DNA of 64,000 bases. It comes from an uncultured Acidobacteriota bacterium (GTDB lineage: Bacteria; Acidobacteriota; JAQAZP01). The stretch's first letter is position 1; every line of letters starts with the position of its first letter. The translations under genes were made by a program, and so were the position numbers. The notes beneath the pieces were generated by a model, which worked only from the letters and a program-made list of their open reading frames with translations, had not been told where the DNA came from and did no database searches. Positions 1-64,000 of this stretch are shown piece after piece. The stretch is from positions 1,088,001 to 1,152,000 of the forward strand of contig CAWIIB010000009.1 of NCBI GenBank assembly GCA_963836075.1. Reading direction: 5' to 3'.

Positions 1-595
1 CCAGGTCGTGGGTGGAGATCAGCACGCTGGTTCCCCGGTCCGCCAGCTCACCGATCAGTTCGTCAAAGAGCTGGCTGCGGGCCACCGCATCGAGGCCCAG
101 GGTCGGATCATCCAGTACCAGGAGATCCGGTTGGCCGGCCAGGGCCAGGGTGAGCATTAACTGGCCTTTCTGGCCCTTGGAGAGCTTTCCGAAGCGCTGG
201 TCCGGCGCAATCCGGAACCTCTTCATCCGGTCGGTGGTCACACGCTCATCCCAGCGGGGGTAGAGGGTGGAGTAGAAGCGGCTCAGTTGCCCCGCAGTCC
301 AATCCGGTGGCGCATCCGGCTCCTCGGGCACCACGCCCACCCGGCGCAGTATTGTGCGGTGGTGGCGCCAGACCTCGTCCCCGAACAGCGCTATCCCCCT
401 CGACTGCCCTTTGCGGTGTCCGAGCAGGCAACTGACCAGTGACGTCTTGCCGGCCCCGTTGCGCCCCAGCAGAGCGTAGACCTCTCCCTGCTCCACCTGG
501 ATCGAGACGGAGTCGAGAGCTTTCCGCCGTCCGTAACGGACAGTGAGGTCGCGAACCTGGATCACGGGAGTGGTGTTTGATTTCCGCTCACTCAT
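1..595 (-). CDS. ABC transporter ATP-binding protein (3' end runs off the window)
   Basis: Manual translation from ATG at 595: MSERKSNTTPVIQVRDLTVRYG...GRNGAGKT (Walker A)...LSKGQK (signature variant)...LLVLDDPTLGLD (Walker B)...STHDL. Start overlaps the GntR stop. Not in the ORF track because it is open at the edge. Confidence 0.93.
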   Translation of the reverse strand, partial: MSERKSNTTPVIQVRDLTVRYGRRKALDSVSIQVEQGEVYALLGRNGAGKTSLVSCLLGHRKGQSRGIALFGDEVWRHHRTILRRVGVVPEEPDAPPDWTAGQLSRFYSTLYPRWDERVTTDRMKRFRIAPDQRFGKLSKGQKGQLMLTLALAGQPDLLVLDDPTLGLDAVARSQLFDELIGELADRGTSVLISTHDL

Positions 596-998
596 CGTCC
601 GTACCCTCCCCGGCTGTTTCCAGTTCATCCCAGGCGGCATCCAGCACCGTGATGGCGGTTTTTTTTGCGGTCCCGCTGGTCAGGGCCAGGCTGGCATAGC
701 GCCGGGCGCCCTGCTGGAGCAGTTTGCGCTGTTTGCCCTTGGCCAGTGCCGGCGGCTGGTCCGCGACAAAGGTGCCTTCCCCCCGGCGGATCACCAGCAG
801 CCCGTCAGCGGTCAGCCGCTGGTAGCCCTTGGCCACGGTGGCCGGATTGACCTGAAGCTGACGGGCCAGCTCGCGCACCGAAGGCACCGGGTCGCCCGGC
901 TTCAGGGTTCTGGCCGCCAGCAGCTGCCTCACCCCTTCCTCGATCTGCCGCCAGATGGGAACGGCATCACCGGGATTGACATGCAGCAACCGCCTCAT
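588..998 (-). CDS. GntR family (YtrA subfamily) transcriptional regulator
   Basis: PIWRQI...LKPGDPVPSVRELARQLQVNPATVAKGYQRL...GEGTFV winged HTH with a short C-terminus, directly upstream of an ABC ATPase. Start placed at MRRLLHV (998) rather than 1061. Confidence 0.93.
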   Translation of the reverse strand: MRRLLHVNPGDAVPIWRQIEEGVRQLLAARTLKPGDPVPSVRELARQLQVNPATVAKGYQRLTADGLLVIRRGEGTFVADQPPALAKGKQRKLLQQGARRYASLALTSGTAKKTAITVLDAAWDELETAGEGTDDE

Positions 999-1040
999 CT
1001 CCTCGCCCCTCGCTTTCAATGTCCGCCGCCGTCGAATTAC

Positions 1041-1060
1041 TGTATCACTGTTGTAATACA
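1041..1060. promoter_or_regulatory. Probable YtrA-type autoregulatory operator
   Basis: TGTATCACTGTTGTAATACA (TGTA-N12-TACA dyad), about 45 bp upstream of the GntR start. Confidence 0.65.
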
Positions 1061-1109
1061 CTAAATCGGTGTGCAGTGTCTAGAAGTTTAGAGAATATTT
1101 TCAGTGCCG

Positions 1110-1267
1110 GTGAGCCTGGTCTTCGAGCTCTACCACCAGGCCATCGACGGCCGGCCCAACACCCGCGGCGGGGAGTATCGCATCAACCTGCTGCCCACCA
1201 CCTGCAGTTCAACGTGGTCAGCGCCGGGACCCTGAGCCAGGCCCAGGCCGACCCCGAGTCGATGTAG
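1110..1267 (+). pseudogene. Internally deleted remnant of a glycyl radical enzyme (HypD / trans-4-hydroxyproline dehydratase-like)
   Basis: One frame reads VFELYHQAIDGRPNTRGGEYRINLLPTTC. A second frame continues HHLQFNVVSAGTLSQAQADPE. Both are recognisable motifs from the C-terminal part of glycyl radical enzymes. Confidence 0.8.
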
Positions 1268-1363
1268 TGCACAATTTGGGGGTCAGGTCTTGAAATATCA
1301 CATTTTCCGTACCTTACTATATTAAGCATGTGATATTTCAAGACCTGACCCCCAAATTGTGCA
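1268..1363. repeat. Perfect 36-bp inverted repeat (REP/MITE-like, GGGGTCAGGTCTTG family)
   Basis: TGCACAATTTGGGGGTCAGGTCTTGAAATATCACAT at 1268-1303 and its exact reverse complement at 1328-1363, with a 24-bp spacer. Confidence 0.92.
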
Positions 1364-1397
1364 GAACAGGAGACGGTCACCATTGAAGGAGAAATAA

Positions 1398-2168
1398 ATG
1401 GACAAGTGGATGAAAAATGTTCTGGCCTTCTCACTCCTGCTCCTCGTCGCCCCTGCCGCCATGGCCGCCGGTCCCGAGACCGTCACCTTCCCCTCGGCCG
1501 ACGGCCTGACCATCACTGCTGACCTCTACACTCCGCACGAGGATTCCGCGACACCGTTCATCGTTCTGTTCCACCAGGCCGGCTGGAGCCGTGGCGAATA
1601 CCGGGAGATCGCCCCGCGGCTGAACAGCCTCGGGTTCAACTGTCTTGCCGTGGACCAGCGTTCCGGCGGGGAGGTGAACGGTGTGGACAACGAGACGGTG
1701 AAACGGGCCGAGGCCGCCGGCAAGGGAGTCACCTACCTCGATGCCCTGCCCGACCTGGAGGCCGCTCTGGTCTGGGTGCGGAAGGACCACGCCAGGGGCA
1801 AGGTCATCGCCTGGGGCAGTTCCTACTCCGCTTCGCTGGTCCTCTGGATTGCCGGGAATAAGCCGGCACTGGCCGACGCCGTGCTCGCCTTCTCCCCCGG
1901 GGAGTATTTCGCCAGGGAGGGCAAGCCCGAGACCTGGGTCAAGGACGCTGCGGCAAAGATCGCCGTGCCGGTCTTCATCACTTCGACCCGGGATGAGCAA
2001 CCGATGGTCGCCCCCATCTTTGCCGCCATCCCCCTGGGGAAGAAGATCGCCTACCTCCCCGCTTCCGAGGGCAACCACGGATCTCGCGCCCTCTGGAAGA
2101 AGTTCAAGGACAGCAGTGGTTGCTGGGAGGCGGTGACCGCCTTTCTCTCACAGTTTTCGAAGAAGTAG
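1398..2168 (+). CDS. Secreted alpha/beta hydrolase
   Basis: Signal peptide, LFHQAG oxyanion region, AVDQRSGG, WGSSYSA nucleophile elbow, C-terminal GNHGS. AAGGAG RBS. Confidence 0.88.
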   Translation: MDKWMKNVLAFSLLLLVAPAAMAAGPETVTFPSADGLTITADLYTPHEDSATPFIVLFHQAGWSRGEYREIAPRLNSLGFNCLAVDQRSGGEVNGVDNETVKRAEAAGKGVTYLDALPDLEAALVWVRKDHARGKVIAWGSSYSASLVLWIAGNKPALADAVLAFSPGEYFAREGKPETWVKDAAAKIAVPVFITSTRDEQPMVAPIFAAIPLGKKIAYLPASEGNHGSRALWKKFKDSSGCWEAVTAFLSQFSKK

Positions 2169-2185
2169 GTGTCCCCTTTTTTCAG

Positions 2186-4345
2186 CTAAGGTGCCAGACC
2201 GGTCAACGTGACGGTGTCGCTGTCCGAATCGCCGGACGCCGGGTAGGGCGGCTGGTTGTACGGTGCCGTCGTAACGTCCCAGGCGCGGAGGGTGAACCGG
2301 TTCTCCCCGATCAGGGTGGGGTAGGCCGGGATGTTCTGTATCCATGAAGTGATGTATCTCGACCCGGCGTCGATATTGGTCCAGCCGGCGCGCCAGCTGG
2401 GGAAGAACCCGCCGCTGGCGATGGAAACGTCGATGCGGGCGGCGACCCGCCGGCGCTGGCCGGTGTACTGGTTGTCCAGAGCGGCAACGATCTGCGTGCT
2501 GAACGGCGAGACCCCGGCCGCCGGGGCCATGGTCAGGCGGCTGGCCACGGTGGAGAGGGCCGGGTAGTGAAAGCCCACGTCCACCATCCCGGAATCCTCG
2601 TTGAAGTTGATCGCCGTGGTTTTTTCGGAGATCAGTGTCCAGGTGGTTTCACCGGAGGTCATGTCCCAGGCGACGGGAATCAGGATCGTGTCGGCCGGAT
2701 CGCTGCCGGCATCGACACAGACACTGTCGGCAAGGTGTCCCGAGGCCAGCTGTTCCAGGTAGTGGCCGCCGCCGGCGCCGGAAGTGAATGCCGGGTCGGC
2801 ATTGGTCACTCCAGGCCCCCAGTTGACCGTGGCGGGCGGGCCTTCGTAGACCGCCCCCTCGTAGTTGCCGATATTGCAGTACGACACGGTGTTGGTGCCG
2901 CTGCTGAAATAGAGGTCTTTCCCGGTGGTTGACGAGTTCTGGCGGCTGATACAATCGGAGAGGGTGGAGGAATTCCTGATGTAGATACCGCCCCCATCCG
3001 TGGCGGCACTGTTCCCGGTCACCGTACAGCCGGACATCTCCAGAGCATGGTAAGAGAAGATTCCGCCGCCCCGGCCAGCGTCGTTGTCGACTATGGCATT
3101 GCCGGTAATGGGCTGGATCGCCGAAGAGGTGTAGATCCCGCCGCCTCGTTCACCGGCGGAATTGCCGCTGATGATGTTGCCGGTGACGATGCCGTTTGCA
3201 TGGACCCCGCCCCCATCCTGCCCCGCGCTGTTGTTGATGATCCGGTTGCCGATGAGGGTCCCGCGGGGACAATAGACGCCGCCGCCATACGAGATGGCAG
3301 TGTTGCCGCTGATCACGTTCCCCCTGATCACCGGCGTGCAGTCATAATTGCTGGTGGTGATAGCGCCTCCGTAAGAGGCATAGCCCTCGCGAATGGTGAA
3401 TCCCTCCACCACCGTGCTCGCCCCCTCGTAACTGAACATGAACCCGCGGTGAGGTTCCGCGGAACTGCCCTGACAATCGATGATGCAGTTTTCCGGCCCG
3501 TGTGCCGAAATAACGTGGACCCACTTGCCGTCGAAGGTGATGTCCCGGTTGCCCCAGCCGGTGTAGATCCCGTCGGCCACCAGCACCTGGTCGGTCTCAT
3601 CCAGCATGTCCCAGGACGCGGCGCCGATGGCCTCCTGGATGCTGTCGAAGGGGTGGGCCGCCGTGCCGTCCTCGTCCGGATCGCTCACCGTGGGGTCGCC
3701 CGGCCCGGGATCGAAGGGGCCGTCGTCGTCCACGTGGATGGTGGCCGGCCCCGGCCGGTGCTCCACTTCCAGGTAGGGTTGGCTTGCTTCGGCCCAGCCA
3801 TCCACACGGATGCCGCTTTCGTGGTTATAGAACCCTACGCCGAACCAGTGGGCATCCAGCGAGGAGCGCAGGTCGAGGATGCCGTTGCGACCCAGGTCGA
3901 TCTCGCGCCAGCCGGGGGGCCCGTCGTCATCAACGGTGGCGTACCTGTAGGAGGGAAGGTCGCTGGTGATGTCCCAGCGGATCCAGTGGTCGGAGGTGAC
4001 CAGCGGGTCGAACTCCAGCGGGGTGAGCGAGTACCTGGCGTGCTCCGAGGAGTCATTGGCATAGAAATTGAGGGTCACCGAAACAATATACTCGTCAGCC
4101 GGCACTGCGCTCACATCGAACCGGGCGTACCCCACCTCGTGGTAGTAGTTCTGGTAGTAGCCCGAGGCCGGGGTTCGCCAGGCCACGATCTCGCTGTCCA
4201 GGAGCGTGGGGCCGTAGACCGACCCGGTATTGTACGGGGCCGCGTCCGGCCAGCAGATGGTGGTGGCCGCCTGGGCCGGGCAGAACGCCAGGAGGCCCAG
4301 CAGGCAGAATCCCGCGGTGAATATTTGTGAGGAACGCCAGTTCAT
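2186..4345 (-). CDS. Secreted protein: DNRLRE-like N-domain, right-handed beta-helix (GGAI/GGGI repeats) and conserved 122-aa C-terminal domain
   Basis: Signal peptide ending AQA; FDSIQEAI...VADGIYTG.GNRDI; repeated N.A..GGG(I/V); ends DVTTAPYNQPPYPASGDSDSDTVTLTGLAP. Confidence 0.88.
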   Translation of the reverse strand: MNWRSSQIFTAGFCLLGLLAFCPAQAATTICWPDAAPYNTGSVYGPTLLDSEIVAWRTPASGYYQNYYHEVGYARFDVSAVPADEYIVSVTLNFYANDSSEHARYSLTPLEFDPLVTSDHWIRWDITSDLPSYRYATVDDDGPPGWREIDLGRNGILDLRSSLDAHWFGVGFYNHESGIRVDGWAEASQPYLEVEHRPGPATIHVDDDGPFDPGPGDPTVSDPDEDGTAAHPFDSIQEAIGAASWDMLDETDQVLVADGIYTGWGNRDITFDGKWVHVISAHGPENCIIDCQGSSAEPHRGFMFSYEGASTVVEGFTIREGYASYGGAITTSNYDCTPVIRGNVISGNTAISYGGGVYCPRGTLIGNRIINNSAGQDGGGVHANGIVTGNIISGNSAGERGGGIYTSSAIQPITGNAIVDNDAGRGGGIFSYHALEMSGCTVTGNSAATDGGGIYIRNSSTLSDCISRQNSSTTGKDLYFSSGTNTVSYCNIGNYEGAVYEGPPATVNWGPGVTNADPAFTSGAGGGHYLEQLASGHLADSVCVDAGSDPADTILIPVAWDMTSGETTWTLISEKTTAINFNEDSGMVDVGFHYPALSTVASRLTMAPAAGVSPFSTQIVAALDNQYTGQRRRVAARIDVSIASGGFFPSWRAGWTNIDAGSRYITSWIQNIPAYPTLIGENRFTLRAWDVTTAPYNQPPYPASGDSDSDTVTLTGLAP

Positions 4346-4522
4346 GGATCACACCTCGATGGTTGTGTGTCGAACCGCCAGTGGGAACCAGCGGTGCTGA
4401 ATGAAATTGTATGAGAGCAGGACGAACAGGGATCGGGCCAGCCCGTGCCGAGCCACCCGGGAGTTTTCTATTGATGAATATAGGGTTTGGCGGGAAGGGG
4501 GTCAAGGTGGGGGCGTACAGAA

Positions 4523-4558
4523 AAAAGGGGACTGGCAGCTATGTGCCTGTCCCCTTTT
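4523..4558. repeat. GGGGAC-family palindrome (REP-like, may act as a terminator)
   Basis: AAAAGGGGACTGGCA...TGCCTGTCCCCTTTT. The core arms are identical to those of the element at 20304-20363. Confidence 0.75.
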
Positions 4559-4576
4559 CTATGTTTCACAATGCTC

Positions 4577-5071
4577 TTATTCCGCCAGCGGGGGAATGCG
4601 CAGCACCTGGCCGGGGTAGATCTTGTCCGGGTCGCTGAGGGCCGGCTTGTTGGCCTCGAAGATCACCATGTACTTCATCGCGTTGCCATAGTGGGCCTTG
4701 GCGATTTTGGAGAGGCTGTCACCGCCCTGCACGGTGTAGAAGACGGCCTCGACTTCCGGGGCGGCTTCGGGTTTTGGCGCGGCCACCTTCAGCCGGTCGT
4801 CCACCTGGGCGATGCCGCCGATGTTTCCCACGGCGAGGATCACCTTCTCACGCATCTCCTGGCTGGCCACCGTGCCGCCGATCACGGCCACGTTGCCGTT
4901 CATCTGGACCCGCAGGCTCTCCACATCCAGCCGCAGGCTGCGGATGAAGTCAGTGATCGCCTTCTCGTTCTTCCGCGCCGCTTCTTCGGCCGCCGCCATC
5001 TGAGCCGTCTCGCTCTCACCGCCGCCGAACAGCTTCTCGCCGGCATCCTTCACGAAATCAAACAGTCCCAT
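4577..5071 (-). CDS. BON + LysM domain protein (YgaU/Kbp-like)
   Basis: MGLFDFVKDAGEKLFG N-terminus, BON region (EKVILAVGNIGGIAQVDD), LysM YTVQGGDSLSKIAK...IYPGQVLRIP. GGAGGA RBS before 5071. Confidence 0.93.
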   Translation of the reverse strand: MGLFDFVKDAGEKLFGGGESETAQMAAAEEAARKNEKAITDFIRSLRLDVESLRVQMNGNVAVIGGTVASQEMREKVILAVGNIGGIAQVDDRLKVAAPKPEAAPEVEAVFYTVQGGDSLSKIAKAHYGNAMKYMVIFEANKPALSDPDKIYPGQVLRIPPLAE

Positions 5072-5131
5072 TGTCATGTCCTCCACGGTTCACTTCTGTG
5101 AGCCCGATTATGTTTCAGCCGAAGCCGGCCG

Positions 5132-5734
5132 TTACTTGTTGCCGAACAGGCTGCCCAGCAGCTTGCCGCCGATATTGATCACGTCGTCGGAGATCTGACC
5201 GTCGCCATCGGTGTCCAGCAGGCTGCTCAACAGGTCCGTGGACTCTGGAGCGCGCCGCTGGATCGTATCTTTCTCCTGGCCCAGCAAGCCGGTGAGCCCG
5301 GAAATATCGAGGCCCTGCTGTTTCTTCTGTTTGCCCAACGCGCCCATCACCAGCGGGGCCACCATGGCCAGGATCTGGCCCACGGAACCGCTGTCCAGGC
5401 CGCTCATCTTGCCGATGCCGGCCTCGACATTGCCCTGCTTCTGACCCAGCACGTGCTTGAGGATCCCGGCGCCGTCGGCCGAGCCGCCCTGGCCCAGGAA
5501 GCCGCCGATGTCATCGAGCACGCTGCCGTCGTGGTTGCGGTCAAGGGCGCTGAGCAGCGATGCGGCGCCATCAGAACTGCTGGCATTGCGGTTCAGGGCT
5601 CCGAGAAGCACGGGCAGGGCGCCGGAAAGGGCCTTGGAGACCGACTGCTCGTCGGCGCCCACTTTCTGGCTGAGCTGCCGGGTGGGCTCGCCGCTGAGAT
5701 TCTCCATCAGCATTTCGATAAGGGATGATGACAT
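5132..5734 (-). CDS. DUF937 family protein
   Basis: ALPVLLGAL..NAS...L.SALD..HDGSVLDD...GILKHVLG...LDTDGDG pattern, adjacent to the BON-LysM gene. Confidence 0.82.
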   Translation of the reverse strand: MSSSLIEMLMENLSGEPTRQLSQKVGADEQSVSKALSGALPVLLGALNRNASSSDGAASLLSALDRNHDGSVLDDIGGFLGQGGSADGAGILKHVLGQKQGNVEAGIGKMSGLDSGSVGQILAMVAPLVMGALGKQKKQQGLDISGLTGLLGQEKDTIQRRAPESTDLLSSLLDTDGDGQISDDVINIGGKLLGSLFGNK

Positions 5735-5833
5735 GTACCTCTCCTCCGGTTTGAGAAACGCTCCCGGCGTTTCAATCGTTGCACTTGTTGAGTTGTGAGA
5801 CGGGGTGAACCCCCCGGGACAATCAGGAAATCG

Positions 5834-5877
5834 GGGACGGCTGCCTGTTTATATCGACAAAAACAGGCAGCCGTCCC
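5834..5877. repeat. GGGAC-family 17-bp perfect inverted repeat
   Basis: GGGACGGCTGCCTGTTT-N10-AAACAGGCAGCCGTCCC. Confidence 0.8.
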
Positions 5878-5989
5878 AAATTTCCCCAATTCCCACTAAC
5901 TGAGACCACTTAGCCAGGGGAAAGTCACATAAGTATGATGGTGTTTTTCGGCGGAAGTTACAAGTATTTTCACCCGGTCGAAATAATTC

Positions 5990-7840
5990 TCACTCCACCC
6001 GGTAGGCGGTGAGCCGGTTGTCGTAGAGCGAGGGGATGACCAGCAGTCCCTGTTCCGGCACATATTCGAGGTCGGCGCAGAAGAATCCCGGCGCGGTGCG
6101 GTTGAGAATCTCGGTTTTCTCGCCGGTGGCGGAGATGCGGAAGACCCGGCCGTTGAAGTCGGAAACGATGAAGCCGCCGGCCCCGTCACCGGCGATCCCG
6201 TCCATGATCGAGCCCTGGCCCAGCGAGGCCACGGTTTTCACCGACTTGTCTTCCAGGTTCACCGCCTTGAGGCTGCCGTCGCCGGAGTTGCCCACGATCA
6301 GCCGCTCGCCGTCGAAGCAGAGGCCGTTGGGGTCGCTGATCCCGGGGCCGCTGAGCCAGGCCTCGAAGGTGTCCCCGGCCTTGCGGTGGATGGTGCTGGT
6401 CCGGCTGTCCGAGATGTAGGCCCGGCCCTCGCCGTCAAAGGCCACGTCGTTGAGGAACTGGCCCCCGGGCACCGGGGCACGGCCCACCACCTGGGCGGTG
6501 TCGATGCTGATCTCCACCAGCCCGCTGCGGTCCACCACGAAGAGCGAATCGCCGCGCACCGCCATGCCGGTGGGCCTGGCCAGCCCCGAGACCCACTGCA
6601 GGTCGAGCACCGTGCCGGCCGGGCTGACCCGGGAGATGAACTCGTTACCCCCGCTGAAGAAGTTGGAGACGTAGAACACGTCCCGCTTCCGGTCGTAGAC
6701 CACCGACTCGGGGGTCTTGAAATGGCGGGCCAGCTCCCACTGCTCACTGACCCCCTCTCCCTGAAAGATCACGTCCGAGTCCTGGGCCATCACCCCCCAG
6801 CCGCCAAAAGTCTCCACCACCATCAGCATCAGCTCGTTTTCGCCTTTTTTCAGCGGCAGGTAGACCGCGTCGTGGAGACCGATGATCCCCTGGTACGAGG
6901 GGTTGCGCTGGCGGTAGGCCGCGCTGCCGGTGAAGAGGATCTCACCGTTGAGGAAGATGTTCACGGCGTCCGAGTAGCCGAAAGCCAGCTGGCGCAGGCC
7001 GTCCTCCTCGGCGGTGATGGTGGTCCGGGCAAAGACGGCGTCGATCTCGCGGTTGGGGCTGCGGGCCACGTGTCGCGAGATGTTGACCAGCCCGTTCGGC
7101 TCTGCGGTCACCGTCTGCCACTTGATTTTGGCCATGGTCTCGTCGTCGGGGTAGTTCTCCCGGTCCAGCTGGCTGGCCAGGAACTTCTGTGACAGCTCCC
7201 ACCGGGTGACCAGGCCCATGGGCGGCACCGGTTCAGGCGCCGGGTCGAACTGCAGATCGGCGTCGGGGTCGAAACGGAAGTTGGAGAAACGGGTGGCCGG
7301 GCCGCGGGAGCCGTTGAGCGCCAGGCCGCCGGCCTCCGGGTCGCGCTGCAGGTGAGTCACCACCAGGGCCGGCTGCTCCATGTTGTCGAAAAAGACCCGC
7401 ATCTGGCGGCCCCTGATCTCCAGCCTCACCGGGACCCAGCGGCCGGCCGGGATCTCCGCCGCGGCGATGTAGCCCTCGTGGTAGAGCTGCCAGCAGCTGA
7501 CCCCGCCGAACACCGGGGCATACTGCAGCGCTTCGGGCTTGGTGCTGTTGTGCGGGCGGATGTAGAAGTGCTCGTAGTCCCCCGGGCTCTGGCGGCGGAA
7601 GGAGAGGCCCCCGTAGTCCCGGGTGCCGTCGAGGGCCATCTCGAACTCGATGACGCCGTCGAGGAGCTGGACGTCCTTCAGCACCGCGCTGCCGGCCAGG
7701 GCGCTGCGCCCCAGGTGCTCCACCACCTGGGCCCCGGAGAGGTCCCAGTGCTCTTCGTCAAAGGGGATGATTTCTCCCGCGGATGCGGTGCAGAACGGGG
7801 TGGCGAGGATGATGGTCAGTATCAGGGAAAACCGTTTCAT
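5990..7840 (-). CDS. Secreted multidomain protein: lectin/DUF1080-like N-domain and C-terminal SMP-30/gluconolactonase-type beta-propeller
   Basis: Signal peptide; TPESVVYD...YVSN, FLNDVAFD..G..YISDS and PNGL.FDG propeller motifs. Confidence 0.8.
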   Translation of the reverse strand: MKRFSLILTIILATPFCTASAGEIIPFDEEHWDLSGAQVVEHLGRSALAGSAVLKDVQLLDGVIEFEMALDGTRDYGGLSFRRQSPGDYEHFYIRPHNSTKPEALQYAPVFGGVSCWQLYHEGYIAAAEIPAGRWVPVRLEIRGRQMRVFFDNMEQPALVVTHLQRDPEAGGLALNGSRGPATRFSNFRFDPDADLQFDPAPEPVPPMGLVTRWELSQKFLASQLDRENYPDDETMAKIKWQTVTAEPNGLVNISRHVARSPNREIDAVFARTTITAEEDGLRQLAFGYSDAVNIFLNGEILFTGSAAYRQRNPSYQGIIGLHDAVYLPLKKGENELMLMVVETFGGWGVMAQDSDVIFQGEGVSEQWELARHFKTPESVVYDRKRDVFYVSNFFSGGNEFISRVSPAGTVLDLQWVSGLARPTGMAVRGDSLFVVDRSGLVEISIDTAQVVGRAPVPGGQFLNDVAFDGEGRAYISDSRTSTIHRKAGDTFEAWLSGPGISDPNGLCFDGERLIVGNSGDGSLKAVNLEDKSVKTVASLGQGSIMDGIAGDGAGGFIVSDFNGRVFRISATGEKTEILNRTAPGFFCADLEYVPEQGLLVIPSLYDNRLTAYRVE

Positions 7841-7912
7841 TGCGCTGCTCCTTAATATATAGAGTCCTCTAATACTAACGGAGCAGCGCCGGATCGGTTC
7901 GGACAGTCGGCG

Positions 7913-8080
7913 CTACTTGTCAGCGTCGCGCCGCCAGCGTACAGCATTCACCAACGCTACCGCACCCAAGATCATGAAAAAGATCCCGCTGTACCAGCGT
8001 CGAAGGCCATCGGCATAACCAAACACGACCAACGCCACCACGATACAGAGGATTCCCAATACCAGGGCCAGTTTGTTCAT
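7913..8080 (-). CDS. 55-aa two-TM small membrane protein (not in the ORF track)
   Basis: MNKLALVLGILCIVVALVVFGYADGLRRWYSGIFFMILGAVALVNAVRWRRDADK-stop; GAGGAG RBS 7 nt upstream. Confidence 0.8.
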   Translation of the reverse strand: MNKLALVLGILCIVVALVVFGYADGLRRWYSGIFFMILGAVALVNAVRWRRDADK

Positions 8081-8148
8081 CGTATTTCTCCTCGATTCAT
8101 CTTTACTTACCTATACGCAGTGCATCCGGCGGATCTGCGTGACCTCCC

Positions 8149-10533
8149 CTACTCCTCCTCCAGCGGTGGGACAAAGCTCTCCACGCCCGGCCGGGGGGCG
8201 TCGCCGATCAGGTGCTCGGCAAAGTAGTCCCAGACCATGCCGTAGAGGTAGCGCCAGCCGCCCAGGCCATGATCCGCTCCGGGAACCATGAACATGTCGA
8301 AGCGCTTGCCGGCCTTGATCAGGGCGTCGGCCATGCGGAAGAGGTGGGCCGGATGGACATTGTCGTCCTGGGCCCCGTAGATCATCAGCAGTTTGCCCCG
8401 AAGCTGGTCCGCCAGCTCCACGTTGCCTTCGGCGCCAGCCTCCCAGCGCTCGGCGCCGTCCTCACCGGTGACCTTCTTCACTCCCCTGTAACGCTCGACC
8501 CAATGGTCGTAGTAGATGTTGGGTTCGTTTGGCGCGCTCATGGCCACCCCCACCTTCCAGAAGTCGGGGTCCACCAGCATGGCCGAGACGGTCATGAAAC
8601 CACCCGAGGAGCCGCCGAAGATACCCGTCCGCTGGATGTCGATCCAGGGGTGCTGCTCGGCCAGCTGCTCGATCACCGTCCGTTTGTCGGCCAGGCCGTA
8701 GTCGCGAAACTGCTCCCGCCCGTACTCGCGGTAGACCAGGCCGCGCTTGGGCGTGCCGCCCCGGTTGCCGAAGCGGACCACCACGATCCCCAGCTGGGCC
8801 ATGGTGGCCTCGGCGGAGATGGGGTTGAAGGCCTGCTGGATGTATTCGTCCTGGCGGCCGGGGTAGACCCGGGTGGCGATGGGATATTTTTTTTCGGGAT
8901 CGAAGTCGTGGGGCTTCCAGATCACCCCCCACTGCTCGGTGATCCCGTCGGCCGACAGCGCCTTGAAAACTTCCGGCGGTTTCCAGCCGGCTTCCACCAG
9001 CTTGCTGATGTCTGCAGTCTCCAGATCGACGAGCAGCCTGCCCTCCATGTCGCGCAGCAGACAGTAGGTGGGCTGGTCCACCCGCGAGCAGTTGTCGATG
9101 AAGCAGGTTTTCCCGGGAGCGAGAATGACCTGGTGCTCGGCATCCTCGGGGGTGAGCAGCTTCAGCCCCGTGCCGTCGTAGTTCACCCGGTAGAGGTGGG
9201 TGTAGTAGGGGTTGCGGCCCTTTCCCCGGCCGCAGCCGGTGAAGTAGATCACCTTTTTCTCCCCGTCCACCCCCAGCACGGCCTCCACGGTCCAGGCCCC
9301 GATGGTCACCTGGTTCAGCAACCGGGCCGCGGCGTCGTAGTGGTAGAGGTGGCCCCAGTTGTCGCGCATCGACCACCAGAGATAGCCCTCGCCGCCCGGC
9401 AGCTCCACCGGCTCCTGGATGTAGACCATGCCCTCGATCCGCTCCTCCAGCAAGGTCTGCGCCAGGCCGCTGGCCGGGTCGGCGGCACAGACGTCGACCT
9501 TCATGAAGTCGCGGCTGCGACGGGGGAAGAAGAGCGTCGACGAGTCGCCGCCCCACCAGAGGGTGGAGACGAACAGGTCGTCCAGCCGCTGGTCCTCGAA
9601 GCGGTCGGCCTGGACGCGGACCATCCGCTGGTCATTCCGGTGCCAGATCCAGATCTCCCACTGGGGCAGGTTCTCGCCGGGGAACGGGCACTTGTAGGTT
9701 TTCAGCGTGGGCCGCGGCTGAGCCAGGTGGTCCACCAGCCAGAGATCCCCCACCTCCCGCACGTCGGCCCGCAGGATGGCGAACTTGCTCGAGTCGGCGC
9801 ACCAGGCGGCCGGCACGTGGCGCCGCTCGGTGTCGTTGTCCTTGACCAGGTCCCATTCCATACCCCAGCTGAGGCCATACGCCCCGTCACTACTGATCTG
9901 CTTCTCCGTGCCGTCGGGATCGGCCGGGTCGCAGACATGAAGGTTGTTGCCCCGGGCGTAGACACAGAGCGCCCCGTCCGGCGAGCGGTTCTCCCACTCT
10001 TCGGGGCCGGAGGCCGGCTCGTCGGCTTCAACCGCTCGGAGACTGTCCTCCACCGGGTCGTACTCGTAGGATGCCTCACCCAGGCTGAAATGGATCAGCC
10101 CGCCTTCGAGGGTGAGTCCGGCCAGGTCGAGCATGGTCCCATCGTGCTCTTCGCCGGTCAGCTTGCCCAGGGTTGCGGCCAGCTTCATCCGGTCGAACAG
10201 CGGGTGCTGTTCTTTCTTTGCCGGGTCCACCAGCAGGTAGTGGCGGCCATCGGCCCGCAGGTAGCGATACCAGAAACGGTCACCCTCCGGCAGCCAGTTG
10301 GGGATGATGTCGGTGCTCAGCATCAACTCGTGGGTCCTGTGGGGCAGCCACTTCTCGGCCAGTTCCCAGTTTGCTGTTGCGACTCTCCGTGCACCGGCTT
10401 CATCGGCCAGCAGGAAACCGGCGCAGATGGCGCTGAACAGTACGATCATCAGCAGGACCTGCCAGGCCGGCGGCAGCCGGCGGCCATTGCGGTTACCCGG
10501 GTGTGTGTCTTCAATCATGGCCTGCATCCTCAC
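8149..10533 (-). CDS. S9B family (dipeptidyl peptidase IV-like) peptidase
   Basis: Propeller region followed by KPHDFDPEKKYP, VYPG, GGSSGG nucleophile, QDDNVHP and DHG catalytic His. Confidence 0.92.
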   Translation of the reverse strand: MRMQAMIEDTHPGNRNGRRLPPAWQVLLMIVLFSAICAGFLLADEAGARRVATANWELAEKWLPHRTHELMLSTDIIPNWLPEGDRFWYRYLRADGRHYLLVDPAKKEQHPLFDRMKLAATLGKLTGEEHDGTMLDLAGLTLEGGLIHFSLGEASYEYDPVEDSLRAVEADEPASGPEEWENRSPDGALCVYARGNNLHVCDPADPDGTEKQISSDGAYGLSWGMEWDLVKDNDTERRHVPAAWCADSSKFAILRADVREVGDLWLVDHLAQPRPTLKTYKCPFPGENLPQWEIWIWHRNDQRMVRVQADRFEDQRLDDLFVSTLWWGGDSSTLFFPRRSRDFMKVDVCAADPASGLAQTLLEERIEGMVYIQEPVELPGGEGYLWWSMRDNWGHLYHYDAAARLLNQVTIGAWTVEAVLGVDGEKKVIYFTGCGRGKGRNPYYTHLYRVNYDGTGLKLLTPEDAEHQVILAPGKTCFIDNCSRVDQPTYCLLRDMEGRLLVDLETADISKLVEAGWKPPEVFKALSADGITEQWGVIWKPHDFDPEKKYPIATRVYPGRQDEYIQQAFNPISAEATMAQLGIVVVRFGNRGGTPKRGLVYREYGREQFRDYGLADKRTVIEQLAEQHPWIDIQRTGIFGGSSGGFMTVSAMLVDPDFWKVGVAMSAPNEPNIYYDHWVERYRGVKKVTGEDGAERWEAGAEGNVELADQLRGKLLMIYGAQDDNVHPAHLFRMADALIKAGKRFDMFMVPGADHGLGGWRYLYGMVWDYFAEHLIGDAPRPGVESFVPPLEEE

Positions 10534-11420
10534 TCTCCCTTCTCTCCCGTCGGGCTGTCGCCCGACATGCCGGGGAAGAACTCCACCAGGTCCTTGAAGC
10601 CCAGGTCGCCGCCTGGAGGAAAGAGATCTTCGGTCCGCTTGTATTCGCTGCGCAGTTCATCCACGGATGACGCCTGCTCCAGCAGCGGCCGGAAGGAGTA
10701 GTTGTGGAGGTCGGAGTTGATGTAGCTGTAAAAGGCGCGGGCCAGAAAGAGGTTCGCGCTCCAGATCGCTTCGTACACCCCTTTCTGGTCCTGGGAGATG
10801 TGGGCCAGCAGGAACTGCCGGCCGTCCACGAAGAGGGCCATCCACTGGGAGTTCCAGGTGTCCATGTTGGACTCGCCAAACGGGCTGTGGATCATCCGGG
10901 CCCCCTCCAGCGTTTCGCCGGTGTAGGTGCGTACCGAGATGTCGATGCCGCGGGCGGCCGCCGCTTCCACCGGCTGGCGCAGCCGCTTGCAGGGACCGGG
11001 GAACAGTTCGGCCAGGGCCCGCTCCTTGCACTCGCGCAGCATCACCCGGAAGCGCTCGTAGACCTGGTCCACCGAGGTCAGGCGGTAGATGCCGGTGTCC
11101 ACCGGGCTGAGCGGCAGGCGGTTCACCGCGGCCACCGCCTTGCGCCGCTGTTCGGCAAAGCGGGTTTCCAACTGGTCCATCAGCTCGTCCACCGGCACCG
11201 CCCGGGAGAGCTTGCTCTCGCTCTCGTCCACCAGGATCGCCCCCCGGGCCTGCAGGGCGGCCAGCGCCTTGTAGGTGTTGGTGAACGACCGCCCGATGCC
11301 CTTGGCGATCTTGTAGCCGGTGGCCGGGGAGTGCTGGAGCAGAAAGACGTAGATCTCCGCTTCCAGGGTGGTGAACCCCAGCTCGTTGATGATCCCGATG
11401 ATTTCCTGTTTGCTGTCCAT
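10530..11420 (-). CDS. TrmB family transcriptional regulator
   Basis: LGFTTLEAEIYVFLL...ATGYKIAK.IG....NTYKALAAL..RGAI winged HTH. Start placed at MDSKQE. Stop overlaps the peptidase start. Confidence 0.9.
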   Translation of the reverse strand: MDSKQEIIGIINELGFTTLEAEIYVFLLQHSPATGYKIAKGIGRSFTNTYKALAALQARGAILVDESESKLSRAVPVDELMDQLETRFAEQRRKAVAAVNRLPLSPVDTGIYRLTSVDQVYERFRVMLRECKERALAELFPGPCKRLRQPVEAAAARGIDISVRTYTGETLEGARMIHSPFGESNMDTWNSQWMALFVDGRQFLLAHISQDQKGVYEAIWSANLFLARAFYSYINSDLHNYSFRPLLEQASSVDELRSEYKRTEDLFPPGGDLGFKDLVEFFPGMSGDSPTGEKGE

Positions 11421-11436
11421 TGGGTCCCACCGTGGG

Positions 11437-11477
11437 AAAGAAAAGAAAATGAGGTCCCGTCCCATTTTCTTTTCTTT
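11437..11477. repeat. 15-bp inverted repeat upstream of trmB
   Basis: AAAGAAAAGAAAATG-N11-CATTTTCTTTTCTTT. Confidence 0.6.
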
Positions 11478-11777
11478 ATTATTAATCTATAGGATGAATA
11501 TAATGGGGAGCGATCATTTTGTCAATTGGAAATAGCGGATACCTGGAGAACGGGACAGGCCGGTTGCAGGAGTCTGGGTGATATTTCCAGCCAGAGCCGG
11601 GTAGATGTGAGGTAGCCGGCTGATGACGTGGTCGTTGGGCGACTTACCAGTGCCGCATACAGTAGATCGTGCCGAGAATCCAGGCGGGAACCACAGCGCT
11701 GATGAATACGGCTCTGGTCACCGTTGGTGGCCATACCCGTCCCGGCATTTTCCGTAGGCCGGAACGGTCAATTCACA

Positions 11778-12251
11778 TTACCCATACGCATATGACACCA
11801 GAAGAGATGCCCGCACTGCTGACGGCTCATAGACGATAAGCAGGTATTCGAAGGAGGAGCCGCTTTTCAGCCTGAGTGCGGGGGGCCGTCCGAGAACCAC
11901 CCAGGCCTGCGGGCCATCCGGGCCGCCATTTTCGAAGCATGATGGTGAGACCTCTTTGAGGCGATTCAGCAGGGCCAGGTGATTCGGCTGGTCCCGGTCA
12001 AGCTCTTCGAGGCCGAGATGCTCGACGAGAGAAGCGACTTCCTCTCTCGTCAGCTCAATTTCACATCGGCCATCCCGCGTCGTATCGATCATTGAACAGT
12101 GCTCGGGAGTGCGGCCCTCGATCCCGCAACTGTTCAGCAGGGATGTGATGTCCGCCTCCAGTGCCGAACGGTTCAGCGCGTTCCAGGTCCTCCCGCAGGC
12201 CGCCACCATTACCGAGGATGCGATCAGCACCAGCAGAAGGAAGGTCTTCAT
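11778..12251 (-). CDS. Hypothetical lipoprotein
   Basis: Lipobox VAAC after a hydrophobic stretch; ATGA overlap with the DoxX stop. Confidence 0.75.
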   Translation of the reverse strand: MKTFLLLVLIASSVMVAACGRTWNALNRSALEADITSLLNSCGIEGRTPEHCSMIDTTRDGRCEIELTREEVASLVEHLGLEELDRDQPNHLALLNRLKEVSPSCFENGGPDGPQAWVVLGRPPALRLKSGSSFEYLLIVYEPSAVRASLLVSYAYG

Positions 12252-12658
12252 GACAGTTTTTCATCCAGCGAGAACTTGCCCGGGCCGATGAACAACAGAC
12301 TGAAAAAGAGAATGGCCGCTTCCAGGGCATGGGAATACTTCATGAACGGGTCACCCGCATTCAGATGCATCAGGGTGGCCACCACCATGGTGCAGAAGAG
12401 GAAGAAGCATGCCGGCCGGGTGAACAACCCCAGCACCAGGAACAATCCGCCGAGGAATTCGGAGAGGGCGGCCATGAAGCCGAAGACGGGCAGGGCGAAG
12501 GTGATCCCAGTGAACGACAATGCCCCGCCGATCCGGACCCATGCTTCCGGCCCCGCGGCCAGTTTGGGGAAACCGTGGCAGATGAACGCCACTCCGATGC
12601 CGATCCTCAGGATGAGAAGACCGAAATTGCGATACTTGTTGAGCTTGTGAAAGATCAT
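12248..12658 (-). CDS. DoxX family membrane protein
   Basis: GLLILRIGIG..F..HGFPKL...EFLGG..LVLGLFTRPA...GPGKFSLD. Start placed at MIFHKL (AAGGGAG RBS). Confidence 0.92.
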   Translation of the reverse strand: MIFHKLNKYRNFGLLILRIGIGVAFICHGFPKLAAGPEAWVRIGGALSFTGITFALPVFGFMAALSEFLGGLFLVLGLFTRPACFFLFCTMVVATLMHLNAGDPFMKYSHALEAAILFFSLLFIGPGKFSLDEKLS

Positions 12659-12678
12659 GACGATCTCCCTTTCTTTTT

Positions 12679-12921
12679 TCAGAAGGAACCTAAAGTTGTT
12701 GGAGCGCAATAGTAGATGGCGATTCCAGCAATGATCAACCCCACAACTGTGGAAATCACGCGATTTATTTTTTTGAATCTGGCCGGAGGAAAGCGATCTT
12801 CAAGGTGAAGTCGTGGGGCCCAGAGGGACCAGGTGAGCAGCTTGAGGCACACGACGTAACCTGCGATCCAGGCCAGGGCCACCAGGAGTGTCAGCGCAAG
12901 TATCGGACGGACGATATTCAC
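12679..12921 (-). CDS. Small two-TM membrane protein (80 aa)
   Basis: GTG start just after the DUF418 stop, two hydrophobic segments; this is the 3' part of track ORF 12679..13230. Confidence 0.6.
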   Translation of the reverse strand: MNIVRPILALTLLVALAWIAGYVVCLKLLTWSLWAPRLHLEDRFPPARFKKINRVISTVVGLIIAGIAIYYCAPTTLGSF

Positions 12922-12929
12922 CTGATCCC

Positions 12930-14165
12930 CTATCCTTCCTGCTTGAACGGCTGCCGTTTCCAGTAGGTCAGGCTGCGCCAGAGCCACTCCAGCGGGCCGA
13001 AGCGGAAGCGCTGCAGCCAGAGCGGTGAGATGACGAGGATCACCGTCCAGACGCTGAGCACCACCACCAGCTGCCCCGCCCGCTCCACCTTGCAGTAAAG
13101 CCCCAGGCCGTGGCCGTAGAAGATCAGTGTGCAGATCACGGTCTGCAGGATGTAGTTTGTGAAGGCCATCCGGCCCACCGCGGCAAAGAGTGTCCAGAGC
13201 CGCAGGCCGGGGAGGATCTTGTAGAGCCACATCGCCAGGCCGATATACCCGGCGGAGATGAACAACGACCCCACGTAGTTGTACTGCAGGCCGAAGAACC
13301 AGGAATACTCGAAGACCCAGTCATGGGCGAACTGCTGGCGGATGCCGTAGAGCGTCAACGGGATGCCGATGTGAAAGCCGACGAGAGCCATCACCGCGTA
13401 AAACCTGCGGGAGCGCCGGGCCGAAAGCACCCCCCACTTGTAGAGCGCCATGCCCACCAGCATCAGCCCGCCGGCCCGCCAGGCGGACCAGAAGAGGAAG
13501 GCCTGGGTCTGAATCATCAGCGCCGAGATCCAGCGAACCGACATCTGGGACATGAACCCGCCCCGGTACGCCGTGATCTCCCTGGTCATCATGGCTTCGT
13601 TGGGTTGCCACAATCCGATTCTCATCCCCTCCACCTGCTCCGGCGGCCAGAACTGCACCGACCAGCCCATGAAGATGTTGAGCGCGAAGCAGACGGAGAT
13701 GGAGAGGAGGCCCAGGGTCAGCAGCCAGCCGGGCCGCAGCCGCCGGAAAAGGTAGACCACGAAGGCGCAGCAGGCATAGGCCACCAGGATGTCGCCATAC
13801 CACATCAGGTAGGCGTGGAGCATGCCGAAGACGAAGAGCCAGAAGGTGCGGCGGTAGTGATATTCGGCCGGACTCTGCTCCTTGGCCAGGCAGCGCTCGG
13901 AGAAGATGACGATGCCGGCGCCGAAGAGCAGGGAGAAGATGGTCATGAACTTCTGATCGGCGAAGACGTGGAGGAGAGACCAGACTGTCTTATGAATTCC
14001 GGTGAAGTCGCCCCAGGAGGTGGGGTTGAAGTAGGCCGACCCGATCATCGAGAAACTCGAGATGTTCATCAGCAGGATACCCAGGACGGCGATGCCGCGC
14101 AGGATGTCGAGCGAGTGGATCCGTTCATCCAGGGTGACCGGTCCGGCTTCAGTGGTGGCTGTCAA
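12930..14165 (-). CDS. DUF418 (YeiB-like) membrane protein
   Basis: RIHSLDILRGIAVLGILLMNI, KFMTIFSLLFGAG, VGRMAFTNYILQ, FRFGPLEWLWRSLTY. Confidence 0.94.
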   Translation of the reverse strand: MTATTEAGPVTLDERIHSLDILRGIAVLGILLMNISSFSMIGSAYFNPTSWGDFTGIHKTVWSLLHVFADQKFMTIFSLLFGAGIVIFSERCLAKEQSPAEYHYRRTFWLFVFGMLHAYLMWYGDILVAYACCAFVVYLFRRLRPGWLLTLGLLSISVCFALNIFMGWSVQFWPPEQVEGMRIGLWQPNEAMMTREITAYRGGFMSQMSVRWISALMIQTQAFLFWSAWRAGGLMLVGMALYKWGVLSARRSRRFYAVMALVGFHIGIPLTLYGIRQQFAHDWVFEYSWFFGLQYNYVGSLFISAGYIGLAMWLYKILPGLRLWTLFAAVGRMAFTNYILQTVICTLIFYGHGLGLYCKVERAGQLVVVLSVWTVILVISPLWLQRFRFGPLEWLWRSLTYWKRQPFKQEG

Positions 14166-14539
14166 TATCCGTCCCTCCCCGCGTCAATGGTATTTCTGTC
14201 TGAAGATTTCCGGGCCTTCCAGCGGCGGTGAACCAGCGCGATCAGAATCATCAGGGCCGCCGTGCCCAGGATAATCCAACGGGTGAGCGGATCCACAAAG
14301 AACAGATACGCAACGGCGGCGAGCACAAGCAGACCCACAGCGATATTGTAGATTTGTGACACCCTGCTGATAGCGGTCACGGCCGTGTCTGCTATTTTAA
14401 GGGATTCCGGTTCGATTGGTTCATAGGGCGGGATGGTCTGATCGTTCTTCCGCTCTTCCTCCTTTTTGCGGGCGCGTGCCCGGAGAAGCAGAATAACGGT
14501 TACGAGCATGCCCAGTGCGCTGACATATTCATTCTTCAT
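14162..14539 (-). CDS. Hypothetical membrane protein
   Basis: Three hydrophobic segments; stop overlaps the next start. Confidence 0.7.
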   Translation of the reverse strand: MKNEYVSALGMLVTVILLLRARARKKEEERKNDQTIPPYEPIEPESLKIADTAVTAISRVSQIYNIAVGLLVLAAVAYLFFVDPLTRWIILGTAALMILIALVHRRWKARKSSDRNTIDAGRDGY

Positions 14540-14554
14540 CTGTTTTCAAGGTCC

Positions 14555-15148
14555 CTATTGCTGCTCCTCCTCCGACATCAGGGCCCCGCAGTTCGAGCAG
14601 TATTTGACAAAAGAACCATGGAGTGTCCCGCACTCGCTGCAGGTCAGAGATTCTTCAAAGAGCGGGCTCTGGTATCTGCAGCCGAAGACCCGCCACTGAT
14701 CACCGTACTTTTTCATTGAGACAACCAGGGTCACCGCACCGTTATCGTAATTGGCGCGAAAGGTGAGAACTGCGGTGCGGCCCTCGCTGGTGGATGCGTT
14801 CTGGGCGACCTGGATGAACTTCAACGACTTTCGGTTTCCCAGGACTTGTGTACACGTCGCGTAGTAGGTCTCGAACTGCTCGAAAGACTGTATCTCTGAC
14901 CAGTCCTTGCCGATCTCCTGGTAGGCGGCCTCGTACTGACCGGACTCGGCGAGCCGGATGAATTTCTCCGCCACCGGCCGAAGATCTGATTTTCCGTGAT
15001 AGTAGGCCCACATGAACAGGCAGGTGACGATGATAATCAGCCCAAGGCAGCCAAGACAGCCAATACCGAGACTGTTCTGCACCAGGCTGGATTTCCTGCG
15101 GGCTGGATCGTGCTGCCCGAACCCGTGAGCGTCGTAATCTTCAGTCAT
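14555..15148 (-). CDS. Membrane-anchored NTF2/DUF3887-like protein with C-terminal zinc ribbon
   Basis: GCLGCLGLII TM anchor, AEKFI..AESGQYEAAY, and CSECG...YCSNCGA. Start uncertain. Confidence 0.7.
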   Translation of the reverse strand: MTEDYDAHGFGQHDPARRKSSLVQNSLGIGCLGCLGLIIIVTCLFMWAYYHGKSDLRPVAEKFIRLAESGQYEAAYQEIGKDWSEIQSFEQFETYYATCTQVLGNRKSLKFIQVAQNASTSEGRTAVLTFRANYDNGAVTLVVSMKKYGDQWRVFGCRYQSPLFEESLTCSECGTLHGSFVKYCSNCGALMSEEEQQ

Positions 15149-15279
15149 ATGCTGGAGTTTCTCCCGGCGGCATACGTCTTGACACCCACCCCACTGGTGG
15201 GCAGAATAGCTCCAGTTTTCATTCCGGGCAATTGCCCGGCTTTCCGCAACCATACCAGATTCACCGAAAGGACGTCACC

Positions 15280-15753
15280 ATGTTTACCCGCATTGCCGCA
15301 CCGATTCTCCTCCTTCTCTTCCTTCTTTCCTGTTTTTCCGCCCCGGTTCAGGCCGGCGACGACAAGCGCATGGAGCGGATGGAAATCGCCATGAAGGCCG
15401 AGGCCAAGGAACCGGTGGAGACGGTGGCTGATCTGCCCGCCCCGCCGGCCAGCGAGGCCGTGACCCTGGCCGACCTGCCCGAGGAGCCGGCAGGGCTGCT
15501 GACCATGATGTATCAGTGGGAAGAAGGCGACCCGCTCTATCTCAGCACCGCCTCCATGGGCGAAATTCAGAATTTTTATGCCGACGAGCTGGCCAAGCGG
15601 GGGTATTCCGGCAACCCGCAGCTGGATGAAAACGGCAAGCCGATCTCCCCGGCCTTTACCTACGGCTGTGACCTGGGCGCCATCCGGATCGTGGCCGCTG
15701 ACGATGCCGTGCCGGGCAAGACCCTGGTGGCGGTGATCATCGTTGCTCCTTAG
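15280..15753 (+). CDS. Hypothetical secreted protein
   Basis: MFTRIAAPILLLLFLLSCFSAPVQA signal peptide; AAGGA RBS. Confidence 0.72.
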   Translation: MFTRIAAPILLLLFLLSCFSAPVQAGDDKRMERMEIAMKAEAKEPVETVADLPAPPASEAVTLADLPEEPAGLLTMMYQWEEGDPLYLSTASMGEIQNFYADELAKRGYSGNPQLDENGKPISPAFTYGCDLGAIRIVAADDAVPGKTLVAVIIVAP

Positions 15754-15762
15754 GGAATCGTT

Positions 15763-15825
15763 GGGGACGTACATAAAAAGTATAACTAGCTCCAAGAGCT
15801 AGTTATACTTTTTATGTACGTCCCC
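15763..15825. repeat. Perfect 30-bp inverted repeat, GGGGACGTACAT subfamily
   Basis: GGGGACGTACATAAAAAGTATAACTAGCTC-CAA-GAGCTAGTTATACTTTTTATGTACGTCCCC, between convergent genes. Confidence 0.95.
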
Positions 15826-15841
15826 TCTTCTGTTACCAGAC

Positions 15842-17212
15842 TCAGAGCAGCTTGAGGATCTCCTTCTCCAGGTTCTCTTCGTCACCCTCTTCAAAACCGA
15901 GGTGGTAGAACATGACCCGGCCCTGCCGGTCGATGAGATAGGAGGTGGGGAAGGAGCGGACGCCGAAGATGGTGCGCACCACTTCCTCCTCGCCCTCGCC
16001 GTTCTCCAGGCAGGTGTAGGTCAGGTTGTTCTCGGTGATAAAAGTGGTGGCGCCTTCGGTGTCCCGCTGGCCTTCCACGGCCACCACGGCCAGTCCCTTG
16101 TCCTTGTACTTCTGGTAGAGCGGTTCGAGGCGTGGCAACTCCACGCGGCATCCCCCTCACGTGGGGAACCAGAAGCTGAGCAGCACCACCTGTCCCTTGA
16201 GCTGGGAGAAGCTGAGCGGTTCGCCCTGGTAGTTCTTGAGCGTGAAGTCGTCCATCTGCACCGCGAGGCGCTGCCTGTTCTGCCACAGATAGTCCTCGAA
16301 GCCTTCTTCACCATGGACCGCGGTGTAGGCTCCGTGAAGGGCGTCCATCGCCTCCACGTCCCCGCCGAGAATCGCGTCGGCCACCAGGATGTCCATCGCC
16401 TTGTTGTTCTGTCCCGCCTCGGCCAGGGTGCGGCCCCAGTAGCTGAACAGCGGGCTGTCGGGGACGCCGGCATAGTTGTAGCCGACGCTGCTGCTGCCTT
16501 CCAGGAAAGTCTCCAGTGCCATGTCCACCTTGCCCAGGTGGGCCAGGGCCCAGCCCATGCTGGCCAGGGAGGAGGCCTGGCGTTTTTTCAGCGCCTCCGC
16601 CACCTCATCGTCGGTGAAGGTCCGGCCCGGATAGTCGGCGCGGTAGGCCTCGGCGGTGGACATGTCCAGACCCGCCCGGGTGTGGTTCGCGGCCAGCTCC
16701 CAGGCCTCGCACTCCAGTGCGGCTTCGGTGACCTGCTTGTGCTCGGGATAGGTGAGCGGCTTGGTGCCGGCCAGCTCTTCGGCGGCGGCCTGCAGCGACT
16801 CCGCATCCCCCAGCCGGCCGTAGAGGCCCAGCAGTTCCAGCTGCATCTCCCGGCGCACATCGGGGTCGGTCACCGTGGGCAGGATCTTCTGGCAGAAGAG
16901 CAGCGCCTCGTCCTTTTTCCCCAGGGACTCGCCGAGGTAGTAGATGACGCCGGACATCGCGTATGCTGCCTGCTCGTTGTTCGGGTGATTCTCGACGAAC
17001 GTCTTCAGGATGGGAACCTTCTCCTCGTCGGTCTCCACGGCCCTGAGCTCGGTCAGCATGGTCTCCCAGGCCCTGGTTTCCGCGTCAACATCTTCGCCGG
17101 ACGCGGTGTCGGCCGCGGCCTGCTCCGCGGCGGGTTCGGCCCCCTGTTGCCCGCAGCCGGCCAGGGCCAGCAGCAGCACCAGCAAGGTAATGAACAGGAA
17201 CTTTCCGTACAT
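15842..17212 (-). CDS. TPR-like + TlpA/redoxin lipoprotein, predicted selenoprotein (UGGC, Sec352)
   Basis: Track ORFs 16157..17212 and 15842..16144 are in frame: LKGQVVLLSFWFPT-TGA-GGC-RVELPRL. The TGA at 16157-16159 occupies the first Cys position of the CxxC motif. Lipobox LAGC. Confidence 0.9.
16127..16156 (-). promoter_or_regulatory. Candidate bacterial SECIS hairpin
   Basis: UGA-GGGGGAUGCC-GCGUGG-AGUUG-CCACGC: 6-bp stem, loop beginning 16 nt after the UGA, with G at loop position 2. Confidence 0.7.
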
Positions 17213-17351
17213 GTGTTCTCCTTTGCTCTCTCCGGCCGGAATCCTTGGATAGCGACACGGAATAGTTGGCTATGGCAAACAGTATACTTCAACGCTTCCG
17301 GGGCCGTGGGGTTCAATCAGGAAAAGACGGAGGGGATCGGCGTGATGCGGT

Positions 17352-17427
17352 TCAGCCGGTGAACTCCAGCAGCCGCGCATGACCCTGGGCCTTGCCTTCC
17401 AGCTCGTCGTGCACGGCGATCAATCTG
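17352..17427 (-). pseudogene. Displaced duplicate of the 3' end of the methyltransferase at 20379-21038
   Basis: Reads VHDELEGKAQGHARLLEFTG-stop versus VHDELEGKPQRHVRLLEYTG-stop; 53/60 nt identical (17352-17411 vs 20379-20438). Confidence 0.9.
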
Positions 17428-17460
17428 GTTGATAATGTGACCGGATCGGTATATAATCTT

Positions 17461-17482
17461 ATTTAGTAATAGATTCCTAATT
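17461..17482. promoter_or_regulatory. Probable Fur/PerR-type operator
   Basis: AT-rich dyad TTAGTAAT-AG-ATTCCTAA between a TATAAT hexamer and the fur start. Confidence 0.55.
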
Positions 17483-17493
17483 AAGAGGCGCTG

Positions 17494-17994
17494 ATGAAAA
17501 CCAGTGGCACAGAGATTGGACGACAGGTGGCGCACTTCAGAAATGTCTGCCGTGAAGCAGGTGTGAAACTGACCCACCAGCGACTGGAGATTTTCCAGGA
17601 GCTGGCGCAAAGCAGCGACCACCCCGATGCAGAGCAGGTGTATCGAAACGTGCGCGAGCGGATGCCGACGGTGTCTCTCGACACGATTTACCGAACCCTC
17701 TGGCTGCTCAACGATCTCGGCCTGATCACCACGCTCGGGTCTCCCCGTGAGCGAACCCGCTTTGACGCGAACCTGAGCCGTCACCACCACTTCGTCTGCG
17801 TCAAGTGCGGGCTGACGCGCGACTTTTACAGCGATGAACTTGACCGGCTGGATCTGCCGGAATCGGTCAAAGCGCTGGGTCAGGTCAATACGGCGCAGGT
17901 GGAAGTGCGGGGCATGTGTACGGCCTGTGCGAGAAAAGACGTCGCCGGCAAGCGGTCGGTGCCGCCGACACCGGGGGGGAAGTCTGCAGGGTAG
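17494..17994 (+). CDS. Fur family regulator (PerR/FurA-like)
   Basis: KLTHQRLEIF...HPDAEQVY...SLDTIYRTL, RFDAN...HHHFVCVKCG, CTAC; directly upstream of katG. Confidence 0.94.
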   Translation: MKTSGTEIGRQVAHFRNVCREAGVKLTHQRLEIFQELAQSSDHPDAEQVYRNVRERMPTVSLDTIYRTLWLLNDLGLITTLGSPRERTRFDANLSRHHHFVCVKCGLTRDFYSDELDRLDLPESVKALGQVNTAQVEVRGMCTACARKDVAGKRSVPPTPGGKSAG

Positions 17995-20289
<2,295 letters not shown>

Positions 20290-20303
20290 TCGCAAGTGAG
20301 GAG

Positions 20304-20363
20304 AAAAAATGGGGACTGGCATCCTGATTCCCGAAGGGAGTCGGTGCCTGTCCCCCATTTTTT
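20304..20363. repeat. GGGGACTGGCA-family palindrome between convergent genes
   Basis: AAAAAATGGGGACTGGCATC..GATTCCC-GAA-GGGAGTC..GGTGCCTGTCCCCCATTTTTT. Confidence 0.8.
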
Positions 20364-20378
20364 TTGAATGCAAGCGGC

Positions 20379-21038
20379 TCAGCCTGTGTACTCCAGCAGC
20401 CGCACATGGCGTTGGGGCTTGCCTTCCAGCTCGTCGTGAACATCCACAATCTGCTCGGCCAGCAGCTCCACCCCTTCCTTCGGCGCAAAGGAGCGTCCGC
20501 CGTCGGCCAGCAGCACACGCACGCCGTTGTCCCGGGCCCTGGCCAGCAGGGTCATCATCCGCTGGCTGGGAACCTTTTCGTAGAACATGTCGGCCACCAG
20601 GATCACTTCGGCCGACGGGGTGAAGCCATCCACGCTGAGGTCCCGTCCCTCGAAAATCAGCTCCACGTCGTTGGCCGCGGCGTTGAGGGCCGCCAGGTGG
20701 ATGGCCACCGGATCAATGTCGTTAACCACCACCTCCCGTGCGCCGGCCAGGGCGGCGGCGATGCCCGCCACTGCCCCGCCGCAGCCGAGCTCGAGGATGC
20801 TCTTGCCCTTCACGTCGATGGCCCCCTCCATGATGTGTCGGGCCATCACCGCGGCGCCGGGCCAGACCACGCACCAGTAGGGGATCTGGCGGGTGCCGCC
20901 GGTCTCATCCTCCCAGGCCTTCCAGAGGTCGTAGAGGTTGTCCGAGTAATGGGCGGTGACTTGCGGGCAGAGGGTTACGGGCCGGAGCGGCACGTGCTCC
21001 GCCAGCAGTCTGCTGGAGGGGATGTGGATTTTGTCCAT
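20379..21038 (-). CDS. Class I SAM-dependent methyltransferase (METTL20/PrmA-like protein lysine methyltransferase)
   Basis: PYWCVVWPGA, ILELGCGGA (motif I), NDIDPVA, VILVADMFYE. Confidence 0.9.
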   Translation of the reverse strand: MDKIHIPSSRLLAEHVPLRPVTLCPQVTAHYSDNLYDLWKAWEDETGGTRQIPYWCVVWPGAAVMARHIMEGAIDVKGKSILELGCGGAVAGIAAALAGAREVVVNDIDPVAIHLAALNAAANDVELIFEGRDLSVDGFTPSAEVILVADMFYEKVPSQRMMTLLARARDNGVRVLLADGGRSFAPKEGVELLAEQIVDVHDELEGKPQRHVRLLEYTG

Positions 21039-21155
21039 CTGTGCCTTCCCGGGCGATGGTTCACAGCAAGATCCCCCGTTTCCGGGGGACAGGTCAGCGC
21101 ACAGTATACGTAAAAGCGATTGTTACCGCGAGGTGTGGAAAGGCGGGACACCACA

Positions 21156-21873
21156 CTAGACGATAAAGGGCACGAAGACCCTGGTCCGGGCCTTGTACTC
21201 ATTCCCAGGCGGAGCCATACTTCTTCGCGGCCCACTTCTCGCTCTTGGGGATGGCGTCGGAGACATACTGCAGGAAGTTGAGCATCGGGGCGATCCAGCC
21301 CCAGGCCTGACCGCCGATCACCGCAAAGGAGACGTAGATCAGGAAATCGCCGAAGTAGTTGGGGTGCCGGCAAAGGGACCAGAGGCCGCTGTCGAGGAGT
21401 TTGCCGCTACTGTCCGGTCGAGCCTTGAAACGCTGTTTCTGGTAGTCGCCGCCGAAGTGGAAGATGGTGCCGACGATGTAGATGAGGATGGCGAGCGCGT
21501 CTCTCAGGCCCACCGGGGACGGGTCCCGGGTGGCAAAGAAGAAGGGCAGGCAGTAGGCCCAGCCCACGGTGTTGGTCAGCACTACGGGGATCAGGATCTT
21601 GTGGGCCAGGGACGTATCGTCGAGCTTGTCCAGGGCGGTGTTCCCGGTCCACCTGGTGAGGGTCCAGTTCATCCGCAACAGGTAGACCCCGACCATCACC
21701 AGCACCAGGATAGACCTCAGATTCAGCAGGCCATACCAGGTGTAGATCACCGTGACCAGCGCCATGGTGTTGAAGCCGGCCAGGAACGAGATATAGGTAC
21801 GCTTGGTGGCCAGGACGCTGAGGATGCCCAGCAGCGTCATTCCCGCGATGGCGATCAGGATCAGAAGCCACAT
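21156..21873 (-). CDS. DUF1295 (steroid 5-alpha-reductase-like) membrane protein with a frameshift near the 3' end
   Basis: DYQKQRFK...SGLWSLCRHPNYFG. After KKYGSAW the expected tail EYKARTRVFVPFIV-stop (21156) lies in another frame. Confidence 0.85.
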
Positions 21874-21997
21874 GGTCGAGTCCTCGGCAAAAGCCTGGGG
21901 TTTCAGGATCAGACATCGCTATTTTCCATTTTGGCGGGTCAATCTGCAAGTGCTGATGAAGGAAAAGGCGGTTGACCACCGATCCATTTAAAACCCA

Positions 21998-23918
21998 TCA
22001 CCTCGGCCGATTCTCCACCAGGAAGACGAAGTTGCCCTCATGGTCGAGGGTGGCGGAACCGTTCATCTCGCCCAGCTGGGAAAGGAGCCTGGCCATGGCC
22101 CGGAACACCCGCACCGCGTGCCGTTCGGTCTCTTCTCCCTCAACGGTCTCAACTCCTTCATTATCCATCTTGGCCGGTTTCGGCAGAAATGGAATGACTA
22201 TTTTCTCTACCAATTCCCACTCGTACTGCACAATTAGTGAAATTCATGGAGAAGATATCCACTGCGCCCGGAAGGGCGACGGCTTCGTCCATCCAGCTGC
22301 CCGGCCGGTCCTGCAGGGTGGGGATGGTGCCGTGGGCCGCGGAGATCGCTTCCCGTACCGCCGAGCGCACCGGAGAGGCCACCAGCCGGTTGCCCACGAT
22401 GGCGAAGGATGGCGAGGGCAGGGGCAGGGGGATGAAGCCCTCCAGCTGCAGCCCGCGGATCTCCACCCCCTCGTGCTCCTCGCTGACCACCTTGGCACTC
22501 ACCAGGCCCCCGGAGATCTCGGCCACCGCCCCGGCCTCCCACTCGACGAATTCGGTGAGGAACTGTTCCACCCGGGGGCGGTGGAACAGTTCAACGGTGA
22601 GCAGCGGCCGCTGGAGCGGCCAGCGGTCCACGCCGTCCATCGCCGGCAGTATGGCCAGCGCGGTCTGGTTGCCCAGGAATGGGTAGAGGTCGGTCTGCGG
22701 CTCGAGACCGGTGGAATCGCAGAAGGTGGCCGCTGTTTCATCGAGCTTCCGGCGCAATGTCGGTGCGTGGTTCTGCAGCAGCCAGTCCAGCCCGGCGACG
22801 ATCTCGGCCGGGGAGGCGCCGATGTCGCCGGCGGTCAGGGCATCGCCCGGCAGATCCCCGGCCATCGGGCGGCCCACCGGACGCAGAGCGGATCCCAGCC
22901 GGGTCAGGCCGTCGGGCGGATCGGTTTCGGTGAGCCGCCCGGTGACCCGGGAGCGGATACGGTCCGGGGAGACCTCGCGGGCCATGCCCAGATGCTCCAT
23001 GCGGGACAGAATCGTGTTCACCGGGCCGAAGCTCTGGCCGGAGGCCAGCTGCAGGGCACTGACCCATTTGCGGGTTTCGGCGGAGTTGATGTAGGCGCGG
23101 ACCCAGTAGTCCTCGGGCAACTCCTCCATGGCCATTCGGTAGTCTTCCGAGGCGGAGAGAGAGCTGGATACGGATGCTGCCTTCCCGCGGAGCGCCTCGG
23201 CCACCTGGTTCATCTCCGGCCGGCTGTCCGGTGTGCTGAAAACGGCCCAGGAGCCCACCCGCTGGCCGGTGAGAACCACCTTTCCATTGGGGACGCGGAC
23301 CAGGAAGTGGCCTTCGCCGCTGCGGGGGGATGACCAGGTGAGCGGGGTGAGGGTGATCCGTCCGGTGAGCCAGGCCAGCGCCTTCACCGGGTCGGATTCA
23401 CCGTTTCCCATGGCGGCCACCACCGGTTCGGGCCGGCCCGAACCTGCCGAGGGGATCAGCGCCACGGCCAGGTGCACGCCGCAGAAGGCGTCCATGTTCT
23501 GGCGGAACTCGGCGCCGGTTTTCCAGTAGTCGGTGGCGGTGGCCAGCACCGACAGCGGGGCGGCGGGCTCGCCGCCCGCCGCTGCCAGTTCGTTGAGCAG
23601 CGGGCCCAGCTCGGGCCAGAAGTCCATCTGGGTCAGCGTCTCCAGCCCGTCGGAGATATTGCGGCATTCCACGTATACCAGGGCGTCCGCCGGGAAGGCA
23701 TACGAGGGGTTGGGTATCACCTGGACGGATACGCTCCCCTCCTGCGGATCCGTTTCAGCCGGGGACGCCATCAGGATCGCCGAGAGCAGCATGGCGGCGG
23801 TGCTGATGGTGGGGCCGATGAGGAGCGCAGCGGCGAGGAGGATCAGGATCCCGGCGGCGATGCTGCCGGCCACCGAGTGCCTGCCTTCTCTCCTGCCCCA
23901 TCTCATTAACCTTTTCAT
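21998..23918 (-). CDS. Large exported DUF3352-like protein, apparently frameshifted near 22235
   Basis: GGAGGA RBS before MKRLMR (23918); N-terminal hydrophobic segment; FPADALVYVE pattern. Track ORF 21998..22231 looks like the C-terminus. Confidence 0.62.
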
Positions 23919-23974
23919 CGTTCTTCCTCCCAGCCGGGCCGCTCCATCATTGTCGCACGGAGAGGCCGGCATCA

Positions 23975-25135
23975 TCAGCTTTTTTCGCCGTCGGGAGCTG
24001 GCGGCGGCGGTGTGGCTTCCGCGATGTTCTCCCCGTCCACCTCGCCATCTTCACTGGCCTGCTTGCCGAGAATGCGGTCGAAGGCGGTCAATCCGCCCAT
24101 GGCGCCGAGGCCCATGGTCTCCACTGCGGTGGAGGGGACGATGATCATCGAGCCCTTCTTCTTCAAGCCTTCGAAGACCATGTTCATTGCGCGAAGGTGC
24201 AGGGCCGCCGGGTTGTTCTTGTAGTATTCGGAGGCCTGGGAGAACTTCTCGGCGATCTCGGTCTCGGCGGTGGAGAGGATGATCCGCGACTGGCGCTCAC
24301 GCTCGGCCTGGGCCTTGCGGCTCATGGCGTCCTCGAGGGCGCTGGGGATGATGATGTCCCGGATCTCCACCGACTGGACGGTGATGCCCCAGGCGCTGGT
24401 CTTGGTATCCAGCACCTGCTGGATCTCCTTGCCCAACCGGTCGCGCTGGGAGAGCATCTCGCCCAGTTCGTGGCGGCCGATGGCGTCCCGCAATCCGGTC
24501 TGGGCCGAGAGGGACACGGCGGCTTCGAAGTCGGCCACTTCCAGTACGGCCTTCTGGGCGTCCCAGACCATCCAGAAGGCGATGGCGTCGACGTTCACCG
24601 GCACGGTGTCCTTGGTCAGTGTTGTTTCGGCTTTGAAATCGGTGACCCGGATCCGCTGATCGACGTAACTGGCCACCTTGTCGATCACCGGCAGGACGAG
24701 GAAGAGCCCTGACCCGCAGAGCCCGCGGAACTTGCCGAAGCGCAGCACCACAGCCCGCTCCCACTGGTAGGCCATCTGGATGCACGGCGAGATGAGCCCG
24801 GCCAGTACCACCGAGATGATCAGGATCTCGCTCTCCGGCCGGTGGCGCAGATAGACGCCCAGGGCGGACAACGTGGTGAGGATGGCCACCGCCTCCCAGA
24901 TCTGGGTCAGGCGGTAGAGCCCGGCCAGCACCAGGGCGATGGTGATCATGGTGATCACCGCGGAGAGGCGGAAGGGATACATCGCCAGCTGGGCGAAGAG
25001 GCCGGCGAAGCAGATGGAGACCAGGATCATGATGTTCAGCGGGCCGAAGCGGAAGTCGGCCCGGAACCCGCTGGAAAATTTGTCCAGGCTTCCCATGCTC
25101 ATCGAGCTGTTGGATTTGGATGATATCTTGATCAT
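23975..25135 (-). CDS. SPFH/band-7 (stomatin/slipin) membrane protein
   Basis: QWERAVVLRFGKF, TLTKDTVPVNVDA, AWGITVQSVEIRD, AMSRKAQAERE. Confidence 0.94.
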   Translation of the reverse strand: MIKISSKSNSSMSMGSLDKFSSGFRADFRFGPLNIMILVSICFAGLFAQLAMYPFRLSAVITMITIALVLAGLYRLTQIWEAVAILTTLSALGVYLRHRPESEILIISVVLAGLISPCIQMAYQWERAVVLRFGKFRGLCGSGLFLVLPVIDKVASYVDQRIRVTDFKAETTLTKDTVPVNVDAIAFWMVWDAQKAVLEVADFEAAVSLSAQTGLRDAIGRHELGEMLSQRDRLGKEIQQVLDTKTSAWGITVQSVEIRDIIIPSALEDAMSRKAQAERERQSRIILSTAETEIAEKFSQASEYYKNNPAALHLRAMNMVFEGLKKKGSMIIVPSTAVETMGLGAMGGLTAFDRILGKQASEDGEVDGENIAEATPPPPAPDGEKS

Positions 25136-25150
25136 CGTTCGGCTCCTTGT

Positions 25151-25528
25151 TTAGCGGTTGCGTCGCTGTTCGAGGTTGGCGAGGATGTCCTCGAGGCTGA
25201 ACCCGTGGGTCGAGGCCCGCGAGAGCATCTCCTGGCACAACTGGTCCAGGATGCGTCGCCGCTCCACGTCGTCCTGCTCCACTTTCTGCCGGCCGACAAA
25301 GGTACCCGACCCCATCTGGGTCTCCACCAGCCCGGTGAGTTCGAGCTCGGTGTAGGCCCGGCTCACCGTGTTGGGGTTGATCGAGAGGTCGACGGAGAGC
25401 TGCCGCACCGTGGGAAGCCGGTCACCCGGCTCGAGACTCCCGGTGGCGATGGAGCTCTTCACCTGGTCGATGATCTGCCGGTAGAAGGGAACTCCGCTCT
25501 TCAAATCGAGCTGGAAATTGATCTCCAA
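25151..25528 (-). CDS. GntR family (YtrA subfamily) regulator
   Basis: SGVPFYRQII...LEPGDRLPTVRQLSVDLSINPNTVSRAYTELE...GSGTFV; TTG start with GGAGGG RBS. Confidence 0.94.
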   Translation of the reverse strand: MEINFQLDLKSGVPFYRQIIDQVKSSIATGSLEPGDRLPTVRQLSVDLSINPNTVSRAYTELELTGLVETQMGSGTFVGRQKVEQDDVERRRILDQLCQEMLSRASTHGFSLEDILANLEQRRNR

Positions 25529-25577
25529 GTGTCCCTCCTTCTCGTATAAGAATCGTCCTAGTGGACTATTGTCATGG

Positions 25578-25589
25578 TGTATTAATACA
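25578..25589. promoter_or_regulatory. Palindromic candidate GntR operator
   Basis: TGTATTAATACA, a perfect palindrome about 50 bp upstream of the gntR start. Confidence 0.55.
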
Positions 25590-25611
25590 ATTTTATTGCC
25601 AGCTTGTCAAG

Positions 25612-25701
25612 AAAAAAAATGGGGACCGCTACCTCCCCCTGTAAACTTATGAAAAATAATAGGTATGATTTCGTAGGGACAGTTACCTGGTCACCGTCCC
25701 C
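25612..25701. repeat. Degenerate GGGGAC...GTCCCC element
   Basis: AAAAAAAATGGGGACCGCTACC ... GGGACAGTTACCTGGTCACCGTCCCC with an AT-rich core. Confidence 0.6.
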
Positions 25702-25719
25702 GATTCAGGGGGGGGACAC

Positions 25720-25759
25720 AAAAAAGCCCGGCAACCGGGGGATCTCCGGCTGCCGGGCT
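25720..25759 (-). terminator. Rho-independent terminator
   Basis: AGCCCGGCAACCGG..CCGGCTGCCGGGCT stem followed by a U-tract on the minus strand, just after the stop at 25782. Confidence 0.8.
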
Positions 25760-25781
25760 CCTGGATTCTGGTTCAGCGCAA

Positions 25782-26201
25782 CTACTCTTTCTTGGCGTCC
25801 TCGGCCTTTTTCGCGGCTTCATCAACCTCAGCCTTGGCCGCTTCCCCGGCAGCGGCCGCTTCGGCAGCAATTTCCGGCGCGGTCTCCTTGATCTCTTCCA
25901 CCGCCTCCAGCACTTCTTCCGCGGCGGCCGGGTCCATTTCCTTCATCGCTTCGGCGACCGCTTCAGCTTCGGCCGCAGCATCCACGATCTCCTTCTCGAT
26001 CTCTTCCTTGGTCGGCAGAGCCTCGGGTTCGGCAGGTGCCGCAGGTTTTGCCGGCGCTTCCGGTGCTGCCGCGTCGGCAGTCTTCTCAGCCTTGTCGTCG
26101 CAGGGCTTGTCCTTCTTGACCGGCGGATCGTCGGCCATCACCAGAGTCATGCCGCCGGCCAGCAGACAGATCATGCAGACCATAAAGATCTTCCTCAACA
26201 T
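25782..26201 (-). CDS. Secreted Ala/Glu/Pro-rich low-complexity protein
   Basis: MLRKIFMVCMICLLAGGMTLVMA signal peptide; AGGAGGAG RBS. Confidence 0.8.
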   Translation of the reverse strand: MLRKIFMVCMICLLAGGMTLVMADDPPVKKDKPCDDKAEKTADAAAPEAPAKPAAPAEPEALPTKEEIEKEIVDAAAEAEAVAEAMKEMDPAAAEEVLEAVEEIKETAPEIAAEAAAAGEAAKAEVDEAAKKAEDAKKE

Positions 26202-26322
26202 CAGTCCACTCCTCCTCCTGATCAGAAAATTTATTGTTATATAAATGGCTTGACCCTTTGTACCACCCTGCTCTTGCGCAGTCAATGACTAAATCTGTCG
26301 GTTTTCCTGCGCCCTTGGGTGT

Positions 26323-26493
26323 TCAGCTGTTGATCATGAGAATCATGATCACAAGGAAGGTGATGACGGCAACAATGATGGAGATCTCAAGGCCATGGAT
26401 GCTCCGGTTCTGCCTGGAGATCGTCTGCTGCAGTTCTTGTTCCCATTCGCTGGGGCGGTCTGATGGGCGGCGCTCCTGATCATCAATTGGCAT
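26323..26493 (-). CDS. 56-aa protein with a C-terminal TM helix (not in the ORF track)
   Basis: MPIDDQERRPSDRPSEWEQELQQTISRQNRSIHGLEISIIVAVITFLVIMILMINS-stop. Confidence 0.6.
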   Translation of the reverse strand: MPIDDQERRPSDRPSEWEQELQQTISRQNRSIHGLEISIIVAVITFLVIMILMINS

Positions 26494-26674
26494 TGATCTC
26501 TCTTCCGGATGGTTGTTTTGAAAGGAAGCTCCCGGTTTCTGTTCAATTCTGTAGACTGGTTCGGGCGGAATAAGTCACACGGGAGGCGGAGCGGGGAACA
26601 GGTGCGAGGAGGTGCGTACATTAACATGACCGGACCCGCTGACAGCCGGTCCGGCCATGCAGTTCGGTCAAAGT

Positions 26675-26857
26675 TCAGATGACCTGGGCGGAGGTCAACA
26701 GGATTGCGGTCCCGAGAAAGAAGATCGTGGCGCTGATGGCAAACTCCAGGTACCAGTTCCTCCTGGTCCCGCTGGTGAGTTTATCTCCCATGTCTCGTGC
26801 AATCGTCTTCAGCTGCTCTGTGTGTGTGCTGCTATTCGAACTGGTGACGGTTCTCAT
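26675..26857 (-). CDS. 60-aa protein with a C-terminal TM helix
   Basis: Ends RRNWYLEFAISATIFFLGTAILLTSAQVI; same architecture as the neighbouring small ORF. Confidence 0.58.
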   Translation of the reverse strand: MRTVTSSNSSTHTEQLKTIARDMGDKLTSGTRRNWYLEFAISATIFFLGTAILLTSAQVI

Positions 26858-27044
26858 TATCTACCCCTGCTTCAGTATGGATGTCGGTGGCAACCGGTTA
26901 GTTCTGCTCTGTCTACTAGTAAGATTGATTCCGGAGAGAAAAGTTACATAAATATCATCTTGAGTCAAAAAAAAGTCTGTCCGGATTCCGGTGCGGATGA
27001 CGAGATATGGACAGCACGGCTGAATCTGTCCCGGGGATCAGGGT

Positions 27045-27511
27045 GTGATCCGGGACGACATCACCGCCCAGCTCCGGCAGGAGGTGGACGCGGACCAACA
27101 GAGCGTTCACCGCGCCCTGGAGAGGCTGGGCGCAACCGTGGAGTTCGGGACAATCTCTGTACTACAGCCTGTTCTATGACGCGGTCATTTCCTCGTATCC
27201 TGATCTGCTGATGACCATTTCCGCCGGCAACGAGGGCCCGAATAATACGCAGTTCAACGATCCGGCCATTGCTTACAACCCCATCGCCGTGGCCAATGTG
27301 GATGACCAGGGGACGGTCTTCCGCAGCGACGACGAGATCTGGTACTCGAGCAGCCGTGGACCATTCACATTACTCCTACTACGTGGAGTGGGGTCCCCAC
27401 CAGTGGTATCTGCCGGTGGACGTGACGCCGGTGCCCTACAACCAGCCGCCCTACCCGCCGGCCGGGGACAGTGACAGTTCCTCCTGCACGGTGGTGGCCA
27501 ACGCGCCCTGA
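27045..27511 (+). pseudogene. Collapsed remnant of an S8 (subtilisin-like) protease carrying the tail of the conserved C-terminal domain
   Basis: Pieces in three frames: a propeptide-like QQSVHRALERLGATVEF; LLMTISAGNEGP...PAIAYNPIAVANVD...SSSRGP; DVTPVPYNQPPYPPAGDSDSSSCTVVANAP-stop. Confidence 0.82.
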
Positions 27512-27574
27512 GGCAGCCGTTCCCCGTGAGAATGGTGCTGCTGATCGGTCAAGAGGGAATGCTGAATCGTGGGA

Positions 27575-27608
27575 GAGGACGTCGGGCGCTCCTGCGCCCG
27601 GCGTCCTC
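27575..27608. terminator. GC-rich hairpin between convergent units
   Basis: GAGGACGTCGGGCGC-TCCT-GCGCCCGGCGTCCTC. Confidence 0.55.
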
Positions 27609-27627
27609 CGGTACGGGGTGCGTATGA

Positions 27628-28170
27628 TCACTCCCCCGGGATCTCGGGCGGGATCTCGCAGGGAGCCGGACCGGCCGGCAGGCCGCCGTCCCCTGCACCC
27701 CGGAAGTCGAGGGCGACGGAGTTGATGCAGTAGCGTTCGCCGCCAGGCGCCGGCCCGTCCTCGAAGACGTGGCCCAGGTGGGCTTCGCACTTCCGGCAGA
27801 CCACCTCGGTGCGCACCATACCGTGCGAACGGTCGGCTTTCGTCCCCACGCTCTCCTCGCCGGCCGGACGGGTGTAGCTGGGCCAGCCGGTGCCGGAGTC
27901 GAACTTGTCCTCCGCGGAAAAGAGCGGGTTGCCGCAGGCGGCACAGAGATAGGTCCCGTCGTCCTTCTTGTCCCAGTAGGCTCCGCTGAAGGGCCGCTCG
28001 GTCCCCTTCTCGCGCATCACCCGGTATTGCTCGGGGGTGAGCTGCGCTTCTTTCATGGCGTCAGTTGCCTTCATCTTGTCGTCCGGGTCATCACCGGCCC
28101 AGGCGCCGCCGCAGACGGCCCCCAGGGTGAAGAGCATGATGATCAACAGCGACGGATTTTTTGTCTTCAT
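27628..28170 (-). CDS. msrB: Peptide-methionine (R)-S-oxide reductase with signal peptide
   Basis: LTPEQYRVMREKGTERPF, CAAC, KFDSGTGWPS, CRKCEAHLGHVFEDGP, RYCINS; N-terminal signal ending AWA. Confidence 0.96.
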   Translation of the reverse strand: MKTKNPSLLIIMLFTLGAVCGGAWAGDDPDDKMKATDAMKEAQLTPEQYRVMREKGTERPFSGAYWDKKDDGTYLCAACGNPLFSAEDKFDSGTGWPSYTRPAGEESVGTKADRSHGMVRTEVVCRKCEAHLGHVFEDGPAPGGERYCINSVALDFRGAGDGGLPAGPAPCEIPPEIPGE

Positions 28171-28281
28171 GGCTACCATCTCCTTTCGCCATACGGCGCT
28201 GAACGGACCCCGCGGGGTGGATATTGTCATGGTCACTCCTAACTATGCCGTGAAGGGTGCGGGTGTGACCGTGCGGCGGTG

Positions 28282-28803
28282 TTACTTTTCCAGGCGGGCA
28301 CGGTAGAGCAGGAGATCGTCAGCCCCGAAGCAGCAGAAGGTCACCGATCCCGGCAGGTCATGGGAGGAGAGCCAATCCGTGACGGCGCTCACCGCGATGT
28401 CGCAGGCCTCTTCCTTGGGGTAGCCGTACACTCCGGTGGAGATGCAGGGGAAGGCGATGGTCTCGCAGCCGGCCTCGACAGCCAGGCGGAGCGATTCCAG
28501 GTAGCAGGAGCGGAGCAGTTCGGCTTCGCCCCGTCCGCCGCCACGGTAGACCGGGCCAACGGTGTGGATCACGTGCCTGGCCGGCAGGTTGTATCCACCG
28601 GTGATCCTGGCCTCGCCGGTGGGGCAGCCGCCGATGGTGCGGCACTGGGCAAGGAGACCGGGCCCGGCGGCCCGGTGGATGGCGCCGTCCACCCCGCCGC
28701 CGCCCAGCAGCGATCCATTGGCCGCATTGACAACGGCGTCAACGGAGAGCGTGGTGATGTCGGTTATGGCGACCTTCATCCGGGACGCGGACTCGTTGTT
28801 CAT
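28282..28803 (-). CDS. Macro domain O-acetyl-ADP-ribose deacetylase (YmdB-like)
   Basis: [52 protein letters not shown]. Confidence 0.96.
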
Positions 28804-29014
28804 CTGTGCCTCAAGTTGTTTTCAGTATGCCGCTGCTGTTCGTGGCATTCGCCCTCATCGCGTCCCGCAATACCGGCAGTGTCCGGCGATCTCATCTCCC
28901 ACGGGCGAAACCAATCATCATCGTTTTGATCATAAAAGATTGTCCCCAGCTTGGCTAATGATAATCGGGGGGGCCCAGGCCCCCCCATGCTACTGCTCAT
29001 CCTGTTGCTGCCTC

Positions 29015-30001
29015 CTACTTTTGGGCCGGGCCAAAGGAGGCCGGGCGGTGGGGGGAGAAGCCGGGGTGGTGCACCGCTGCGGGCGCGTTGGTAATGGCCG
29101 GGACATAGCCGAGCACCGGGACCGGAACGCCGTCACCGGGAGCGAGGCAGGTGCCCTTGTAGCAATACGCCGGCTGGATGAATTCTCCGCCGTTGTCGTG
29201 GAGCACCAGCTCGATGCTGTCCACGGTGATTCTGGCATCCGCGGCAAAGACGCGGGAGACGTCGGTCTTGATCATCTCCGGGAGACTGGCCGTGCTCACG
29301 GAGAGGCTGCGCGCAACCAGCTGACGGGAAGCCACTTCACGCCAGTGATACTGCAGGCCCACCAGACCGGGGCCGTCTCCGAAGGTCAGGGTGATCGAGG
29401 ATCCATAGTTCATCACTCTGAGGCCGTCCAGCTCGCGGTAGAGGTAGACCACCACCGCTTTCTGCTCGGGTTCGTAGCTAGTGAGCGGGTCGGCCAGGGC
29501 CTGCATGATCCCGCCCACGTGATCGACCTTCAGCTCCTCGGCGTTGACCGGCATCAGGTCCGACATGCGCAGGAAATCGAAGCTGCGGTCCAGGGCCTCC
29601 TTGTCGTCGGGCAGGGGGCCGGTGGGTTCGGCCAGCTTGAGGGCCGGGAAATCGGTGAAGTAGAGTTCGGTGCCGTCCTCGCGGATGCTCACCTGCAGCG
29701 TGTCGTCGGCGTAGGCCAGGCGGTCTTCGATCATCCGGAAACTGGTCAGCGGCAGCATCTCGTGGCCGGCGGCAAAAGTGGCCGCCCCCAGCTTGTCTGC
29801 TGCTTCAGCCGGGGTCAACGTGGGCTGCTCCATGCGGTAGATGTAGAGGCTGTCGGACGGCGTCTCGGCCGTGGCGTTGAAGGTGACCTCGGCGGCGGCC
29901 GCCGGCAGGGTAAGAGCCAATGCCAGGCCGATGATGGCCAGCACGCCGAGTGCAGTGCGGCAATTGGCTGATGTCCGGTTCGAGTGGTGGTTGGTCTTCA
30001 T
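29015..30001 (-). CDS. Secreted hypothetical protein (YcdB/YcdC- or propeptide-like)
   Basis: Signal peptide ending AAA; GAGGAG RBS; VYLYRELDGLRV...ITLTFG...LVGLQYHW and FIQPAYCY patterns. Confidence 0.72.
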   Translation of the reverse strand: MKTNHHSNRTSANCRTALGVLAIIGLALALTLPAAAAEVTFNATAETPSDSLYIYRMEQPTLTPAEAADKLGAATFAAGHEMLPLTSFRMIEDRLAYADDTLQVSIREDGTELYFTDFPALKLAEPTGPLPDDKEALDRSFDFLRMSDLMPVNAEELKVDHVGGIMQALADPLTSYEPEQKAVVVYLYRELDGLRVMNYGSSITLTFGDGPGLVGLQYHWREVASRQLVARSLSVSTASLPEMIKTDVSRVFAADARITVDSIELVLHDNGGEFIQPAYCYKGTCLAPGDGVPVPVLGYVPAITNAPAAVHHPGFSPHRPASFGPAQK

Positions 30002-30061
30002 TGTTCTGCTCCTCATGTAATCCGTTCGGTTCGTCGGTCCTGGGCACCGATCCTTGGTGGA

Positions 30062-30775
30062 TCAATACTGATAGGTGATGTTCATCCAGCTCAGGTAATA
30101 CGGAGGATCCCCACCGGTGTTGTAGTAGGTATTGGTATGCGCACCGGGATAACTTCCCTGCGGGCTGGCCCAGACCACGGCGCACATGCCGGGGTAGACG
30201 CCCGAGCGGACCGAGTTGGCGGCATTGAACCAGGCGTCGATGTAGCGCTGGCCCACAAGCAGGTTCACGGCGTAGCGGTCTTCCACCCGCCCGTCATACC
30301 AGCCGGTGGTACGGAAGCTGAGGATCTGGTGCAGCCGGTGGAAGGTGCTCCACCAACCCGAGGCCCAGTCGCTGCGTTCGATGGGCGAGGGGACCACGCT
30401 GCAGGCGTCGATGGTCAGGCACTCCAGGTCCAGGTCGCCCAGGGAGACGCTGCCGCTGGCGAAATTCACCGGGTCGCCCCAGTTCTCGTAGGTGGTGATG
30501 GAGAAGTTGCCGCCGTGACCGCTGAAGAACGCGGTGTCCATGGCGTCCAGGTAGCTGTTACCGTGGGTGGTGAAGAGCCAGGAGTAGGCATAGTAATACT
30601 GCTCGTAGCTGAAGTGCTTGATGAAGTTCCAGCACTCGTCGATTGCCCCCGTTTCGCTGCGGCAGGCGTAGGCGCCTTCTTCGATTGCCGGGGCACTGAT
30701 GGTGACCATGCAGAGCATGGCCAAGGCAAGCAGCACGGCTGCCATTTGTCCAAATCGTCCTTTTGTCCTGTTCAT
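30062..30775 (-). CDS. Secreted DUF6345-like protein (caspase/gingipain-like His-Cys pattern)
   Basis: Signal peptide; DTAFFSGHG, LGDLDLECLTIDACSVV, W..TFHRLHQILSF, IDAWFNA. Confidence 0.75.
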   Translation of the reverse strand: MNRTKGRFGQMAAVLLALAMLCMVTISAPAIEEGAYACRSETGAIDECWNFIKHFSYEQYYYAYSWLFTTHGNSYLDAMDTAFFSGHGGNFSITTYENWGDPVNFASGSVSLGDLDLECLTIDACSVVPSPIERSDWASGWWSTFHRLHQILSFRTTGWYDGRVEDRYAVNLLVGQRYIDAWFNAANSVRSGVYPGMCAVVWASPQGSYPGAHTNTYYNTGGDPPYYLSWMNITYQY

Positions 30776-30882
30776 GTTCTTTGCTCCCTGTTCTGTCATC
30801 CTGTTGTAACCGACACATCTACCGCCCGCTGCAGCAGGCAGAGCTTTCGGGATCGCTTCCCGCGGGTTCGGAATGAGTCAGT

Positions 30883-30898
30883 TCAAGAGGCGTGCCAA
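30883..30898 (-). promoter_or_regulatory. Candidate sigma54 (-24/-12) promoter
   Basis: Minus strand TTGGCACGCCTCTTGA, versus consensus TGGCACG-N4-TTGC (one mismatch at -12), about 110 bp upstream of the start at 30775. Confidence 0.6.
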
Positions 30899-31072
30899 CG
30901 CAGGGCAACCGGGAGGGTGTGGGGGGGCAACCGCTTTGATTGCCTGGGCTCGGGAGAGGGCAGGGCCTCTTGCACAAGGCAGGTCATTGAGGTGTGCCGC
31001 AGATCTTTTTGCAAAAGATCCTGCAGGGTGTTGTAAGAATGTCTGCCGAATTGAGGGAAGGAGGGGAATCCC

Positions 31073-31161
31073 TCCCCGCCGTCCCGCAACGATTCATTGG
31101 CCGCGCTGACGATGGCATCCGGGGGCAGGGTTGTAAGGTCAGCCTGTACGACCTTCAATCG
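31073..31161 (-). pseudogene. Decayed 5' fragment of a second macro domain gene
   Basis: RLKVVQADLTTLPPDAIVSAANESLRDGG versus intact [29 protein letters not shown] (17/29 aa identical). Confidence 0.82.
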
Positions 31162-31214
31162 GGGGGTTGGTGCTGCTGATCGCGTGTGCTGTCTGCAGGC
31201 TCGACAATCGGGCT

Positions 31215-32081
31215 TCAGGCCGACTTCCGGTCAGGAGAAATGCACCACATGAATGACTGGATATCGATCATGTCTCGTGGCTTCAGTTCGGAAATCGCGT
31301 CGGCAAGGTAGTGCGCCAGCTTGAGGACCGAACTGTAGGTGAGCCAGTTCAGCCTCGTCTTGTAGTTGATTTCAAATGCGCAGACGGCAGCCGCCTGCTG
31401 CGAAATCTTGGGCTTGACGAACATCTGAGTTTCAGGGAACAGCATGAACTGGAAGTAGGATGCCGTGGTCCACTTGGCGGCGCCGATTGTCTCCAGAACG
31501 CTGGCGAACGCCTTGAACCTGGCTTCCGGGCTCTCCTCGCCATACAGCGAATTTCTCAGTGCTTCGGCAAACAACGGAACGTGCTCCGGATCTTTCAGGC
31601 CATCCCGGAGAGACATCTTCTCATTGGGGAAGATGAGGTTGGTGGCGTTCGACACCTTCAATGCGGATTTGGCGATTTCATCAAAGTCGGACCGCTCCAG
31701 GCAGGCATCGAGAGTGTCCTTGGACAGGATATCCCGGGCCAACTCATGGGCTGCGACTTTGTACTCCCGTTCGGTGGAGATGTAATCGTCCCCCTGAAAG
31801 CCCTGGGGGAACAGTGAGAGAAACTTTGTCACCTGCTGGTCGAGGGTCTGGTATTTGATTTTTTTGGTCAGGCTGGCCTCGGACAGATTGTCCAGGACGG
31901 GATGCGACGCCTCAGCGCCTTCGATCTGTACCAGAGGTGCGTATTCAAGTGAGATCAGCTTTGCTCCCCCGCCAACGAAGAACACCTTCACATGATCCCC
32001 ATAGCTGGTTTCCAGTACCTCTCCGAGGCCCCAGTCCGTTAATGTTGGATGCTTGACTCGACTGCCTTTTTGAAATGTCAT
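31215..32081 (-). CDS. DUF3553 domain protein with a helical C-terminal domain
   Basis: RVKHPTLTDWGLGEV...VKVFFVGGG.K N-domain; EREYK..AH, KWTTASYF, LKPRDMIDIQSFMW; lower GC than flanks. Confidence 0.78.
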   Translation of the reverse strand: MTFQKGSRVKHPTLTDWGLGEVLETSYGDHVKVFFVGGGAKLISLEYAPLVQIEGAEASHPVLDNLSEASLTKKIKYQTLDQQVTKFLSLFPQGFQGDDYISTEREYKVAAHELARDILSKDTLDACLERSDFDEIAKSALKVSNATNLIFPNEKMSLRDGLKDPEHVPLFAEALRNSLYGEESPEARFKAFASVLETIGAAKWTTASYFQFMLFPETQMFVKPKISQQAAAVCAFEINYKTRLNWLTYSSVLKLAHYLADAISELKPRDMIDIQSFMWCISPDRKSA

Positions 32082-32244
32082 GCTTACCTCGGGTTACGGT
32101 TTATCGGGAAGTGCCTCATCCTTGAGGGTCAGATTCCTCGAGACCTAATGTACTGCTCAACCCGCCGATCCTTGAGCAAATGATTCACCTGCGTGATCAT
32201 CTTATCATCCGCTCGCTCCAAATCCACATTTTTTATCCCAGGTG

Positions 32245-32391
32245 CTCGGCATCAGTGGGTGTGCCGGGTTCGGGGAAGACCAGCAGGTCGGCTGTATTGC
32301 CCTCGCCGGCCACCCATCGGATGGTGGCCTGGCTGGCCTACCGGTCACCGAAGAGCGGACCGAACCGGGCGTAGCCGATGGTTTTCATCAT
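32245..32391 (-). pseudogene. 5' remnant of a carbon-nitrogen hydrolase (nitrilase family) gene
   Basis: ATGA-coupled to the rsmI stop: MMKTIGYARFGPLFGDR*ASQATIRWVAGEGNTADLLVFPE. In-frame TAG at 32338-32340, then truncated. Confidence 0.75.
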
Positions 32392-33257
32392 GGGTTCTTC
32401 CCCAGCGACGCGTTGTAGGCCCGGCTCCTGGGCACACCCAGCAGCGTTGCGGCCAGTTCTGACGCCGCCTTCCGCTTGAGATCCCGCTCTTCAGCCAGCC
32501 AGTTGACGAAGCTGCCCAGGGCCTGGTCGTCCAGGTCGCCGGGGAGCCGTCCCCCATCCTTCTGGCTCGTCTTTTCCAGGGGCGCGACCACCAGGGTGAT
32601 CTCACCCCGCGGCTTCGTTTCCCGGAAGTGCTCCAGCAGTTCTTCCGCCGTGCCCCGCAGCACCTCCTCGTGGACCTTGGTCAGTTCCCGGGCCACGGCG
32701 ACCTGGCGGGCGGGGCCGAACACGTCGGCCAGATCTTCGAGCATCGCCTCCAGACGGTGGGGCGCTTCGTAGAGCACCAGGGCCAGGGGGTACGAGACGG
32801 CTTCTTCCAGCGCCCTGCGCCTGGCGCCGTGCTTTGGCGGGAGGAAACCGAGGAAGGCGAACCCGGCGGTGGAGATGCCGGAGACGGTGAGGGCGGCCAG
32901 GGCGGCCGAGGGGCCGGGGACCGGCACCACCTTCACTCCGGCCTCCGCGGCCTTGTGCACCAGGCGGTATCCGGGGTCGGAGATGGCCGGGGTGCCGGCG
33001 TCGCTGACCAGGGCCAGGTCCTCGCCGTCCAGCAGTCGCTGGAGCAGCTTCTCGCACTTCTCCTTCTCGTTGTGCTCGTGAAAACTGGTGCGAGGGGTGC
33101 TGATGCCGTGGCGGTCAAAGAGCCGGGCGGTGTGACGGGTGTCCTCGCAGGCCACCAGCTCCGCCTCTTCCAGCACCCGCAGGGCCCGGAGGGTGATGTC
33201 CTCCAGGTTGCCGATGGGCGTGCTCACCAGGTAGAGGGTTCCGGCCGGTTTTACCAT
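32388..33257 (-). CDS. rsmI: 16S rRNA (cytidine1402-2'-O)-methyltransferase
   Basis: LYLVSTPIGNLEDIT.RA, CEDTRHT, VSDAGTPAISDPG, YEAPHR, RELTKVHEE. Confidence 0.98.
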   Translation of the reverse strand: MVKPAGTLYLVSTPIGNLEDITLRALRVLEEAELVACEDTRHTARLFDRHGISTPRTSFHEHNEKEKCEKLLQRLLDGEDLALVSDAGTPAISDPGYRLVHKAAEAGVKVVPVPGPSAALAALTVSGISTAGFAFLGFLPPKHGARRRALEEAVSYPLALVLYEAPHRLEAMLEDLADVFGPARQVAVARELTKVHEEVLRGTAEELLEHFRETKPRGEITLVVAPLEKTSQKDGGRLPGDLDDQALGSFVNWLAEERDLKRKAASELAATLLGVPRSRAYNASLGKNP

Positions 33258-33260
33258 GGT

Positions 33261-34073
33261 TCAGAGGTCCGGTTCGTAGGGTCCGTCGGTGATCCGGGCC
33301 GCTGCCGGCAGGCTGCGCTTGAAGCGCATGCCGCGGATCAAACCCACCACCTTGTCCACCGCGTCTGCCGCCAGATCGTATGGCGGGGCGGAGAGCGCCT
33401 GCGGGGCCAGCCGCAGGTTGCAGAGGCCGTGGAGGATGCGGTCGGCCATCTCGTAGGTCAGGCCCAGCTCCTCCTCGTCGGTCTGGCCGGCCCAGAGGTC
33501 GGCCGAGGGGGCCTTGGTGATGATTGACTGGGGAATGTCCAGCCAGGCGGCGAGCCGGCGGACCTGGGTCTTGAACAGGTCGGCGACGGGATTGAGGGCA
33601 CAGGCGTTGTCACCAAACATGGTGGTGTAGCCGAGCATCGCCTCGGTCTTGTTCCCGGTGCCCAGCACCAGGGCGTCCAGTTGCGGGGAGAAGTCGTAGA
33701 GTACGGCCATCCGCTGGCGGGCCATCATGTTGCCGCGGCGGACCTGGTCGGCGTCGGGGTAGCCCTCGTAGTAGGCGTCCACCATGGGGGTGATGTCCAC
33801 GGTAATGGCGGTGATGCCGAGCTGGGCGGCCAGGTTTTTTGCGTCCCTCACGTTCTCCGGGTTGCTCGAGCTGTAGGGCATGATCAGGGCGGTGACGTTC
33901 TGCGGGCCCAGGGCGCGCACGGCCAGGGTGCAGGAGACGGCCGAGTCGATGCCGCCGGAGAGGCCCACCACCAGCCGGCCGAAGCCGGCCCGCATCAGCT
34001 CCTCCCTGATGAAGGCCTCCAGTTGATCGGCCACCACCTCGGGATCGATTTCCAGCGCCTGTTCCCAGTCCAT
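33261..34073 (-). CDS. nadE: NAD+ synthetase (single domain, no fused glutaminase)
   Basis: VVGLSGGIDSAV, GNMMARQRM, GTGNKTE..LGYTT.FGD, KAPSADLWAGQTDEEELG. Confidence 0.96.
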   Translation of the reverse strand: MDWEQALEIDPEVVADQLEAFIREELMRAGFGRLVVGLSGGIDSAVSCTLAVRALGPQNVTALIMPYSSSNPENVRDAKNLAAQLGITAITVDITPMVDAYYEGYPDADQVRRGNMMARQRMAVLYDFSPQLDALVLGTGNKTEAMLGYTTMFGDNACALNPVADLFKTQVRRLAAWLDIPQSIITKAPSADLWAGQTDEEELGLTYEMADRILHGLCNLRLAPQALSAPPYDLAADAVDKVVGLIRGMRFKRSLPAAARITDGPYEPDL

Positions 34074-34094
34074 TCCAGTCCCCATTATTCTTTT

Positions 34095-34147
34095 CTGTCA
34101 TCGCGAGGAGCCCGAAGGGCGACGTGGCGATCTCCTCGCAGTGACAG
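34095..34147. repeat. Palindromic element of the GTCATTGCGAG...CTCGCAATGAC type (internally shortened)
   Basis: CTGTCATCGCGAGGAG-CCCGAAGGGCGACGTGGCGAT-CTCCTCGCAGTGACAG. Confidence 0.7.
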
Positions 34148-34265
34148 CGCCTGGCCCTTGCGAGAGTGAAATTGTAGCACAATCCACCGGGAGTAGACCT
34201 CTCATGAACGGCAGCCGTAAATGGTGTAGAATCAGCCGTGCTCTCGTTGAAAAGCCCGGAGGTTC

Positions 34266-36698
34266 ATGGTACTGTCGATTGCCGTCACTGAAGGCTTTCC
34301 ATTGTTGCCCCTGTTCGCCCCTGAGGTTCGGCCCTTGAAGTGCCGGAAAAGATTCATCAGCCAGATTTTGCCGTTCTTTCTGCTCTGCCTTCTGCTGGCC
34401 GGTTCCGGCGAGTTGTATTCCCAGCAGCTCCAGGCGGGGAAGAAAGGAGGCCAGGGGATGCAGGGCCAGGATGCCTTTCCCCCGCCCGATGATGAGGACG
34501 AGGAGGATGGGACCGGGCGGTCCCGGGTGGGACGGATCCACTTCTCCGACCTCCTGCCCCTCGGGGAAAACGACATCGGCATCTACGCCCTGTTCCAGGA
34601 GCAGCCCTCCCCCGACGTCTGGGTCGGGTCGGGCTACGTGGACATCCGGTTCAAGGACACCCGTCTGCAGGCGGACAAGATCACCCTCTACCTGCTGACC
34701 AACGACGTGGTGGCCGAGGGCAACGTGGTTTTCGGCCATCCCGGGCAGCAGGTCACCGGCCAGCGGGCCACGATCAACATCGAGACCGGGCTGGGCACCA
34801 TCTGGGAGAGCACCGGTTTTTTCTCCCCCGGGATCTACGTCACCGCCGAGCAGCTGGATTATTACCAGACCGACTGGGTCCGCACCGGCAAGGCCACCTT
34901 CACCTCCTGTGACCAGCCGACACCCGACTGGAGCTTCAGGGTCAAGAAATCACGGCTGCACCTGGAGAACTACGCCTGGCTCACCTACCCCCGCTTCGCG
35001 ATCAAGAACGCCACCCTGGTCCCCTTGCCCTACCTGATCTGGCCGATCAAGACCGAGCGGAGCAGCGGTTTTCTCTTCCCCAGCATCGGGATGTCGCAAA
35101 ATCGCGGGTTCCACGTGGGCGTCCCGTTCTTCTGGGTCATCTCGGACAGCGCCGATGCCGAGCTGCGCTACGATTACTACACCAAGTGGGGCAACGGCTT
35201 CGGCGCCATCGCCCGCTACTACGTGGGCCAGTTCGGCAGCGGTTTCTTTGACGGCTACCTGTTGCAGGACAAAATCGATGACACAACCCGCTGGAAGGTC
35301 GAGTACCAGCACTTGCAGGACCTGCTCTATGACTGGCGCATCGGGGTAGACGTCGACCTGAACAGCGACTGGGACTTCAACCGCGAGTATTCCAGCGATT
35401 ATGCCTCCTTCGGCCGGCGATCCACCAGCGCCCAGGGCTATGCCTCGCGCAGCTGGTCCAACTACTCGTTCAACGCCGTGTTCCAGACCATCGAAACCAG
35501 TTACGAGAGCGGGGGGTTTTCGGATGTGGTGCGGCGCGAGCTGCCGAGCATCGACTTCGAGGGGCGCAAGCAGCGGCTCTGGGGCTCGCCGGTCTACTTC
35601 GAGTTCAACAGCAGATACGGCAACCTCTACATCCAGGATTACCGAAACGAGCGGCAGTTCAACCGCCTCGACCTCTCACCCATCGTGAGTATGCCGATCA
35701 AGAAAATCTCCTGGCTGAAGATCAACCCCGAGATCGGCTACCGCTACACCTACTACGACCACCAGGTGCCGCTGGACAAGGACGGCAACGGGATCCAGGA
35801 GGCCGACCTGCTGAAGGAGGACCTGACCCGGAGGTATTTTTTCTCCACGGTGGAGTTCATCGGGCCGTCCTTCTCCAAGATTTTCGACACCCCGCGGAGC
35901 TTCTACTCGAGCAAGATCAAGCACCTCATCGAGCCGCAGTTCTCCTACAACTACATCTCCCCGGTGAACAACCTCGCGTCGGTGCCCTACTTTGACTACG
36001 GTGACACGGTGCTGGAGGTGAACGAGGTCCAATACGCGCTGGTCAACCGTCTCTTTGCCAAGCGGAAGATCACCGAGGAAGGCCAGCCGGTGAGCCATGA
36101 GTTCCTGACCCTGGAGATCTCGCAGAAGTATTCGGTGGACCCCGAGCTGAGCACCTCCTACGGCCGGCAGTTCAACCCGTACACCGGCGGATATTACGAG
36201 GCCGAGGACCTGATCAAGCGCACTTCGCCCTGGCGCACCCGGCTGCAGATCGCGCCCACGCGGAACTTCTCCTTCGACTACGAGATATACTACGACACTG
36301 ACCTCGCCACGGTGGTGCAGCGCCGGTACGGCATTCGGATGCGGAAGCAGGACCGCTTCTTTGCTTCCGTCTCCTACAACGATAACCCTCTTCCTCCCCC
36401 CGGACGCGAGACGATCATGGGGGCGGTGGGTGTGGAACTGTTCGACAGGCGAATTCGCGCCGAGGTCGCCACCCAGTACCACTTCACGGTGGGCTACCGC
36501 CCGCGGGAGCAATTCAGGTTCGTCTACTTCGGCCAGTGCTACAGCTTCCAGATTGAGTACCTCAACTACAGTTACCGGTCCGGCGCCGACTTTGACGACA
36601 GTCTGTCCGACCGGCGGATCGAAGCCACCCTCACCCTGACCCACATCGGCGACATCTTCCGCTACCGCGACCGCTCGGACGGTTTCGGCGGTTCATAG
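34266..36698 (+). CDS. lptD: LPS-assembly outer membrane protein LptD (start uncertain)
   Basis: OstA-like N-domain (LQADKI...AEGNV), FTSCDQPTPDW, ERSSGFLFPS.G.S..RG, aromatic-rich beta-barrel, QCYSF near the C-terminus. Confidence 0.88.
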   Translation: MVLSIAVTEGFPLLPLFAPEVRPLKCRKRFISQILPFFLLCLLLAGSGELYSQQLQAGKKGGQGMQGQDAFPPPDDEDEEDGTGRSRVGRIHFSDLLPLGENDIGIYALFQEQPSPDVWVGSGYVDIRFKDTRLQADKITLYLLTNDVVAEGNVVFGHPGQQVTGQRATINIETGLGTIWESTGFFSPGIYVTAEQLDYYQTDWVRTGKATFTSCDQPTPDWSFRVKKSRLHLENYAWLTYPRFAIKNATLVPLPYLIWPIKTERSSGFLFPSIGMSQNRGFHVGVPFFWVISDSADAELRYDYYTKWGNGFGAIARYYVGQFGSGFFDGYLLQDKIDDTTRWKVEYQHLQDLLYDWRIGVDVDLNSDWDFNREYSSDYASFGRRSTSAQGYASRSWSNYSFNAVFQTIETSYESGGFSDVVRRELPSIDFEGRKQRLWGSPVYFEFNSRYGNLYIQDYRNERQFNRLDLSPIVSMPIKKISWLKINPEIGYRYTYYDHQVPLDKDGNGIQEADLLKEDLTRRYFFSTVEFIGPSFSKIFDTPRSFYSSKIKHLIEPQFSYNYISPVNNLASVPYFDYGDTVLEVNEVQYALVNRLFAKRKITEEGQPVSHEFLTLEISQKYSVDPELSTSYGRQFNPYTGGYYEAEDLIKRTSPWRTRLQIAPTRNFSFDYEIYYDTDLATVVQRRYGIRMRKQDRFFASVSYNDNPLPPPGRETIMGAVGVELFDRRIRAEVATQYHFTVGYRPREQFRFVYFGQCYSFQIEYLNYSYRSGADFDDSLSDRRIEATLTLTHIGDIFRYRDRSDGFGGS

Positions 36699-36705
36699 GG
36701 TGGTC

Positions 36706-36856
36706 GGGGACGTACTTGAATTTATGCGTAAATCGGCAAATCTGGGACGCACATAACTTTATTGGTTATCGATCCAGCTGCTGATATCCGTTATTGTTTT
36801 GCCGTCTCCCGAGCCGATCTGTCGAGCGGTAAGTTATAAAGTTATGTACGTCCCCC
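36706..36856. repeat. GGGGACGTAC-subfamily MITE-like element with a doubled left end
   Basis: GGGGACGTAC at 36706, GGGACGCACATAACTTTAT at 36744, and ATAAAGTTATGTACGTCCCC ending 36855. Confidence 0.8.
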
Positions 36857-36931
36857 AGGTCAAATTGACACGATACAGTTCAGTTGATAGATTTTGTGCC
36901 CTGGCTTGAAGCCGGATCGGGAGGGACTGGC

Positions 36932-37804
36932 GTGGAATACAAGCGGATACTGGTGCTGGGCGCCGCGGGGATGCTGGGGCAGGACCTGGTGGAACACCTG
37001 CGCGGGCAACTGCGCAACGGCGGCGAGGTCTTTGCCGCCGACCTGGAGCAGTTCGACATCACCAACCGTGAGGCCGCGCTGTCCTGGGTGGCCGACTTCG
37101 GCCCGGACCTGGTGATCAACTGCGCCGCTTACACCAACGTGGACGGCGCGGAGGAGAACCGCGAGGCGGCCCTGGCCGTCAACCGCGACGGCGCGGGCAA
37201 TGCGGCCGAGGCGGCTGCCCTGGCCGGCGCCCACTTCTACCAGATCTCCACCGACTTCATCTTCGACGGCACCAAGCACGGCCTCTATCTCGAGGAGGAC
37301 CAGCCGAACCCGCTCTCGGTCTACGGCGCCTCCAAGTGGGAGGGGGAGCTGGCGGTGCGTGAGCGGCACCCGTCACCGGTGATCGTCCGCATTTCCTGGC
37401 TCTTCGGCCCCCGGGGCAAGAACTTTGTGCAGACCATGCTCAACCTCGGCAAGACCCGCGACGAACTGACCGTGGTGCACGACGAGGTGGGGCGGCCCAC
37501 CTACACCCGCGACCTCTGCCGCTGGCTCTGGTCGATGATGGAGGCCCGCCCGGCCGGGGAGGTCTTCAACGCCGCCAACAGCGGCCGCTGCAGCTGGTTC
37601 GAGTTCGCCTCGAGGATCATCGAGGAGGGGGGGCTGGCCAAACAGGTCACCGTCCGGCCAACCACTGCGGCGGAATGGGACGCCCCGGCACCCCGGCCGC
37701 CCTGCTCCGTCCTCTCTCTCGACAAGCTCACCGCCCTTATCGGCTATCCCCCCCGGCCCTGGGAGGAAGCCCTCAAGGATTACATTCGTTTCAGCGAAAA
37801 GTAA
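36932..37804 (+). CDS. rfbD: dTDP-4-dehydrorhamnose reductase
   Basis: GAAGMLG, VINCAAYTNVDGAE, ISTDFIFDG, YGASKWEGE, APRP..SVL; GTG start after GGAGG. Confidence 0.95.
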   Translation: MEYKRILVLGAAGMLGQDLVEHLRGQLRNGGEVFAADLEQFDITNREAALSWVADFGPDLVINCAAYTNVDGAEENREAALAVNRDGAGNAAEAAALAGAHFYQISTDFIFDGTKHGLYLEEDQPNPLSVYGASKWEGELAVRERHPSPVIVRISWLFGPRGKNFVQTMLNLGKTRDELTVVHDEVGRPTYTRDLCRWLWSMMEARPAGEVFNAANSGRCSWFEFASRIIEEGGLAKQVTVRPTTAAEWDAPAPRPPCSVLSLDKLTALIGYPPRPWEEALKDYIRFSEK

Positions 37805-37820
37805 CTGAAGGGGAAGCGAC

Positions 37821-38771
37821 ATGAGAGTTCTCATCACGGGCATCGCCGGTTTTGTCGGCAGCCACCTCAGCGACCTTTTGCTGGACGCCGGATGCGAGGT
37901 CACCGGGATTTCCTATCCCGGGTTCCCCCTGCACCGGATCTCCGGTCACCTGGACAAGATCGACCTCTTCCAGGCCGACATCCTCGCCCCCCAGGAGATG
38001 GAGGAGGTCTTCCGCATCAGCAGGCCGGAGCGGGTCTACCACCTGGCCGCGGTGAGCAGTGTCCGCCAGTCGTGGAAGAACCGCAGGCAGACCATGGAGA
38101 CCAACGTCATCGGCACGATGAACATTCTGGAGGCGGCCCGGGAGATGTCGATCCCACCGCGGGTGCTGCTGGTCAGCACCTCCGAGGTCTACGGCACGGT
38201 GCCCGAAGAGGACCAGCCGGTGCTGGAGCAGTATCCCGTGCTGCCCTCCAGCCCCTACGCGGCGAGCAAGGCGGCCCAGGAACTGCTGGGCTACCAGTAT
38301 TCGGCCGGCGAGGGCGTGCACACGGTGATCGTCCGCGCCTTCAACCACACCGGCCCGGGCCAGGACGGGGACTTTGTCTGCTCCAGCTTCGCCCGCCAGA
38401 TCGCCAGGGCGGAGAAGGGGCTCACCGAGCCGGTGATCGAGGTGGGGAACCTCGAGGCGCGACGGGATTTCAGTGACGTGCGCGACATGGTGGGCGCCTA
38501 CCACGCGGCACTGGAGAACGGGCGTTCGGGTGGGCTCTACAATATCTGCTCCGGCCAGGCCCACTCGATCAACGACCTGCTGCAGATGATGCTGGGGATG
38601 AGCGAGACCACGCTGGAAGTCCGCCAGTCACCCGAGCTGATGCGGCCCCTGGACATCCCCCTGATCCTCGGTTCGAACCGCCGGTTCTCCGAGGAGGTGG
38701 GCTGGGAGCCGGCCATCCCCATCGAGACCACTCTGCGCGACCTGCTTGACTACTGGCGCGAAAAAGTCTGA
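37821..38771 (+). CDS. NDP-sugar dehydratase/reductase (GDP-6-deoxy-4-keto-mannose reductase Rmd-like)
   Basis: TGIAGFVGSHL, HLAA.SSV, PYAASK, RAFNHTGPGQ, GNLEARRDFSDVRD. Confidence 0.9.
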   Translation: MRVLITGIAGFVGSHLSDLLLDAGCEVTGISYPGFPLHRISGHLDKIDLFQADILAPQEMEEVFRISRPERVYHLAAVSSVRQSWKNRRQTMETNVIGTMNILEAAREMSIPPRVLLVSTSEVYGTVPEEDQPVLEQYPVLPSSPYAASKAAQELLGYQYSAGEGVHTVIVRAFNHTGPGQDGDFVCSSFARQIARAEKGLTEPVIEVGNLEARRDFSDVRDMVGAYHAALENGRSGGLYNICSGQAHSINDLLQMMLGMSETTLEVRQSPELMRPLDIPLILGSNRRFSEEVGWEPAIPIETTLRDLLDYWREKV

Positions 38772-38772
38772 T

Positions 38773-38914
38773 AAGCGGCTTCATAGCCTCATCTGTGGCC
38801 CGATAGCATCGTTGACGATTTCCTCGAAATGCTTACATACCACGAGAGTATGCTGCGCTTTCTCGTCAACCGTCGCCTCGCTCTCGAACCACAGTTGAGG
38901 CTATGAAACCACTT
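38773..38914. mobile_element. 142-bp MITE-like element
   Basis: 26-bp imperfect TIRs AAGCGGCTTCATAGCCTCATCTGTGG / CCACAGTTGAGGCTATGAAACCACTT (3 mismatches); internal CATAC..GTATG hairpin. Confidence 0.7.
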
Positions 38915-39004
38915 CTATTCCCGAATGGATCTATTCTCAATACCGTTTGAAATTCATGGACAATGGCTTATCCTGACTGAAAATCGATTCATCAGGGGGT
39001 AACC

Positions 39005-41257
39005 ATGTCATATAGCACGCTGCGCCTGATCGCCATTTTCTCCTTCATTCTCCTTGCCGGCTCCGTGGCCACCCTGTCTCAAGCCACGGACATCCACGTT
39101 CCTGCCGACCACCCCACCATCCAGGCCGCTCTCGATGCTGCCGTCAACGGTGACACGGTGATTGTGGCCGACGGGGTCTGGACCGGTGCGGGGAACCGCG
39201 ACCTGGTGTTCAACGGCAAGGAAGTGCTGCTGGTATCGGTCAACGGCCCGCAGAACTGCACCATCGACTGTGAGGGATCGACAAGCGATCCCCACCGTGC
39301 CTTCGTCTTCGAGACCGGCGAGGGGCCGCTCACCGTGGTGCAGGGTTTCACCCTCACCGGCGGTTTTGCCGACCGGGGTGGGGCAATTGTCTGCGACGCC
39401 ACCTCGCCCACCATCCTCGACTGCGTGATCACCGGCAACGAGGCCCAGCAGCGCGGCGGCGGCATATCCTGCCACTACGCTTCGGCGGCACTGATCAGCG
39501 GCTGCGTGATCAGCGACAACACCGCGCTGGGCCTCACTCCGAACTTCGGCGGCGGCGGGCTCTCGCTGATCCACCAGTGCACGGTGCGGCTGGAGAACTG
39601 CCGGGTGGAGGGGAACAGCGGTTTCTACGGCGGGGGGATCAAGAACCGCTCCGGCAGCACCCTGGAGGCGGAGGGCTGCGTGATCACCGGCAACCAGGCG
39701 AACCAGGGAGGAGGACTGGCCAGCATCGCATACGCCGACACCTACTTCGTCAATTGCCTGATTGCCGGGAACACCTCGGATGGCCGCGGCGGGGGGATTT
39801 ACGCGTTCTCGGACTTCGGGGCGCCGGCGCCCATCGGCTACGGGTCCATGACCGACCTCAGCTTCTGCACCATGGTGGGTAACCAGGGATTGTCCTATGG
39901 TTCCGCCGTGTACATGGATGGTCTGGACAACCTGATGGTCAGCAACTCCATTGTCTGGGGCAACGGGCCCGTGCCGCTGGAGCCGTCCTATGCCGGGGAC
40001 GACGAGGTCACCTGGTCCGACATCGAGGGCGGTTACACCGGCTTCGGCAACATCGACGAGGACCCGCTCTTTGTCAGCGGCCCGCTGGGTGACCACTATC
40101 TCAGCCAGACCGCGGCGGGCCAGGCCGCCACCAGCCCCTGCGTGAATGCCGCCGACCCGTCGGCCGCGGCCCCTGACGGAACCACCCGCTCCGACTCGGA
40201 GCCCGACACCGGGGTGGCCGACATGGGCTGGCATTACGAACCGGTCCCTCCACCAGACATGCTGGTGACCGGTCCCGGGCCGGGGGTGGACAACCCGCCG
40301 CTGGTGCGGGTCTTCCCGGCGGAGCAGGATGCGGTCCATGTTTACGAATTCGCGGCATATGGTGCAACGCAGTATGGCGTCAATGTCACCTGCGGCGAAG
40401 TGACCGGTGACTCGCGGGACGAGATCATCACCGGCGCCGGGCCGGGTGCGATCTACGGCCCCCACGTGCGCGGCTTTGCCGTGGACGGCACCCCGCTGCC
40501 CGGGCTGAATTTCCTGGCCTACGGCACGAACAAGTACGGGGTCAACGTGGCCGCCGGCGATATCGACGGCGACGGCTACGACGAGATCGTTACCGGCGCC
40601 GGGCCCGGCGCGGTGTTCGGGCCCCACGTGCGGGGCTGGAACTACGACGGCACGGGGAAGGTCACCCCGGTCCCCGGGGTCAGCTACTTCGCCTACGGCA
40701 CGCCCAAGTGGGGGGTCAACGTCGCTTCCGGTGACCTGGACGGCGACGGCTACGACGAGATCGTCACCGGTGCCGGGCCCGGGGCGATTTACGGTCCCCA
40801 CGTCCGCGGCTGGAATGTGGACGGGGGCGCCGCGGCGGCCATCTCCGGGGTGAGCTTCTTTGCCTACGGGACCAACAAGTTCGGGGTCAACGTCAGCTGT
40901 GGCGACATCGATGGTGACGGCATGGCCGAAATCATCACCGGCGCCGGGCCGGGTCAGGTCTTCGGGGCCCACGTCCGGGGGTGGAATTGCGACGGCGCCG
41001 CCGTGATCGCCATCTCCGGCATCAACTTTTTTGCCTGGCCGCCGGAGGAGGTGCGTTTCGGGGCCCGGGTCAGCGCACTGGCCGACCTGAACGGCGACGG
41101 CCGGGCCGAGCTGCTGGTGGGACAGGGCCCCGACCCCGTTGCCTCGACGACGGTGAAGGTCTACCGCTACGACGGTGCGCAGCTCACGCCCTGGTTCGAC
41201 CTGGAGGCCTACCCCGGCCTGACCCACGGCGTCAACGTGGCCGCCGGCCGGTTCTGA
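39005..41257 (+). CDS. Secreted beta-helix protein with C-terminal FG-GAP-like repeat propeller
   Basis: Signal peptide, IHVPADHPTIQAA, GGAI/GGGI repeats, then repeats of AYGTxKxGVNVAxGDxDGDGxDEIVTGAGPGAxxGPHVRGWN. Confidence 0.9.
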   Translation: MSYSTLRLIAIFSFILLAGSVATLSQATDIHVPADHPTIQAALDAAVNGDTVIVADGVWTGAGNRDLVFNGKEVLLVSVNGPQNCTIDCEGSTSDPHRAFVFETGEGPLTVVQGFTLTGGFADRGGAIVCDATSPTILDCVITGNEAQQRGGGISCHYASAALISGCVISDNTALGLTPNFGGGGLSLIHQCTVRLENCRVEGNSGFYGGGIKNRSGSTLEAEGCVITGNQANQGGGLASIAYADTYFVNCLIAGNTSDGRGGGIYAFSDFGAPAPIGYGSMTDLSFCTMVGNQGLSYGSAVYMDGLDNLMVSNSIVWGNGPVPLEPSYAGDDEVTWSDIEGGYTGFGNIDEDPLFVSGPLGDHYLSQTAAGQAATSPCVNAADPSAAAPDGTTRSDSEPDTGVADMGWHYEPVPPPDMLVTGPGPGVDNPPLVRVFPAEQDAVHVYEFAAYGATQYGVNVTCGEVTGDSRDEIITGAGPGAIYGPHVRGFAVDGTPLPGLNFLAYGTNKYGVNVAAGDIDGDGYDEIVTGAGPGAVFGPHVRGWNYDGTGKVTPVPGVSYFAYGTPKWGVNVASGDLDGDGYDEIVTGAGPGAIYGPHVRGWNVDGGAAAAISGVSFFAYGTNKFGVNVSCGDIDGDGMAEIITGAGPGQVFGAHVRGWNCDGAAVIAISGINFFAWPPEEVRFGARVSALADLNGDGRAELLVGQGPDPVASTTVKVYRYDGAQLTPWFDLEAYPGLTHGVNVAAGRF

Positions 41258-41265
41258 CAACGCCG

Positions 41266-42714
41266 TCACCGGCCATCGGGTTGGGTCAGCGGGATGGTGA
41301 AACTGAAGACGCTGCCCCGGCCCGGCTCGCTCTCCGCCCACACCCGGCCGCCGTGGGCCTGCACCAGCTGCTTGACAATGGTCAGACCCAGTCCCGTGCC
41401 GCCGCTGTCCCGGGAGCGGGAGCGGTCGACGCGGTAGAAGCGCTCGAAGATGTGCGGCAGGTCCCCGGCTGAGATCCCCGGGCCGGTGTCGGCCACCGAG
41501 ACCCGGATCGCTTCGCCCGCCCCCTCGGCACTCACCCTCACCGTGCCGCCGGCCGGTGTGTGGTTGAGCGCGTTCTCCGCCAGGTTGCGTACCACCTGGC
41601 GCAGGCGCGCCGGGTCGAACCAGCCCCTGGGCAGGTCCGGCAGGTCCAGCTCCACCCGCGGGGCATCGGCGCCCCGGTCCGCCGCCAGCAGCTTGACCGC
41701 CGCCCCGATTTCCACGCCCACATCCACCACCGCCGGTTCCAGCGGCAGCTGGCCCGCCTCGGCCAGGGCCAGTTCCTGCAGGTCGTGGACCAGCCGGCCC
41801 AGCAGCATGGTCTCCTCGTGGATCGAGTCGATGGTCTCCGGGGACGGGTCGGCCAGCCCGTCCTGGATTGCCTCCAGGAGGCAACGGATGTTGGTCAGCG
41901 GCGTGCGCAGCTCGTGGGCGATGTCCGAGACCATATTCCGCCGCAGGGTTTCCACCCGGACCAGATTGTCGGCCATGTCGTTGAACGTCCTGGCCAGCCG
42001 GCCCAGCTCGTCCCGGGACACGGCCGGCACCCGGCAGTCCATGTTGCCCCGGGCCATTTCTCCTGCGGCCCGGGTCAGTTGCTCCACCGGGCGCAGCAGC
42101 CGCCGTGCCGCGATCCAGGTGACCAGCATCATCAGCAGCCCCACGCCGATGGTCCCGGCCAGCAGCCAGCGGTTCACCGCCTGGAGGAAGTCCTGTTCGG
42201 TGAACAGGGTTTCAGCGGCCTGCTCCACATCGGGCGGCAGGCCGGGAATGATGATCGCCGTGCCGCATGGCTGGCCGTCGACGCCGTGGAGCACGATCCG
42301 GGGAACCCTGAAGTTGAGCACGCGCTGGGGGGAGGGGTCCTCCCCCGCAGTCCAGACCAGCATCACGCCGTCGGCCGAGAGCGTCACCTCGGCCCTGGTC
42401 AGTTCCGGGTCTGAAGCGGCGGCTGGCTGGTCCCCGGCGTCGAGCAGCAGCAGCCGGCCGTCCAGGTTCCGAGCCAGCTGGTCCACCAGCGGCCCGGCGC
42501 CCTCCCAGCTGCCGGTGCTCCTGAAGTGCGCTTCCAGCGGCTCGCCGAGCGTGTCCAGTCCGGCCACCGGGTCCGTTTCAGGGTGGCGGGATTCGAGGAT
42601 AAAGCGGCTGAATTCCGTCCGGGTCGCCCGGCTGGAGATCCAGGCCACCGAGACCACGGCCACGGCCACCACCAGACCCACCAGAACCAGCAGCCGGACC
42701 CGGAGACTACTCAT
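41266..42714 (-). CDS. HAMP sensor histidine kinase (BaeS-like)
   Basis: Two TMs, HAMP (DELGRLARTFNDMA), DIAHELRTPLT, NLAENAL, DTGPGI, FERFYRVD, GTGLGL. Confidence 0.96.
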   Translation of the reverse strand: MSSLRVRLLVLVGLVVAVAVVSVAWISSRATRTEFSRFILESRHPETDPVAGLDTLGEPLEAHFRSTGSWEGAGPLVDQLARNLDGRLLLLDAGDQPAAASDPELTRAEVTLSADGVMLVWTAGEDPSPQRVLNFRVPRIVLHGVDGQPCGTAIIIPGLPPDVEQAAETLFTEQDFLQAVNRWLLAGTIGVGLLMMLVTWIAARRLLRPVEQLTRAAGEMARGNMDCRVPAVSRDELGRLARTFNDMADNLVRVETLRRNMVSDIAHELRTPLTNIRCLLEAIQDGLADPSPETIDSIHEETMLLGRLVHDLQELALAEAGQLPLEPAVVDVGVEIGAAVKLLAADRGADAPRVELDLPDLPRGWFDPARLRQVVRNLAENALNHTPAGGTVRVSAEGAGEAIRVSVADTGPGISAGDLPHIFERFYRVDRSRSRDSGGTGLGLTIVKQLVQAHGGRVWAESEPGRGSVFSFTIPLTQPDGR

Positions 42715-43426
42715 CGTCCGTCTCCCTGCTGAAGGTGTAGCCCACGCCAAAGACTGTTCTGATCAATTCGGGCCGCGAACGGTCCGGGTCGAGCTTGCGC
42801 CGGAGGTTTCCCACATGGGCGTCCACCGTCCGGTCGAAGCCGTCGAAGTCAGCGGCCAGTGCCTGCTCGATCAACTGTTCCCGGGTGAAGACCATCCCCG
42901 GCCTTCGGGCCATCACCGCCAGCAACCGGAACTCGCTGGGCGTCAACTCCACCTTCCGGCCGCCGAGGGTCACCCGGTGATGGACCGGATCGATGAGCAG
43001 GTCCCTGATCTGGAGCGGTTCTTCCCCGGCCGGCCCTGAGGCTTCGCCGCCTGTTCCGCCGGTCGAGCGGCGCAGCACCGCACGAATGCGGGCCACCAGT
43101 TCGCGCGGGCTGAACGGTTTGGGCAGATAGTCGTCGGCGCCGGTGTCGAGACCGCGGACCCGGTCGTTCTCGAGAGTCCTGGCGGTGAGCATGATCACCG
43201 GCACGGCGGAGGTCCGGCGCAGGTTCCGGCAGAGCTCCAGGCCGTCCATCCCGGGGAGCATCAGGTCGAGGACCAGCAGGTCGTAGCGCCCGGTACGGGC
43301 CTCGGCCAGGCCTCCGGGCCCGTCCGGCACCAGCACCGCCTCCATGCCGGCCCGCTCCAGGTAGAGCTTCACCGCTGCCGCCGTTTTGCGGTCATCCTCC
43401 ACCACCAGGATTCGAGGTTTGCCCAT
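42707..43426 (-). CDS. OmpR family response regulator (BaeR-like)
   Basis: ILVVEDD, LDLMLPGMDG, GADDYLPKPFSPREL, RTVDAHVGNLRRKL, TVFGVGY. Confidence 0.97.
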   Translation of the reverse strand: MGKPRILVVEDDRKTAAAVKLYLERAGMEAVLVPDGPGGLAEARTGRYDLLVLDLMLPGMDGLELCRNLRRTSAVPVIMLTARTLENDRVRGLDTGADDYLPKPFSPRELVARIRAVLRRSTGGTGGEASGPAGEEPLQIRDLLIDPVHHRVTLGGRKVELTPSEFRLLAVMARRPGMVFTREQLIEQALAADFDGFDRTVDAHVGNLRRKLDPDRSRPELIRTVFGVGYTFSRETDDE

Positions 43427-43489
43427 CACCCGGTCCTCCGCCGGGAAAAGACTACCAACTGGCCGCTTCCACGGCAACCGGCGAAGCAA

Positions 43490-44962
43490 TCAATCCTCCT
43501 CCACCATCCGGAGAATGTTTTGTCCCACCTCGATGGCCAGCGGCATGTCGAAGTTGGACAGCACCACCACGGTCCAGCCGTCGACCAGGTCGATGGCGAA
43601 GAGGGCGTTGATGCCGGGTGCCCCGCCGGCCAGCACCATCGGGCCCTTGGGCTCAAAGGGATCGCCCGGTTTACCGTTGAACTGGCACAGAACCATCTCT
43701 GTCCAATTCTTACCCAGCAGCTTGTTCCCGCAGAGCGCCTGCCGGAAGCGGAGCATGTCCTCCGTTGTTGAGTAGCCGCCCCCGGCGGGGGTGCCGCGGG
43801 GAGAGAGCATGAAGGTGTTCGACCAGCGGAATCCCGTGCCCTCCGGGTCGGCGGAGTTCATGTCGGTGTACCCCGTGGCCAGGTCCCTGGCCGGTCCGTC
43901 CCGGTGGTAGGAATCGGAGTTGGCCATCCCGGCAGGCTGGTAGATGTGGCGGCGAACATACTCGAAATAGTCGAGGCCCGACACCTTCTCGATCACCGCA
44001 CCGAGGATCTCGTAGCTGGTGTTGCTGTGTGCGTTGTCGGTTCCCGGTTCGAAGCTGAGCGGCACCTCCTTGAGAAAGGCGATGTAGTCGCTCACCGTGC
44101 GCAGGTCGTTCCGGGTGGCCAGGTAGGTCTCGTTGCCCCAGTAGTCACCCCAGCCCGAGCGCATCTGCAGCAGGTGCCGGATGGTCACCTTCCCGGCCGC
44201 TTGCGGAGCGAACCCGTCGAGATAGCGGCCCAGGGGGATATCGAGCCCCAGCTTGCCCTGCTCCGCCAGTTGGGCGATGGCCACGCTGGTGAACAGCTTG
44301 TTCAGTGAGCCGATGTTGAATCTGGTATCCAGGCGGTTGGGCGCATCAAAGGTCCGGTTGGCCAGGCCGTAGGCCTTGTGGAACACGGGTTGGCCGTCCT
44401 TCGCCGCCAGCACCACACCGGAAAACTCGTTCCCGGCCGTCCTGCGGACCAGGTCGGCATCCAGTTCCTCAAAGCCTGAATAGGGAGCCTCTTTCCCATC
44501 CCCAGCCGGGACCGGCCCACGGTCAACGGCCGTGCCCTCCGGCGCTTCGCCGGGCGCGATGCCCATGGAGACGATCCGGTGCGGAACCTCCGGCTCCACC
44601 TCCAGATCGAGGTATAGCCATGCGTCGGATGCGGCTGAGCGGAGAGCGACCCTGATCCCTGTTGCCGACGATTCCACCACCTGGCCCAGGGTGAGCTGCG
44701 GGAACATGCTCCGGGTCATTCGAAAGATACCCTGGTGCTGGGCCATGGGAAAGCCGTCGCGGAATTCCGGGGCGTATGCGGTGTCGATATACTTCTGCAC
44801 GACGTCTTTGTCTCCCCGGTTCAGCAGGTCGAGGATCTCCCCGGCCCGTTTTCCGGCCGGTGTGTCAGGGAACACCGCCGGGCCGGCGAAAAGGGCGGGT
44901 CCGGCGCATAGAACGAAGATGGTGATCAATGCAATCGCTCTTGACGACATTCGGTTTTTCAT
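43490..44962 (-). CDS. Secreted serine hydrolase, beta-lactamase family
   Basis: Signal peptide, FSGVVL, FNIGSLNKLFT (SxxK), VTIRHLL.M.SG, HSNTSY, PAGGGYST. Confidence 0.92.
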   Translation of the reverse strand: MKNRMSSRAIALITIFVLCAGPALFAGPAVFPDTPAGKRAGEILDLLNRGDKDVVQKYIDTAYAPEFRDGFPMAQHQGIFRMTRSMFPQLTLGQVVESSATGIRVALRSAASDAWLYLDLEVEPEVPHRIVSMGIAPGEAPEGTAVDRGPVPAGDGKEAPYSGFEELDADLVRRTAGNEFSGVVLAAKDGQPVFHKAYGLANRTFDAPNRLDTRFNIGSLNKLFTSVAIAQLAEQGKLGLDIPLGRYLDGFAPQAAGKVTIRHLLQMRSGWGDYWGNETYLATRNDLRTVSDYIAFLKEVPLSFEPGTDNAHSNTSYEILGAVIEKVSGLDYFEYVRRHIYQPAGMANSDSYHRDGPARDLATGYTDMNSADPEGTGFRWSNTFMLSPRGTPAGGGYSTTEDMLRFRQALCGNKLLGKNWTEMVLCQFNGKPGDPFEPKGPMVLAGGAPGINALFAIDLVDGWTVVVLSNFDMPLAIEVGQNILRMVEED

Positions 44963-45047
44963 GATTCCCTCCAATAGTTTGTACCGTTCCGGCAGCCCGT
45001 TCCGCCAAAGGGTCACCTTGGGCTGGTTATATGATTGAGGGTGGATT

Positions 45048-45064
45048 TGAAGATTTCATGAAGA
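45048..45064 (-). promoter_or_regulatory. Candidate response-regulator binding site (11-bp-period direct repeat)
   Basis: TGAAGA-N5-TGAAGA just upstream of a minus-strand TATAAC hexamer, before the hydrolase-RR-HK operon. Confidence 0.5.
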
Positions 45065-45291
45065 CACGTTTGCCTGTCATGAAAATGCCGTCCTGCCTTG
45101 ACGTCTGATACGAAAATACCTATCTTTAATAGAGATACGCGCTGATTTATCCGACTGCATTTTGTTATCCGCTGTCCGGATCTACCGGTTCCGTCCGGGT
45201 GGACTGACTTTGCCGGTTCCCCTGGCCCGCATCTCTGCGCTGCGGTCAGCGCTCCGGGGTTGGGGATCGACAACAGACCAACTGAGATGAC

Positions 45292-47265
45292 GTGATGAAC
45301 ACTCCGGCCCATGACCTGCTGCTGCTCCTGCTCGACCTGGCCCAGCAGAAATCGGCCCCCCAGGTCAGGGCGACTTTTGTGGAGGCCCTCAACGCCCTGT
45401 TCGCGCCGGCAGCCTTCCACTGGCTGGAACCGGACGAGGATCTGGAGGGCCAGATCATCGCCGTGGCCAGCCCCGGCAGGGAGTATGGCCGGATCGCGGT
45501 GGTTGCCGAGGACGGCAGCGCTGCGGCAGACATGCTTCCCCTGGTGCACAATGCGGCAAGCATGCTGGGGGTGATCCTGGAGAAAGTCGAGGCGGACCGG
45601 CTGCTGGCCGACGAGAAGCTGCTGCTCCAGGAACAGGTGGATGCACAGACCGCCGAGCTCAGCAAGGCCAACCTGGACCTCAAGCTGGAGATCGAAGAGC
45701 GCACACGGGTGGAAAAGGCGCTGCGGGAGAGTGAGGAGAGGCTGGACCTGGCCATCGTGGGGACCAACCTCGGGATGTGGGACTGGAATATCGAGACCGG
45801 AGACGTCACCTACAGCGAGCGGTGGCTGCGCATGCTGGGCTATGAGCTGGACGAGCTGGAGCACAAGTTCAGCACCTGGGAAGCCCTGATCCACCCCGAG
45901 GACAAGCCGGGGGTGGTGGAGATCCTCAACCGGCATTTCGAAGATGACCAGCGTGAATACAACGTGGTCTTCCGCCTGAAGGCCAAGACCGGTGAGTGGC
46001 GCTGGATCAACTCCCGGGGCCGGGTATTCGCCCGGGACGAAGGCAATCAGCCCCTGCGGATGGTGGGGACCCACATCGACATCACCGAGCGGAAGAAGGC
46101 CGAGGAGGACAAGGTCATGCTGGAGGACCAGCTGCACCAGTCCCAGAAGATGGAGGCGGTGGGACGGCTGGCCGGGGGCGTGGCCCACGACTTCAACAAC
46201 ATCCTCACCGGGATCATCGGGTTCGCCGAACTGGGCCAGTCCACGGTGAGCCCCGGGGATGCGGTCCACGCCGACCTGGAGGAGATCCGCAAAGCCGCCG
46301 ACCGCGCGGCGGGGCTGACCGCCCAGCTGTTGGCCTTCTCCCGCAAGCAGATCATCAACCCCATGGTGATCAAGCCCAACGACGCCCTGCAGAACTCGCA
46401 GAAGATGCTGCAGCGGATCATCGGCGAGGACATCGATTTTTTCTTCAACCCGGCCGATGACCTGTGGCGGATCAAGGCCGACACCGGCCAGCTGGACCAG
46501 ATCCTTTTCAACCTGGCGGTCAATGCCCGCGATGCCATGCCCGGCGGGGGCAAGCTGACCATCGAGACCCGGAACGTAACCATCGACGATGCGTACTGCC
46601 GCACCCACGAGGGAGTGGAGCCGGGCGACTATGTCATGCTGGCCGTTCACGACAGTGGTCAGGGCATGGACGCCGAGACCCAGGCTCACATTTTCGAGCC
46701 GTTTTATTCCACCAAGGAGAAAGACCGGGGCACGGGACTGGGGCTGTCCACGGTTTACGGCATCATGAAGCAGAACCGGGGCTTCATCGATGTCCACTCC
46801 GAGCCGGATGCCGGCTCGACCTTCAGGATCTATTTCCCGGCAGTGAGGGATCCGGCGGACGAACTGGCCACGTCGAATCTGATCGCCAACGCCACCGGCA
46901 CGGAGACGATTCTCCTGGTGGAGGACGAAGCGATGGTCCGACTGCTGGCGAAAAAGATCCTGGTCAAGCACGGCTACAAGGTGGTCGACCTGGACAACGG
47001 TGAGCTGGCCCTGCTCTGGGCCGGGCGGAACGACCAGGATGTGGATCTGCTGCTCACCGATGTGATCATGCCCGGAATGAACGGCCGGGAACTGCATGAC
47101 AAGCTGCGGGAGAATCGGCCGGAAATGAAGACCCTCTTCATGTCCGGGTACAACGAGGACGTCATCGCCCACCACGGTGTCCTCAACGACGACACCGAGT
47201 TCATCCAGAAGCCGTTCACCCTCTGGTCCCTGACCCGCCGGGTGCGGGATGTACTCGACAGCTGA
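45292..47265 (+). CDS. PAS hybrid sensor kinase/receiver (CckA-like)
   Basis: PAS_3 (WDWNIETG...IHPED), QSQKMEAVGRLAGGVAHDFNNIL, NARDAMPGGG, GTGLGLSTV, LLLTDVIMPGMNG. Confidence 0.96.
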   Translation: MMNTPAHDLLLLLLDLAQQKSAPQVRATFVEALNALFAPAAFHWLEPDEDLEGQIIAVASPGREYGRIAVVAEDGSAAADMLPLVHNAASMLGVILEKVEADRLLADEKLLLQEQVDAQTAELSKANLDLKLEIEERTRVEKALRESEERLDLAIVGTNLGMWDWNIETGDVTYSERWLRMLGYELDELEHKFSTWEALIHPEDKPGVVEILNRHFEDDQREYNVVFRLKAKTGEWRWINSRGRVFARDEGNQPLRMVGTHIDITERKKAEEDKVMLEDQLHQSQKMEAVGRLAGGVAHDFNNILTGIIGFAELGQSTVSPGDAVHADLEEIRKAADRAAGLTAQLLAFSRKQIINPMVIKPNDALQNSQKMLQRIIGEDIDFFFNPADDLWRIKADTGQLDQILFNLAVNARDAMPGGGKLTIETRNVTIDDAYCRTHEGVEPGDYVMLAVHDSGQGMDAETQAHIFEPFYSTKEKDRGTGLGLSTVYGIMKQNRGFIDVHSEPDAGSTFRIYFPAVRDPADELATSNLIANATGTETILLVEDEAMVRLLAKKILVKHGYKVVDLDNGELALLWAGRNDQDVDLLLTDVIMPGMNGRELHDKLRENRPEMKTLFMSGYNEDVIAHHGVLNDDTEFIQKPFTLWSLTRRVRDVLDS

Positions 47266-47426
47266 GCCGGTCCTCCGGTTTTCCCCAAGCCCCGAAATCC
47301 TCCCAAATCCTCAAAAATGATAACCAAAATCGGGCCTCAGGCCGATATGTCTACTGTGGGGCCGGTCTCTCCCGCCGGGGGCGTCCGGTGGAAGGCTGGG
47401 TACTGAGAGTCCACAGGGGTTTTTCG

Positions 47427-49913
47427 ATGATCCTTCCGATCGGGCATGACCAGACTGAAGTCCGGCGGCAGCCGTGGGTCACCTTCACCATCATGGGGCT
47501 CTGTATCCTGGTCCACCTGCTGGTCAGCTTTGCCCCGGGGGTCAGCGAGACCGAGGTCGGCGAAGACCTCACCAAGGCTGTGGACTACTGGATGACCCAC
47601 CCCTACCTCGAACTGCCCGAGAGGCTCCGCGAGGAACTGCTGGCCGGATTCCCCGAGGAGGAACTCAACACCTGGCAGGTGATGCTGGAGCAGCAGGCCG
47701 GGCCCCGCCCGGCGGAGTCGGTTATCGCCCGGGAACAGATGGAGCTGGACCAGATGGCGGAGAAGAGCTTCGCCAGCATCGGGGAACTGCCGATTCACAA
47801 ATACGGCCTGGTGCCGGCCAGGACGACCGTCCTGACCCTCTTTACCCACATGTTTCTCCACGTGGGCTGGATGCACCTGCTGGGCAATCTCTTCTTCCTC
47901 TACCTCACCGGCCCGTTCATCGAGGATGTCTGGGGCCGTCCGATCTTCCTGGGCTTCTACCTGCTGGGCGGCCTCGTCTCCGGCGGCCTGTTTGCCCTGC
48001 GCTACGCCGATCTGACCATTCCGCTGGTGGGGGCTTCAGGGGCCATTGCCGCCTGCATGGGCGCCTTTCTCGTCCGCTACTGGCACATCAATATCAAGTT
48101 CTTCTACTGGATCGGATTTTTCTTCCGCGGCACCTTCAAGGCGCCGGCCTGGCTGATGCTCCCGCTCTGGCTGCTCCGTGAGGTTTTTGCCGCGACGATG
48201 ATGGACTCTCTCGACCCCAGCGGCCGCAGCGGCGGCACCGCCTTCTGGGCCCATGTCTGGGGTTTTCTTTTTGGTGCCGGGGTGGCCCTGATCATCCGCT
48301 CGCTCAAGATCGAGCAGCGGTTCATCCACGGCGCCATCGAGGCCAAGACCACCGTGGTCAACAATGCGGTGGTGGCCGAGGCGCTGGAGGCCCAGGACGA
48401 CGGCCGCAGCGACGAGGCTTTCGCCAGCCTGAGCTCGGAGGTGCAGCGCAATCCGGGCAACTCGGAGGCGGTGCTGGCCCTCTGGGGGATGGCCGTGGGC
48501 GCGTCCCGGGTGGCCGAGGCCGTGCCGGCGATGCAGCGGTTGCTGCGCGAAGAGGTGCGGGCCGGCGAGTTCGACCTGGCCATGACCCACCGCAACGAAC
48601 TGTCGGAGTTCGCGCCGGACGCCACGGTGGAACCGCTGGTGGACCTGCGGCTGGCCGAGTTCATGCTGAAGGACGAGCAGAGCGATCAAGCCGCGGCGCT
48701 GCTGCGCAACGCGCTGGGGCAGGTCTCGGCGGATGCCTCTCCCGGGATGCTGACCCGGCTGTCCCGTCTGGCCTGCCAGGCCGACCCGGTGGTGGGTCTC
48801 GATGCCGTGAATCTGGCCCTGGCCCACCCTGAACTGCCCGAGGACGCACGTGAGGAATTGGAAAAGATGAAAGGTGAGCTGGCCGCCAAACAGCCGGCGG
48901 AGGTGCATGAAATGCCCGATTTTGGCGGTGGGGCGACCCTGGAAGCGGACGGCATCTCCATCCCGGGGTTCGAATCCAACTCCATTGCCACACCGGAGGA
49001 GGAACCGGAGACGGTGCCCGCGGCGGGATTCGGTTTTGTCCCTGATGTGGGCGGTGATGCACCGGTGGATCCCGACGCATTTGAAGCCATGCCGGACATT
49101 CCGGGTTTCGAGACCAACGCGCGGCAGGATCCGGCGGCCCCGGATACCGGATTCCCCGACCCGGCGTGGCCCACGGCGGTCCCGCCGGTGGGCGGTGACG
49201 CGCCGACGGCCGATCCGGCCGACCTGGTGCCCGAGCCGGTTGCGGTGACCGCCCCGGCAGTGGAAACAGCGGAACAGACGTGGGACATGATCGATCCGGT
49301 CATGGGAGCCGACGCCCTGACGGTGGACCCGGCGCCCCCGACTCTGGGGGCCGAGGCTGTTGTTGCGGCGCCTGCGCCTCCGGCCCCGAAGGCCGAGCCC
49401 GTGGTCGCTGCCTCTGCGCCGGGGCCCGCATCACTGCGGAAACCGGGCACCGTGCCGGCCACCGGCCAGACCCCGGCCGGCCCGGAGACACTGCTGAAGA
49501 AACTCGAACTGCACCAGGTGGAGCCGCTGAGCATCGACGGCACGCGGATGACCCTCGACGTGCTGGGCCGCGGGCCGTCCGCCCTGGGGCTGGACAAGGT
49601 GCAGGCGGTGGCCACAGCGGTGATCCGTCCGTCGGGCAAGCAGGCGTTCATCATCATCGACCTGCTGCTGGACCCGCCCTGGGCCACCAAGACCAGTCTG
49701 CGGGTGGTGCGGATGCACAGCGGGCGGCTGGAGCCGACCAAGCTGGTCCCCGAAGCGCCCAACTCGGCAGCGGCTCTGCGGATGATGATCGACAAGCTGC
49801 TGACCGTCAGCCAGGGCATCCCCCTGCCCGACTCCCGCTCGGTGAAGGGGAGCCCCTTCCGCGAGTTCGCCTCCCTTAAGGAATACCAGCTGGAAGTCCT
49901 CCAGGCGAGCTAG
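47427..49913 (+). CDS. Rhomboid intramembrane protease with TPR-like and Pro/Ala-rich C-terminal extension
   Basis: THMFLHVGWMHLLGN, VGASGAI (catalytic Ser), AFWAHVWGF (catalytic His). Confidence 0.92.
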   Translation: MILPIGHDQTEVRRQPWVTFTIMGLCILVHLLVSFAPGVSETEVGEDLTKAVDYWMTHPYLELPERLREELLAGFPEEELNTWQVMLEQQAGPRPAESVIAREQMELDQMAEKSFASIGELPIHKYGLVPARTTVLTLFTHMFLHVGWMHLLGNLFFLYLTGPFIEDVWGRPIFLGFYLLGGLVSGGLFALRYADLTIPLVGASGAIAACMGAFLVRYWHINIKFFYWIGFFFRGTFKAPAWLMLPLWLLREVFAATMMDSLDPSGRSGGTAFWAHVWGFLFGAGVALIIRSLKIEQRFIHGAIEAKTTVVNNAVVAEALEAQDDGRSDEAFASLSSEVQRNPGNSEAVLALWGMAVGASRVAEAVPAMQRLLREEVRAGEFDLAMTHRNELSEFAPDATVEPLVDLRLAEFMLKDEQSDQAAALLRNALGQVSADASPGMLTRLSRLACQADPVVGLDAVNLALAHPELPEDAREELEKMKGELAAKQPAEVHEMPDFGGGATLEADGISIPGFESNSIATPEEEPETVPAAGFGFVPDVGGDAPVDPDAFEAMPDIPGFETNARQDPAAPDTGFPDPAWPTAVPPVGGDAPTADPADLVPEPVAVTAPAVETAEQTWDMIDPVMGADALTVDPAPPTLGAEAVVAAPAPPAPKAEPVVAASAPGPASLRKPGTVPATGQTPAGPETLLKKLELHQVEPLSIDGTRMTLDVLGRGPSALGLDKVQAVATAVIRPSGKQAFIIIDLLLDPPWATKTSLRVVRMHSGRLEPTKLVPEAPNSAAALRMMIDKLLTVSQGIPLPDSRSVKGSPFREFASLKEYQLEVLQAS

Positions 49914-49935
49914 TGCCGGGCCACCCTCCATTTTC

Positions 49936-49967
49936 AAAAAAAAGCCGCTCCGATGAAGGAGCGGCTT
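49936..49967 (-). terminator. Rho-independent (possibly bidirectional) terminator
   Basis: AAGCCGCTCC-GATGAA-GGAGCGGCTT with an A-tract, between convergent genes. Confidence 0.85.
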
Positions 49968-50002
49968 GATGTCGGCCTGAACGTGCCGGTGGGGGTCGAC
50001 CC

Positions 50003-51901
50003 TTATTCTGTTGCCTGCTTGTCGAGGATCGCCTCGATCTGGTCCATCACGTCGTTCATCACCTTCACCGTGGCCCGGTAGGGTTCGGGGGAAGTGAGGT
50101 CCACGCCGGCCTTCTTCACCAGCTCCACCGAGTAGTCGCTGCTGCCGGCCTTGAGGAAGTCCATGTAGCGTTCCAGTGCGCCTTCCTCGCCGTCGAGGAT
50201 CTTCTGCGACAGCGCGGTGGAGGCGACGAAGCTGGTGGAATACTGGTAGACGTAGAAGTTGTAGTAGAAGTGGCGGATGTAGGCCCACTCCACGTTGTAG
50301 AGCGGGTTGATGGTCATCACGCCCTCGTCGTGGCCGTGGTAGCGGCGCAGCAGCTCGCCGTAGACCTCGTTCAGCTTTTCGCCGGTGAGCGCCTCGCCCT
50401 TTTCCACCAGCTCGTGGATCTTCAGCTCGAACTCGGCGAACATGGTCTGGCGGTAGAATGTGCCGCGCAGGTTGTCGAGGTAGCTGCCCAGCAGGAAGAG
50501 CTTCTCATCGTCGCTTTTTGCCCGTTCAAGCAGGTAGGGGTTGAGCAGTGCTTCGTTGAGAGTGGAGGCGATCTCGGCGACAAAGATGGTGTAGTCGGCC
50601 GTGGGGTAGGGCTGGGTCTTGTTCGAGAAGTAGGTCTGCATGGCGTGGCCGCACTCGTGGGCCAGGGTGGAGAGGCTGTTGTAGTCGTCGACGTAGTTCA
50701 GCAGCATGTAGGGGTGGACGTCGTAGGCCGAGCCGCTCATGTAGGCCCCGCTCCGCTTGCCCTGGCTGGGATAGACGTCGATCCAGCGCGACTCGATCCC
50801 GTTGGCCAGCCCGTTGACATACTCCTCGCCCAGCGGGGCCAGCGACTCGAGCATCAGCTTCACGCCCTCGTCGTAGGGAAAGTCCATCTCCACTTCCTTC
50901 ACGATGGGCGGGTAGATGTCGTAGTAGTGGAGCTCGTCCAGGCCGAGCATCCGCTGGCGCAGCTTGAGGTAGCGGTGCAGCGTGGGCAGGCTGGCGTTCA
51001 CCTCGCGGATCAGGGTGTGGTAGACGTCGGTGGGGATGTTGCCCGCATCGAGAGCCGACTCCAGTGACGAGTTGTAGTTGCGCACCTTGGTGTAGAAGAG
51101 ATCGCGCTTTACCCCGGAGTAGAGGCTGGTGCCCAGGGTGCGGCCGAACTCGTTGAACTTGGTCCAGAAGGCGTCGAAGACGGCGATGCGGTCCTCGCGC
51201 ACCGGCGATGAGCGGTGTTTGGTGTAGGCCGACTGGTCCATCAGGACCTTCTCTCCGCTGGAGAGCTCCACCGTGGGGTAGGGCATGTCGGCGCCGACAA
51301 AGATGCCGTAGAGGTCGAAGGGGGCGCCGGAGACCAGCGACGCGGTGGCGATCACTTCCTCCTCCCCCTCGCCCAGCGTGTGCTCGCGCCGCCGCTGGAG
51401 ATCGTCGAGGAGCATCCGGTAGTCCAGAAGCGCAGGTTCCTCGGCGAGGAAGCCGTCAATTACCTTGGGGTCGAGGGCCAGGATCTCGGGATCGACAAAG
51501 GAGACCGCGGCGCCGAGGGTGGTGCCCACCTGGCCGATCTCCTGCTTCATGGCCAGCGGTCCGGCCTCGCGGGTGTCGGTGTCGGAGTTCAGGCTGGCAT
51601 AGGTGCGGATGCGGGCATACTCTTTGGAGATGTCGGAGATCAGGGCGAAGGCTTCGGCCATCACGGCCGCGGACTCGCCCAGTCGGCCCCGGTACTGGTC
51701 GATGGCCGGGATCCGTCCCTCGAGAGCCTTTTTGGCCTTGACCCATGCTTCATCGTTGGGGTAGAGGTCGTCCAGGTTCCAGGCGTATTTTTCGTCGTTC
51801 ATTGCTGCCTCGTCGGAAGCCGTCGCGGGAACCGACGGTGCGGGGAGGAAGGTGAGCAGAAGTGCCGCCAGTATCAGCGGTGTGGCGAATCGGGTGTTCA
51901 T
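50003..51901 (-). CDS. pepF: Oligoendopeptidase F (M3B) with signal peptide
   Basis: WNLDDLY, WIDVY...GKRSGAY, TLAHECGHAM, FVAEIAST.NE, HFYYNFYVYQY. Confidence 0.96.
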   Translation of the reverse strand: MNTRFATPLILAALLLTFLPAPSVPATASDEAAMNDEKYAWNLDDLYPNDEAWVKAKKALEGRIPAIDQYRGRLGESAAVMAEAFALISDISKEYARIRTYASLNSDTDTREAGPLAMKQEIGQVGTTLGAAVSFVDPEILALDPKVIDGFLAEEPALLDYRMLLDDLQRRREHTLGEGEEEVIATASLVSGAPFDLYGIFVGADMPYPTVELSSGEKVLMDQSAYTKHRSSPVREDRIAVFDAFWTKFNEFGRTLGTSLYSGVKRDLFYTKVRNYNSSLESALDAGNIPTDVYHTLIREVNASLPTLHRYLKLRQRMLGLDELHYYDIYPPIVKEVEMDFPYDEGVKLMLESLAPLGEEYVNGLANGIESRWIDVYPSQGKRSGAYMSGSAYDVHPYMLLNYVDDYNSLSTLAHECGHAMQTYFSNKTQPYPTADYTIFVAEIASTLNEALLNPYLLERAKSDDEKLFLLGSYLDNLRGTFYRQTMFAEFELKIHELVEKGEALTGEKLNEVYGELLRRYHGHDEGVMTINPLYNVEWAYIRHFYYNFYVYQYSTSFVASTALSQKILDGEEGALERYMDFLKAGSSDYSVELVKKAGVDLTSPEPYRATVKVMNDVMDQIEAILDKQATE

Positions 51902-52173
51902 GACGTTTTCACCTTTCGCGGAAGCGATCCCGGTGCGCGGCCGGCGTGCCCCGGCGGGGACCAGATGTTGCAAAACGAAATATCAACTTGATTTTCAGTG
52001 CCTTAGAGGCATTTGAGAAGCACATTTATACCTGCTGGATCGGGGGTTGTCAAGAAATCGCTTGCCTTGAAAGGCCCGGGAACGTACTCATGTGATATAG
52101 TAGGAATTGTTTGTTTTTGTCGAAAACGCGGTTCAAACGCGGGTAATGATCAAGGATTTACGCGGAGCGCACC

Positions 52174-53142
52174 ATGAAGCCCACCCGAAAAACTGCACTG
52201 CTGACCCTCATCTTCCTTTTTGTCGCGGGGATGACCCCGCTGTTCGCCGGATCGGTGACCATCGGCGCCGATGGCGAGCTGAGCCTCAACCGCCCATTCT
52301 GCGGCACCTGAAGCAGCAACATCAGATACCAGGTACTGGTATTGGCAAGTGAGATTCCCGAGCGCTGCGAGCTGAAGGCCATCGAGTTCTACGCCAACCA
52401 CGCGTCCTTCTACCACGGGCAGTTCGAACAGATCGAGTTCCTCGCCGGCCACATCGCCGAGGACCGGCTGAGCACCACCTTTGCCGACAACTATGTCTAT
52501 GAAACGCCTACCACGGTCTACTACCGCGGAGTCGAAGACGTAAAATTCGAGGTGGGTTTGTGGAACGAGTTCATCTTTGACACGCCCTTCATCTACAACG
52601 GCGAAGACCACCTGCTGCTGGAGTTCCGCTACAACGGCAGCAGCAGCCAGAGCATCTACAACCTCGGCTGGTTTTACGGGGGCAGCGACCGGGTGATCGA
52701 CGGCTTCCTCGGGCAGGATACCGGCTGGGCCCGGGAGATGATGCCCTCCTTCCGCCTGATCTTCAGCCCGCTGATCACCATCTCGGCCGAGATGAGCTGT
52801 TCGCCCTCGGCGGGGACGCTCCCCTTCTCCAGCGCCATGACGGTGAACCTGGTCAACAACGTCGACGACCAGGCCCGCACCGCGGCCGGCCACATCGATC
52901 TGGCCCTGGGCAACGGCGTACTGTATGGCAACTGGCGCAGCGGCTGGGTGGACCTGGCCCCCGGCGGCTGGAACCACAAGTCGTGGAACCAGCAGATCCC
53001 GGCCCATTTCTCGTTCTTCGGCAGCAGCGAGTTCCGCCTGGTGGTGCAGGACGTGACCCCGGCGCCGTACAACCAGCCGCCCTATCTCGCCTCGGGCGAC
53101 GTCAGCTCACGCGTCTGCACCTTCACCGGCGCCGTGCCGTAA
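52174..53142 (+). CDS. Secreted protein with CxxU motif (predicted Sec46) and the 122-aa C-terminal domain
   Basis: GGAG RBS, ATG at 52174, signal peptide MKPTRKTALLTLIFLFVAGMTPLFA, then ...NRPFCGT-TGA(52309-52311)-SSNIRYQVLVLASEI, in frame with track ORF 52342..53142. Confidence 0.82.
52312..52345 (+). promoter_or_regulatory. Candidate bacterial SECIS hairpin
   Basis: AUACCAG-GUA-CUGGUAU perfect 7-bp stem (52326-52342); loop begins with G, 21 nt after the UGA. Confidence 0.7.
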
Positions 53143-53149
53143 TGACACA

Positions 53150-53297
53150 GGGGACGTACATAAAAAATATAACTAGTCCCTAAGCCGTTCTAATAATATG
53201 AGATATTGATTTCATTGCGGCGCCGTGCCGATCGGCGTCCGTAACTCTTTTCTATTTAGCAGGTTGGGCGCTAGTTATACTTTTTATGTACGTCCCC
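53150..53297. mobile_element. 148-bp MITE/REP-like element, GGGGACGTACAT subfamily
   Basis: 27-bp TIRs GGGGACGTACATAAAAAATATAACTAG / CTAGTTATACTTTTTATGTACGTCCCC (1 mismatch); same arms as 15763-15825. Confidence 0.9.
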
Positions 53298-53307
53298 AAG
53301 CCCGAGC

Positions 53308-55014
53308 CTACTCTGTTTTTCCCACCTGGATCGAGTGGGTTACGTAGGAGACCTCCGCGGCCAGCTCGTCCTTGACCCCCACCGCCATTCTCTGGAAGCC
53401 GGAAGCCATCACCAGGTTCAGCTCGTAGGTGTAGACCTGCAGGCGGGCCTTTTCCCAGTCCGCTTCGGGGATGGTGATCGGCAACACGTGCTCCTGTACC
53501 GGCGAAAGATCCCCGTTGTCCTTGCGGGCGGCCACGGTGATCAGCACCCGGCCCTGGTGGCTGCCCCCGCGGTTGAGCAGGGTCAGTTTGCCCAGGGGGA
53601 TGCGCACCTCCACCGGGACGATGTAGTTGCCGTCCTCGTAGGGCTGGTGCTGGCCGGTCCGCAGCTCGAAGCCGAGGGCATTGTTCTGGTAGCCCAGGAC
53701 CAGCGCGGAGATGGTGCCTTCCTCCATCTGCCGTGCCGGAGTCTGATCGCGGTAGCCCTTGCGCTGGCGGACGGTGAGCCCCGGACCCTTGACCTTGACC
53801 TTGGTACGGTGGAACTGGCCGTCGCCGGCGTGGCCGGGCCGGAAGCCGAGGGAGTAGTAGCTCTTGAAGTCCGAGGCAATCCGCTCCAGGCCGCCGGCGA
53901 TGTTGTTGGTCCCGGTGATCGCCACCCCGCCGGTGTTCCCGGAGATGAACTTCAGCGAGGCCTGCATGTTGGTCGCCGTCACCGCATCGATGGTCCCGGA
54001 AAAGTCGCGCGACCGGTCCTGGGCATCGGACCCGCTCACGTTGCGCTGCCCCACGGCGTCGATGGTGTAGAGGGTCACCTGGTTGGCGTTGGCCAGCATG
54101 GTGACCTCCTCGAAGCGGCGGGTGGCGTCGAAACTCATGGAGCGCAGCATCGCGCCGCTATTGGGGGATTTCTCTTCGATGGCGTAGAACATCTCCTCGG
54201 CCGCCTTCATCGGCAGGCCGTCACTGACGTAGAGCAGCGCCTTGCGCCCCTCGATGCCGGAGAGGAAACCGAGCATCTCGTTCAGGGCGTCGAGGGAGAA
54301 CCGCAGTTCGTTGTTAATCGACTCGGCGAAGTTTTCGACCCGCGGCAGCATCCGGATACCGGTCCCGGACTCGGCGATCTCGTTCAGCAGGTCGCGGCGG
54401 TCCTGCTCGTAGAAATTTCGGTCCCCGCCCTTCTCGTCGATCTGATCGATGGTGTATATGATCCGCGCGTGGTCGGTGGTGAAGGTGTTGTCAATGATCA
54501 GCGACCGGTCGTAGGTCACCATCATCACCCGGTCGCCCTCTTCCAGCTCCACGCGGAGGAAGTTCTTCAGCGCGCTGAGCACCTTCTTGCGGTTGAAGGG
54601 GTGAATGTTGAAGTTGTCGATATAGATCACCAGGTGCAGCGGCTGCTTTTTCGGCAGCGGCGGCGCCACCTCCGGCTCCACTGCCGGCGCTTCCCCGCCC
54701 AGGGTCACCTCCCCGCCGTCCACGGCGTAGAAGTTGCTGACCGTGGTCTCCTGCCCGTCCACCACCAGCTCGAAATCGTCGCGGGTCAGACCCTTCACCG
54801 CATTGCCGTCCTTGTCGGTGACAAAGACCTCCAGCTCGATCACCCGCACCTCGATGATCTCGGTGAACAGCGGGTCGGAGAGGGCGGTCTGGCCGGTGGT
54901 CGGCGGTGCCTGCTCCTCGCCGCCAACCGGGGTCATCTCTGGGAGTTCCTGGGCCGTTGCCGGCAGGGCAGTGGCCATGAGCAGGACGAAAAGGACGGTG
55001 AGCAGTGGTTTCAT
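53308..55014 (-). CDS. Secreted VWA domain protein (Acidobacteria-type VWFA)
   Basis: VIELEVFVTDKDGNAVKGLTRDDFEL..DG, GRKALLYVSDG, TGG, YYSLGF.P, VRQRKGY. Confidence 0.9.
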   Translation of the reverse strand: MKPLLTVLFVLLMATALPATAQELPEMTPVGGEEQAPPTTGQTALSDPLFTEIIEVRVIELEVFVTDKDGNAVKGLTRDDFELVVDGQETTVSNFYAVDGGEVTLGGEAPAVEPEVAPPLPKKQPLHLVIYIDNFNIHPFNRKKVLSALKNFLRVELEEGDRVMMVTYDRSLIIDNTFTTDHARIIYTIDQIDEKGGDRNFYEQDRRDLLNEIAESGTGIRMLPRVENFAESINNELRFSLDALNEMLGFLSGIEGRKALLYVSDGLPMKAAEEMFYAIEEKSPNSGAMLRSMSFDATRRFEEVTMLANANQVTLYTIDAVGQRNVSGSDAQDRSRDFSGTIDAVTATNMQASLKFISGNTGGVAITGTNNIAGGLERIASDFKSYYSLGFRPGHAGDGQFHRTKVKVKGPGLTVRQRKGYRDQTPARQMEEGTISALVLGYQNNALGFELRTGQHQPYEDGNYIVPVEVRIPLGKLTLLNRGGSHQGRVLITVAARKDNGDLSPVQEHVLPITIPEADWEKARLQVYTYELNLVMASGFQRMAVGVKDELAAEVSYVTHSIQVGKTE

Positions 55015-55113
55015 GAAACAGCCCCCAAGCTGATGGTTTACCGGTCTGTGTCAATACGACTTCGAGGTCATTTTACAACATTCGCAGCCGGGATGCAGGA
55101 GCCGGGCCGGCAC

Positions 55114-55316
55114 TCAGGGCAGCACCGGCCTGGTGCTGCGGATGGTCTGGCGGTAGAGGGGCAGATACTTCTTCACCAGCACCTGGTCCCAGGAGCAGTT
55201 GGTCCGCACGTGTTCGGCGGCCTGGACCTGGATCTTGCGCAGGGCGGTGGTGCGGGTGCGGCGGTAGGCGCGCAGCGCCCGCTCGATGGAGTCGGACCCG
55301 GAACCGAGGCCAGCAG
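55114..55316 (-). pseudogene. Displaced, internally deleted duplicate of the 3' end of the GT5 gene at 57354-59042
   Basis: 55114-55289 matches 57354-57529 (about 95%); 55278-55316 matches 57788-57827; the join lies at a shared CCCGCTCGAT. Confidence 0.93.
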
Positions 55317-55389
55317 GGGCAGATGAAGGGTGATTACGGCGTCTGCATGAAATGTACTGTGTAACAAAAGTCTTTCCCACCACCCGGCC

Positions 55390-56208
55390 ATGGTGCGGGT
55401 GCTCGATTCTGCCGGGGGGGTGCTGTGGCAGTTTCAGGCGTACGGGACACCGCGCTACGGGGTGAATGTCTGCGCCGGTGACCTGGACGGCGATGGTACC
55501 GAGGAGATCGTCACCGGCGCCGGGCCGGGCGAGGTGTACGGTCCGCATGTCCGGGGGTGGATGCTGAGCGGAAACCAGATCGTGCCCTTGGGGAACGTCA
55601 GCTTTCTTGCTTACGGCACGAACCGCTTCGGGGTCAACGTGGCCTGTGGTGATATCGATGGCGACGGGTATGAAGAGATCGTTACGGGTGCCGGTCCGGG
55701 TGCGGTCTTCGGCCCGCACGTAAGGGGCTGGAACGTGGACGGTGGCGCGGCCGTTGCGCTGCCCGGGGTGAGCTACCTGGCCTACGGCACGCCGCGCTGG
55801 GGGGTCAACGTGGCCTGCGGCGATATCGACGGTGACGGGATCGACGAGATCCTCACCGGACCTGGGCCCAGTGAGCAGTTCGGTTCCCACGTCCGGGGGT
55901 GGAACTATGATGGTGAAACATTGGTCCCGATCCCCGGGGTCAACTTCTTCGCCTTCACGGGTATCCCTCAATCCATGGGCTGCACGGTGGCCTGCGGCGA
56001 CCTGGACAACGACCACATCGATGAGATCCTCACTGTGCCTGGCCCCCATCCCGACAACCCGGCCCGCCTGAAATCATGGAACTATGATGGGGAGACCCTG
56101 ACCCAGATCGAGCGGATGAGTTTCATGGTGTTCGAAGAGGGATCGTACATGGCCGGGGCCCGGCTGGCCTTCGGGAACTTCCACCAGTCCCCGCCCTTCC
56201 TGCCGTGA
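55390..56208 (+). CDS. Stand-alone (probably 5'-truncated) FG-GAP-like repeat module
   Basis: Same repeats as the C-terminus of 39005..41257; begins mid-motif (HPAMVRV versus NPPLVRV); no signal peptide. Confidence 0.75.
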   Translation: MVRVLDSAGGVLWQFQAYGTPRYGVNVCAGDLDGDGTEEIVTGAGPGEVYGPHVRGWMLSGNQIVPLGNVSFLAYGTNRFGVNVACGDIDGDGYEEIVTGAGPGAVFGPHVRGWNVDGGAAVALPGVSYLAYGTPRWGVNVACGDIDGDGIDEILTGPGPSEQFGSHVRGWNYDGETLVPIPGVNFFAFTGIPQSMGCTVACGDLDNDHIDEILTVPGPHPDNPARLKSWNYDGETLTQIERMSFMVFEEGSYMAGARLAFGNFHQSPPFLP

Positions 56209-56389
56209 TCGGTCCAGGATCATTCCTGATCCCGTGCGAGTTGGCCGGTAGTCCGGACTGTTTCATGTCTTGCACGTTACATAGCAGATGCTATATCTTT
56301 GAAATGATTTTAGTCGGTTTCCAAGCGGACGTTGATTTTGGATCCCGGGGAGGCTTCAGTGGATGAATCCGACTCTCGGAGGTTGATCG

Positions 56390-56680
56390 ATGAACAGGCA
56401 GCGCGTCCTTGAGTTGCTGAGCCGCAGCAAGCAAGAGTTGCAGTCCCGTTTCGGAGTGACCCGATTGGCGCTTTTCGGCTCGACCGCCCGCGATACGGCC
56501 GCCAGCGGCAGCGACATCGATATCCTGGTGGCCTTTGACGGCCCGGCTACCTCCAAGCGCTATTTCGGCGTGCAGTTCTTTCTGGAAGACCTCTTGGGCT
56601 GCCCGGTCGATCTGGTCACCGAGAAGGCCCTGCGGCCGGAACTTCGCCCCTACATCGAACAGGAGCAGCTCAATGTCTGA
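56390..56680 (+). CDS. Minimal nucleotidyltransferase (MNT antitoxin)
   Basis: FGVTRLALFGSTARD....SDIDILV.F...FLEDLLGCPVDLVT; GGAGG RBS. Confidence 0.94.
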   Translation: MNRQRVLELLSRSKQELQSRFGVTRLALFGSTARDTAASGSDIDILVAFDGPATSKRYFGVQFFLEDLLGCPVDLVTEKALRPELRPYIEQEQLNV

Positions 56681-57029
56681 TACCGGCAAACGCGAATGGC
56701 GTTTCTACCTCGAAGACATGATCGGCTTCGCCAAAAAGGTTCTGTCGTACACAAACGGCCTCGACCAGGCCGGTTTCGTCGCCAATGAGCTTGTTTATGA
56801 CGCCACCCTGCGAAACCTGGAGTTGATCGGCGAAACCGCTACCCGCATCCCTGACGAAGTCCGTGAGGACCATTCAGACATCCCATGGCGAATGATCATT
56901 GCCACCCGCAACCGGCTCATTCACGGCTATCTCGGTATCGATGACGACACGCTCTGGAGCATCATCCGTGATGATGTGCCCGGGCTGCTTCAACGGTTGA
57001 AGGCGATGAAGAAATCGGTGCGATCATGA
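56673..57029 (+). CDS. HEPN / DUF86 (HepT-like) RNase toxin
   Basis: DATLRNLELIGE, IPWRMI, RNRLIHGY (RxxxxH); overlaps the MNT gene. Confidence 0.94.
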   Translation: MSDTGKREWRFYLEDMIGFAKKVLSYTNGLDQAGFVANELVYDATLRNLELIGETATRIPDEVREDHSDIPWRMIIATRNRLIHGYLGIDDDTLWSIIRDDVPGLLQRLKAMKKSVRS

Positions 57030-57105
57030 GATCCGGCAACATCGAGATCGTCGATCACTTTTTCACCGCCGAACCGATCAAGCGGCTGAAGAAGGGGGAC
57101 GCCCA

Positions 57106-57348
57106 ATGGCCATGATCCGCCGACCCGAGAAATTCCCGGAGACGGTGAAAGAGGTCCGGCGGCTGCTGGCACTGTCCCAGGAAGAACTCGCCCATGCCCT
57201 CGGAGTGAGCTTCTCCACGGTCAACCGCTGGGAGAACGGCAGGACCGCGCCATCGAAACTGGCGCAACGGCAGTTCGAACGGTTCTGTGAGCAGCGCAAA
57301 GTTGCGGTTTCCCTTCCCGTCGACGAAGGGAAAACAGGTTTCCCCTGA
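57106..57348 (+). CDS. XRE family HTH protein
   Basis: VKEVRRLLALSQEELAHALGVSFSTVNRWENGRTAPS. Confidence 0.9.
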   Translation: MAMIRRPEKFPETVKEVRRLLALSQEELAHALGVSFSTVNRWENGRTAPSKLAQRQFERFCEQRKVAVSLPVDEGKTGFP

Positions 57349-57353
57349 TGCTG

Positions 57354-59042
57354 TCAGGGCAGCACCGGCCTGGTGCTGCGGATGGTCTGGCGGTAAAGGG
57401 GGATGTACTTCTTCACCAGCACCTGGTCCCAGGAGCAGTTGGTCCGCACGTGCTCGGCGGCCTGGACCTGGATCTTGCGCAGGACGGTGGTGCGGGTGCG
57501 GCGGTAGGTCCGCAGCGCCCGCTCGATGGCCGCCAGCAGCTCCGGCGCGCCGCCGAGGTAGGAGTAGCCGAAGCGGCCGTCGATGGTCTTCACCAGGCCC
57601 CCCACCCGGTGGACGATGGGCACGTTGCCCATCAGCTGGGCAAAGTAGTCGGTGAGCCCGCACGGTTCGTAGCGCGAGGGGATGAGGCAGAAGTCACCGG
57701 CAGCGTATACCTGGTTGGCCAGGGCGCCGTTGTAGCCCAGGGCCAGGCAGACCCGCCCGGGGAAGTCCCCGGCCAGGCGGATGAAGTCCCGCTCGATATC
57801 GTCGGACCCGGAACCGAGGCCCAGCAGCTGCACCTTGTCGTCCCGCTCGAAGAGGTCGCGCAGCGCCGTGACCAGCGTGTCGTAGCCCTTCTGAAACTCC
57901 AGCCGCCCCACAAAGCTGAGCAGCGGCGTGTCCGGGGCATAGGTCGCCGCGCCGTAGAGGGTGATCCCCTCCGGGGCCTGGCCGGCGCCCAGCTGCTCCA
58001 GCAGCTTCTGCTTGCAGACCTCCTTGCCGTCGAGGTCGTTGCCTGCCGGCCAGAACGGGGCGGCGGTGCCCAGCTGCTGGTTCTCCCGCGGGTCGTAGAG
58101 CGCCGGGTCCACACCGTTGGTCACCCCGTGGAGGGTGATGCCGCGGCCGGCCAGGGCATGGCCCAGCCAACCGGTGAGCGAGTCCTGGCCGGTCTCCTGC
58201 AGCTCGCGGGCGTAGTTCTCGCTCACCGCGTTGATCGCGGTGCCGTAGAGCGCGCCGGCCAGCAGCGGGTCGAAGGAGCCGTTGAGCAGACAGCCGTTCA
58301 CCACTTCCGGCTGCACCCCGCAGACGGCGGCGGCGAAGTCCAGGTCGCCGATCTCCTGGTGGTAGCCCAGGCCGGCGTTGTGGATGGTGACCAGGGTCGG
58401 GGTGTAGCCCAGCCGGGGGGCAAAGCCGTCGGCCGAGGCCTGGGCGATGAGCGGCAGCAGGGCGGTGTGCCCGTCGTGAAGGTGGACGATGTCCGGGGCC
58501 AGGCCCAGGGTCCCGATGGCCATCAGCGTCCCCTTGACCAGCAGCACGTTCATCGGGAAGTAGTCGTAGTAGCCGGTGCCCTTGAGACGGGGGCGGCCCA
58601 GGGCCGAGGCTTCTGACCCGGTGTACTGGTAGATCCCGCGGCGGGGGATGGTGCCGTCCATCTCGTCGAGGAACTCGTAGCGCTTGGCCTGCACCAGGTA
58701 GATGGTGAGCCGGCGGGACAGGGAAAGGCTGAACACGGTCACCCGCTCGAAGCGGTCCGGCTGGTCGGGGTAGGCCATGGGCACCTTGAAGCCGGCCACC
58801 TTCTGCAGCTCGAGGTCCGAGCGCTCGATGATCTCCGGGTAGCAGGGAAGGAAGACGTCGGTGTGGATGCCGGCCACGGCCGAGGCCCGGGCCAGTCCGG
58901 CGGTGACGTCCTTGATCCCGCCGGCGCCGGCCAGCCCCTCGAACTCGCGGGAGACGTGGGCCACGCGCTTCACCGCCGGGGTTCGGCTCCCGCCGCTGGA
59001 GGACTTGCGGCGCGCCGGGGATTTTTTCCTGTTGTTGACCAT
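57354..59042 (-). CDS. GT5 glycogen/starch synthase-like glycosyltransferase
   Basis: AGGIKDV, DIVHLHDGHTA, TIHNAG..YHQ, NAVSENYAREL, GVTNGVD, VGRLEFQKG, PSRYEPCGLT, VGGLVKT. Confidence 0.9.
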   Translation of the reverse strand: MVNNRKKSPARRKSSSGGSRTPAVKRVAHVSREFEGLAGAGGIKDVTAGLARASAVAGIHTDVFLPCYPEIIERSDLELQKVAGFKVPMAYPDQPDRFERVTVFSLSLSRRLTIYLVQAKRYEFLDEMDGTIPRRGIYQYTGSEASALGRPRLKGTGYYDYFPMNVLLVKGTLMAIGTLGLAPDIVHLHDGHTALLPLIAQASADGFAPRLGYTPTLVTIHNAGLGYHQEIGDLDFAAAVCGVQPEVVNGCLLNGSFDPLLAGALYGTAINAVSENYARELQETGQDSLTGWLGHALAGRGITLHGVTNGVDPALYDPRENQQLGTAAPFWPAGNDLDGKEVCKQKLLEQLGAGQAPEGITLYGAATYAPDTPLLSFVGRLEFQKGYDTLVTALRDLFERDDKVQLLGLGSGSDDIERDFIRLAGDFPGRVCLALGYNGALANQVYAAGDFCLIPSRYEPCGLTDYFAQLMGNVPIVHRVGGLVKTIDGRFGYSYLGGAPELLAAIERALRTYRRTRTTVLRKIQVQAAEHVRTNCSWDQVLVKKYIPLYRQTIRSTRPVLP

Positions 59043-59068
59043 TCGATTCCCCCCACGGGGCGGGCCGT

Positions 59069-60397
59069 TCAGGCCTTGGCGATCTTCAGCGATTCAACCC
59101 GGTAGATCCAGAGCACCTCACCGAGGCAGAGCAGGCAGATAAAGCTGTTGCTGACCGCATAGGCGATGGCCGCGCCGTTGATTCCCAGTGACGGTATCAG
59201 GTAATAGCACAGCCCGACCATCATGAGCAACAGGGCCAGCGAGTTGACCGTGTTGTACTGCGGGCGGCCCATCATCGAGATGGAAAACCCGATGGGGCCG
59301 GCCAGGGCGGCGGCCACGTTGCCCAGGGCCATGATCAGCAGGGCCTCCCGGACGGCCACGTATTCCGGGCCGAATATGGCCAGCACGTAGTTGGCGGCCA
59401 CCACGTAGAACAGGACCATGGTGATGGAGAAGATGGAGACGATGACACTGACTTTGAACTGCAGGCGCTTGATCGACTTGAGGTCCTTCTTGCCGAAGAA
59501 GTTCCCCACCATCGGGGTGAAGATGGCGTTCACCGCCGGGGAGAGGATCAGCGGCAAAAAGGCGGCCTTGAAGGCCACGTTGTACAGCGCCACATCGGTG
59601 GTGAGCAGGAAGAAGGCGATGAGAAAGACGTTGATCTCGTCACGGAACTTGCTCAGGGTGGCGGTGATCGAGACATAGAGGGTGAAGCGGATCACCCGCT
59701 TGCCGTGTGGCTCGGGCACCACGCTGCGGTCGAAGAGAAAACCGAACTCCCGCCGGACCACAAAACAGGTATAGATGAGGATGACCAGGGCGGCCAGCGG
59801 GTAGGCCACGGCAAAGACCAGCAGCAGGTGGTCGGGGTCGATGAAGATCAGGGCGATCAGGACGAAGAGGATGACCAGCACCATCTGGCCGATGAGGGCG
59901 ATGTATTCGTATTTGACCAGGAACTTGCTGCGCAGCAGGCCCACGTTGACCGAGGAGAGCGCCTGGAAAAAGGCGCTGAACGACATCAGGTGGATCAGCA
60001 GGGCCAGGCCCGGTTTTTCGTAGATGTGGTTGGCGATATACGGCGCGGCGATATTGAGCAGGATCAGCAGGACGCCGTTGACCGGCAGGGCCAGCTTGTA
60101 GATGTGGATGGCCACGCTCTTGATCTTGGCCGGTGAACCCTCGCCCGCAAAGAGCGAGCCGTAGCGGATGATGGTGATCGGCAGGCTGTAGGACAGGAAA
60201 AAAGCGGTGATGGCCACGCTGGTGGCCAGGATGAACAGACCGAACTCCTCCATGCCCAGGACGCGGGCCTTGAAGATCGTGATCAGCAGGCCCATGGCCA
60301 TGTTGATCGACACCCCGGCAAAGGCGATGCTGGTCCCCTTGGCCAGCAGGCGGTCGTCAGTGCCCAGCCGGTTTTTAAATTGCCGAAATGTTTGCAT
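59069..60397 (-). CDS. Wzx/MOP-family oligosaccharide flippase
   Basis: Multiple TMs; ARVLGMEEFG, VALYNVA, IFGPEY, LIPSLGINGAAIA. Confidence 0.9.
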   Translation of the reverse strand: MQTFRQFKNRLGTDDRLLAKGTSIAFAGVSINMAMGLLITIFKARVLGMEEFGLFILATSVAITAFFLSYSLPITIIRYGSLFAGEGSPAKIKSVAIHIYKLALPVNGVLLILLNIAAPYIANHIYEKPGLALLIHLMSFSAFFQALSSVNVGLLRSKFLVKYEYIALIGQMVLVILFVLIALIFIDPDHLLLVFAVAYPLAALVILIYTCFVVRREFGFLFDRSVVPEPHGKRVIRFTLYVSITATLSKFRDEINVFLIAFFLLTTDVALYNVAFKAAFLPLILSPAVNAIFTPMVGNFFGKKDLKSIKRLQFKVSVIVSIFSITMVLFYVVAANYVLAIFGPEYVAVREALLIMALGNVAAALAGPIGFSISMMGRPQYNTVNSLALLLMMVGLCYYLIPSLGINGAAIAYAVSNSFICLLCLGEVLWIYRVESLKIAKA

Positions 60398-60536
60398 GGT
60401 GCTGCCGATGATACCCTTTGTAAGAGTATCATGATACAGACTTTATGAAATGTTAGCAAGGATGGGGAAGGCGGGCTGGGGAGACCTCCGGCGGAGCGTC
60501 AGGCGGGTCTCCCCGTGCGCGTACAACGGACCGGGA

Positions 60537-60620
60537 TCAGCTGGTTCCGCGCAGCCGGGCCACCCGCTCCTCGATGGGCGGGTGGGTGCTGAACAGGCCG
60601 GCCAGCCCGCCGCCCCGGAG
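60537..60620 (-). pseudogene. 3' remnant of an HtpX (M48) protease gene
   Basis: LRGGGLAGLFSTHPPIEERVARLRGTS-stop, the characteristic HtpX C-terminus; no upstream coding region. Confidence 0.85.
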
Positions 60621-60679
60621 GTCAACCTCCGGGGACACGGTATTTACGCATTGAGATGGTGGGGATGTTCTCCGGGCGC

Positions 60680-63224
60680 TCATGGCGCCACCCCCGTGAC
60701 CGTGCAGCCGTCGCTGTCCATATCCCCCTCGGGCGGATAGGGCGGCCGGTTGTAGGGCGCCGGGGTCACGTCTTCAGCCATGAAAAAGAACTCGGTGTCG
60801 CCCAGCAGGTCGGCCAGGGCCGGGATGCCCTGCCACCAGTCGGCGGTCAGGCTCGCCCCGCCCAGCAGGTTCACTGACCCGCGGCGCCAGTTCTGGTAGT
60901 AGGGCCCGTCGGCAAGGTCGACATCGAGCTGGTAGGCGAAGCGCCGGGCCTGCTCGGTGTAGGTGTTGGTCAGGGTCAGCACGAACCGCGAGCTGAAGGG
61001 CAGGGTGCCCGAGGAGGGGACGCAGGTCATGGAGGTGGAAAGGGTTTTGGTGGCGGTGATCGTGTTGTTGAGGAGGATCGTGACGGCGTCCTCGGCGTAG
61101 TTGCAGACCGCCGCGTCCCGGTCGCCGTCGCCGTCGAAGTCGGCCAGGACCGGGGAGAATGGATCGCACCAGGTGCCGAACTGAATCGGCTCCTCGAATG
61201 TTCCGTCGCCATTCCCTGCCAGAACACCCAGGGTATCCGGCCCGCGATTGGCGACCACCAGGTCGTCCAGGCCGTCGCCGTCCACGTCGCCCGCGGCAAG
61301 GTCGTATGGACGCACACCCGCGTAGTGGGTCACCGGGGCCTGGAAGGAGCCGTCGCCGTTGCCCTTCAGCAGTTCGATGGCGCCGCTATCTGTCATGGCC
61401 ACCGCCAGGTCGGCGATCCCGTCGCCGTCGAAGTCGTGGGCCACGATCCCCGCCGGGTCCACCCCCGCCAGGTCGTAGCGTGCCGGCTCGTCAAACGTGC
61501 CGTCGCCGTTGCCGAGGAACACCGAAACACGGTCCGGATAGGAGTAGCTGATGGTCTGGGTCACCGCCAGGTCGAGCTGCCCGTCGCCGTCGAAGTCGCC
61601 GCCGGCCAATCCATGGGGCGTATAGCTGAATTCCTGCAGCAGCGGGGCCTGAAACGTGCCGTCGCCGTTGCCCGCCAGGACCGCGATGGCGGTGGGGTCG
61701 TCGTTGACCGTCACCACGTCGAGGATGTCGTCGCCGGTGGCGTCGTCGAGCACAATCTCGATCGGCTGGTCGCCGGTGTCATACATCACGCGCTCCTGAA
61801 AAGTGCCGTCACCGTTGTTGATGAACACCGATACGGTGTCGATCATGTGGTTCAGCACGGCGAGGTCCGGGTCGCCGTCCTCGTCGAGGTCGGCGCCGGC
61901 GGAGTCCACAGGAAAATTGCCGCAGAAGTAGTTCAGCGGGGCATGAAAGGTGCCGTCCCCGTGGCCGTGGAGCACGGAGAGGAAGCCTCCGCTCCCCCCG
62001 GCGGCCAGGTCGGGGACGCCGTCCCCGTTGAGGTCGGCGGCGATCAGTGTGATCGCTTCGTCGGTGGCGGGTGTCGTGGGCGGGATGTCAAACGTGCCGT
62101 CGCCGCGGCCCAGCACCATGCCCACGTGGTTCGCAGATCCCCTGGTAAAAACCAGGTCGGGGATGCCGTCGTTGTTCATCCCGGCTGCCAGCGCCCGGCG
62201 GATGTAACCGGACGGCAGTTGTGGGCCCTCTTCGAAGGTGCCGTCCCCGTTGCCGTAGAGCAGAGAGACGGCCGGGATTGTGGTGTCGTAGGCGTTTGAG
62301 TAGCTCACCACCAGGTCGAGGATCCCGTTATCGTCCAGGTGACCGGGATCGATGAAAAACGGGCGGCTGGCGAGCGGGATATCGCCGGGCGGTTGGAGCG
62401 TGCCGTCGCCGCTGTTGAGATACAGTCTGATCCCGCTGAAGAGGTTGTCGATGACCAGCAGGTCCGGGTGCCCGTCCCCGTTCACGTCGCCCGTGGCCGC
62501 ATCCAGGGTATCGCTCTCGCCGTAGGTTACGGGAGGGCCGAAGGTGCCGTCGCCGAGGCCGGGGAGCACCACCACGGCGGGGTCGTGCCAGCCGTCGTTG
62601 GTGGTCACCAGGTCGAGGTGGCCGTCGCCGTCCAGGTCGGCGGCGACGATGTCGGTGGCCGTCGCGCCGGTGGGGTAGTGCACCGGGTAGTCGAAGGTCC
62701 CGTCACCGCGGCCCAGCGCTACGGAGATGTTGTTGTCGTCACCGCTGTTGCCGGTGGCCACGTCGAGGTGCCCGTCGTTGTCCAGGTCGGCGAGCACGAT
62801 GCCGTGCGGTTCGAAGCCGCCCAGATGGATCACCGCCGGCTGGAAGGTGCCGTCCCCGTTGCCCAGCAGGCTGGTGAAGCGGCCGGCCTCGCTGTTCCCC
62901 GCCACCAGGTCGAGGTGGCCGTCCTCGTTGATGTCGCCGGCCGCCAGGTCCCGCGGGCCCTCCTCGGTGAAGTAGTCGGTCCGGCTGTGCAGGGTGCCGT
63001 CCCCGGCGCCGAGCATCACCGTGACCCTGTCCGCTTCAAGCCGGGCCACGGCCACGTCGCGGATGCCGTCGCCGTCGAAGTCTTCAGCCACCAGGCCCAG
63101 GGGCGTTCCGGTGAGCCAGGTACTCCTCCGGCGCGTCGAAGAGCGAATCCGGGCCGGCAGCCGCCGGGACGGCAGCCATGATGCAGGCGATGAGCATTGT
63201 GATGACGATCGGTCGGGCGTTCAT
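60680..63224 (-). CDS. Secreted FG-GAP/VCBS repeat protein with the 122-aa C-terminal domain; frameshift near 63115
   Basis: ATG at 63224 (ATGA-coupled) encodes the signal peptide MNARPIVITMLIACIMAAVPAAA; the body (DxDGDGxxDL repeats) is in the frame of track ORF 60680..63091. Confidence 0.85.
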
Positions 63225-64000
63225 GGTGTCACCCCCGTGATGGTGCAGCCATCGGAGTCGAAGCTCCCTGCCGGCGGGTAGGGCGGCTGGTTGAACGGCG
63301 CCGGCGTCACGTCCATCGAGCGGAGGGAGAACCGCGTGTCGCCGGACAGCGAATCCAGCTCCGGGATGGTCTGCCACCAGCCGACGATTGCGGTCTCTCC
63401 CGGCGCGATGTTGGCCCACCCCCGCCGCCAGTTGACGTAGCGCGGGCCGTGGGCCAGGGTGACATCGATCTGCGACTGGATGCGCCGGGCCTGGCCGGGA
63501 AAGGCATTGGTCACGTTCGCCGCGAGGAAGGTGGAGAAGGGCAGCGTGCCCGATGCGGGCTGGCAGGAGAGCTCCACGTCAACGGTGCTGGCCAGGGGGC
63601 GCCTGACCAGGGTGAAGATGGATTTGTTTCGGTTCTCGTAGCTGTGGCGATTGAAGGTGACCAGGTCCGGGTGGCCGTCCCCGTTCAGATCACCGCGGAA
63701 CAGGACGTAGGGGCCCTCCCTGGTGCCGTAGGTTTCCGGTGTCCCGAAGGTGCCGTCACCGTTGCCGTAAAGGACCCGGACGTGGTCGTTGGCCTCGTCG
63801 GTAACGGCGATGTCGAGGTTTCCGTCGCCGTCCAGGTCGGCGGTGACGATGCCCGAGGGCATCCCGCCCTCGTCGATGCTCGCCGCGGCGTCGAAGGTGC
63901 CGTCACCGTTGCCGGCGAGGAGCACGACAACGCCGCCGTCCCGGCAGGCCACGGCCAGGTCCTCGTGGCCGTCACCGTCCAGGTCGTCGACCGCGATTCC
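63221..64000 (-). CDS. FG-GAP/VCBS repeat protein with the 122-aa C-terminal domain (5' end beyond the window)
   Basis: Open to the window edge; DLDGDG repeats; ends DVTPAPFNQPPYPPAGSFDSDGCTITGVTP. Confidence 0.9.
   Translation of the reverse strand, partial: GIAVDDLDGDGHEDLAVACRDGGVVVLLAGNGDGTFDAAASIDEGGMPSGIVTADLDGDGNLDIAVTDEANDHVRVLYGNGDGTFGTPETYGTREGPYVLFRGDLNGDGHPDLVTFNRHSYENRNKSIFTLVRRPLASTVDVELSCQPASGTLPFSTFLAANVTNAFPGQARRIQSQIDVTLAHGPRYVNWRRGWANIAPGETAIVGWWQTIPELDSLSGDTRFSLRSMDVTPAPFNQPPYPPAGSFDSDGCTITGVTP

Follow-up and report, generated by a model that had tools for sequence, protein, structure and literature searches.

Folded C-terminal tags direct most surface enzymes of Bacteroidota to their place and anchor them there. 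The dockerin module is helical and EF-hand-like, binds calcium and contains a duplication, RbmA is a biofilm matrix scaffold that binds matrix polysaccharide, and the PEP-CTERM, MYXO-CTERM and GlyGly-CTERM signals, roughly 25–40 residues long, combine a transmembrane helix with a basic tail and are cut by an intramembrane enzyme. To our knowledge, little is known about how diderms outside the Bacteroidota superphylum display large exoproteomes.

Here we describe a 122-aa domain found in a 64-kb stretch of DNA (the window) from an uncultured acidobacterium of sediment and soil. The domain is uncatalogued, being absent from Pfam, NCBIfam and PDB sequences, and about 190 different, putatively exported proteins per genome end in it. 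An earlier note on this DNA had read it as a lineage-specific secretion or surface-docking module; the checkable parts of that reading (size, position, signal peptides, novelty and range) held up, and its functional part is interpretation.

Results

The four full copies and single tail remnant noticed earlier in the window were confirmed by translations, alignment and model search (Table 1), and the full copies indeed align without a gap, at 38–51% identity. Each matches the four-copy model with E 1e-61 to 1e-63, which excludes chance likeness. A stop codon directly follows every full copy; three of the four lie on the minus strand, and in the gene of copy 4 the stop codon shares ATGA with the ATG of the downstream gene. 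The remnant has lost everything before position 91 and is thus a gene fragment. The passenger fragment, for which a Pfam search gave no family at E ≤ 1e-4, matches residues 482–571 of its paralog (G000 C9:1164068-1167025); together with the remnant, it is part of one decayed gene.

Table 1. Copies and fragments of the 122-aa C-terminal domain (CTD) in the window.
Feature	Position	Strand	Description
CTD copy 1	2189..2554	(-)	last 122 codons of 719-aa gene 2186-4345 (-); E 4.8e-61
CTD copy 2	52774..53139	(+)	closes gene 52174-53142 (+)
CTD copy 3	60683..61048	(-)	closes FG-GAP propeller gene 60680 to about 63224 (-)
CTD copy 4	63224..63589	(-)	closes second FG-GAP propeller gene, open at window end
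tail remnant	about 27413..27511	(+)	model positions 91-122 plus stop
passenger fragment	27163..27447	(+)	different frame from remnant; 49% identity to 986-aa paralog

The passengers differ, as had been claimed. In the protein ending in copy 1 (P0003) a signal peptide precedes a DNRLRE-like N-terminal region, and the passenger is of the PMP-repeat (beta-helix) type. The gene of copy 2 starts with the signal peptide MKPTRKTALLTLIFLFVAGMTPLFAG, upstream of an in-frame TGA (52309-52311, context C-G-T-TGA) that is a candidate selenocysteine codon; its passenger has no Pfam family. Copies 3 and 4 follow FG-GAP propellers; the passenger beside the remnant had been labelled a subtilase, a label that Pfam did not confirm. 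The claim that every visible N-terminus bears a signal peptide stands for P0003 and the TGA protein, and the 803-aa gene of copy 3 encodes its signal peptide, MNARPIVITMLIACIMAAVPAAAG, in a different frame only. A contig from a public run has one base fewer at 63119 and reads as an intact 847-aa frame including the signal peptide, and this one-base difference is what parts the propeller frame from the signal-peptide frame. Dropping the base at 63119, as in that contig, puts the copy-3 signal peptide in frame again. Two metatranscriptome contigs, for both of which DNA carry-over is possible, match the 803-aa gene: X13 over 249 identical bases (61042-61290), and X8 over two pieces of 251 bases that show 3 and 5 differences. 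They cover only parts of the gene, and the uncovered parts carry no meaning.

A large genomic family had been predicted from the five window copies. Searching the 6.2-Mb genome with the model of the four full copies, we found 188 near-full-length copies, with 221 domain hits in all, spread over 220 ORFs. The C-terminal position is almost strict: 184/188 near-full copies end at most 2 residues from the stop codon, and the domain is terminal in 145 of the best 150 database representatives. Truly internal copies number only 2/188. Eight of the best 150 representatives carry two full copies, in tandem in 7 of these 8. A free C-terminus is thus not obligatory, and given its internal and tandem copies the domain behaves partly as an ordinary Ig module. 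Many carrier genes also sit in tandem arrays. Copies share a mean pairwise identity of 48%. Short ORFs made of a signal peptide and the domain alone are mostly frameshift-truncated genes, with the exception of a lipoprotein-like one (G000 C9:1846327-1846875).

The family is as restricted to one lineage as the earlier note had supposed: 3/401 Acidobacteriota genomes carry it, all in one genus, and in sequence space it amounts to 514 clusters among 1.84 billion representatives. In the search for related loci a six-row alignment worked as query, and a single copy gave no relatives. P0003 has three probable orthologs in other species; identity runs at 62–65% over the CTD and 55–59% over the passenger, which suggests vertical inheritance of the CTD along with its passenger.

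Are the carriers exported? A signal-peptide-like start occurred within the first three start codons of 114/169 carriers vs 560/2080 control ORFs (odds ratio 5.6), an enrichment in line with the proposed co-occurrence, and a second heuristic gave 116/170 carriers vs 1278/4255, with 6/116 lipobox-like; both are crude home-made heuristics with high background. Several carriers that seem to lack such a start are frameshifted ORFs or were wrongly passed over by the heuristic. A Pfam family was found in 39/75 scanned representatives: beta-helix (11), FG-GAP (7) and peptidases C1/S8/M14/M28/C25 (6), as well as GH5, CBM96, LamG, F5/8-C, LTD and BNR. No typically cytoplasmic family was seen among the 75; the passengers are of kinds usual outside the cell. 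Among 120 listed homologs that the P0003 passenger has in other phyla, 8 carried dockerin (PF00404) and 2 carried T9SS tags (PF18962/PF13860), the latter in Cloacimonetes; other tags thus hold a position equivalent to that of the CTD.

The comparison with Pfam and TIGRFAM that the earlier note had proposed turned up neither a CBM nor CARDB nor a T9SS CTD as a strong match. No Pfam family covers the domain in the five window proteins at E ≤ 0.1 or in the 75 representatives at E ≤ 1e-5 (CARDB, PKD, fn3, other Ig-like families and dockerin included), NCBIfam gave no match to it, and a 41-row profile drew two noise matches only from PDB chain sequences (E 0.68 and 2). T9SS CTD models had no match in the five window proteins at E ≤ 0.1. 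TIGR04183 was absent from the genomes G000, G001 and G002 in a search that found the family in G019 and G035; canonical T9SS CTDs, single ones, occur in 2/41 sampled Acidobacteriota genomes. Profile-profile alignment with three T9SS CTDs (hhalign) returned a probability of 1.1%, and the best 50 rows of Foldseek and VIA-align held no T9SS CTD, a result that still leaves room for similarity. In the literature, titles and abstract openings held nothing on the 122-aa domain; short C-terminal sorting signals of the PEP-CTERM, MYXO-CTERM and GlyGly-CTERM kind are treated in the abstracts of bioRxiv 10.1101/2023.06.07.544157 and PMC11980579.

The AlphaFold2 model is a confident eight-strand Ig-like beta-sandwich (pLDDT 96.1), and the Foldseek check proposed alongside structure prediction, like VIA-align, returned only generic matches. 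The best is RbmA FnIII of Vibrio cholerae (PDB 4be5; Z 12.5, rmsd 2.5 over 105 residues, 11% identity), and others include AlkC Ig (Z 11.1), CARDB (Z 9.9), PKD (Z 9.2) and MG; the likenesses to RbmA, CARDB, MG and PKD are only generic. ESM Atlas neighbours are REJ/PKD-type clusters (score 0.91, low recognition of 1674), a weak lead. Homodimer prediction scored 0.00, which carries no weight for or against.

Three features stand out in the model and the alignment: (i) Cys9 and Cys115 show the claimed window pattern, both being absent from copy 1 and present in the other full copies. Joint presence or absence is a strong tendency genome-wide and is not absolute: of 184 copies, 126 have both, 27 neither and 31 one only (Fisher p = 2e-12). 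Four copies have an alternative pair (5,111), shifted by four on both strands, which supports a putative clasp between the first and last strands; we infer a disulfide between Cys9 and Cys115. (ii) Most columns conserved at ≥90% fall in a 16-residue loop (93-108) between the last two strands, unstructured and exposed in the model, with the consensus D-V-T-P-x-P-Y-N-Q-P-P-Y-P-x-x-G. And (iii) the carboxy terminus, ...G-x-A-P, is conserved, with the terminal Pro in 80% of copies; the domain ends ...CTVTGxAP without a hydrophobic helix.

No partner or machinery for the domain was found anywhere in the genome, which extends the earlier observation that none lies in the window. SprA (TIGR04189, PF14349) and GldM models had no match in the genome, with controls silent too. 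GldK matches cover the C-terminal half only (model positions about 209-406), beside one 59-residue N-terminal fragment, and all of them fall below cut-off. The one PorV-family match belongs to FadL/TodX; its neighbours are HpnN/BstA-like and HpnA-like, and the locus is one of hopanoid or sterol transport. There are 21 C25-like matches, the best of them a PorU-like peptidase without a CTD (G000 C1:1027244-1029985; 202 bits vs a cut-off of 420). As a sortase candidate it was rejected: G001 has a 65% ortholog, none was found in G002, and relatives at 29–34% identity occur in 17/38 sampled genomes that lack the domain; the PorU-like peptidase is not co-distributed with the domain. A second C25 protein (G000 C9:2177781-2181776) bears a divergent CTD itself; it has many paralogs and resembles a cargo protein.

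Among the genes up to ±2 places from 170 carriers, only generic families came up (TPR-CHAT, kinases, RND pumps, sulfatases). Both secretin genes, of a T2SS or type IV pilus, fall below the GspD cut-off. PEP-CTERM matches number 0–2 per genome in the genus, with one in G000, and no EpsH-family exosortase was found in the genome at E ≤ 0.001, where the control matched only below cut-off. The genus is without another mass C-terminal tag, as searched with TIGR04183 and PEP-CTERM in G000, G001 and G002.

Discussion

What does the domain do? We consider it probable that it is a lineage-specific surface-retention or sorting module; from the data above we infer both its partner and the surface localisation of the carriers. 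Carriers would cross the inner membrane by Sec, mostly via type-I signal peptides, and the domain would fold in the periplasm; under the oxidising conditions there, Cys9 and Cys115 may clasp the first and last strands. One common partner could then recognise the exposed Pro-rich loop, perhaps read together with the conserved carboxy terminus, and proteases, glycosidases, lectin-like domains, beta-helices and FG-GAP propellers would be delivered to, or kept at, the surface or matrix. Rather than a translocation signal, we favour a non-covalent dock on some lineage-specific part of the envelope, be it a glycan or a receptor protein, for two reasons: there are tandem and rare internal copies, and no dedicated translocon was seen. 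The evidence does not separate the two.

Alternatively, the domain may be an outer-membrane translocation signal for a novel secretion system, resembling the T9SS CTD in function: a lineage-specific translocon or shuttle would recognise it, after which it might be cleaved off and the cargo attached. The C-terminal position, the number of cargoes and the hydrolase and adhesin passengers make up the signature of T9SS cargo, homologous passengers elsewhere bear T9SS tags, the carboxy-terminal Pro is kept, and the genome has C25-like proteins of which the best is PorU-like and free of a CTD. We hold this unlikely: no translocon candidate or PorV emerged, SprA and GldM gave no match (with silent controls), the PorU-like protein does not follow the distribution of the domain, and tandem and internal copies would be unusual if the domain were cleaved.

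An ordinary Ig-like spacer or adhesion module, duplicated in one lineage and terminal by accident, would need no common partner and no sorting role. The generic beta-sandwich, shared with RbmA, CARDB, PKD and MG, the weakly scored REJ/PKD-type neighbours, the tandem and internal copies and the tandem arrays of carrier genes would all suit it. However, neither the number nor the position of generic Ig modules is fixed, whereas here 184 of the 188 copies are single and terminal, on passengers that are unrelated. The best-conserved part is moreover the unstructured 16-residue loop, which points to a shared interaction, and we find the spacer explanation improbable. That a T9SS type-A CTD has changed here past recognition and is served by a degenerate T9SS is very hard to credit: the domain is likewise an Ig-like sandwich ending exported proteins, with a PorU-family match in the genome and canonical CTDs in a few sampled Acidobacteriota, but it has 122 aa vs about 72 model positions, lacks any HMM or appreciable profile match and any T9SS CTD among its best 50 fold matches, and searches for PorV, GldK, SprA and GldM found none of them (with silent controls for the last two).

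Returning to a retention or sorting module, we offer a bolder and doubtful extension. The domain might be the address tag of a novel export or surface-attachment system, unrelated to T9SS and sortase-like systems, that arose or was radically remodelled in one deep acidobacterial lineage and serves about 4% of genes, its loop and carboxy terminus being read by an outer-membrane or periplasmic receptor.

A single domain marks the many putative exoproteins of this organism, and its HMM gives immediate annotation of the exoproteome of the lineage. With its invariant loop, the domain is a defined bait for a new receptor, translocon or envelope glycan, and its few clusters among so many representatives illustrate how such systems escape family databases.

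How does the domain compare with known systems? RbmA shares the extracellular beta-sandwich and is the closest fold match, but it is a stand-alone two-domain protein and no tag on diverse passengers. PEP-CTERM, MYXO-CTERM and GlyGly-CTERM likewise occupy the strict C-terminus of many exported proteins and are lineage-restricted, whereas the 122-aa domain is a soluble folded module without a hydrophobic helix, and no exosortase was found. Dockerin is also a C-terminal non-catalytic module common to many secreted enzymes, docks non-covalently and tolerates tandem copies; in contrast, the 122-aa domain is predicted to be all-beta and has no Pfam match, and no cohesin-like scaffold was identified. 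The T9SS type A CTD of Bacteroidota (TIGR04183/PF18962) is likewise a folded Ig-like sandwich at the extreme C-terminus of Sec-exported hydrolases and adhesins, and a genome may have dozens to hundreds of such tags. It has no sequence or profile similarity to the 122-aa domain, which is longer, has a Pro-rich loop and two conserved cysteines, and belongs to one Acidobacteriota genus.

Copies in the window and in the genome

Translation confirmed the four full copies of the 122-aa Ig-like C-terminal domain (CTD) announced in the earlier note, each at the extreme C-terminus of its protein (see table), and their gapless alignment, at 38–51% identity. The tail remnant (~27413–27508) likewise matches the last 32 CTD positions; it ends a decayed carrier gene (carriers being proteins that end in the CTD) whose 95-aa passenger fragment, 49% identical to a 986-aa paralog, lies in another frame than these 32 residues. 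By Pfam and NCBIfam, the passenger of P0003, the 719-aa carrier of the first copy, consists of PMP (beta-helix-type) repeats and those of carriers P0004 and P0005 of FG-GAP repeats. A 750-aa beta-helix and FG-GAP protein (39005–41254, +) lacks the CTD, so such passengers are not always tagged in this genome.

Features located in this analysis (window coordinates unless a locus or contig is named)
Feature	Location	Strand	Remark
CTD copy	2189–2554	-	translation; final 122 codons before stop
CTD copy	52774–53139	+	translation; final 122 codons before stop
CTD copy	60683–61048	-	translation; final 122 codons before stop
CTD copy	63224–63589	-	translation; final 122 codons before stop
Decayed carrier gene	27163–27511	+	passenger fragment and CTD tail in different frames
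Frameshift region of the FG-GAP gene with the third copy	63091–63224, base 63119	-	
Apparent operon: S24 signal-peptidase-like, 914-aa PorU-like C25 and HprK-related kinase A-like P-loop genes	L006:9742–14049 (G000 C1:1026742–1031049)	-	

We searched a four-copy CTD model against all stop-to-stop ORFs of the host genome (G000; 6.23 Mb, 10 contigs, 64% G+C, the window being C9:1088001–1152000) at i-E<1e-5. The large family predicted from the window was found: 221 matches in 220 ORFs, 188 near full length and 33 fragments. The terminal position also held genome-wide, as 184 of the 188 near-full copies lie within 2 residues of the stop (169 exactly at it), two carry a 7–8-residue extension and two are truly internal, with further domains downstream and no new signal peptide between. 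Among the best 150 database representatives, the CTD is terminal in 145, and 8 have two full copies, 7 of them in tandem.

Taxonomic range

A CTD profile run against 1.84 billion cluster representatives retrieved 514 proteins at E<=1e-3, 396 of them at <=1e-30. Among 41 related genomes, the CTD occurs in the three of the window's genus alone (at least 104 matches each), with zero matches in the 38 others, which span 31 other families; across 401 genomes sampled from the phylum, it occurs in 3 genomes and in 1 of 227 genera. GTDB was also scanned for the CTD motif, with each species represented by one genome; of 109 pattern matches, 104 were confirmed as CTDs. The 75 loci kept came from two assemblies, of which one bears the title Acidobacteriota bacterium, and from one isolated copy, L090, the sole match of the scan outside the genus assemblies. 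L090 (CAWAUY010000016.1; 4227 bases, 57.8% G+C; 47% identity) belongs to a MAG titled Candidatus Sulfomarinibacteraceae and may point to another lineage or to misbinning of this contig.

Passengers and export signals

Pfam annotation of 75 of the best 150 representatives assigned a passenger family to 39 and none to 36. Beta-helix (11) and FG-GAP (7) passengers stand beside peptidases (C1, two S8, M14, M28, C25), GH5, CBM96, LamG, F5/8-C, LTD, BNR, and PQQ and SBBP propellers. In Planctomycetota, Verrucomicrobia and Cloacimonetes, proteins homologous to the P0003 passenger end in other terminal modules; 120 such homologs among the matches listed include 8 with dockerin and 2 with PF18962/PF13860 T9SS tags. 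In three probable P0003 orthologs, the CTD is 62–65% identical and the passenger 55–59%; thus, the CTD co-evolves with its carrier gene instead of being exchanged.

Co-occurrence with signal peptides, claimed from the window, was borne out by a home-made heuristic that accepts a signal-peptide-like start among the first three start codons: 114 of 169 carriers (passenger >150 aa) were positive versus 560 of 2080 control ORFs of at least 400 aa (odds ratio 5.6, p = 1e-25). With genes called separately by a crude method, 116/170 carriers were positive versus 1278/4255 other genes, and lipobox-like signals occurred in 6/116 and 154/1278 of these positives, respectively. On inspection, 40 missed carriers included several false negatives of the heuristic, and many were ORFs starting mid-domain, which indicates frameshifts. 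One 183-codon ORF (L129; G000 C9:1846327–1846878, +) joins a lipoprotein-like signal (…LPSVAC) through a short linker to a divergent CTD without Cys9, and is the sole plausible signal-plus-domain-only protein encountered.

The 803-aa FG-GAP gene with the third copy has a frameshift between its body and a signal peptide in a different frame. A contig from a public sequencing run (X2) has one base fewer at 63119, which yields an intact 847-aa ORF from signal peptide to CTD. Some truncated carriers may thus be assembly errors or strain variants and, since many carriers start mid-domain, the assembly may contain many indel errors or pseudogenes.

The gene at 52174–53142 (+), whose passenger has no paralog in G000, is a candidate exported selenoprotein: its signal peptide is followed by C-G-T-TGA (TGA at 52309–52311), a perfect 8-bp hairpin begins 16 nt downstream of the TGA, and, according to ARAGORN, the genome has one tRNA-SeC(tca). 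Alternatively, the TGA may mark a nonsense pseudogene.

Sequence and predicted fold

Mean pairwise identity among 184 copies is 48%. Columns conserved at ≥90% include P11, G14, P17, F18, N28, R35, G48, W54, R55, G57, P76, G83, N85, F87 and a near-continuous block, D93-x-T95-P96-x-P98-x-N100-Q101-P102-P103 ... G108; the final residue is Pro in 80%. AlphaFold2, given a 41-row alignment, predicts an eight-strand sandwich (pLDDT 96.1, pTM 0.85) in which the D93–G108 block, free of regular secondary structure, is the 16-residue loop that joins the last two strands. Of Cys9 and Cys115, in the first and last strands of the model, 126 copies have both, 27 neither and 31 just one (Fisher p = 2e-12). 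Four copies have Cys5 and Cys111 instead, a shift of four on both strands as expected from a disulfide linking parallel neighbouring strands. Cys9–Cys115 is a candidate disulfide.

No Pfam or NCBIfam family matches the CTD of the window proteins at E<=0.1, no Pfam family covers it in the 75 representatives, and a profile search of PDB sequences returned noise. Foldseek matches of the model to the PDB were weak (Spo0M, E 9e-4, then RbmA), and ESM Atlas neighbours were REJ/PKD-type clusters of weak score. Exhaustive fold search with VIA-align gave RbmA FnIII (Z 12.5), the AlkC Ig domain (Z 11.1), the transglutaminase C-terminal barrel (Z 10.9), CARDB (Z 9.9), PKD (Z 9.2) and macroglobulin domains, matches of the predicted model that are generic Ig-like. 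Thus, the family is novel in its sequence and belongs to an ordinary fold class. A literature search at title and abstract level found no report of the CTD or its motif.

Search for a cognate machinery

The window's LptD gene (34266–36695, +) indicates that the host envelope is diderm with LPS. Near it lies an 841-aa protein (47388–49910, +) with a rhomboid domain (residues 147–304) and a long extension to which no domain was assigned. Canonical T9SS CTDs were absent from all three genus genomes; the search detected them in two other sampled genomes and hence works. SprA (two models) and GldM gave no match in G000, and these models were also silent in every control genome, so absence is not demonstrated. 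GldK matches covered the C-terminal half of the model alone, below cut-off. The sole PorV-family match is a FadL/TodX barrel adjoining HpnN/BstA-like and HpnA-like genes and was rejected. The best PorU match among 21 C25-like matches, an exported 914-aa C25 peptidase without a CTD, reached 202 bits, where the cut-off is 420. One other genus genome (G001) encodes a 65% ortholog, none was found in the third (G002), and 17 of the 38 CTD-less genomes have 29–34% relatives; the peptidase is thus not co-distributed with the CTD and was not taken to be the sortase.

PEP-CTERM matches numbered 0–2 per genus genome, no exosortase was found and G000 has two secretins, of T2SS or type IV pilus type, that score below the GspD cut-off. 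The non-carrier neighbours of 170 carriers, taken up to two genes away, belong to generic families only, with no machinery among them. The genome also encodes 34 TPR-CHAT (caspase-like) proteins (e.g., L124, C9:440367–444356), 10 of which have a carrier no more than two genes away (background ~11.5%).

What does the CTD do?

The CTD is probably a surface-retention or sorting tag of exported proteins. A common interaction that localises carriers best accounts for the observations: the CTD is rigidly terminal, exists in very many copies and sits on unrelated extracellular passengers, it has a covarying Cys pair and an invariant exposed loop, and the genus lacks any further mass tag. Alternatively, the CTD could truly be a signal for translocation by an undescribed secretion system; this is unlikely, as tandem and internal copies occur and the machinery search revealed no translocon. 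For the same reasons we lean towards docking, in which the CTD would attach carriers to a lineage-specific envelope component. That the domain is an Ig module with no partner at all is more doubtful still. Least credible is a T9SS CTD diverged past recognition: no T9SS CTD is among the best 50 VIA-align matches of the model, and hhalign against three T9SS type-A CTDs gives a probability of 1.1%.

Follow-up and report, generated by a model that had tools for sequence, protein, structure and literature searches.

We propose that positions 52174..53142 (plus strand) of the window, by which we mean the whole stretch of 64,000 nucleotides analyzed, very probably contain a single gene that encodes a secreted surface protein of two domains and in which an in-frame TGA at codon 46 is predicted to be read as selenocysteine (Sec). 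This interpretation, drawn from sequence and a structural model, is favored because the TGA and its frame are conserved, a SECIS-like element follows the codon, the genome encodes the Sec machinery, homologues have Cys at the same position and the residues before the codon belong to the predicted fold. As the initial annotation had suggested, the gene appears to found a new selenoprotein family, judged against Pfam, NCBIfam release 20, Table 1 of a 2026 review (PMC13188914) and the literature searched.

The gene consists of 322 codons and a TAA stop. A Shine-Dalgarno-like GGAG (52164..52167, by direct reading) is located 6 nt 5' of the ATG at 52174, where a signal-peptide-like ORF begins (peptide MKPTRKTALLTLIFLFVAGMTPLFA/GSVTIGADGELSLNRPFCGT), and the CGGAGCGCAC-ATG context is retained in three orthologues (L029, L106 and L031). 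The signal peptide (residues 1-25, 52174..52248) was assigned by eye from the translation, which has a basic n-region, a hydrophobic core and L-F-A before the likely cleavage site; the same layout was seen in the orthologues and in the CxxC homologues described below, and the model of the read-through protein has a low-confidence helix at residues 5-17, within this segment. The N-terminal domain (residues ~26-200, 52249..52773) is predicted to be a lectin-like beta jelly roll with a C-G-T-U loop. The Cys43-Gly-Thr-Sec46 motif (TGC GGC ACC TGA, 52300..52311), with TGC at 52300-52302 and TGA at 52309-52311, is conserved in the orthologous DNAs, and the frame stays open for 276 codons past the TGA up to the TAA at 53140-53142. 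The C-terminal Ig-like domain (residues ~201-322, 52774..53139) is common to many proteins of the genome. Every element listed by the initial annotation, from the RBS, ATG and signal peptide to C-G-T-TGA and an in-frame continuation of about 276 codons, was present. It had also remarked that the downstream ORF has no signal peptide, correctly, as the signal peptide lies in the upstream piece only and the C-terminal domain otherwise sits on exported proteins. A consensus scan of 51950-53350 for promoters and terminators found neither.

The case for Sec rests mainly on the conservation of the TGA and its flanks across orthologues, and the hairpin taken alone is only modest evidence for Sec decoding. 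The full-length gene including the TGA was matched in L029/L107, L106, L030 and L031 and in genomes G007 and G026, which together with the window make five distinct DNAs (the window, L106 (=G026), L029 (=L107=G007), L031 and L030) at 66-89% protein identity. TGA occupied aligned codon 46 in all five, and a sense codon was found there in none of the orthologues with readable DNA. TGC, GGC and TGA of the motif were invariant (5/5), and codon 45 varied among ACC, ACG and ATC. Database fragments break at the same place: 13 N-terminal fragments stop just before the TGA, with 12/12 clusters ending in ...SLNRPFCGT and a further one, P0094, in PFCGI, and 11 C-terminal fragments (the window's own excluded) begin just past it. 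Among the 19 codons 5' of the TGA, 13 keep their amino acid, which is never Met or Trp, and 6 of these 13 vary synonymously; the codon comparison of orthologues placed both flanks under purifying selection. The proportion of synonymous variation was 4/10 in codons 47-58 versus 41/68 in codons 59-209, in a small sample. Contigs from two further studies span the TGA and showed no difference between 52232 and 52367 among the matches listed. Because independent assemblies carry the TGA, a base-call error, which the initial annotation had named as a concern, is ruled out. Elsewhere in the lineage TGA is an ordinary stop; a stop directly follows the C-terminal domain in its other carriers, and 6 of the 9 such stops are TGA.

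A single-sequence search matched 3 of the 401 genomes of the phylum, all from the same genus, and a profile search matched 8 of the 401, the 5 outside the genus having no stop inside the match; three of these that were read (L192, L193 and L194) have no Cys pair. Twelve loci found as partial N-domain matches (L032, L033, L039, L045, L075, L077, L081, L084, L113, L117, L161 and L176) were rejected because they carry the C-terminal domain behind unrelated N-termini, and are therefore uninformative on position 46.

The SECIS-like hairpin (52325..52343) lies within the coding sequence at codons 51-57 (R-Y-Q-V-L-V-L). It consists of GAUACCAG (52325-52332), a GUA loop (52333-52335) and CUGGUAUU (52336-52343), forming an 8 bp stem of 7 Watson-Crick pairs and a closing G-U, with an energy of -7.5 kcal/mol. 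The loop begins 21 nt past the UGA, as the initial annotation had noted, and the stem was measured here as 8 bp. The published bSECIS criteria ask for an apical loop of 3-9 nt, within whose first two positions G is followed by G or U, an upper stem of 4-16 bp, a distance of 16-37 nt from the UGA and an MFE <= -7.5 kcal/mol (PMC13188914, section 5). The hairpin agrees with all four of them (i-iv), although it is a weak one, its energy lying exactly at the limit. GGU is found at +23..25 in the window gene and likewise in both selD genes of the genome, and at +24..26 in its SelW-like gene. A spacing of 20-21 nt was observed in 3 of the 4 other Sec genes examined in the genome, the loop of the Prx-like gene being at 16 nt.

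When the chance rate was determined, a hairpin passing the criteria followed 464 of 7032 random in-frame coding positions of the genome (6.6%) and 130 of 2345 true TGA stops (5.5%), and these numbers fell to 46/7032 and 10/2345 when a spacing of 20-21 nt was required. With z = -0.70, the stability of the 52-nt segment is nothing unusual: 43 of 200 shuffles folded equally well. Covariation comes from a single orthologue, L030, whose stem has three substitutions with pairing preserved, including A-U to G-C (compensatory) and U-A to U-G. The hairpin contains the rare codons AGA (2.3% of Arg), GTA twice (10.8% of Val) and TTG (4.1% of Leu), and this set is retained in 4 of the 5 sequences. At gathering thresholds, Rfam gave no match in the window.

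The genome has selA, selB, recognized via its SelB-specific winged-helix domain, a tRNA-Sec with anticodon tca, and two selD genes, both Sec-containing with one in-frame TGA each. The complete set selA/selB/selC/selD, on which the initial annotation had made its claim depend, is thus in place. ARAGORN found no other tRNA with a tca anticodon. A SelW-like Sec gene with the motif CGEU is also present. The second Sec candidate that had been mentioned for the window exists and is an AhpC/TSA-Redoxin (Prx-like) gene with the motif U-G-G-C, located at ~15845-17212 on the minus strand with its TGA at 16157-16159. A Sec-containing formate dehydrogenase was not found in the genome, which gave just weak TIGR01553 matches without stops. 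A genome-wide search for TGA, a gap of 13-21 nt and CCAGG...CTGG returned 220 matches, nearly all in junk frames, and was dropped because the motif is not specific in a GC-rich genome. Scanning the window for Cys-flanked TGA was too noisy; with an added bSECIS filter it gave 21 candidates, two of which resemble real genes, namely the 52174 gene and that at 16159 (-).

The N-domain has 387 sequence relatives at E<=1e-3. Four of them (P0037, P0066, P0081 and P0085; 201-207 aa, with signal peptides and 26-30% identity in the N-domain) have Cys aligned to the TGA, all as PFCG[F/D]C, and the full-length homologues are continuous across this position. The initial annotation had expected TGA or Cys at position 46. 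This was true of all readable orthologues (TGA) and of the closest full-length homologues (Cys), and did not extend to the wide superfamily, where the residue is variable and usually not Cys. At <= ~30% identity, just 4 of the 147 domain stretches that include the aligned columns had Cys in both, so that the CxxU/CxxC pair distinguishes a subfamily and does not belong to the fold as such. A few distant domains retain Cys43 and have Val, Tyr or Asn opposite Sec46; the Cys-Sec pair is therefore not needed for the fold.

The AlphaFold2 model of the read-through protein (pLDDT 85.7) is all-beta, with a jelly roll and an Ig-like domain. Block-mean pLDDT was 72 for residues 21-30 and 84-97 across residues 31-200, and the blocks covering residues 31-50 (means 84 and 92) lie inside the jelly roll. 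By VIA-align, the jelly roll resembles the Bxb1 tail tip (Z 11.2, 155 aligned), the Cwp84 lectin-like domain (Z 10.7, 146 aligned) and PHR domains (Z 9.9 and 8.8), and Foldseek matched it to GH2 sugar-binding domains. For residues ~21-200 the similarity amounts to Z 8.8-11.2 over 134-155 residues at 6-12% sequence identity, and a profile search of PDB sequences gave nothing below E = 0.07. The model supports placing the N-domain in the lectin-like/galactose-binding-like fold class, an assignment that implies neither homology nor ligand binding. A beta-sandwich instead of a thioredoxin fold had been anticipated, and the predicted jelly roll and Ig-like sandwich agree with this; no thioredoxin fold was seen around the motif in the model, for which the top matches were lectin-like or GH2 domains. 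The C-terminal domain matched RbmA (Z 11.8), transglutaminase C-terminal domains, complement MG domains and CARDB, and in the model is an Ig/MG/FnIII-like fold. In this genome (G000), 149 further places match residues ~200-322 at E<=3e-24.

The locus would be explained without Sec if the TGA ended an exported peptide of ~20 residues and a separate 266-residue product started at TTG 52342. Every gene caller annotates it in this way, and Sec insertion at the UGA will always face some competition from termination. We nevertheless consider two products very unlikely, because the downstream ORF would have no signal peptide yet carry the C-terminal domain of exported proteins, with two invariant Cys in its Ig-like fold, and because its start codon is not conserved: the downstream fragments use TTG, ATG or GTG at differing codons from 55 to 66, and the TTG is absent from L030. 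In addition, residues 26-46 belong to the jelly roll, both in the model and in those CxxC homologues that are full-length.

Readthrough can be stimulated by a structure 3' of a stop codon, and the hairpin might do no more than this, with a suppressor or a near-cognate tRNA for Trp, Cys or Arg decoding the UGA. This is very unlikely given the full Sec machinery, the shared geometry of the hairpins in the other Sec genes, the C-x-x-U context with Cys at position 46 in homologues, and the ARAGORN result, which leaves tRNA-Sec as the one tRNA with tca. A pseudogene with a nonsense mutation, or a TGA created by assembly error, has nothing in its favor beyond the in-frame stop itself and is almost certainly wrong, considering that the TGA recurs in 5 distinct DNAs, even at a protein identity of 66%, that 13 N-terminal fragment clusters are interrupted there, that both flanks are under purifying selection, and that independent assemblies and studies agree.

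Four features by which bacterial selenoproteins are recognized were found: a conserved UGA with coding flanks, a fit to the bSECIS model, SelA, SelB, tRNA-Sec and SelD, and Cys homologues. The read-through protein had no match in Pfam at E<=1 or NCBIfam at E<=0.01, nor had 29 family members, their C-terminal tails excepted. The 2026 review tabulates 119 prokaryotic selenoprotein families by Pfam, NCBIfam, TIGR and cd models (PMC13188914, Table 1), and nothing similar was seen among them when the entries defined by Pfam or NCBIfam, as distinct from the cd- or PTHR-only ones, were compared. Por_Secre_tail (TIGR04183 / PF18962), the type A C-terminal sorting domain of T9SS cargo, did not match the window protein, and is present in the distant homologues P0021 and P0031. 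Searches of G000 yielded neither TIGR04183 nor the T9SS component PorV (NF033710); the genome-wide negative for TIGR04183 is weak because the model also matched 0 of 14 control genomes.

Under the Sec reading, the hairpin at 52325-52343 would recruit SelB with Sec-tRNA(Sec), and UGA codon 46 would be decoded to give an exported protein of 322 residues. Removal of the signal peptide would leave a mature protein of two domains, the first a lectin-like jelly roll carrying Cys43-Gly-Thr-Sec46 in its first loop, and the second the Ig-like domain common to at least 150 proteins of the genome, which most likely serves retention or sorting at the cell surface. From its motif, we infer that the C-x-x-U pair may be a reversible selenylsulfide or a soft-metal site on an extracellular scaffold; a redox role seems slightly the better guess, metal binding is a less likely possibility, and a structural role would account for the small remainder. 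The subfamily would then bring redox or chalcophile-binding activity outside the cell to an adhesin-like or glycan-binding domain that is otherwise Cys-free.

Most characterized prokaryotic selenoproteins combine a redox motif with a thioredoxin-like fold (PMC13188914, section 7). If the present reading is true, Sec is carried here by a lectin-like scaffold that is secreted and bears a surface-sorting domain, which would point to redox or metal chemistry based on selenium at the surface of cells of sediment bacteria. The reading would also reveal a systematic annotation error, as the database copies examined appear as two proteins, a 45-residue 'hypothetical protein' and one of 266 residues that lacks a signal peptide. 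The Sec and Cys forms make a natural pair sharing one fold, in which the contribution of Sec can be tested.

The phenomenon may be wider than this genus. The ESM Atlas clusters nearest P0037 are labeled 'hypothetical protein' and come most commonly from Candidatus Fermentibacterota. The tree places five N-truncated, possibly Sec-containing relatives among the CxxC homologues, and a search for short N-terminal fragments of the CxxC subfamily found just one of the Cys form. Of 51 small members with a single domain, 37 have their annotated start 4-25 residues past the Sec position and cluster on the tree; distant N-truncated homologues number 23 (e.g. P0021, P0031, P0091, P0120 and P0155). The small members end in the Ig-like domain of this lineage, in T9SS tails or in a short F-G-x-I-K tail; PEP-CTERM was seen on one distant member that lacks the Cys pair. 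We lean slightly toward the view that the gene represents a large multi-phylum family of extracellular selenoproteins with a jelly roll, a C-x-x-U loop and interchangeable anchors, split in the databases. If the 37 late-start members all hide a UGA, extracellular selenium chemistry based on a non-redox binding fold would be a common trait among sediment bacteria.

We finally compared the predicted protein with known systems. The exported thioredoxin-fold CxxU/UxxC selenoproteins comprise Prx-like thiol:disulfide oxidoreductases and TlpA/DsbA/DsbG-like proteins (PMC13188914, Table 1). Like them, the window protein has a signal peptide and Sec two residues from Cys, and, as in the example at ~15845-17212 (-), a hairpin just 3' of the UGA and the same host machinery; unlike them, it combines a jelly roll with an Ig-like sandwich and has no Pfam or NCBIfam model. 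As given in that table, a cell-envelope selenoprotein, a TonB-dependent receptor, shares the F-C-x-x-U motif, and the likeness is confined to this motif, since no NCBIfam model, that of the receptor included, matches the window protein at E<=0.01 and the latter is predicted to be a soluble jelly roll. In fold, it resembles the lectin-like domain of Cwp84 (4ci7), the Bxb1 tail tip (9d93), GH2 sugar-binding domains and PHR domains, and in GH2 enzymes the jelly roll likewise precedes an Ig-like domain. None of these lectin-like or receptor-binding jelly rolls is a selenoprotein, and the shared fold does not establish function. The last group compared is the CxxC homologues P0037, P0066, P0081 and P0085, which have the same N-domain, a signal peptide and PFCGxC for PFCGTU followed by R-Y-Q, and differ in having Cys for Sec and a short F-G-x-I-K tail in place of the 120-residue Ig-like domain of the window protein.

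The gene at 52174-53142 (+) matches the initial annotation base for base: GGAG (52164-52167) lies upstream of an ATG at 52174, and the ORF opens with a signal-peptide-like start, MKPTRKTALLTLIFLFVAGMTPLFA, followed by GSVTIGADGELSLNRPFCGT, TGC for Cys43 (52300-52302), TGA as codon 46 (52309-52311) and, 276 codons beyond the TGA in the same frame, a TAA stop (53140-53142). Gene calling had split it into a 45-residue ORF and a 266-residue ORF starting from TTG 52342. The gene stands isolated between a convergent 568-codon gene and a divergent pepF-like gene encoding an M3 oligoendopeptidase with a signal peptide (50003-51973, −), and the latter neighbor is kept in all four orthologous loci. Across these loci the PepF-like protein is 83-92% identical and the selenoprotein 66-89%, so the latter is the faster-evolving of the two.

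Conservation of the TGA was examined in five distinct orthologous DNAs, namely the window, L106 (identical to that of genome G026), L029 (identical to L107 and to that of genome G007), the partial L031 and L030, whose proteins share 66 to 89% identity. The TGA is found at the aligned codon in all five, in the context SLNRPFCG[T/I]-TGA-S[S/N/T]NIRYQVLVL. In the protein database, 12 of 12 N-terminal fragment clusters end in SLNRPFCGT and an additional fragment, P0094, terminates in PFCGI, and the 11 downstream fragments, the window's own not counted, all start past the break, at differing codons of TTG, ATG or GVG type. No sense codon was found at the TGA position among these orthologues, either in the DNAs or in the protein database. 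Of the 19 codons 5′ of the TGA, 13 encode the same amino acid in all of the orthologues, 6 of them with synonymous variation, so that this stretch looks like a translated frame. The alternative that the break is a sequencing error or marks a pseudogene is excluded by the conserved TGA and because contigs from two additional studies (runs X2 and X4) span it, with no difference among those listed between 52232 and 52367 and with differences on both flanks. Runs containing the sequence are labelled marine, salt-marsh, estuary, freshwater sediment or soil (four runs, shares 0.14-0.46).

The genome encodes Sec machinery. The 6.2-Mb assembly (completeness 94.7%), of which the window is C9:1088001-1152000, encodes SelA (488 bits), a SelB-specific winged-helix domain inside a 698-codon frame, tRNA-Sec with anticodon tca, and two SelD paralogues (C4:17381-18301, +; C9:892330-893256, −), each with one in-frame TGA, both Sec. 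A SelW-like (Rdx) gene (C1:743221-743427, +) carries CGE-TGA; a Sec-containing formate dehydrogenase was looked for in the genome and not found. The second Sec candidate proposed for the window proved real: in a Prx-like gene at approximately 15845-17212 (−), the AhpC/TSA and Redoxin models both span the TGA (16157-16159; PF00578, 2.3e-16), and its product has a lipoprotein-like signal and a helical N-terminal region before SFWFPT-TGA-GGC. TGA is an ordinary stop in this lineage too, accounting for 6 of the 9 stops that close the C-terminal domain described below in the carriers read.

The hairpin GAUACCAG-GUA-CUGGUAUU (52325-52343, +; −7.5 kcal/mol) places its loop 21 nt past the UGA and had been proposed as the SECIS. 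The bSECIS definition in a 2026 review (PMC13188914) specifies an apical loop of 3-9 nt atop a stem of 4-16 bp, a G within the first two nucleotides of the loop with G or U usually next, a distance of 16-37 nt from the UGA and a minimum free energy of −7.5 kcal/mol or lower; the hairpin agrees on all four points, its free energy being exactly at the limit. Among controls, the definition also fits 464 of 7032 positions taken in frame from coding sequence and 130 of the 2345 genuine TGA stops of long ORFs, and the z-score of the 52-nt stretch containing the hairpin is only −0.70. On its own, the hairpin is weak evidence for a SECIS. Its case is strengthened by three further features. GGU lies at +23 to +25 from the U of UGA, the same position as in both selD genes, whose hairpins have a 9-bp stem and a loop at 20 nt, and at +24 to +26 in the SelW-like gene; with spacing limited to 20-21 nt, 46/7032 and 10/2345 controls pass, and this spacing is no rule because the loop of the Prx-like gene is located 16 nt past the UGA. 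The most distant orthologue, L030, has three stem substitutions that keep the pairing (A-U to G-C, U-A to U-G). The stem codons are rare in the genome according to an approximate usage table derived from long ORFs (AGA, 2.3% of Arg; GTA, used twice, 10.8% of Val; TTG, 4.1% of Leu), and are kept in four of the five orthologous sequences. In addition, synonymous variation was 4/10 in codons 47-58 versus 41/68 in codons 59-209, which in this small sample is suggestive of lower variation over the hairpin codons.

Just 3′ of the gene, within an AT-rich spacer, lies a 34-nt inverted repeat (53150-53183 and 53264-53297; 88% complementary, arms 80 nt apart). Its arm (GGGGACGTACAT...) occurs as inverted pairs of two subtypes at approximately 20 intergenic sites in the genome, one copy (15761-15826) directly following the Prx-like gene. 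The element looks like a REP- or MITE-like palindrome and is not specific to Sec genes.

The structure was predicted with AlphaFold2 from a 44-sequence alignment (mean pLDDT 85.7, pTM 0.74; residues 1-20 low, block means 84-97 for residues 31 to 200). In the model, residues 21-200, approximately, form a jelly roll resembling the Bxb1 tail tip (Z 11.2, 155 aligned), the lectin-like domain of Cwp84 (Z 10.7, 146 aligned), PHR domains (Z 9.9 and 8.8) and GH2 sugar-binding domains (Foldseek, E 1.6e-6). Residues 200-322 form an Ig/MG/FnIII-like sandwich, with RbmA (Z 11.8), transglutaminase C-terminal domains, complement MG domains and CARDB as matches. These Z values, obtained with a predicted model, indicate fold class and not function. 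The C-G-T-U motif is placed in the loop directly before the first long strand (residues 49-56), the one that the hairpin encodes. Searches with Pfam and NCBIfam models gave no match to the protein, and a profile search of PDB sequences gave nothing below E = 0.07.

The C-terminal domain (52774-53139) is approximately 120 residues long and contains two invariant Cys as well as the motif DVTPAPYNQPP. It recurs at at least 149 other places in the genome, among the best 150 of 232 candidates scored, and closes very many otherwise unrelated proteins, with the stop right after it in the carriers read. It did not match T9SS, PEP-CTERM or other known sorting domains, the T9SS negative being weak, and PorV was looked for in the genome and not found, also a weak negative. 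The domain probably has a sorting or anchoring role specific to this lineage. Further copies lie on the minus strand of the window at 2189-2566, 60683-61051 and 63224-63619, and contig depth spikes at 53025-53098 arise from a motif common to its carriers.

Within the phylum, the gene was found in 3 of 401 genomes, all of the same genus, and a profile search found distant homologues in five more genomes, with no stop inside the match; the three that were read (L192-L194) lack the Cys pair. L192 (G270:C112, minus strand, 277-codon frame) has a PEP-CTERM-like tail at its C-terminus (…PEPATMFLLGTGVAGLAAYARGRRR…), so the jelly-roll module is joined to several different C-terminal anchors across lineages. 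When 1.84 billion representatives were scanned in full with residues 1-204, 387 relatives scored E ≤ 1e-3, of which 67 reached E ≤ 1e-10. Small exported proteins have a single copy of the N-domain, those of approximately 560 residues have three, and giant surface proteins contain repeated copies together with CBM96, disaggregatase-repeat and PKD domains; among database homologues, P0021 has a T9SS sorting tail that scores above the cut-off of the model, and P0031 a weaker, sub-threshold match.

Columns 43 and 46 are covered by 147 of 328 aligned stretches (the best 150 matches plus earlier proteins), and most of the 147 have Cys at neither position, the commonest pair being Tyr/Tyr (n = 8). 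The expectation that homologues carry TGA or Cys at position 46 held within the PFCG subfamily, where the partner of Cys43 is Cys or a stop, and failed outside it, where the residue varies and the entire loop differs. A variable residue is thus informative at the subfamily level, because a few distant domains that keep Cys43 have Val, Tyr or Asn at 46. Four small, full-length homologues with a signal peptide (P0037, P0066, P0081 and P0085) have PFCG[F/D]C, the second Cys aligned to the TGA; the nearest atlas clusters of these CxxC forms are annotated as hypothetical protein, mostly from Candidatus Fermentibacterota. Another 34 matches begin at a start codon 4-25 residues past position 46, comprising 11 close orthologues (including the window's piece) and 23 distant proteins, of which P0091, P0120 and P0155 begin M-R-Y-Q-V. 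On a tree of 51 small members (columns 57-200; proteins of up to 360 residues with at least 100 filled columns), made by a quick method and with many forks open, the truncated trait required 4 changes versus a mean of 12.4 after shuffling (none of 500 shuffles reached so low a value), and five truncated forms were nested among CxxC forms with 98% clade support. Such a pattern would be expected of a broad Sec/Cys family, judged for the distant members from their protein sequences.

Taken together, the initial observation is confirmed and its selenoprotein interpretation supported; codon 46 is very probably decoded as Sec. In the proposed working, whose following steps are shown or strongly supported, a single mRNA with a single ORF would have UGA46 recoded through SelB and tRNA-Sec at the in-frame hairpin, and the product, a predicted jelly roll with a Cys-x-x-Sec loop followed by the lineage-typical C-terminal domain, would be exported by the Sec pathway. 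The pair may form a selenylsulfide or bind a soft metal, which would endow one subfamily of a binding module that otherwise lacks Cys with redox or chalcophile chemistry outside the cell; any specific biochemical role is proposed with low confidence.

Table 1 of PMC13188914 holds 119 selenoprotein families or subfamilies, each with a Pfam, NCBIfam, TIGR, cd or PTHR model. No jelly-roll or lectin-like exported protein is among these entries, none of their Pfam or NCBIfam models matches in a comparison covering the entries that have such models, and a literature search, at abstract level apart from PMC13188914, returned no description of such a family. The gene is very probably a selenoprotein gene of a family outside the current catalogues, as represented by the Pfam- and NCBIfam-defined entries of that table. 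The recoding mechanism itself is ordinary, and what is unusual is the scaffold and the location. Closest in character are the exported UxxC/CxxU proteins with a thioredoxin fold and, listed in the same table, the FCYXU-type TonB-dependent receptor. The present protein is a member of neither.
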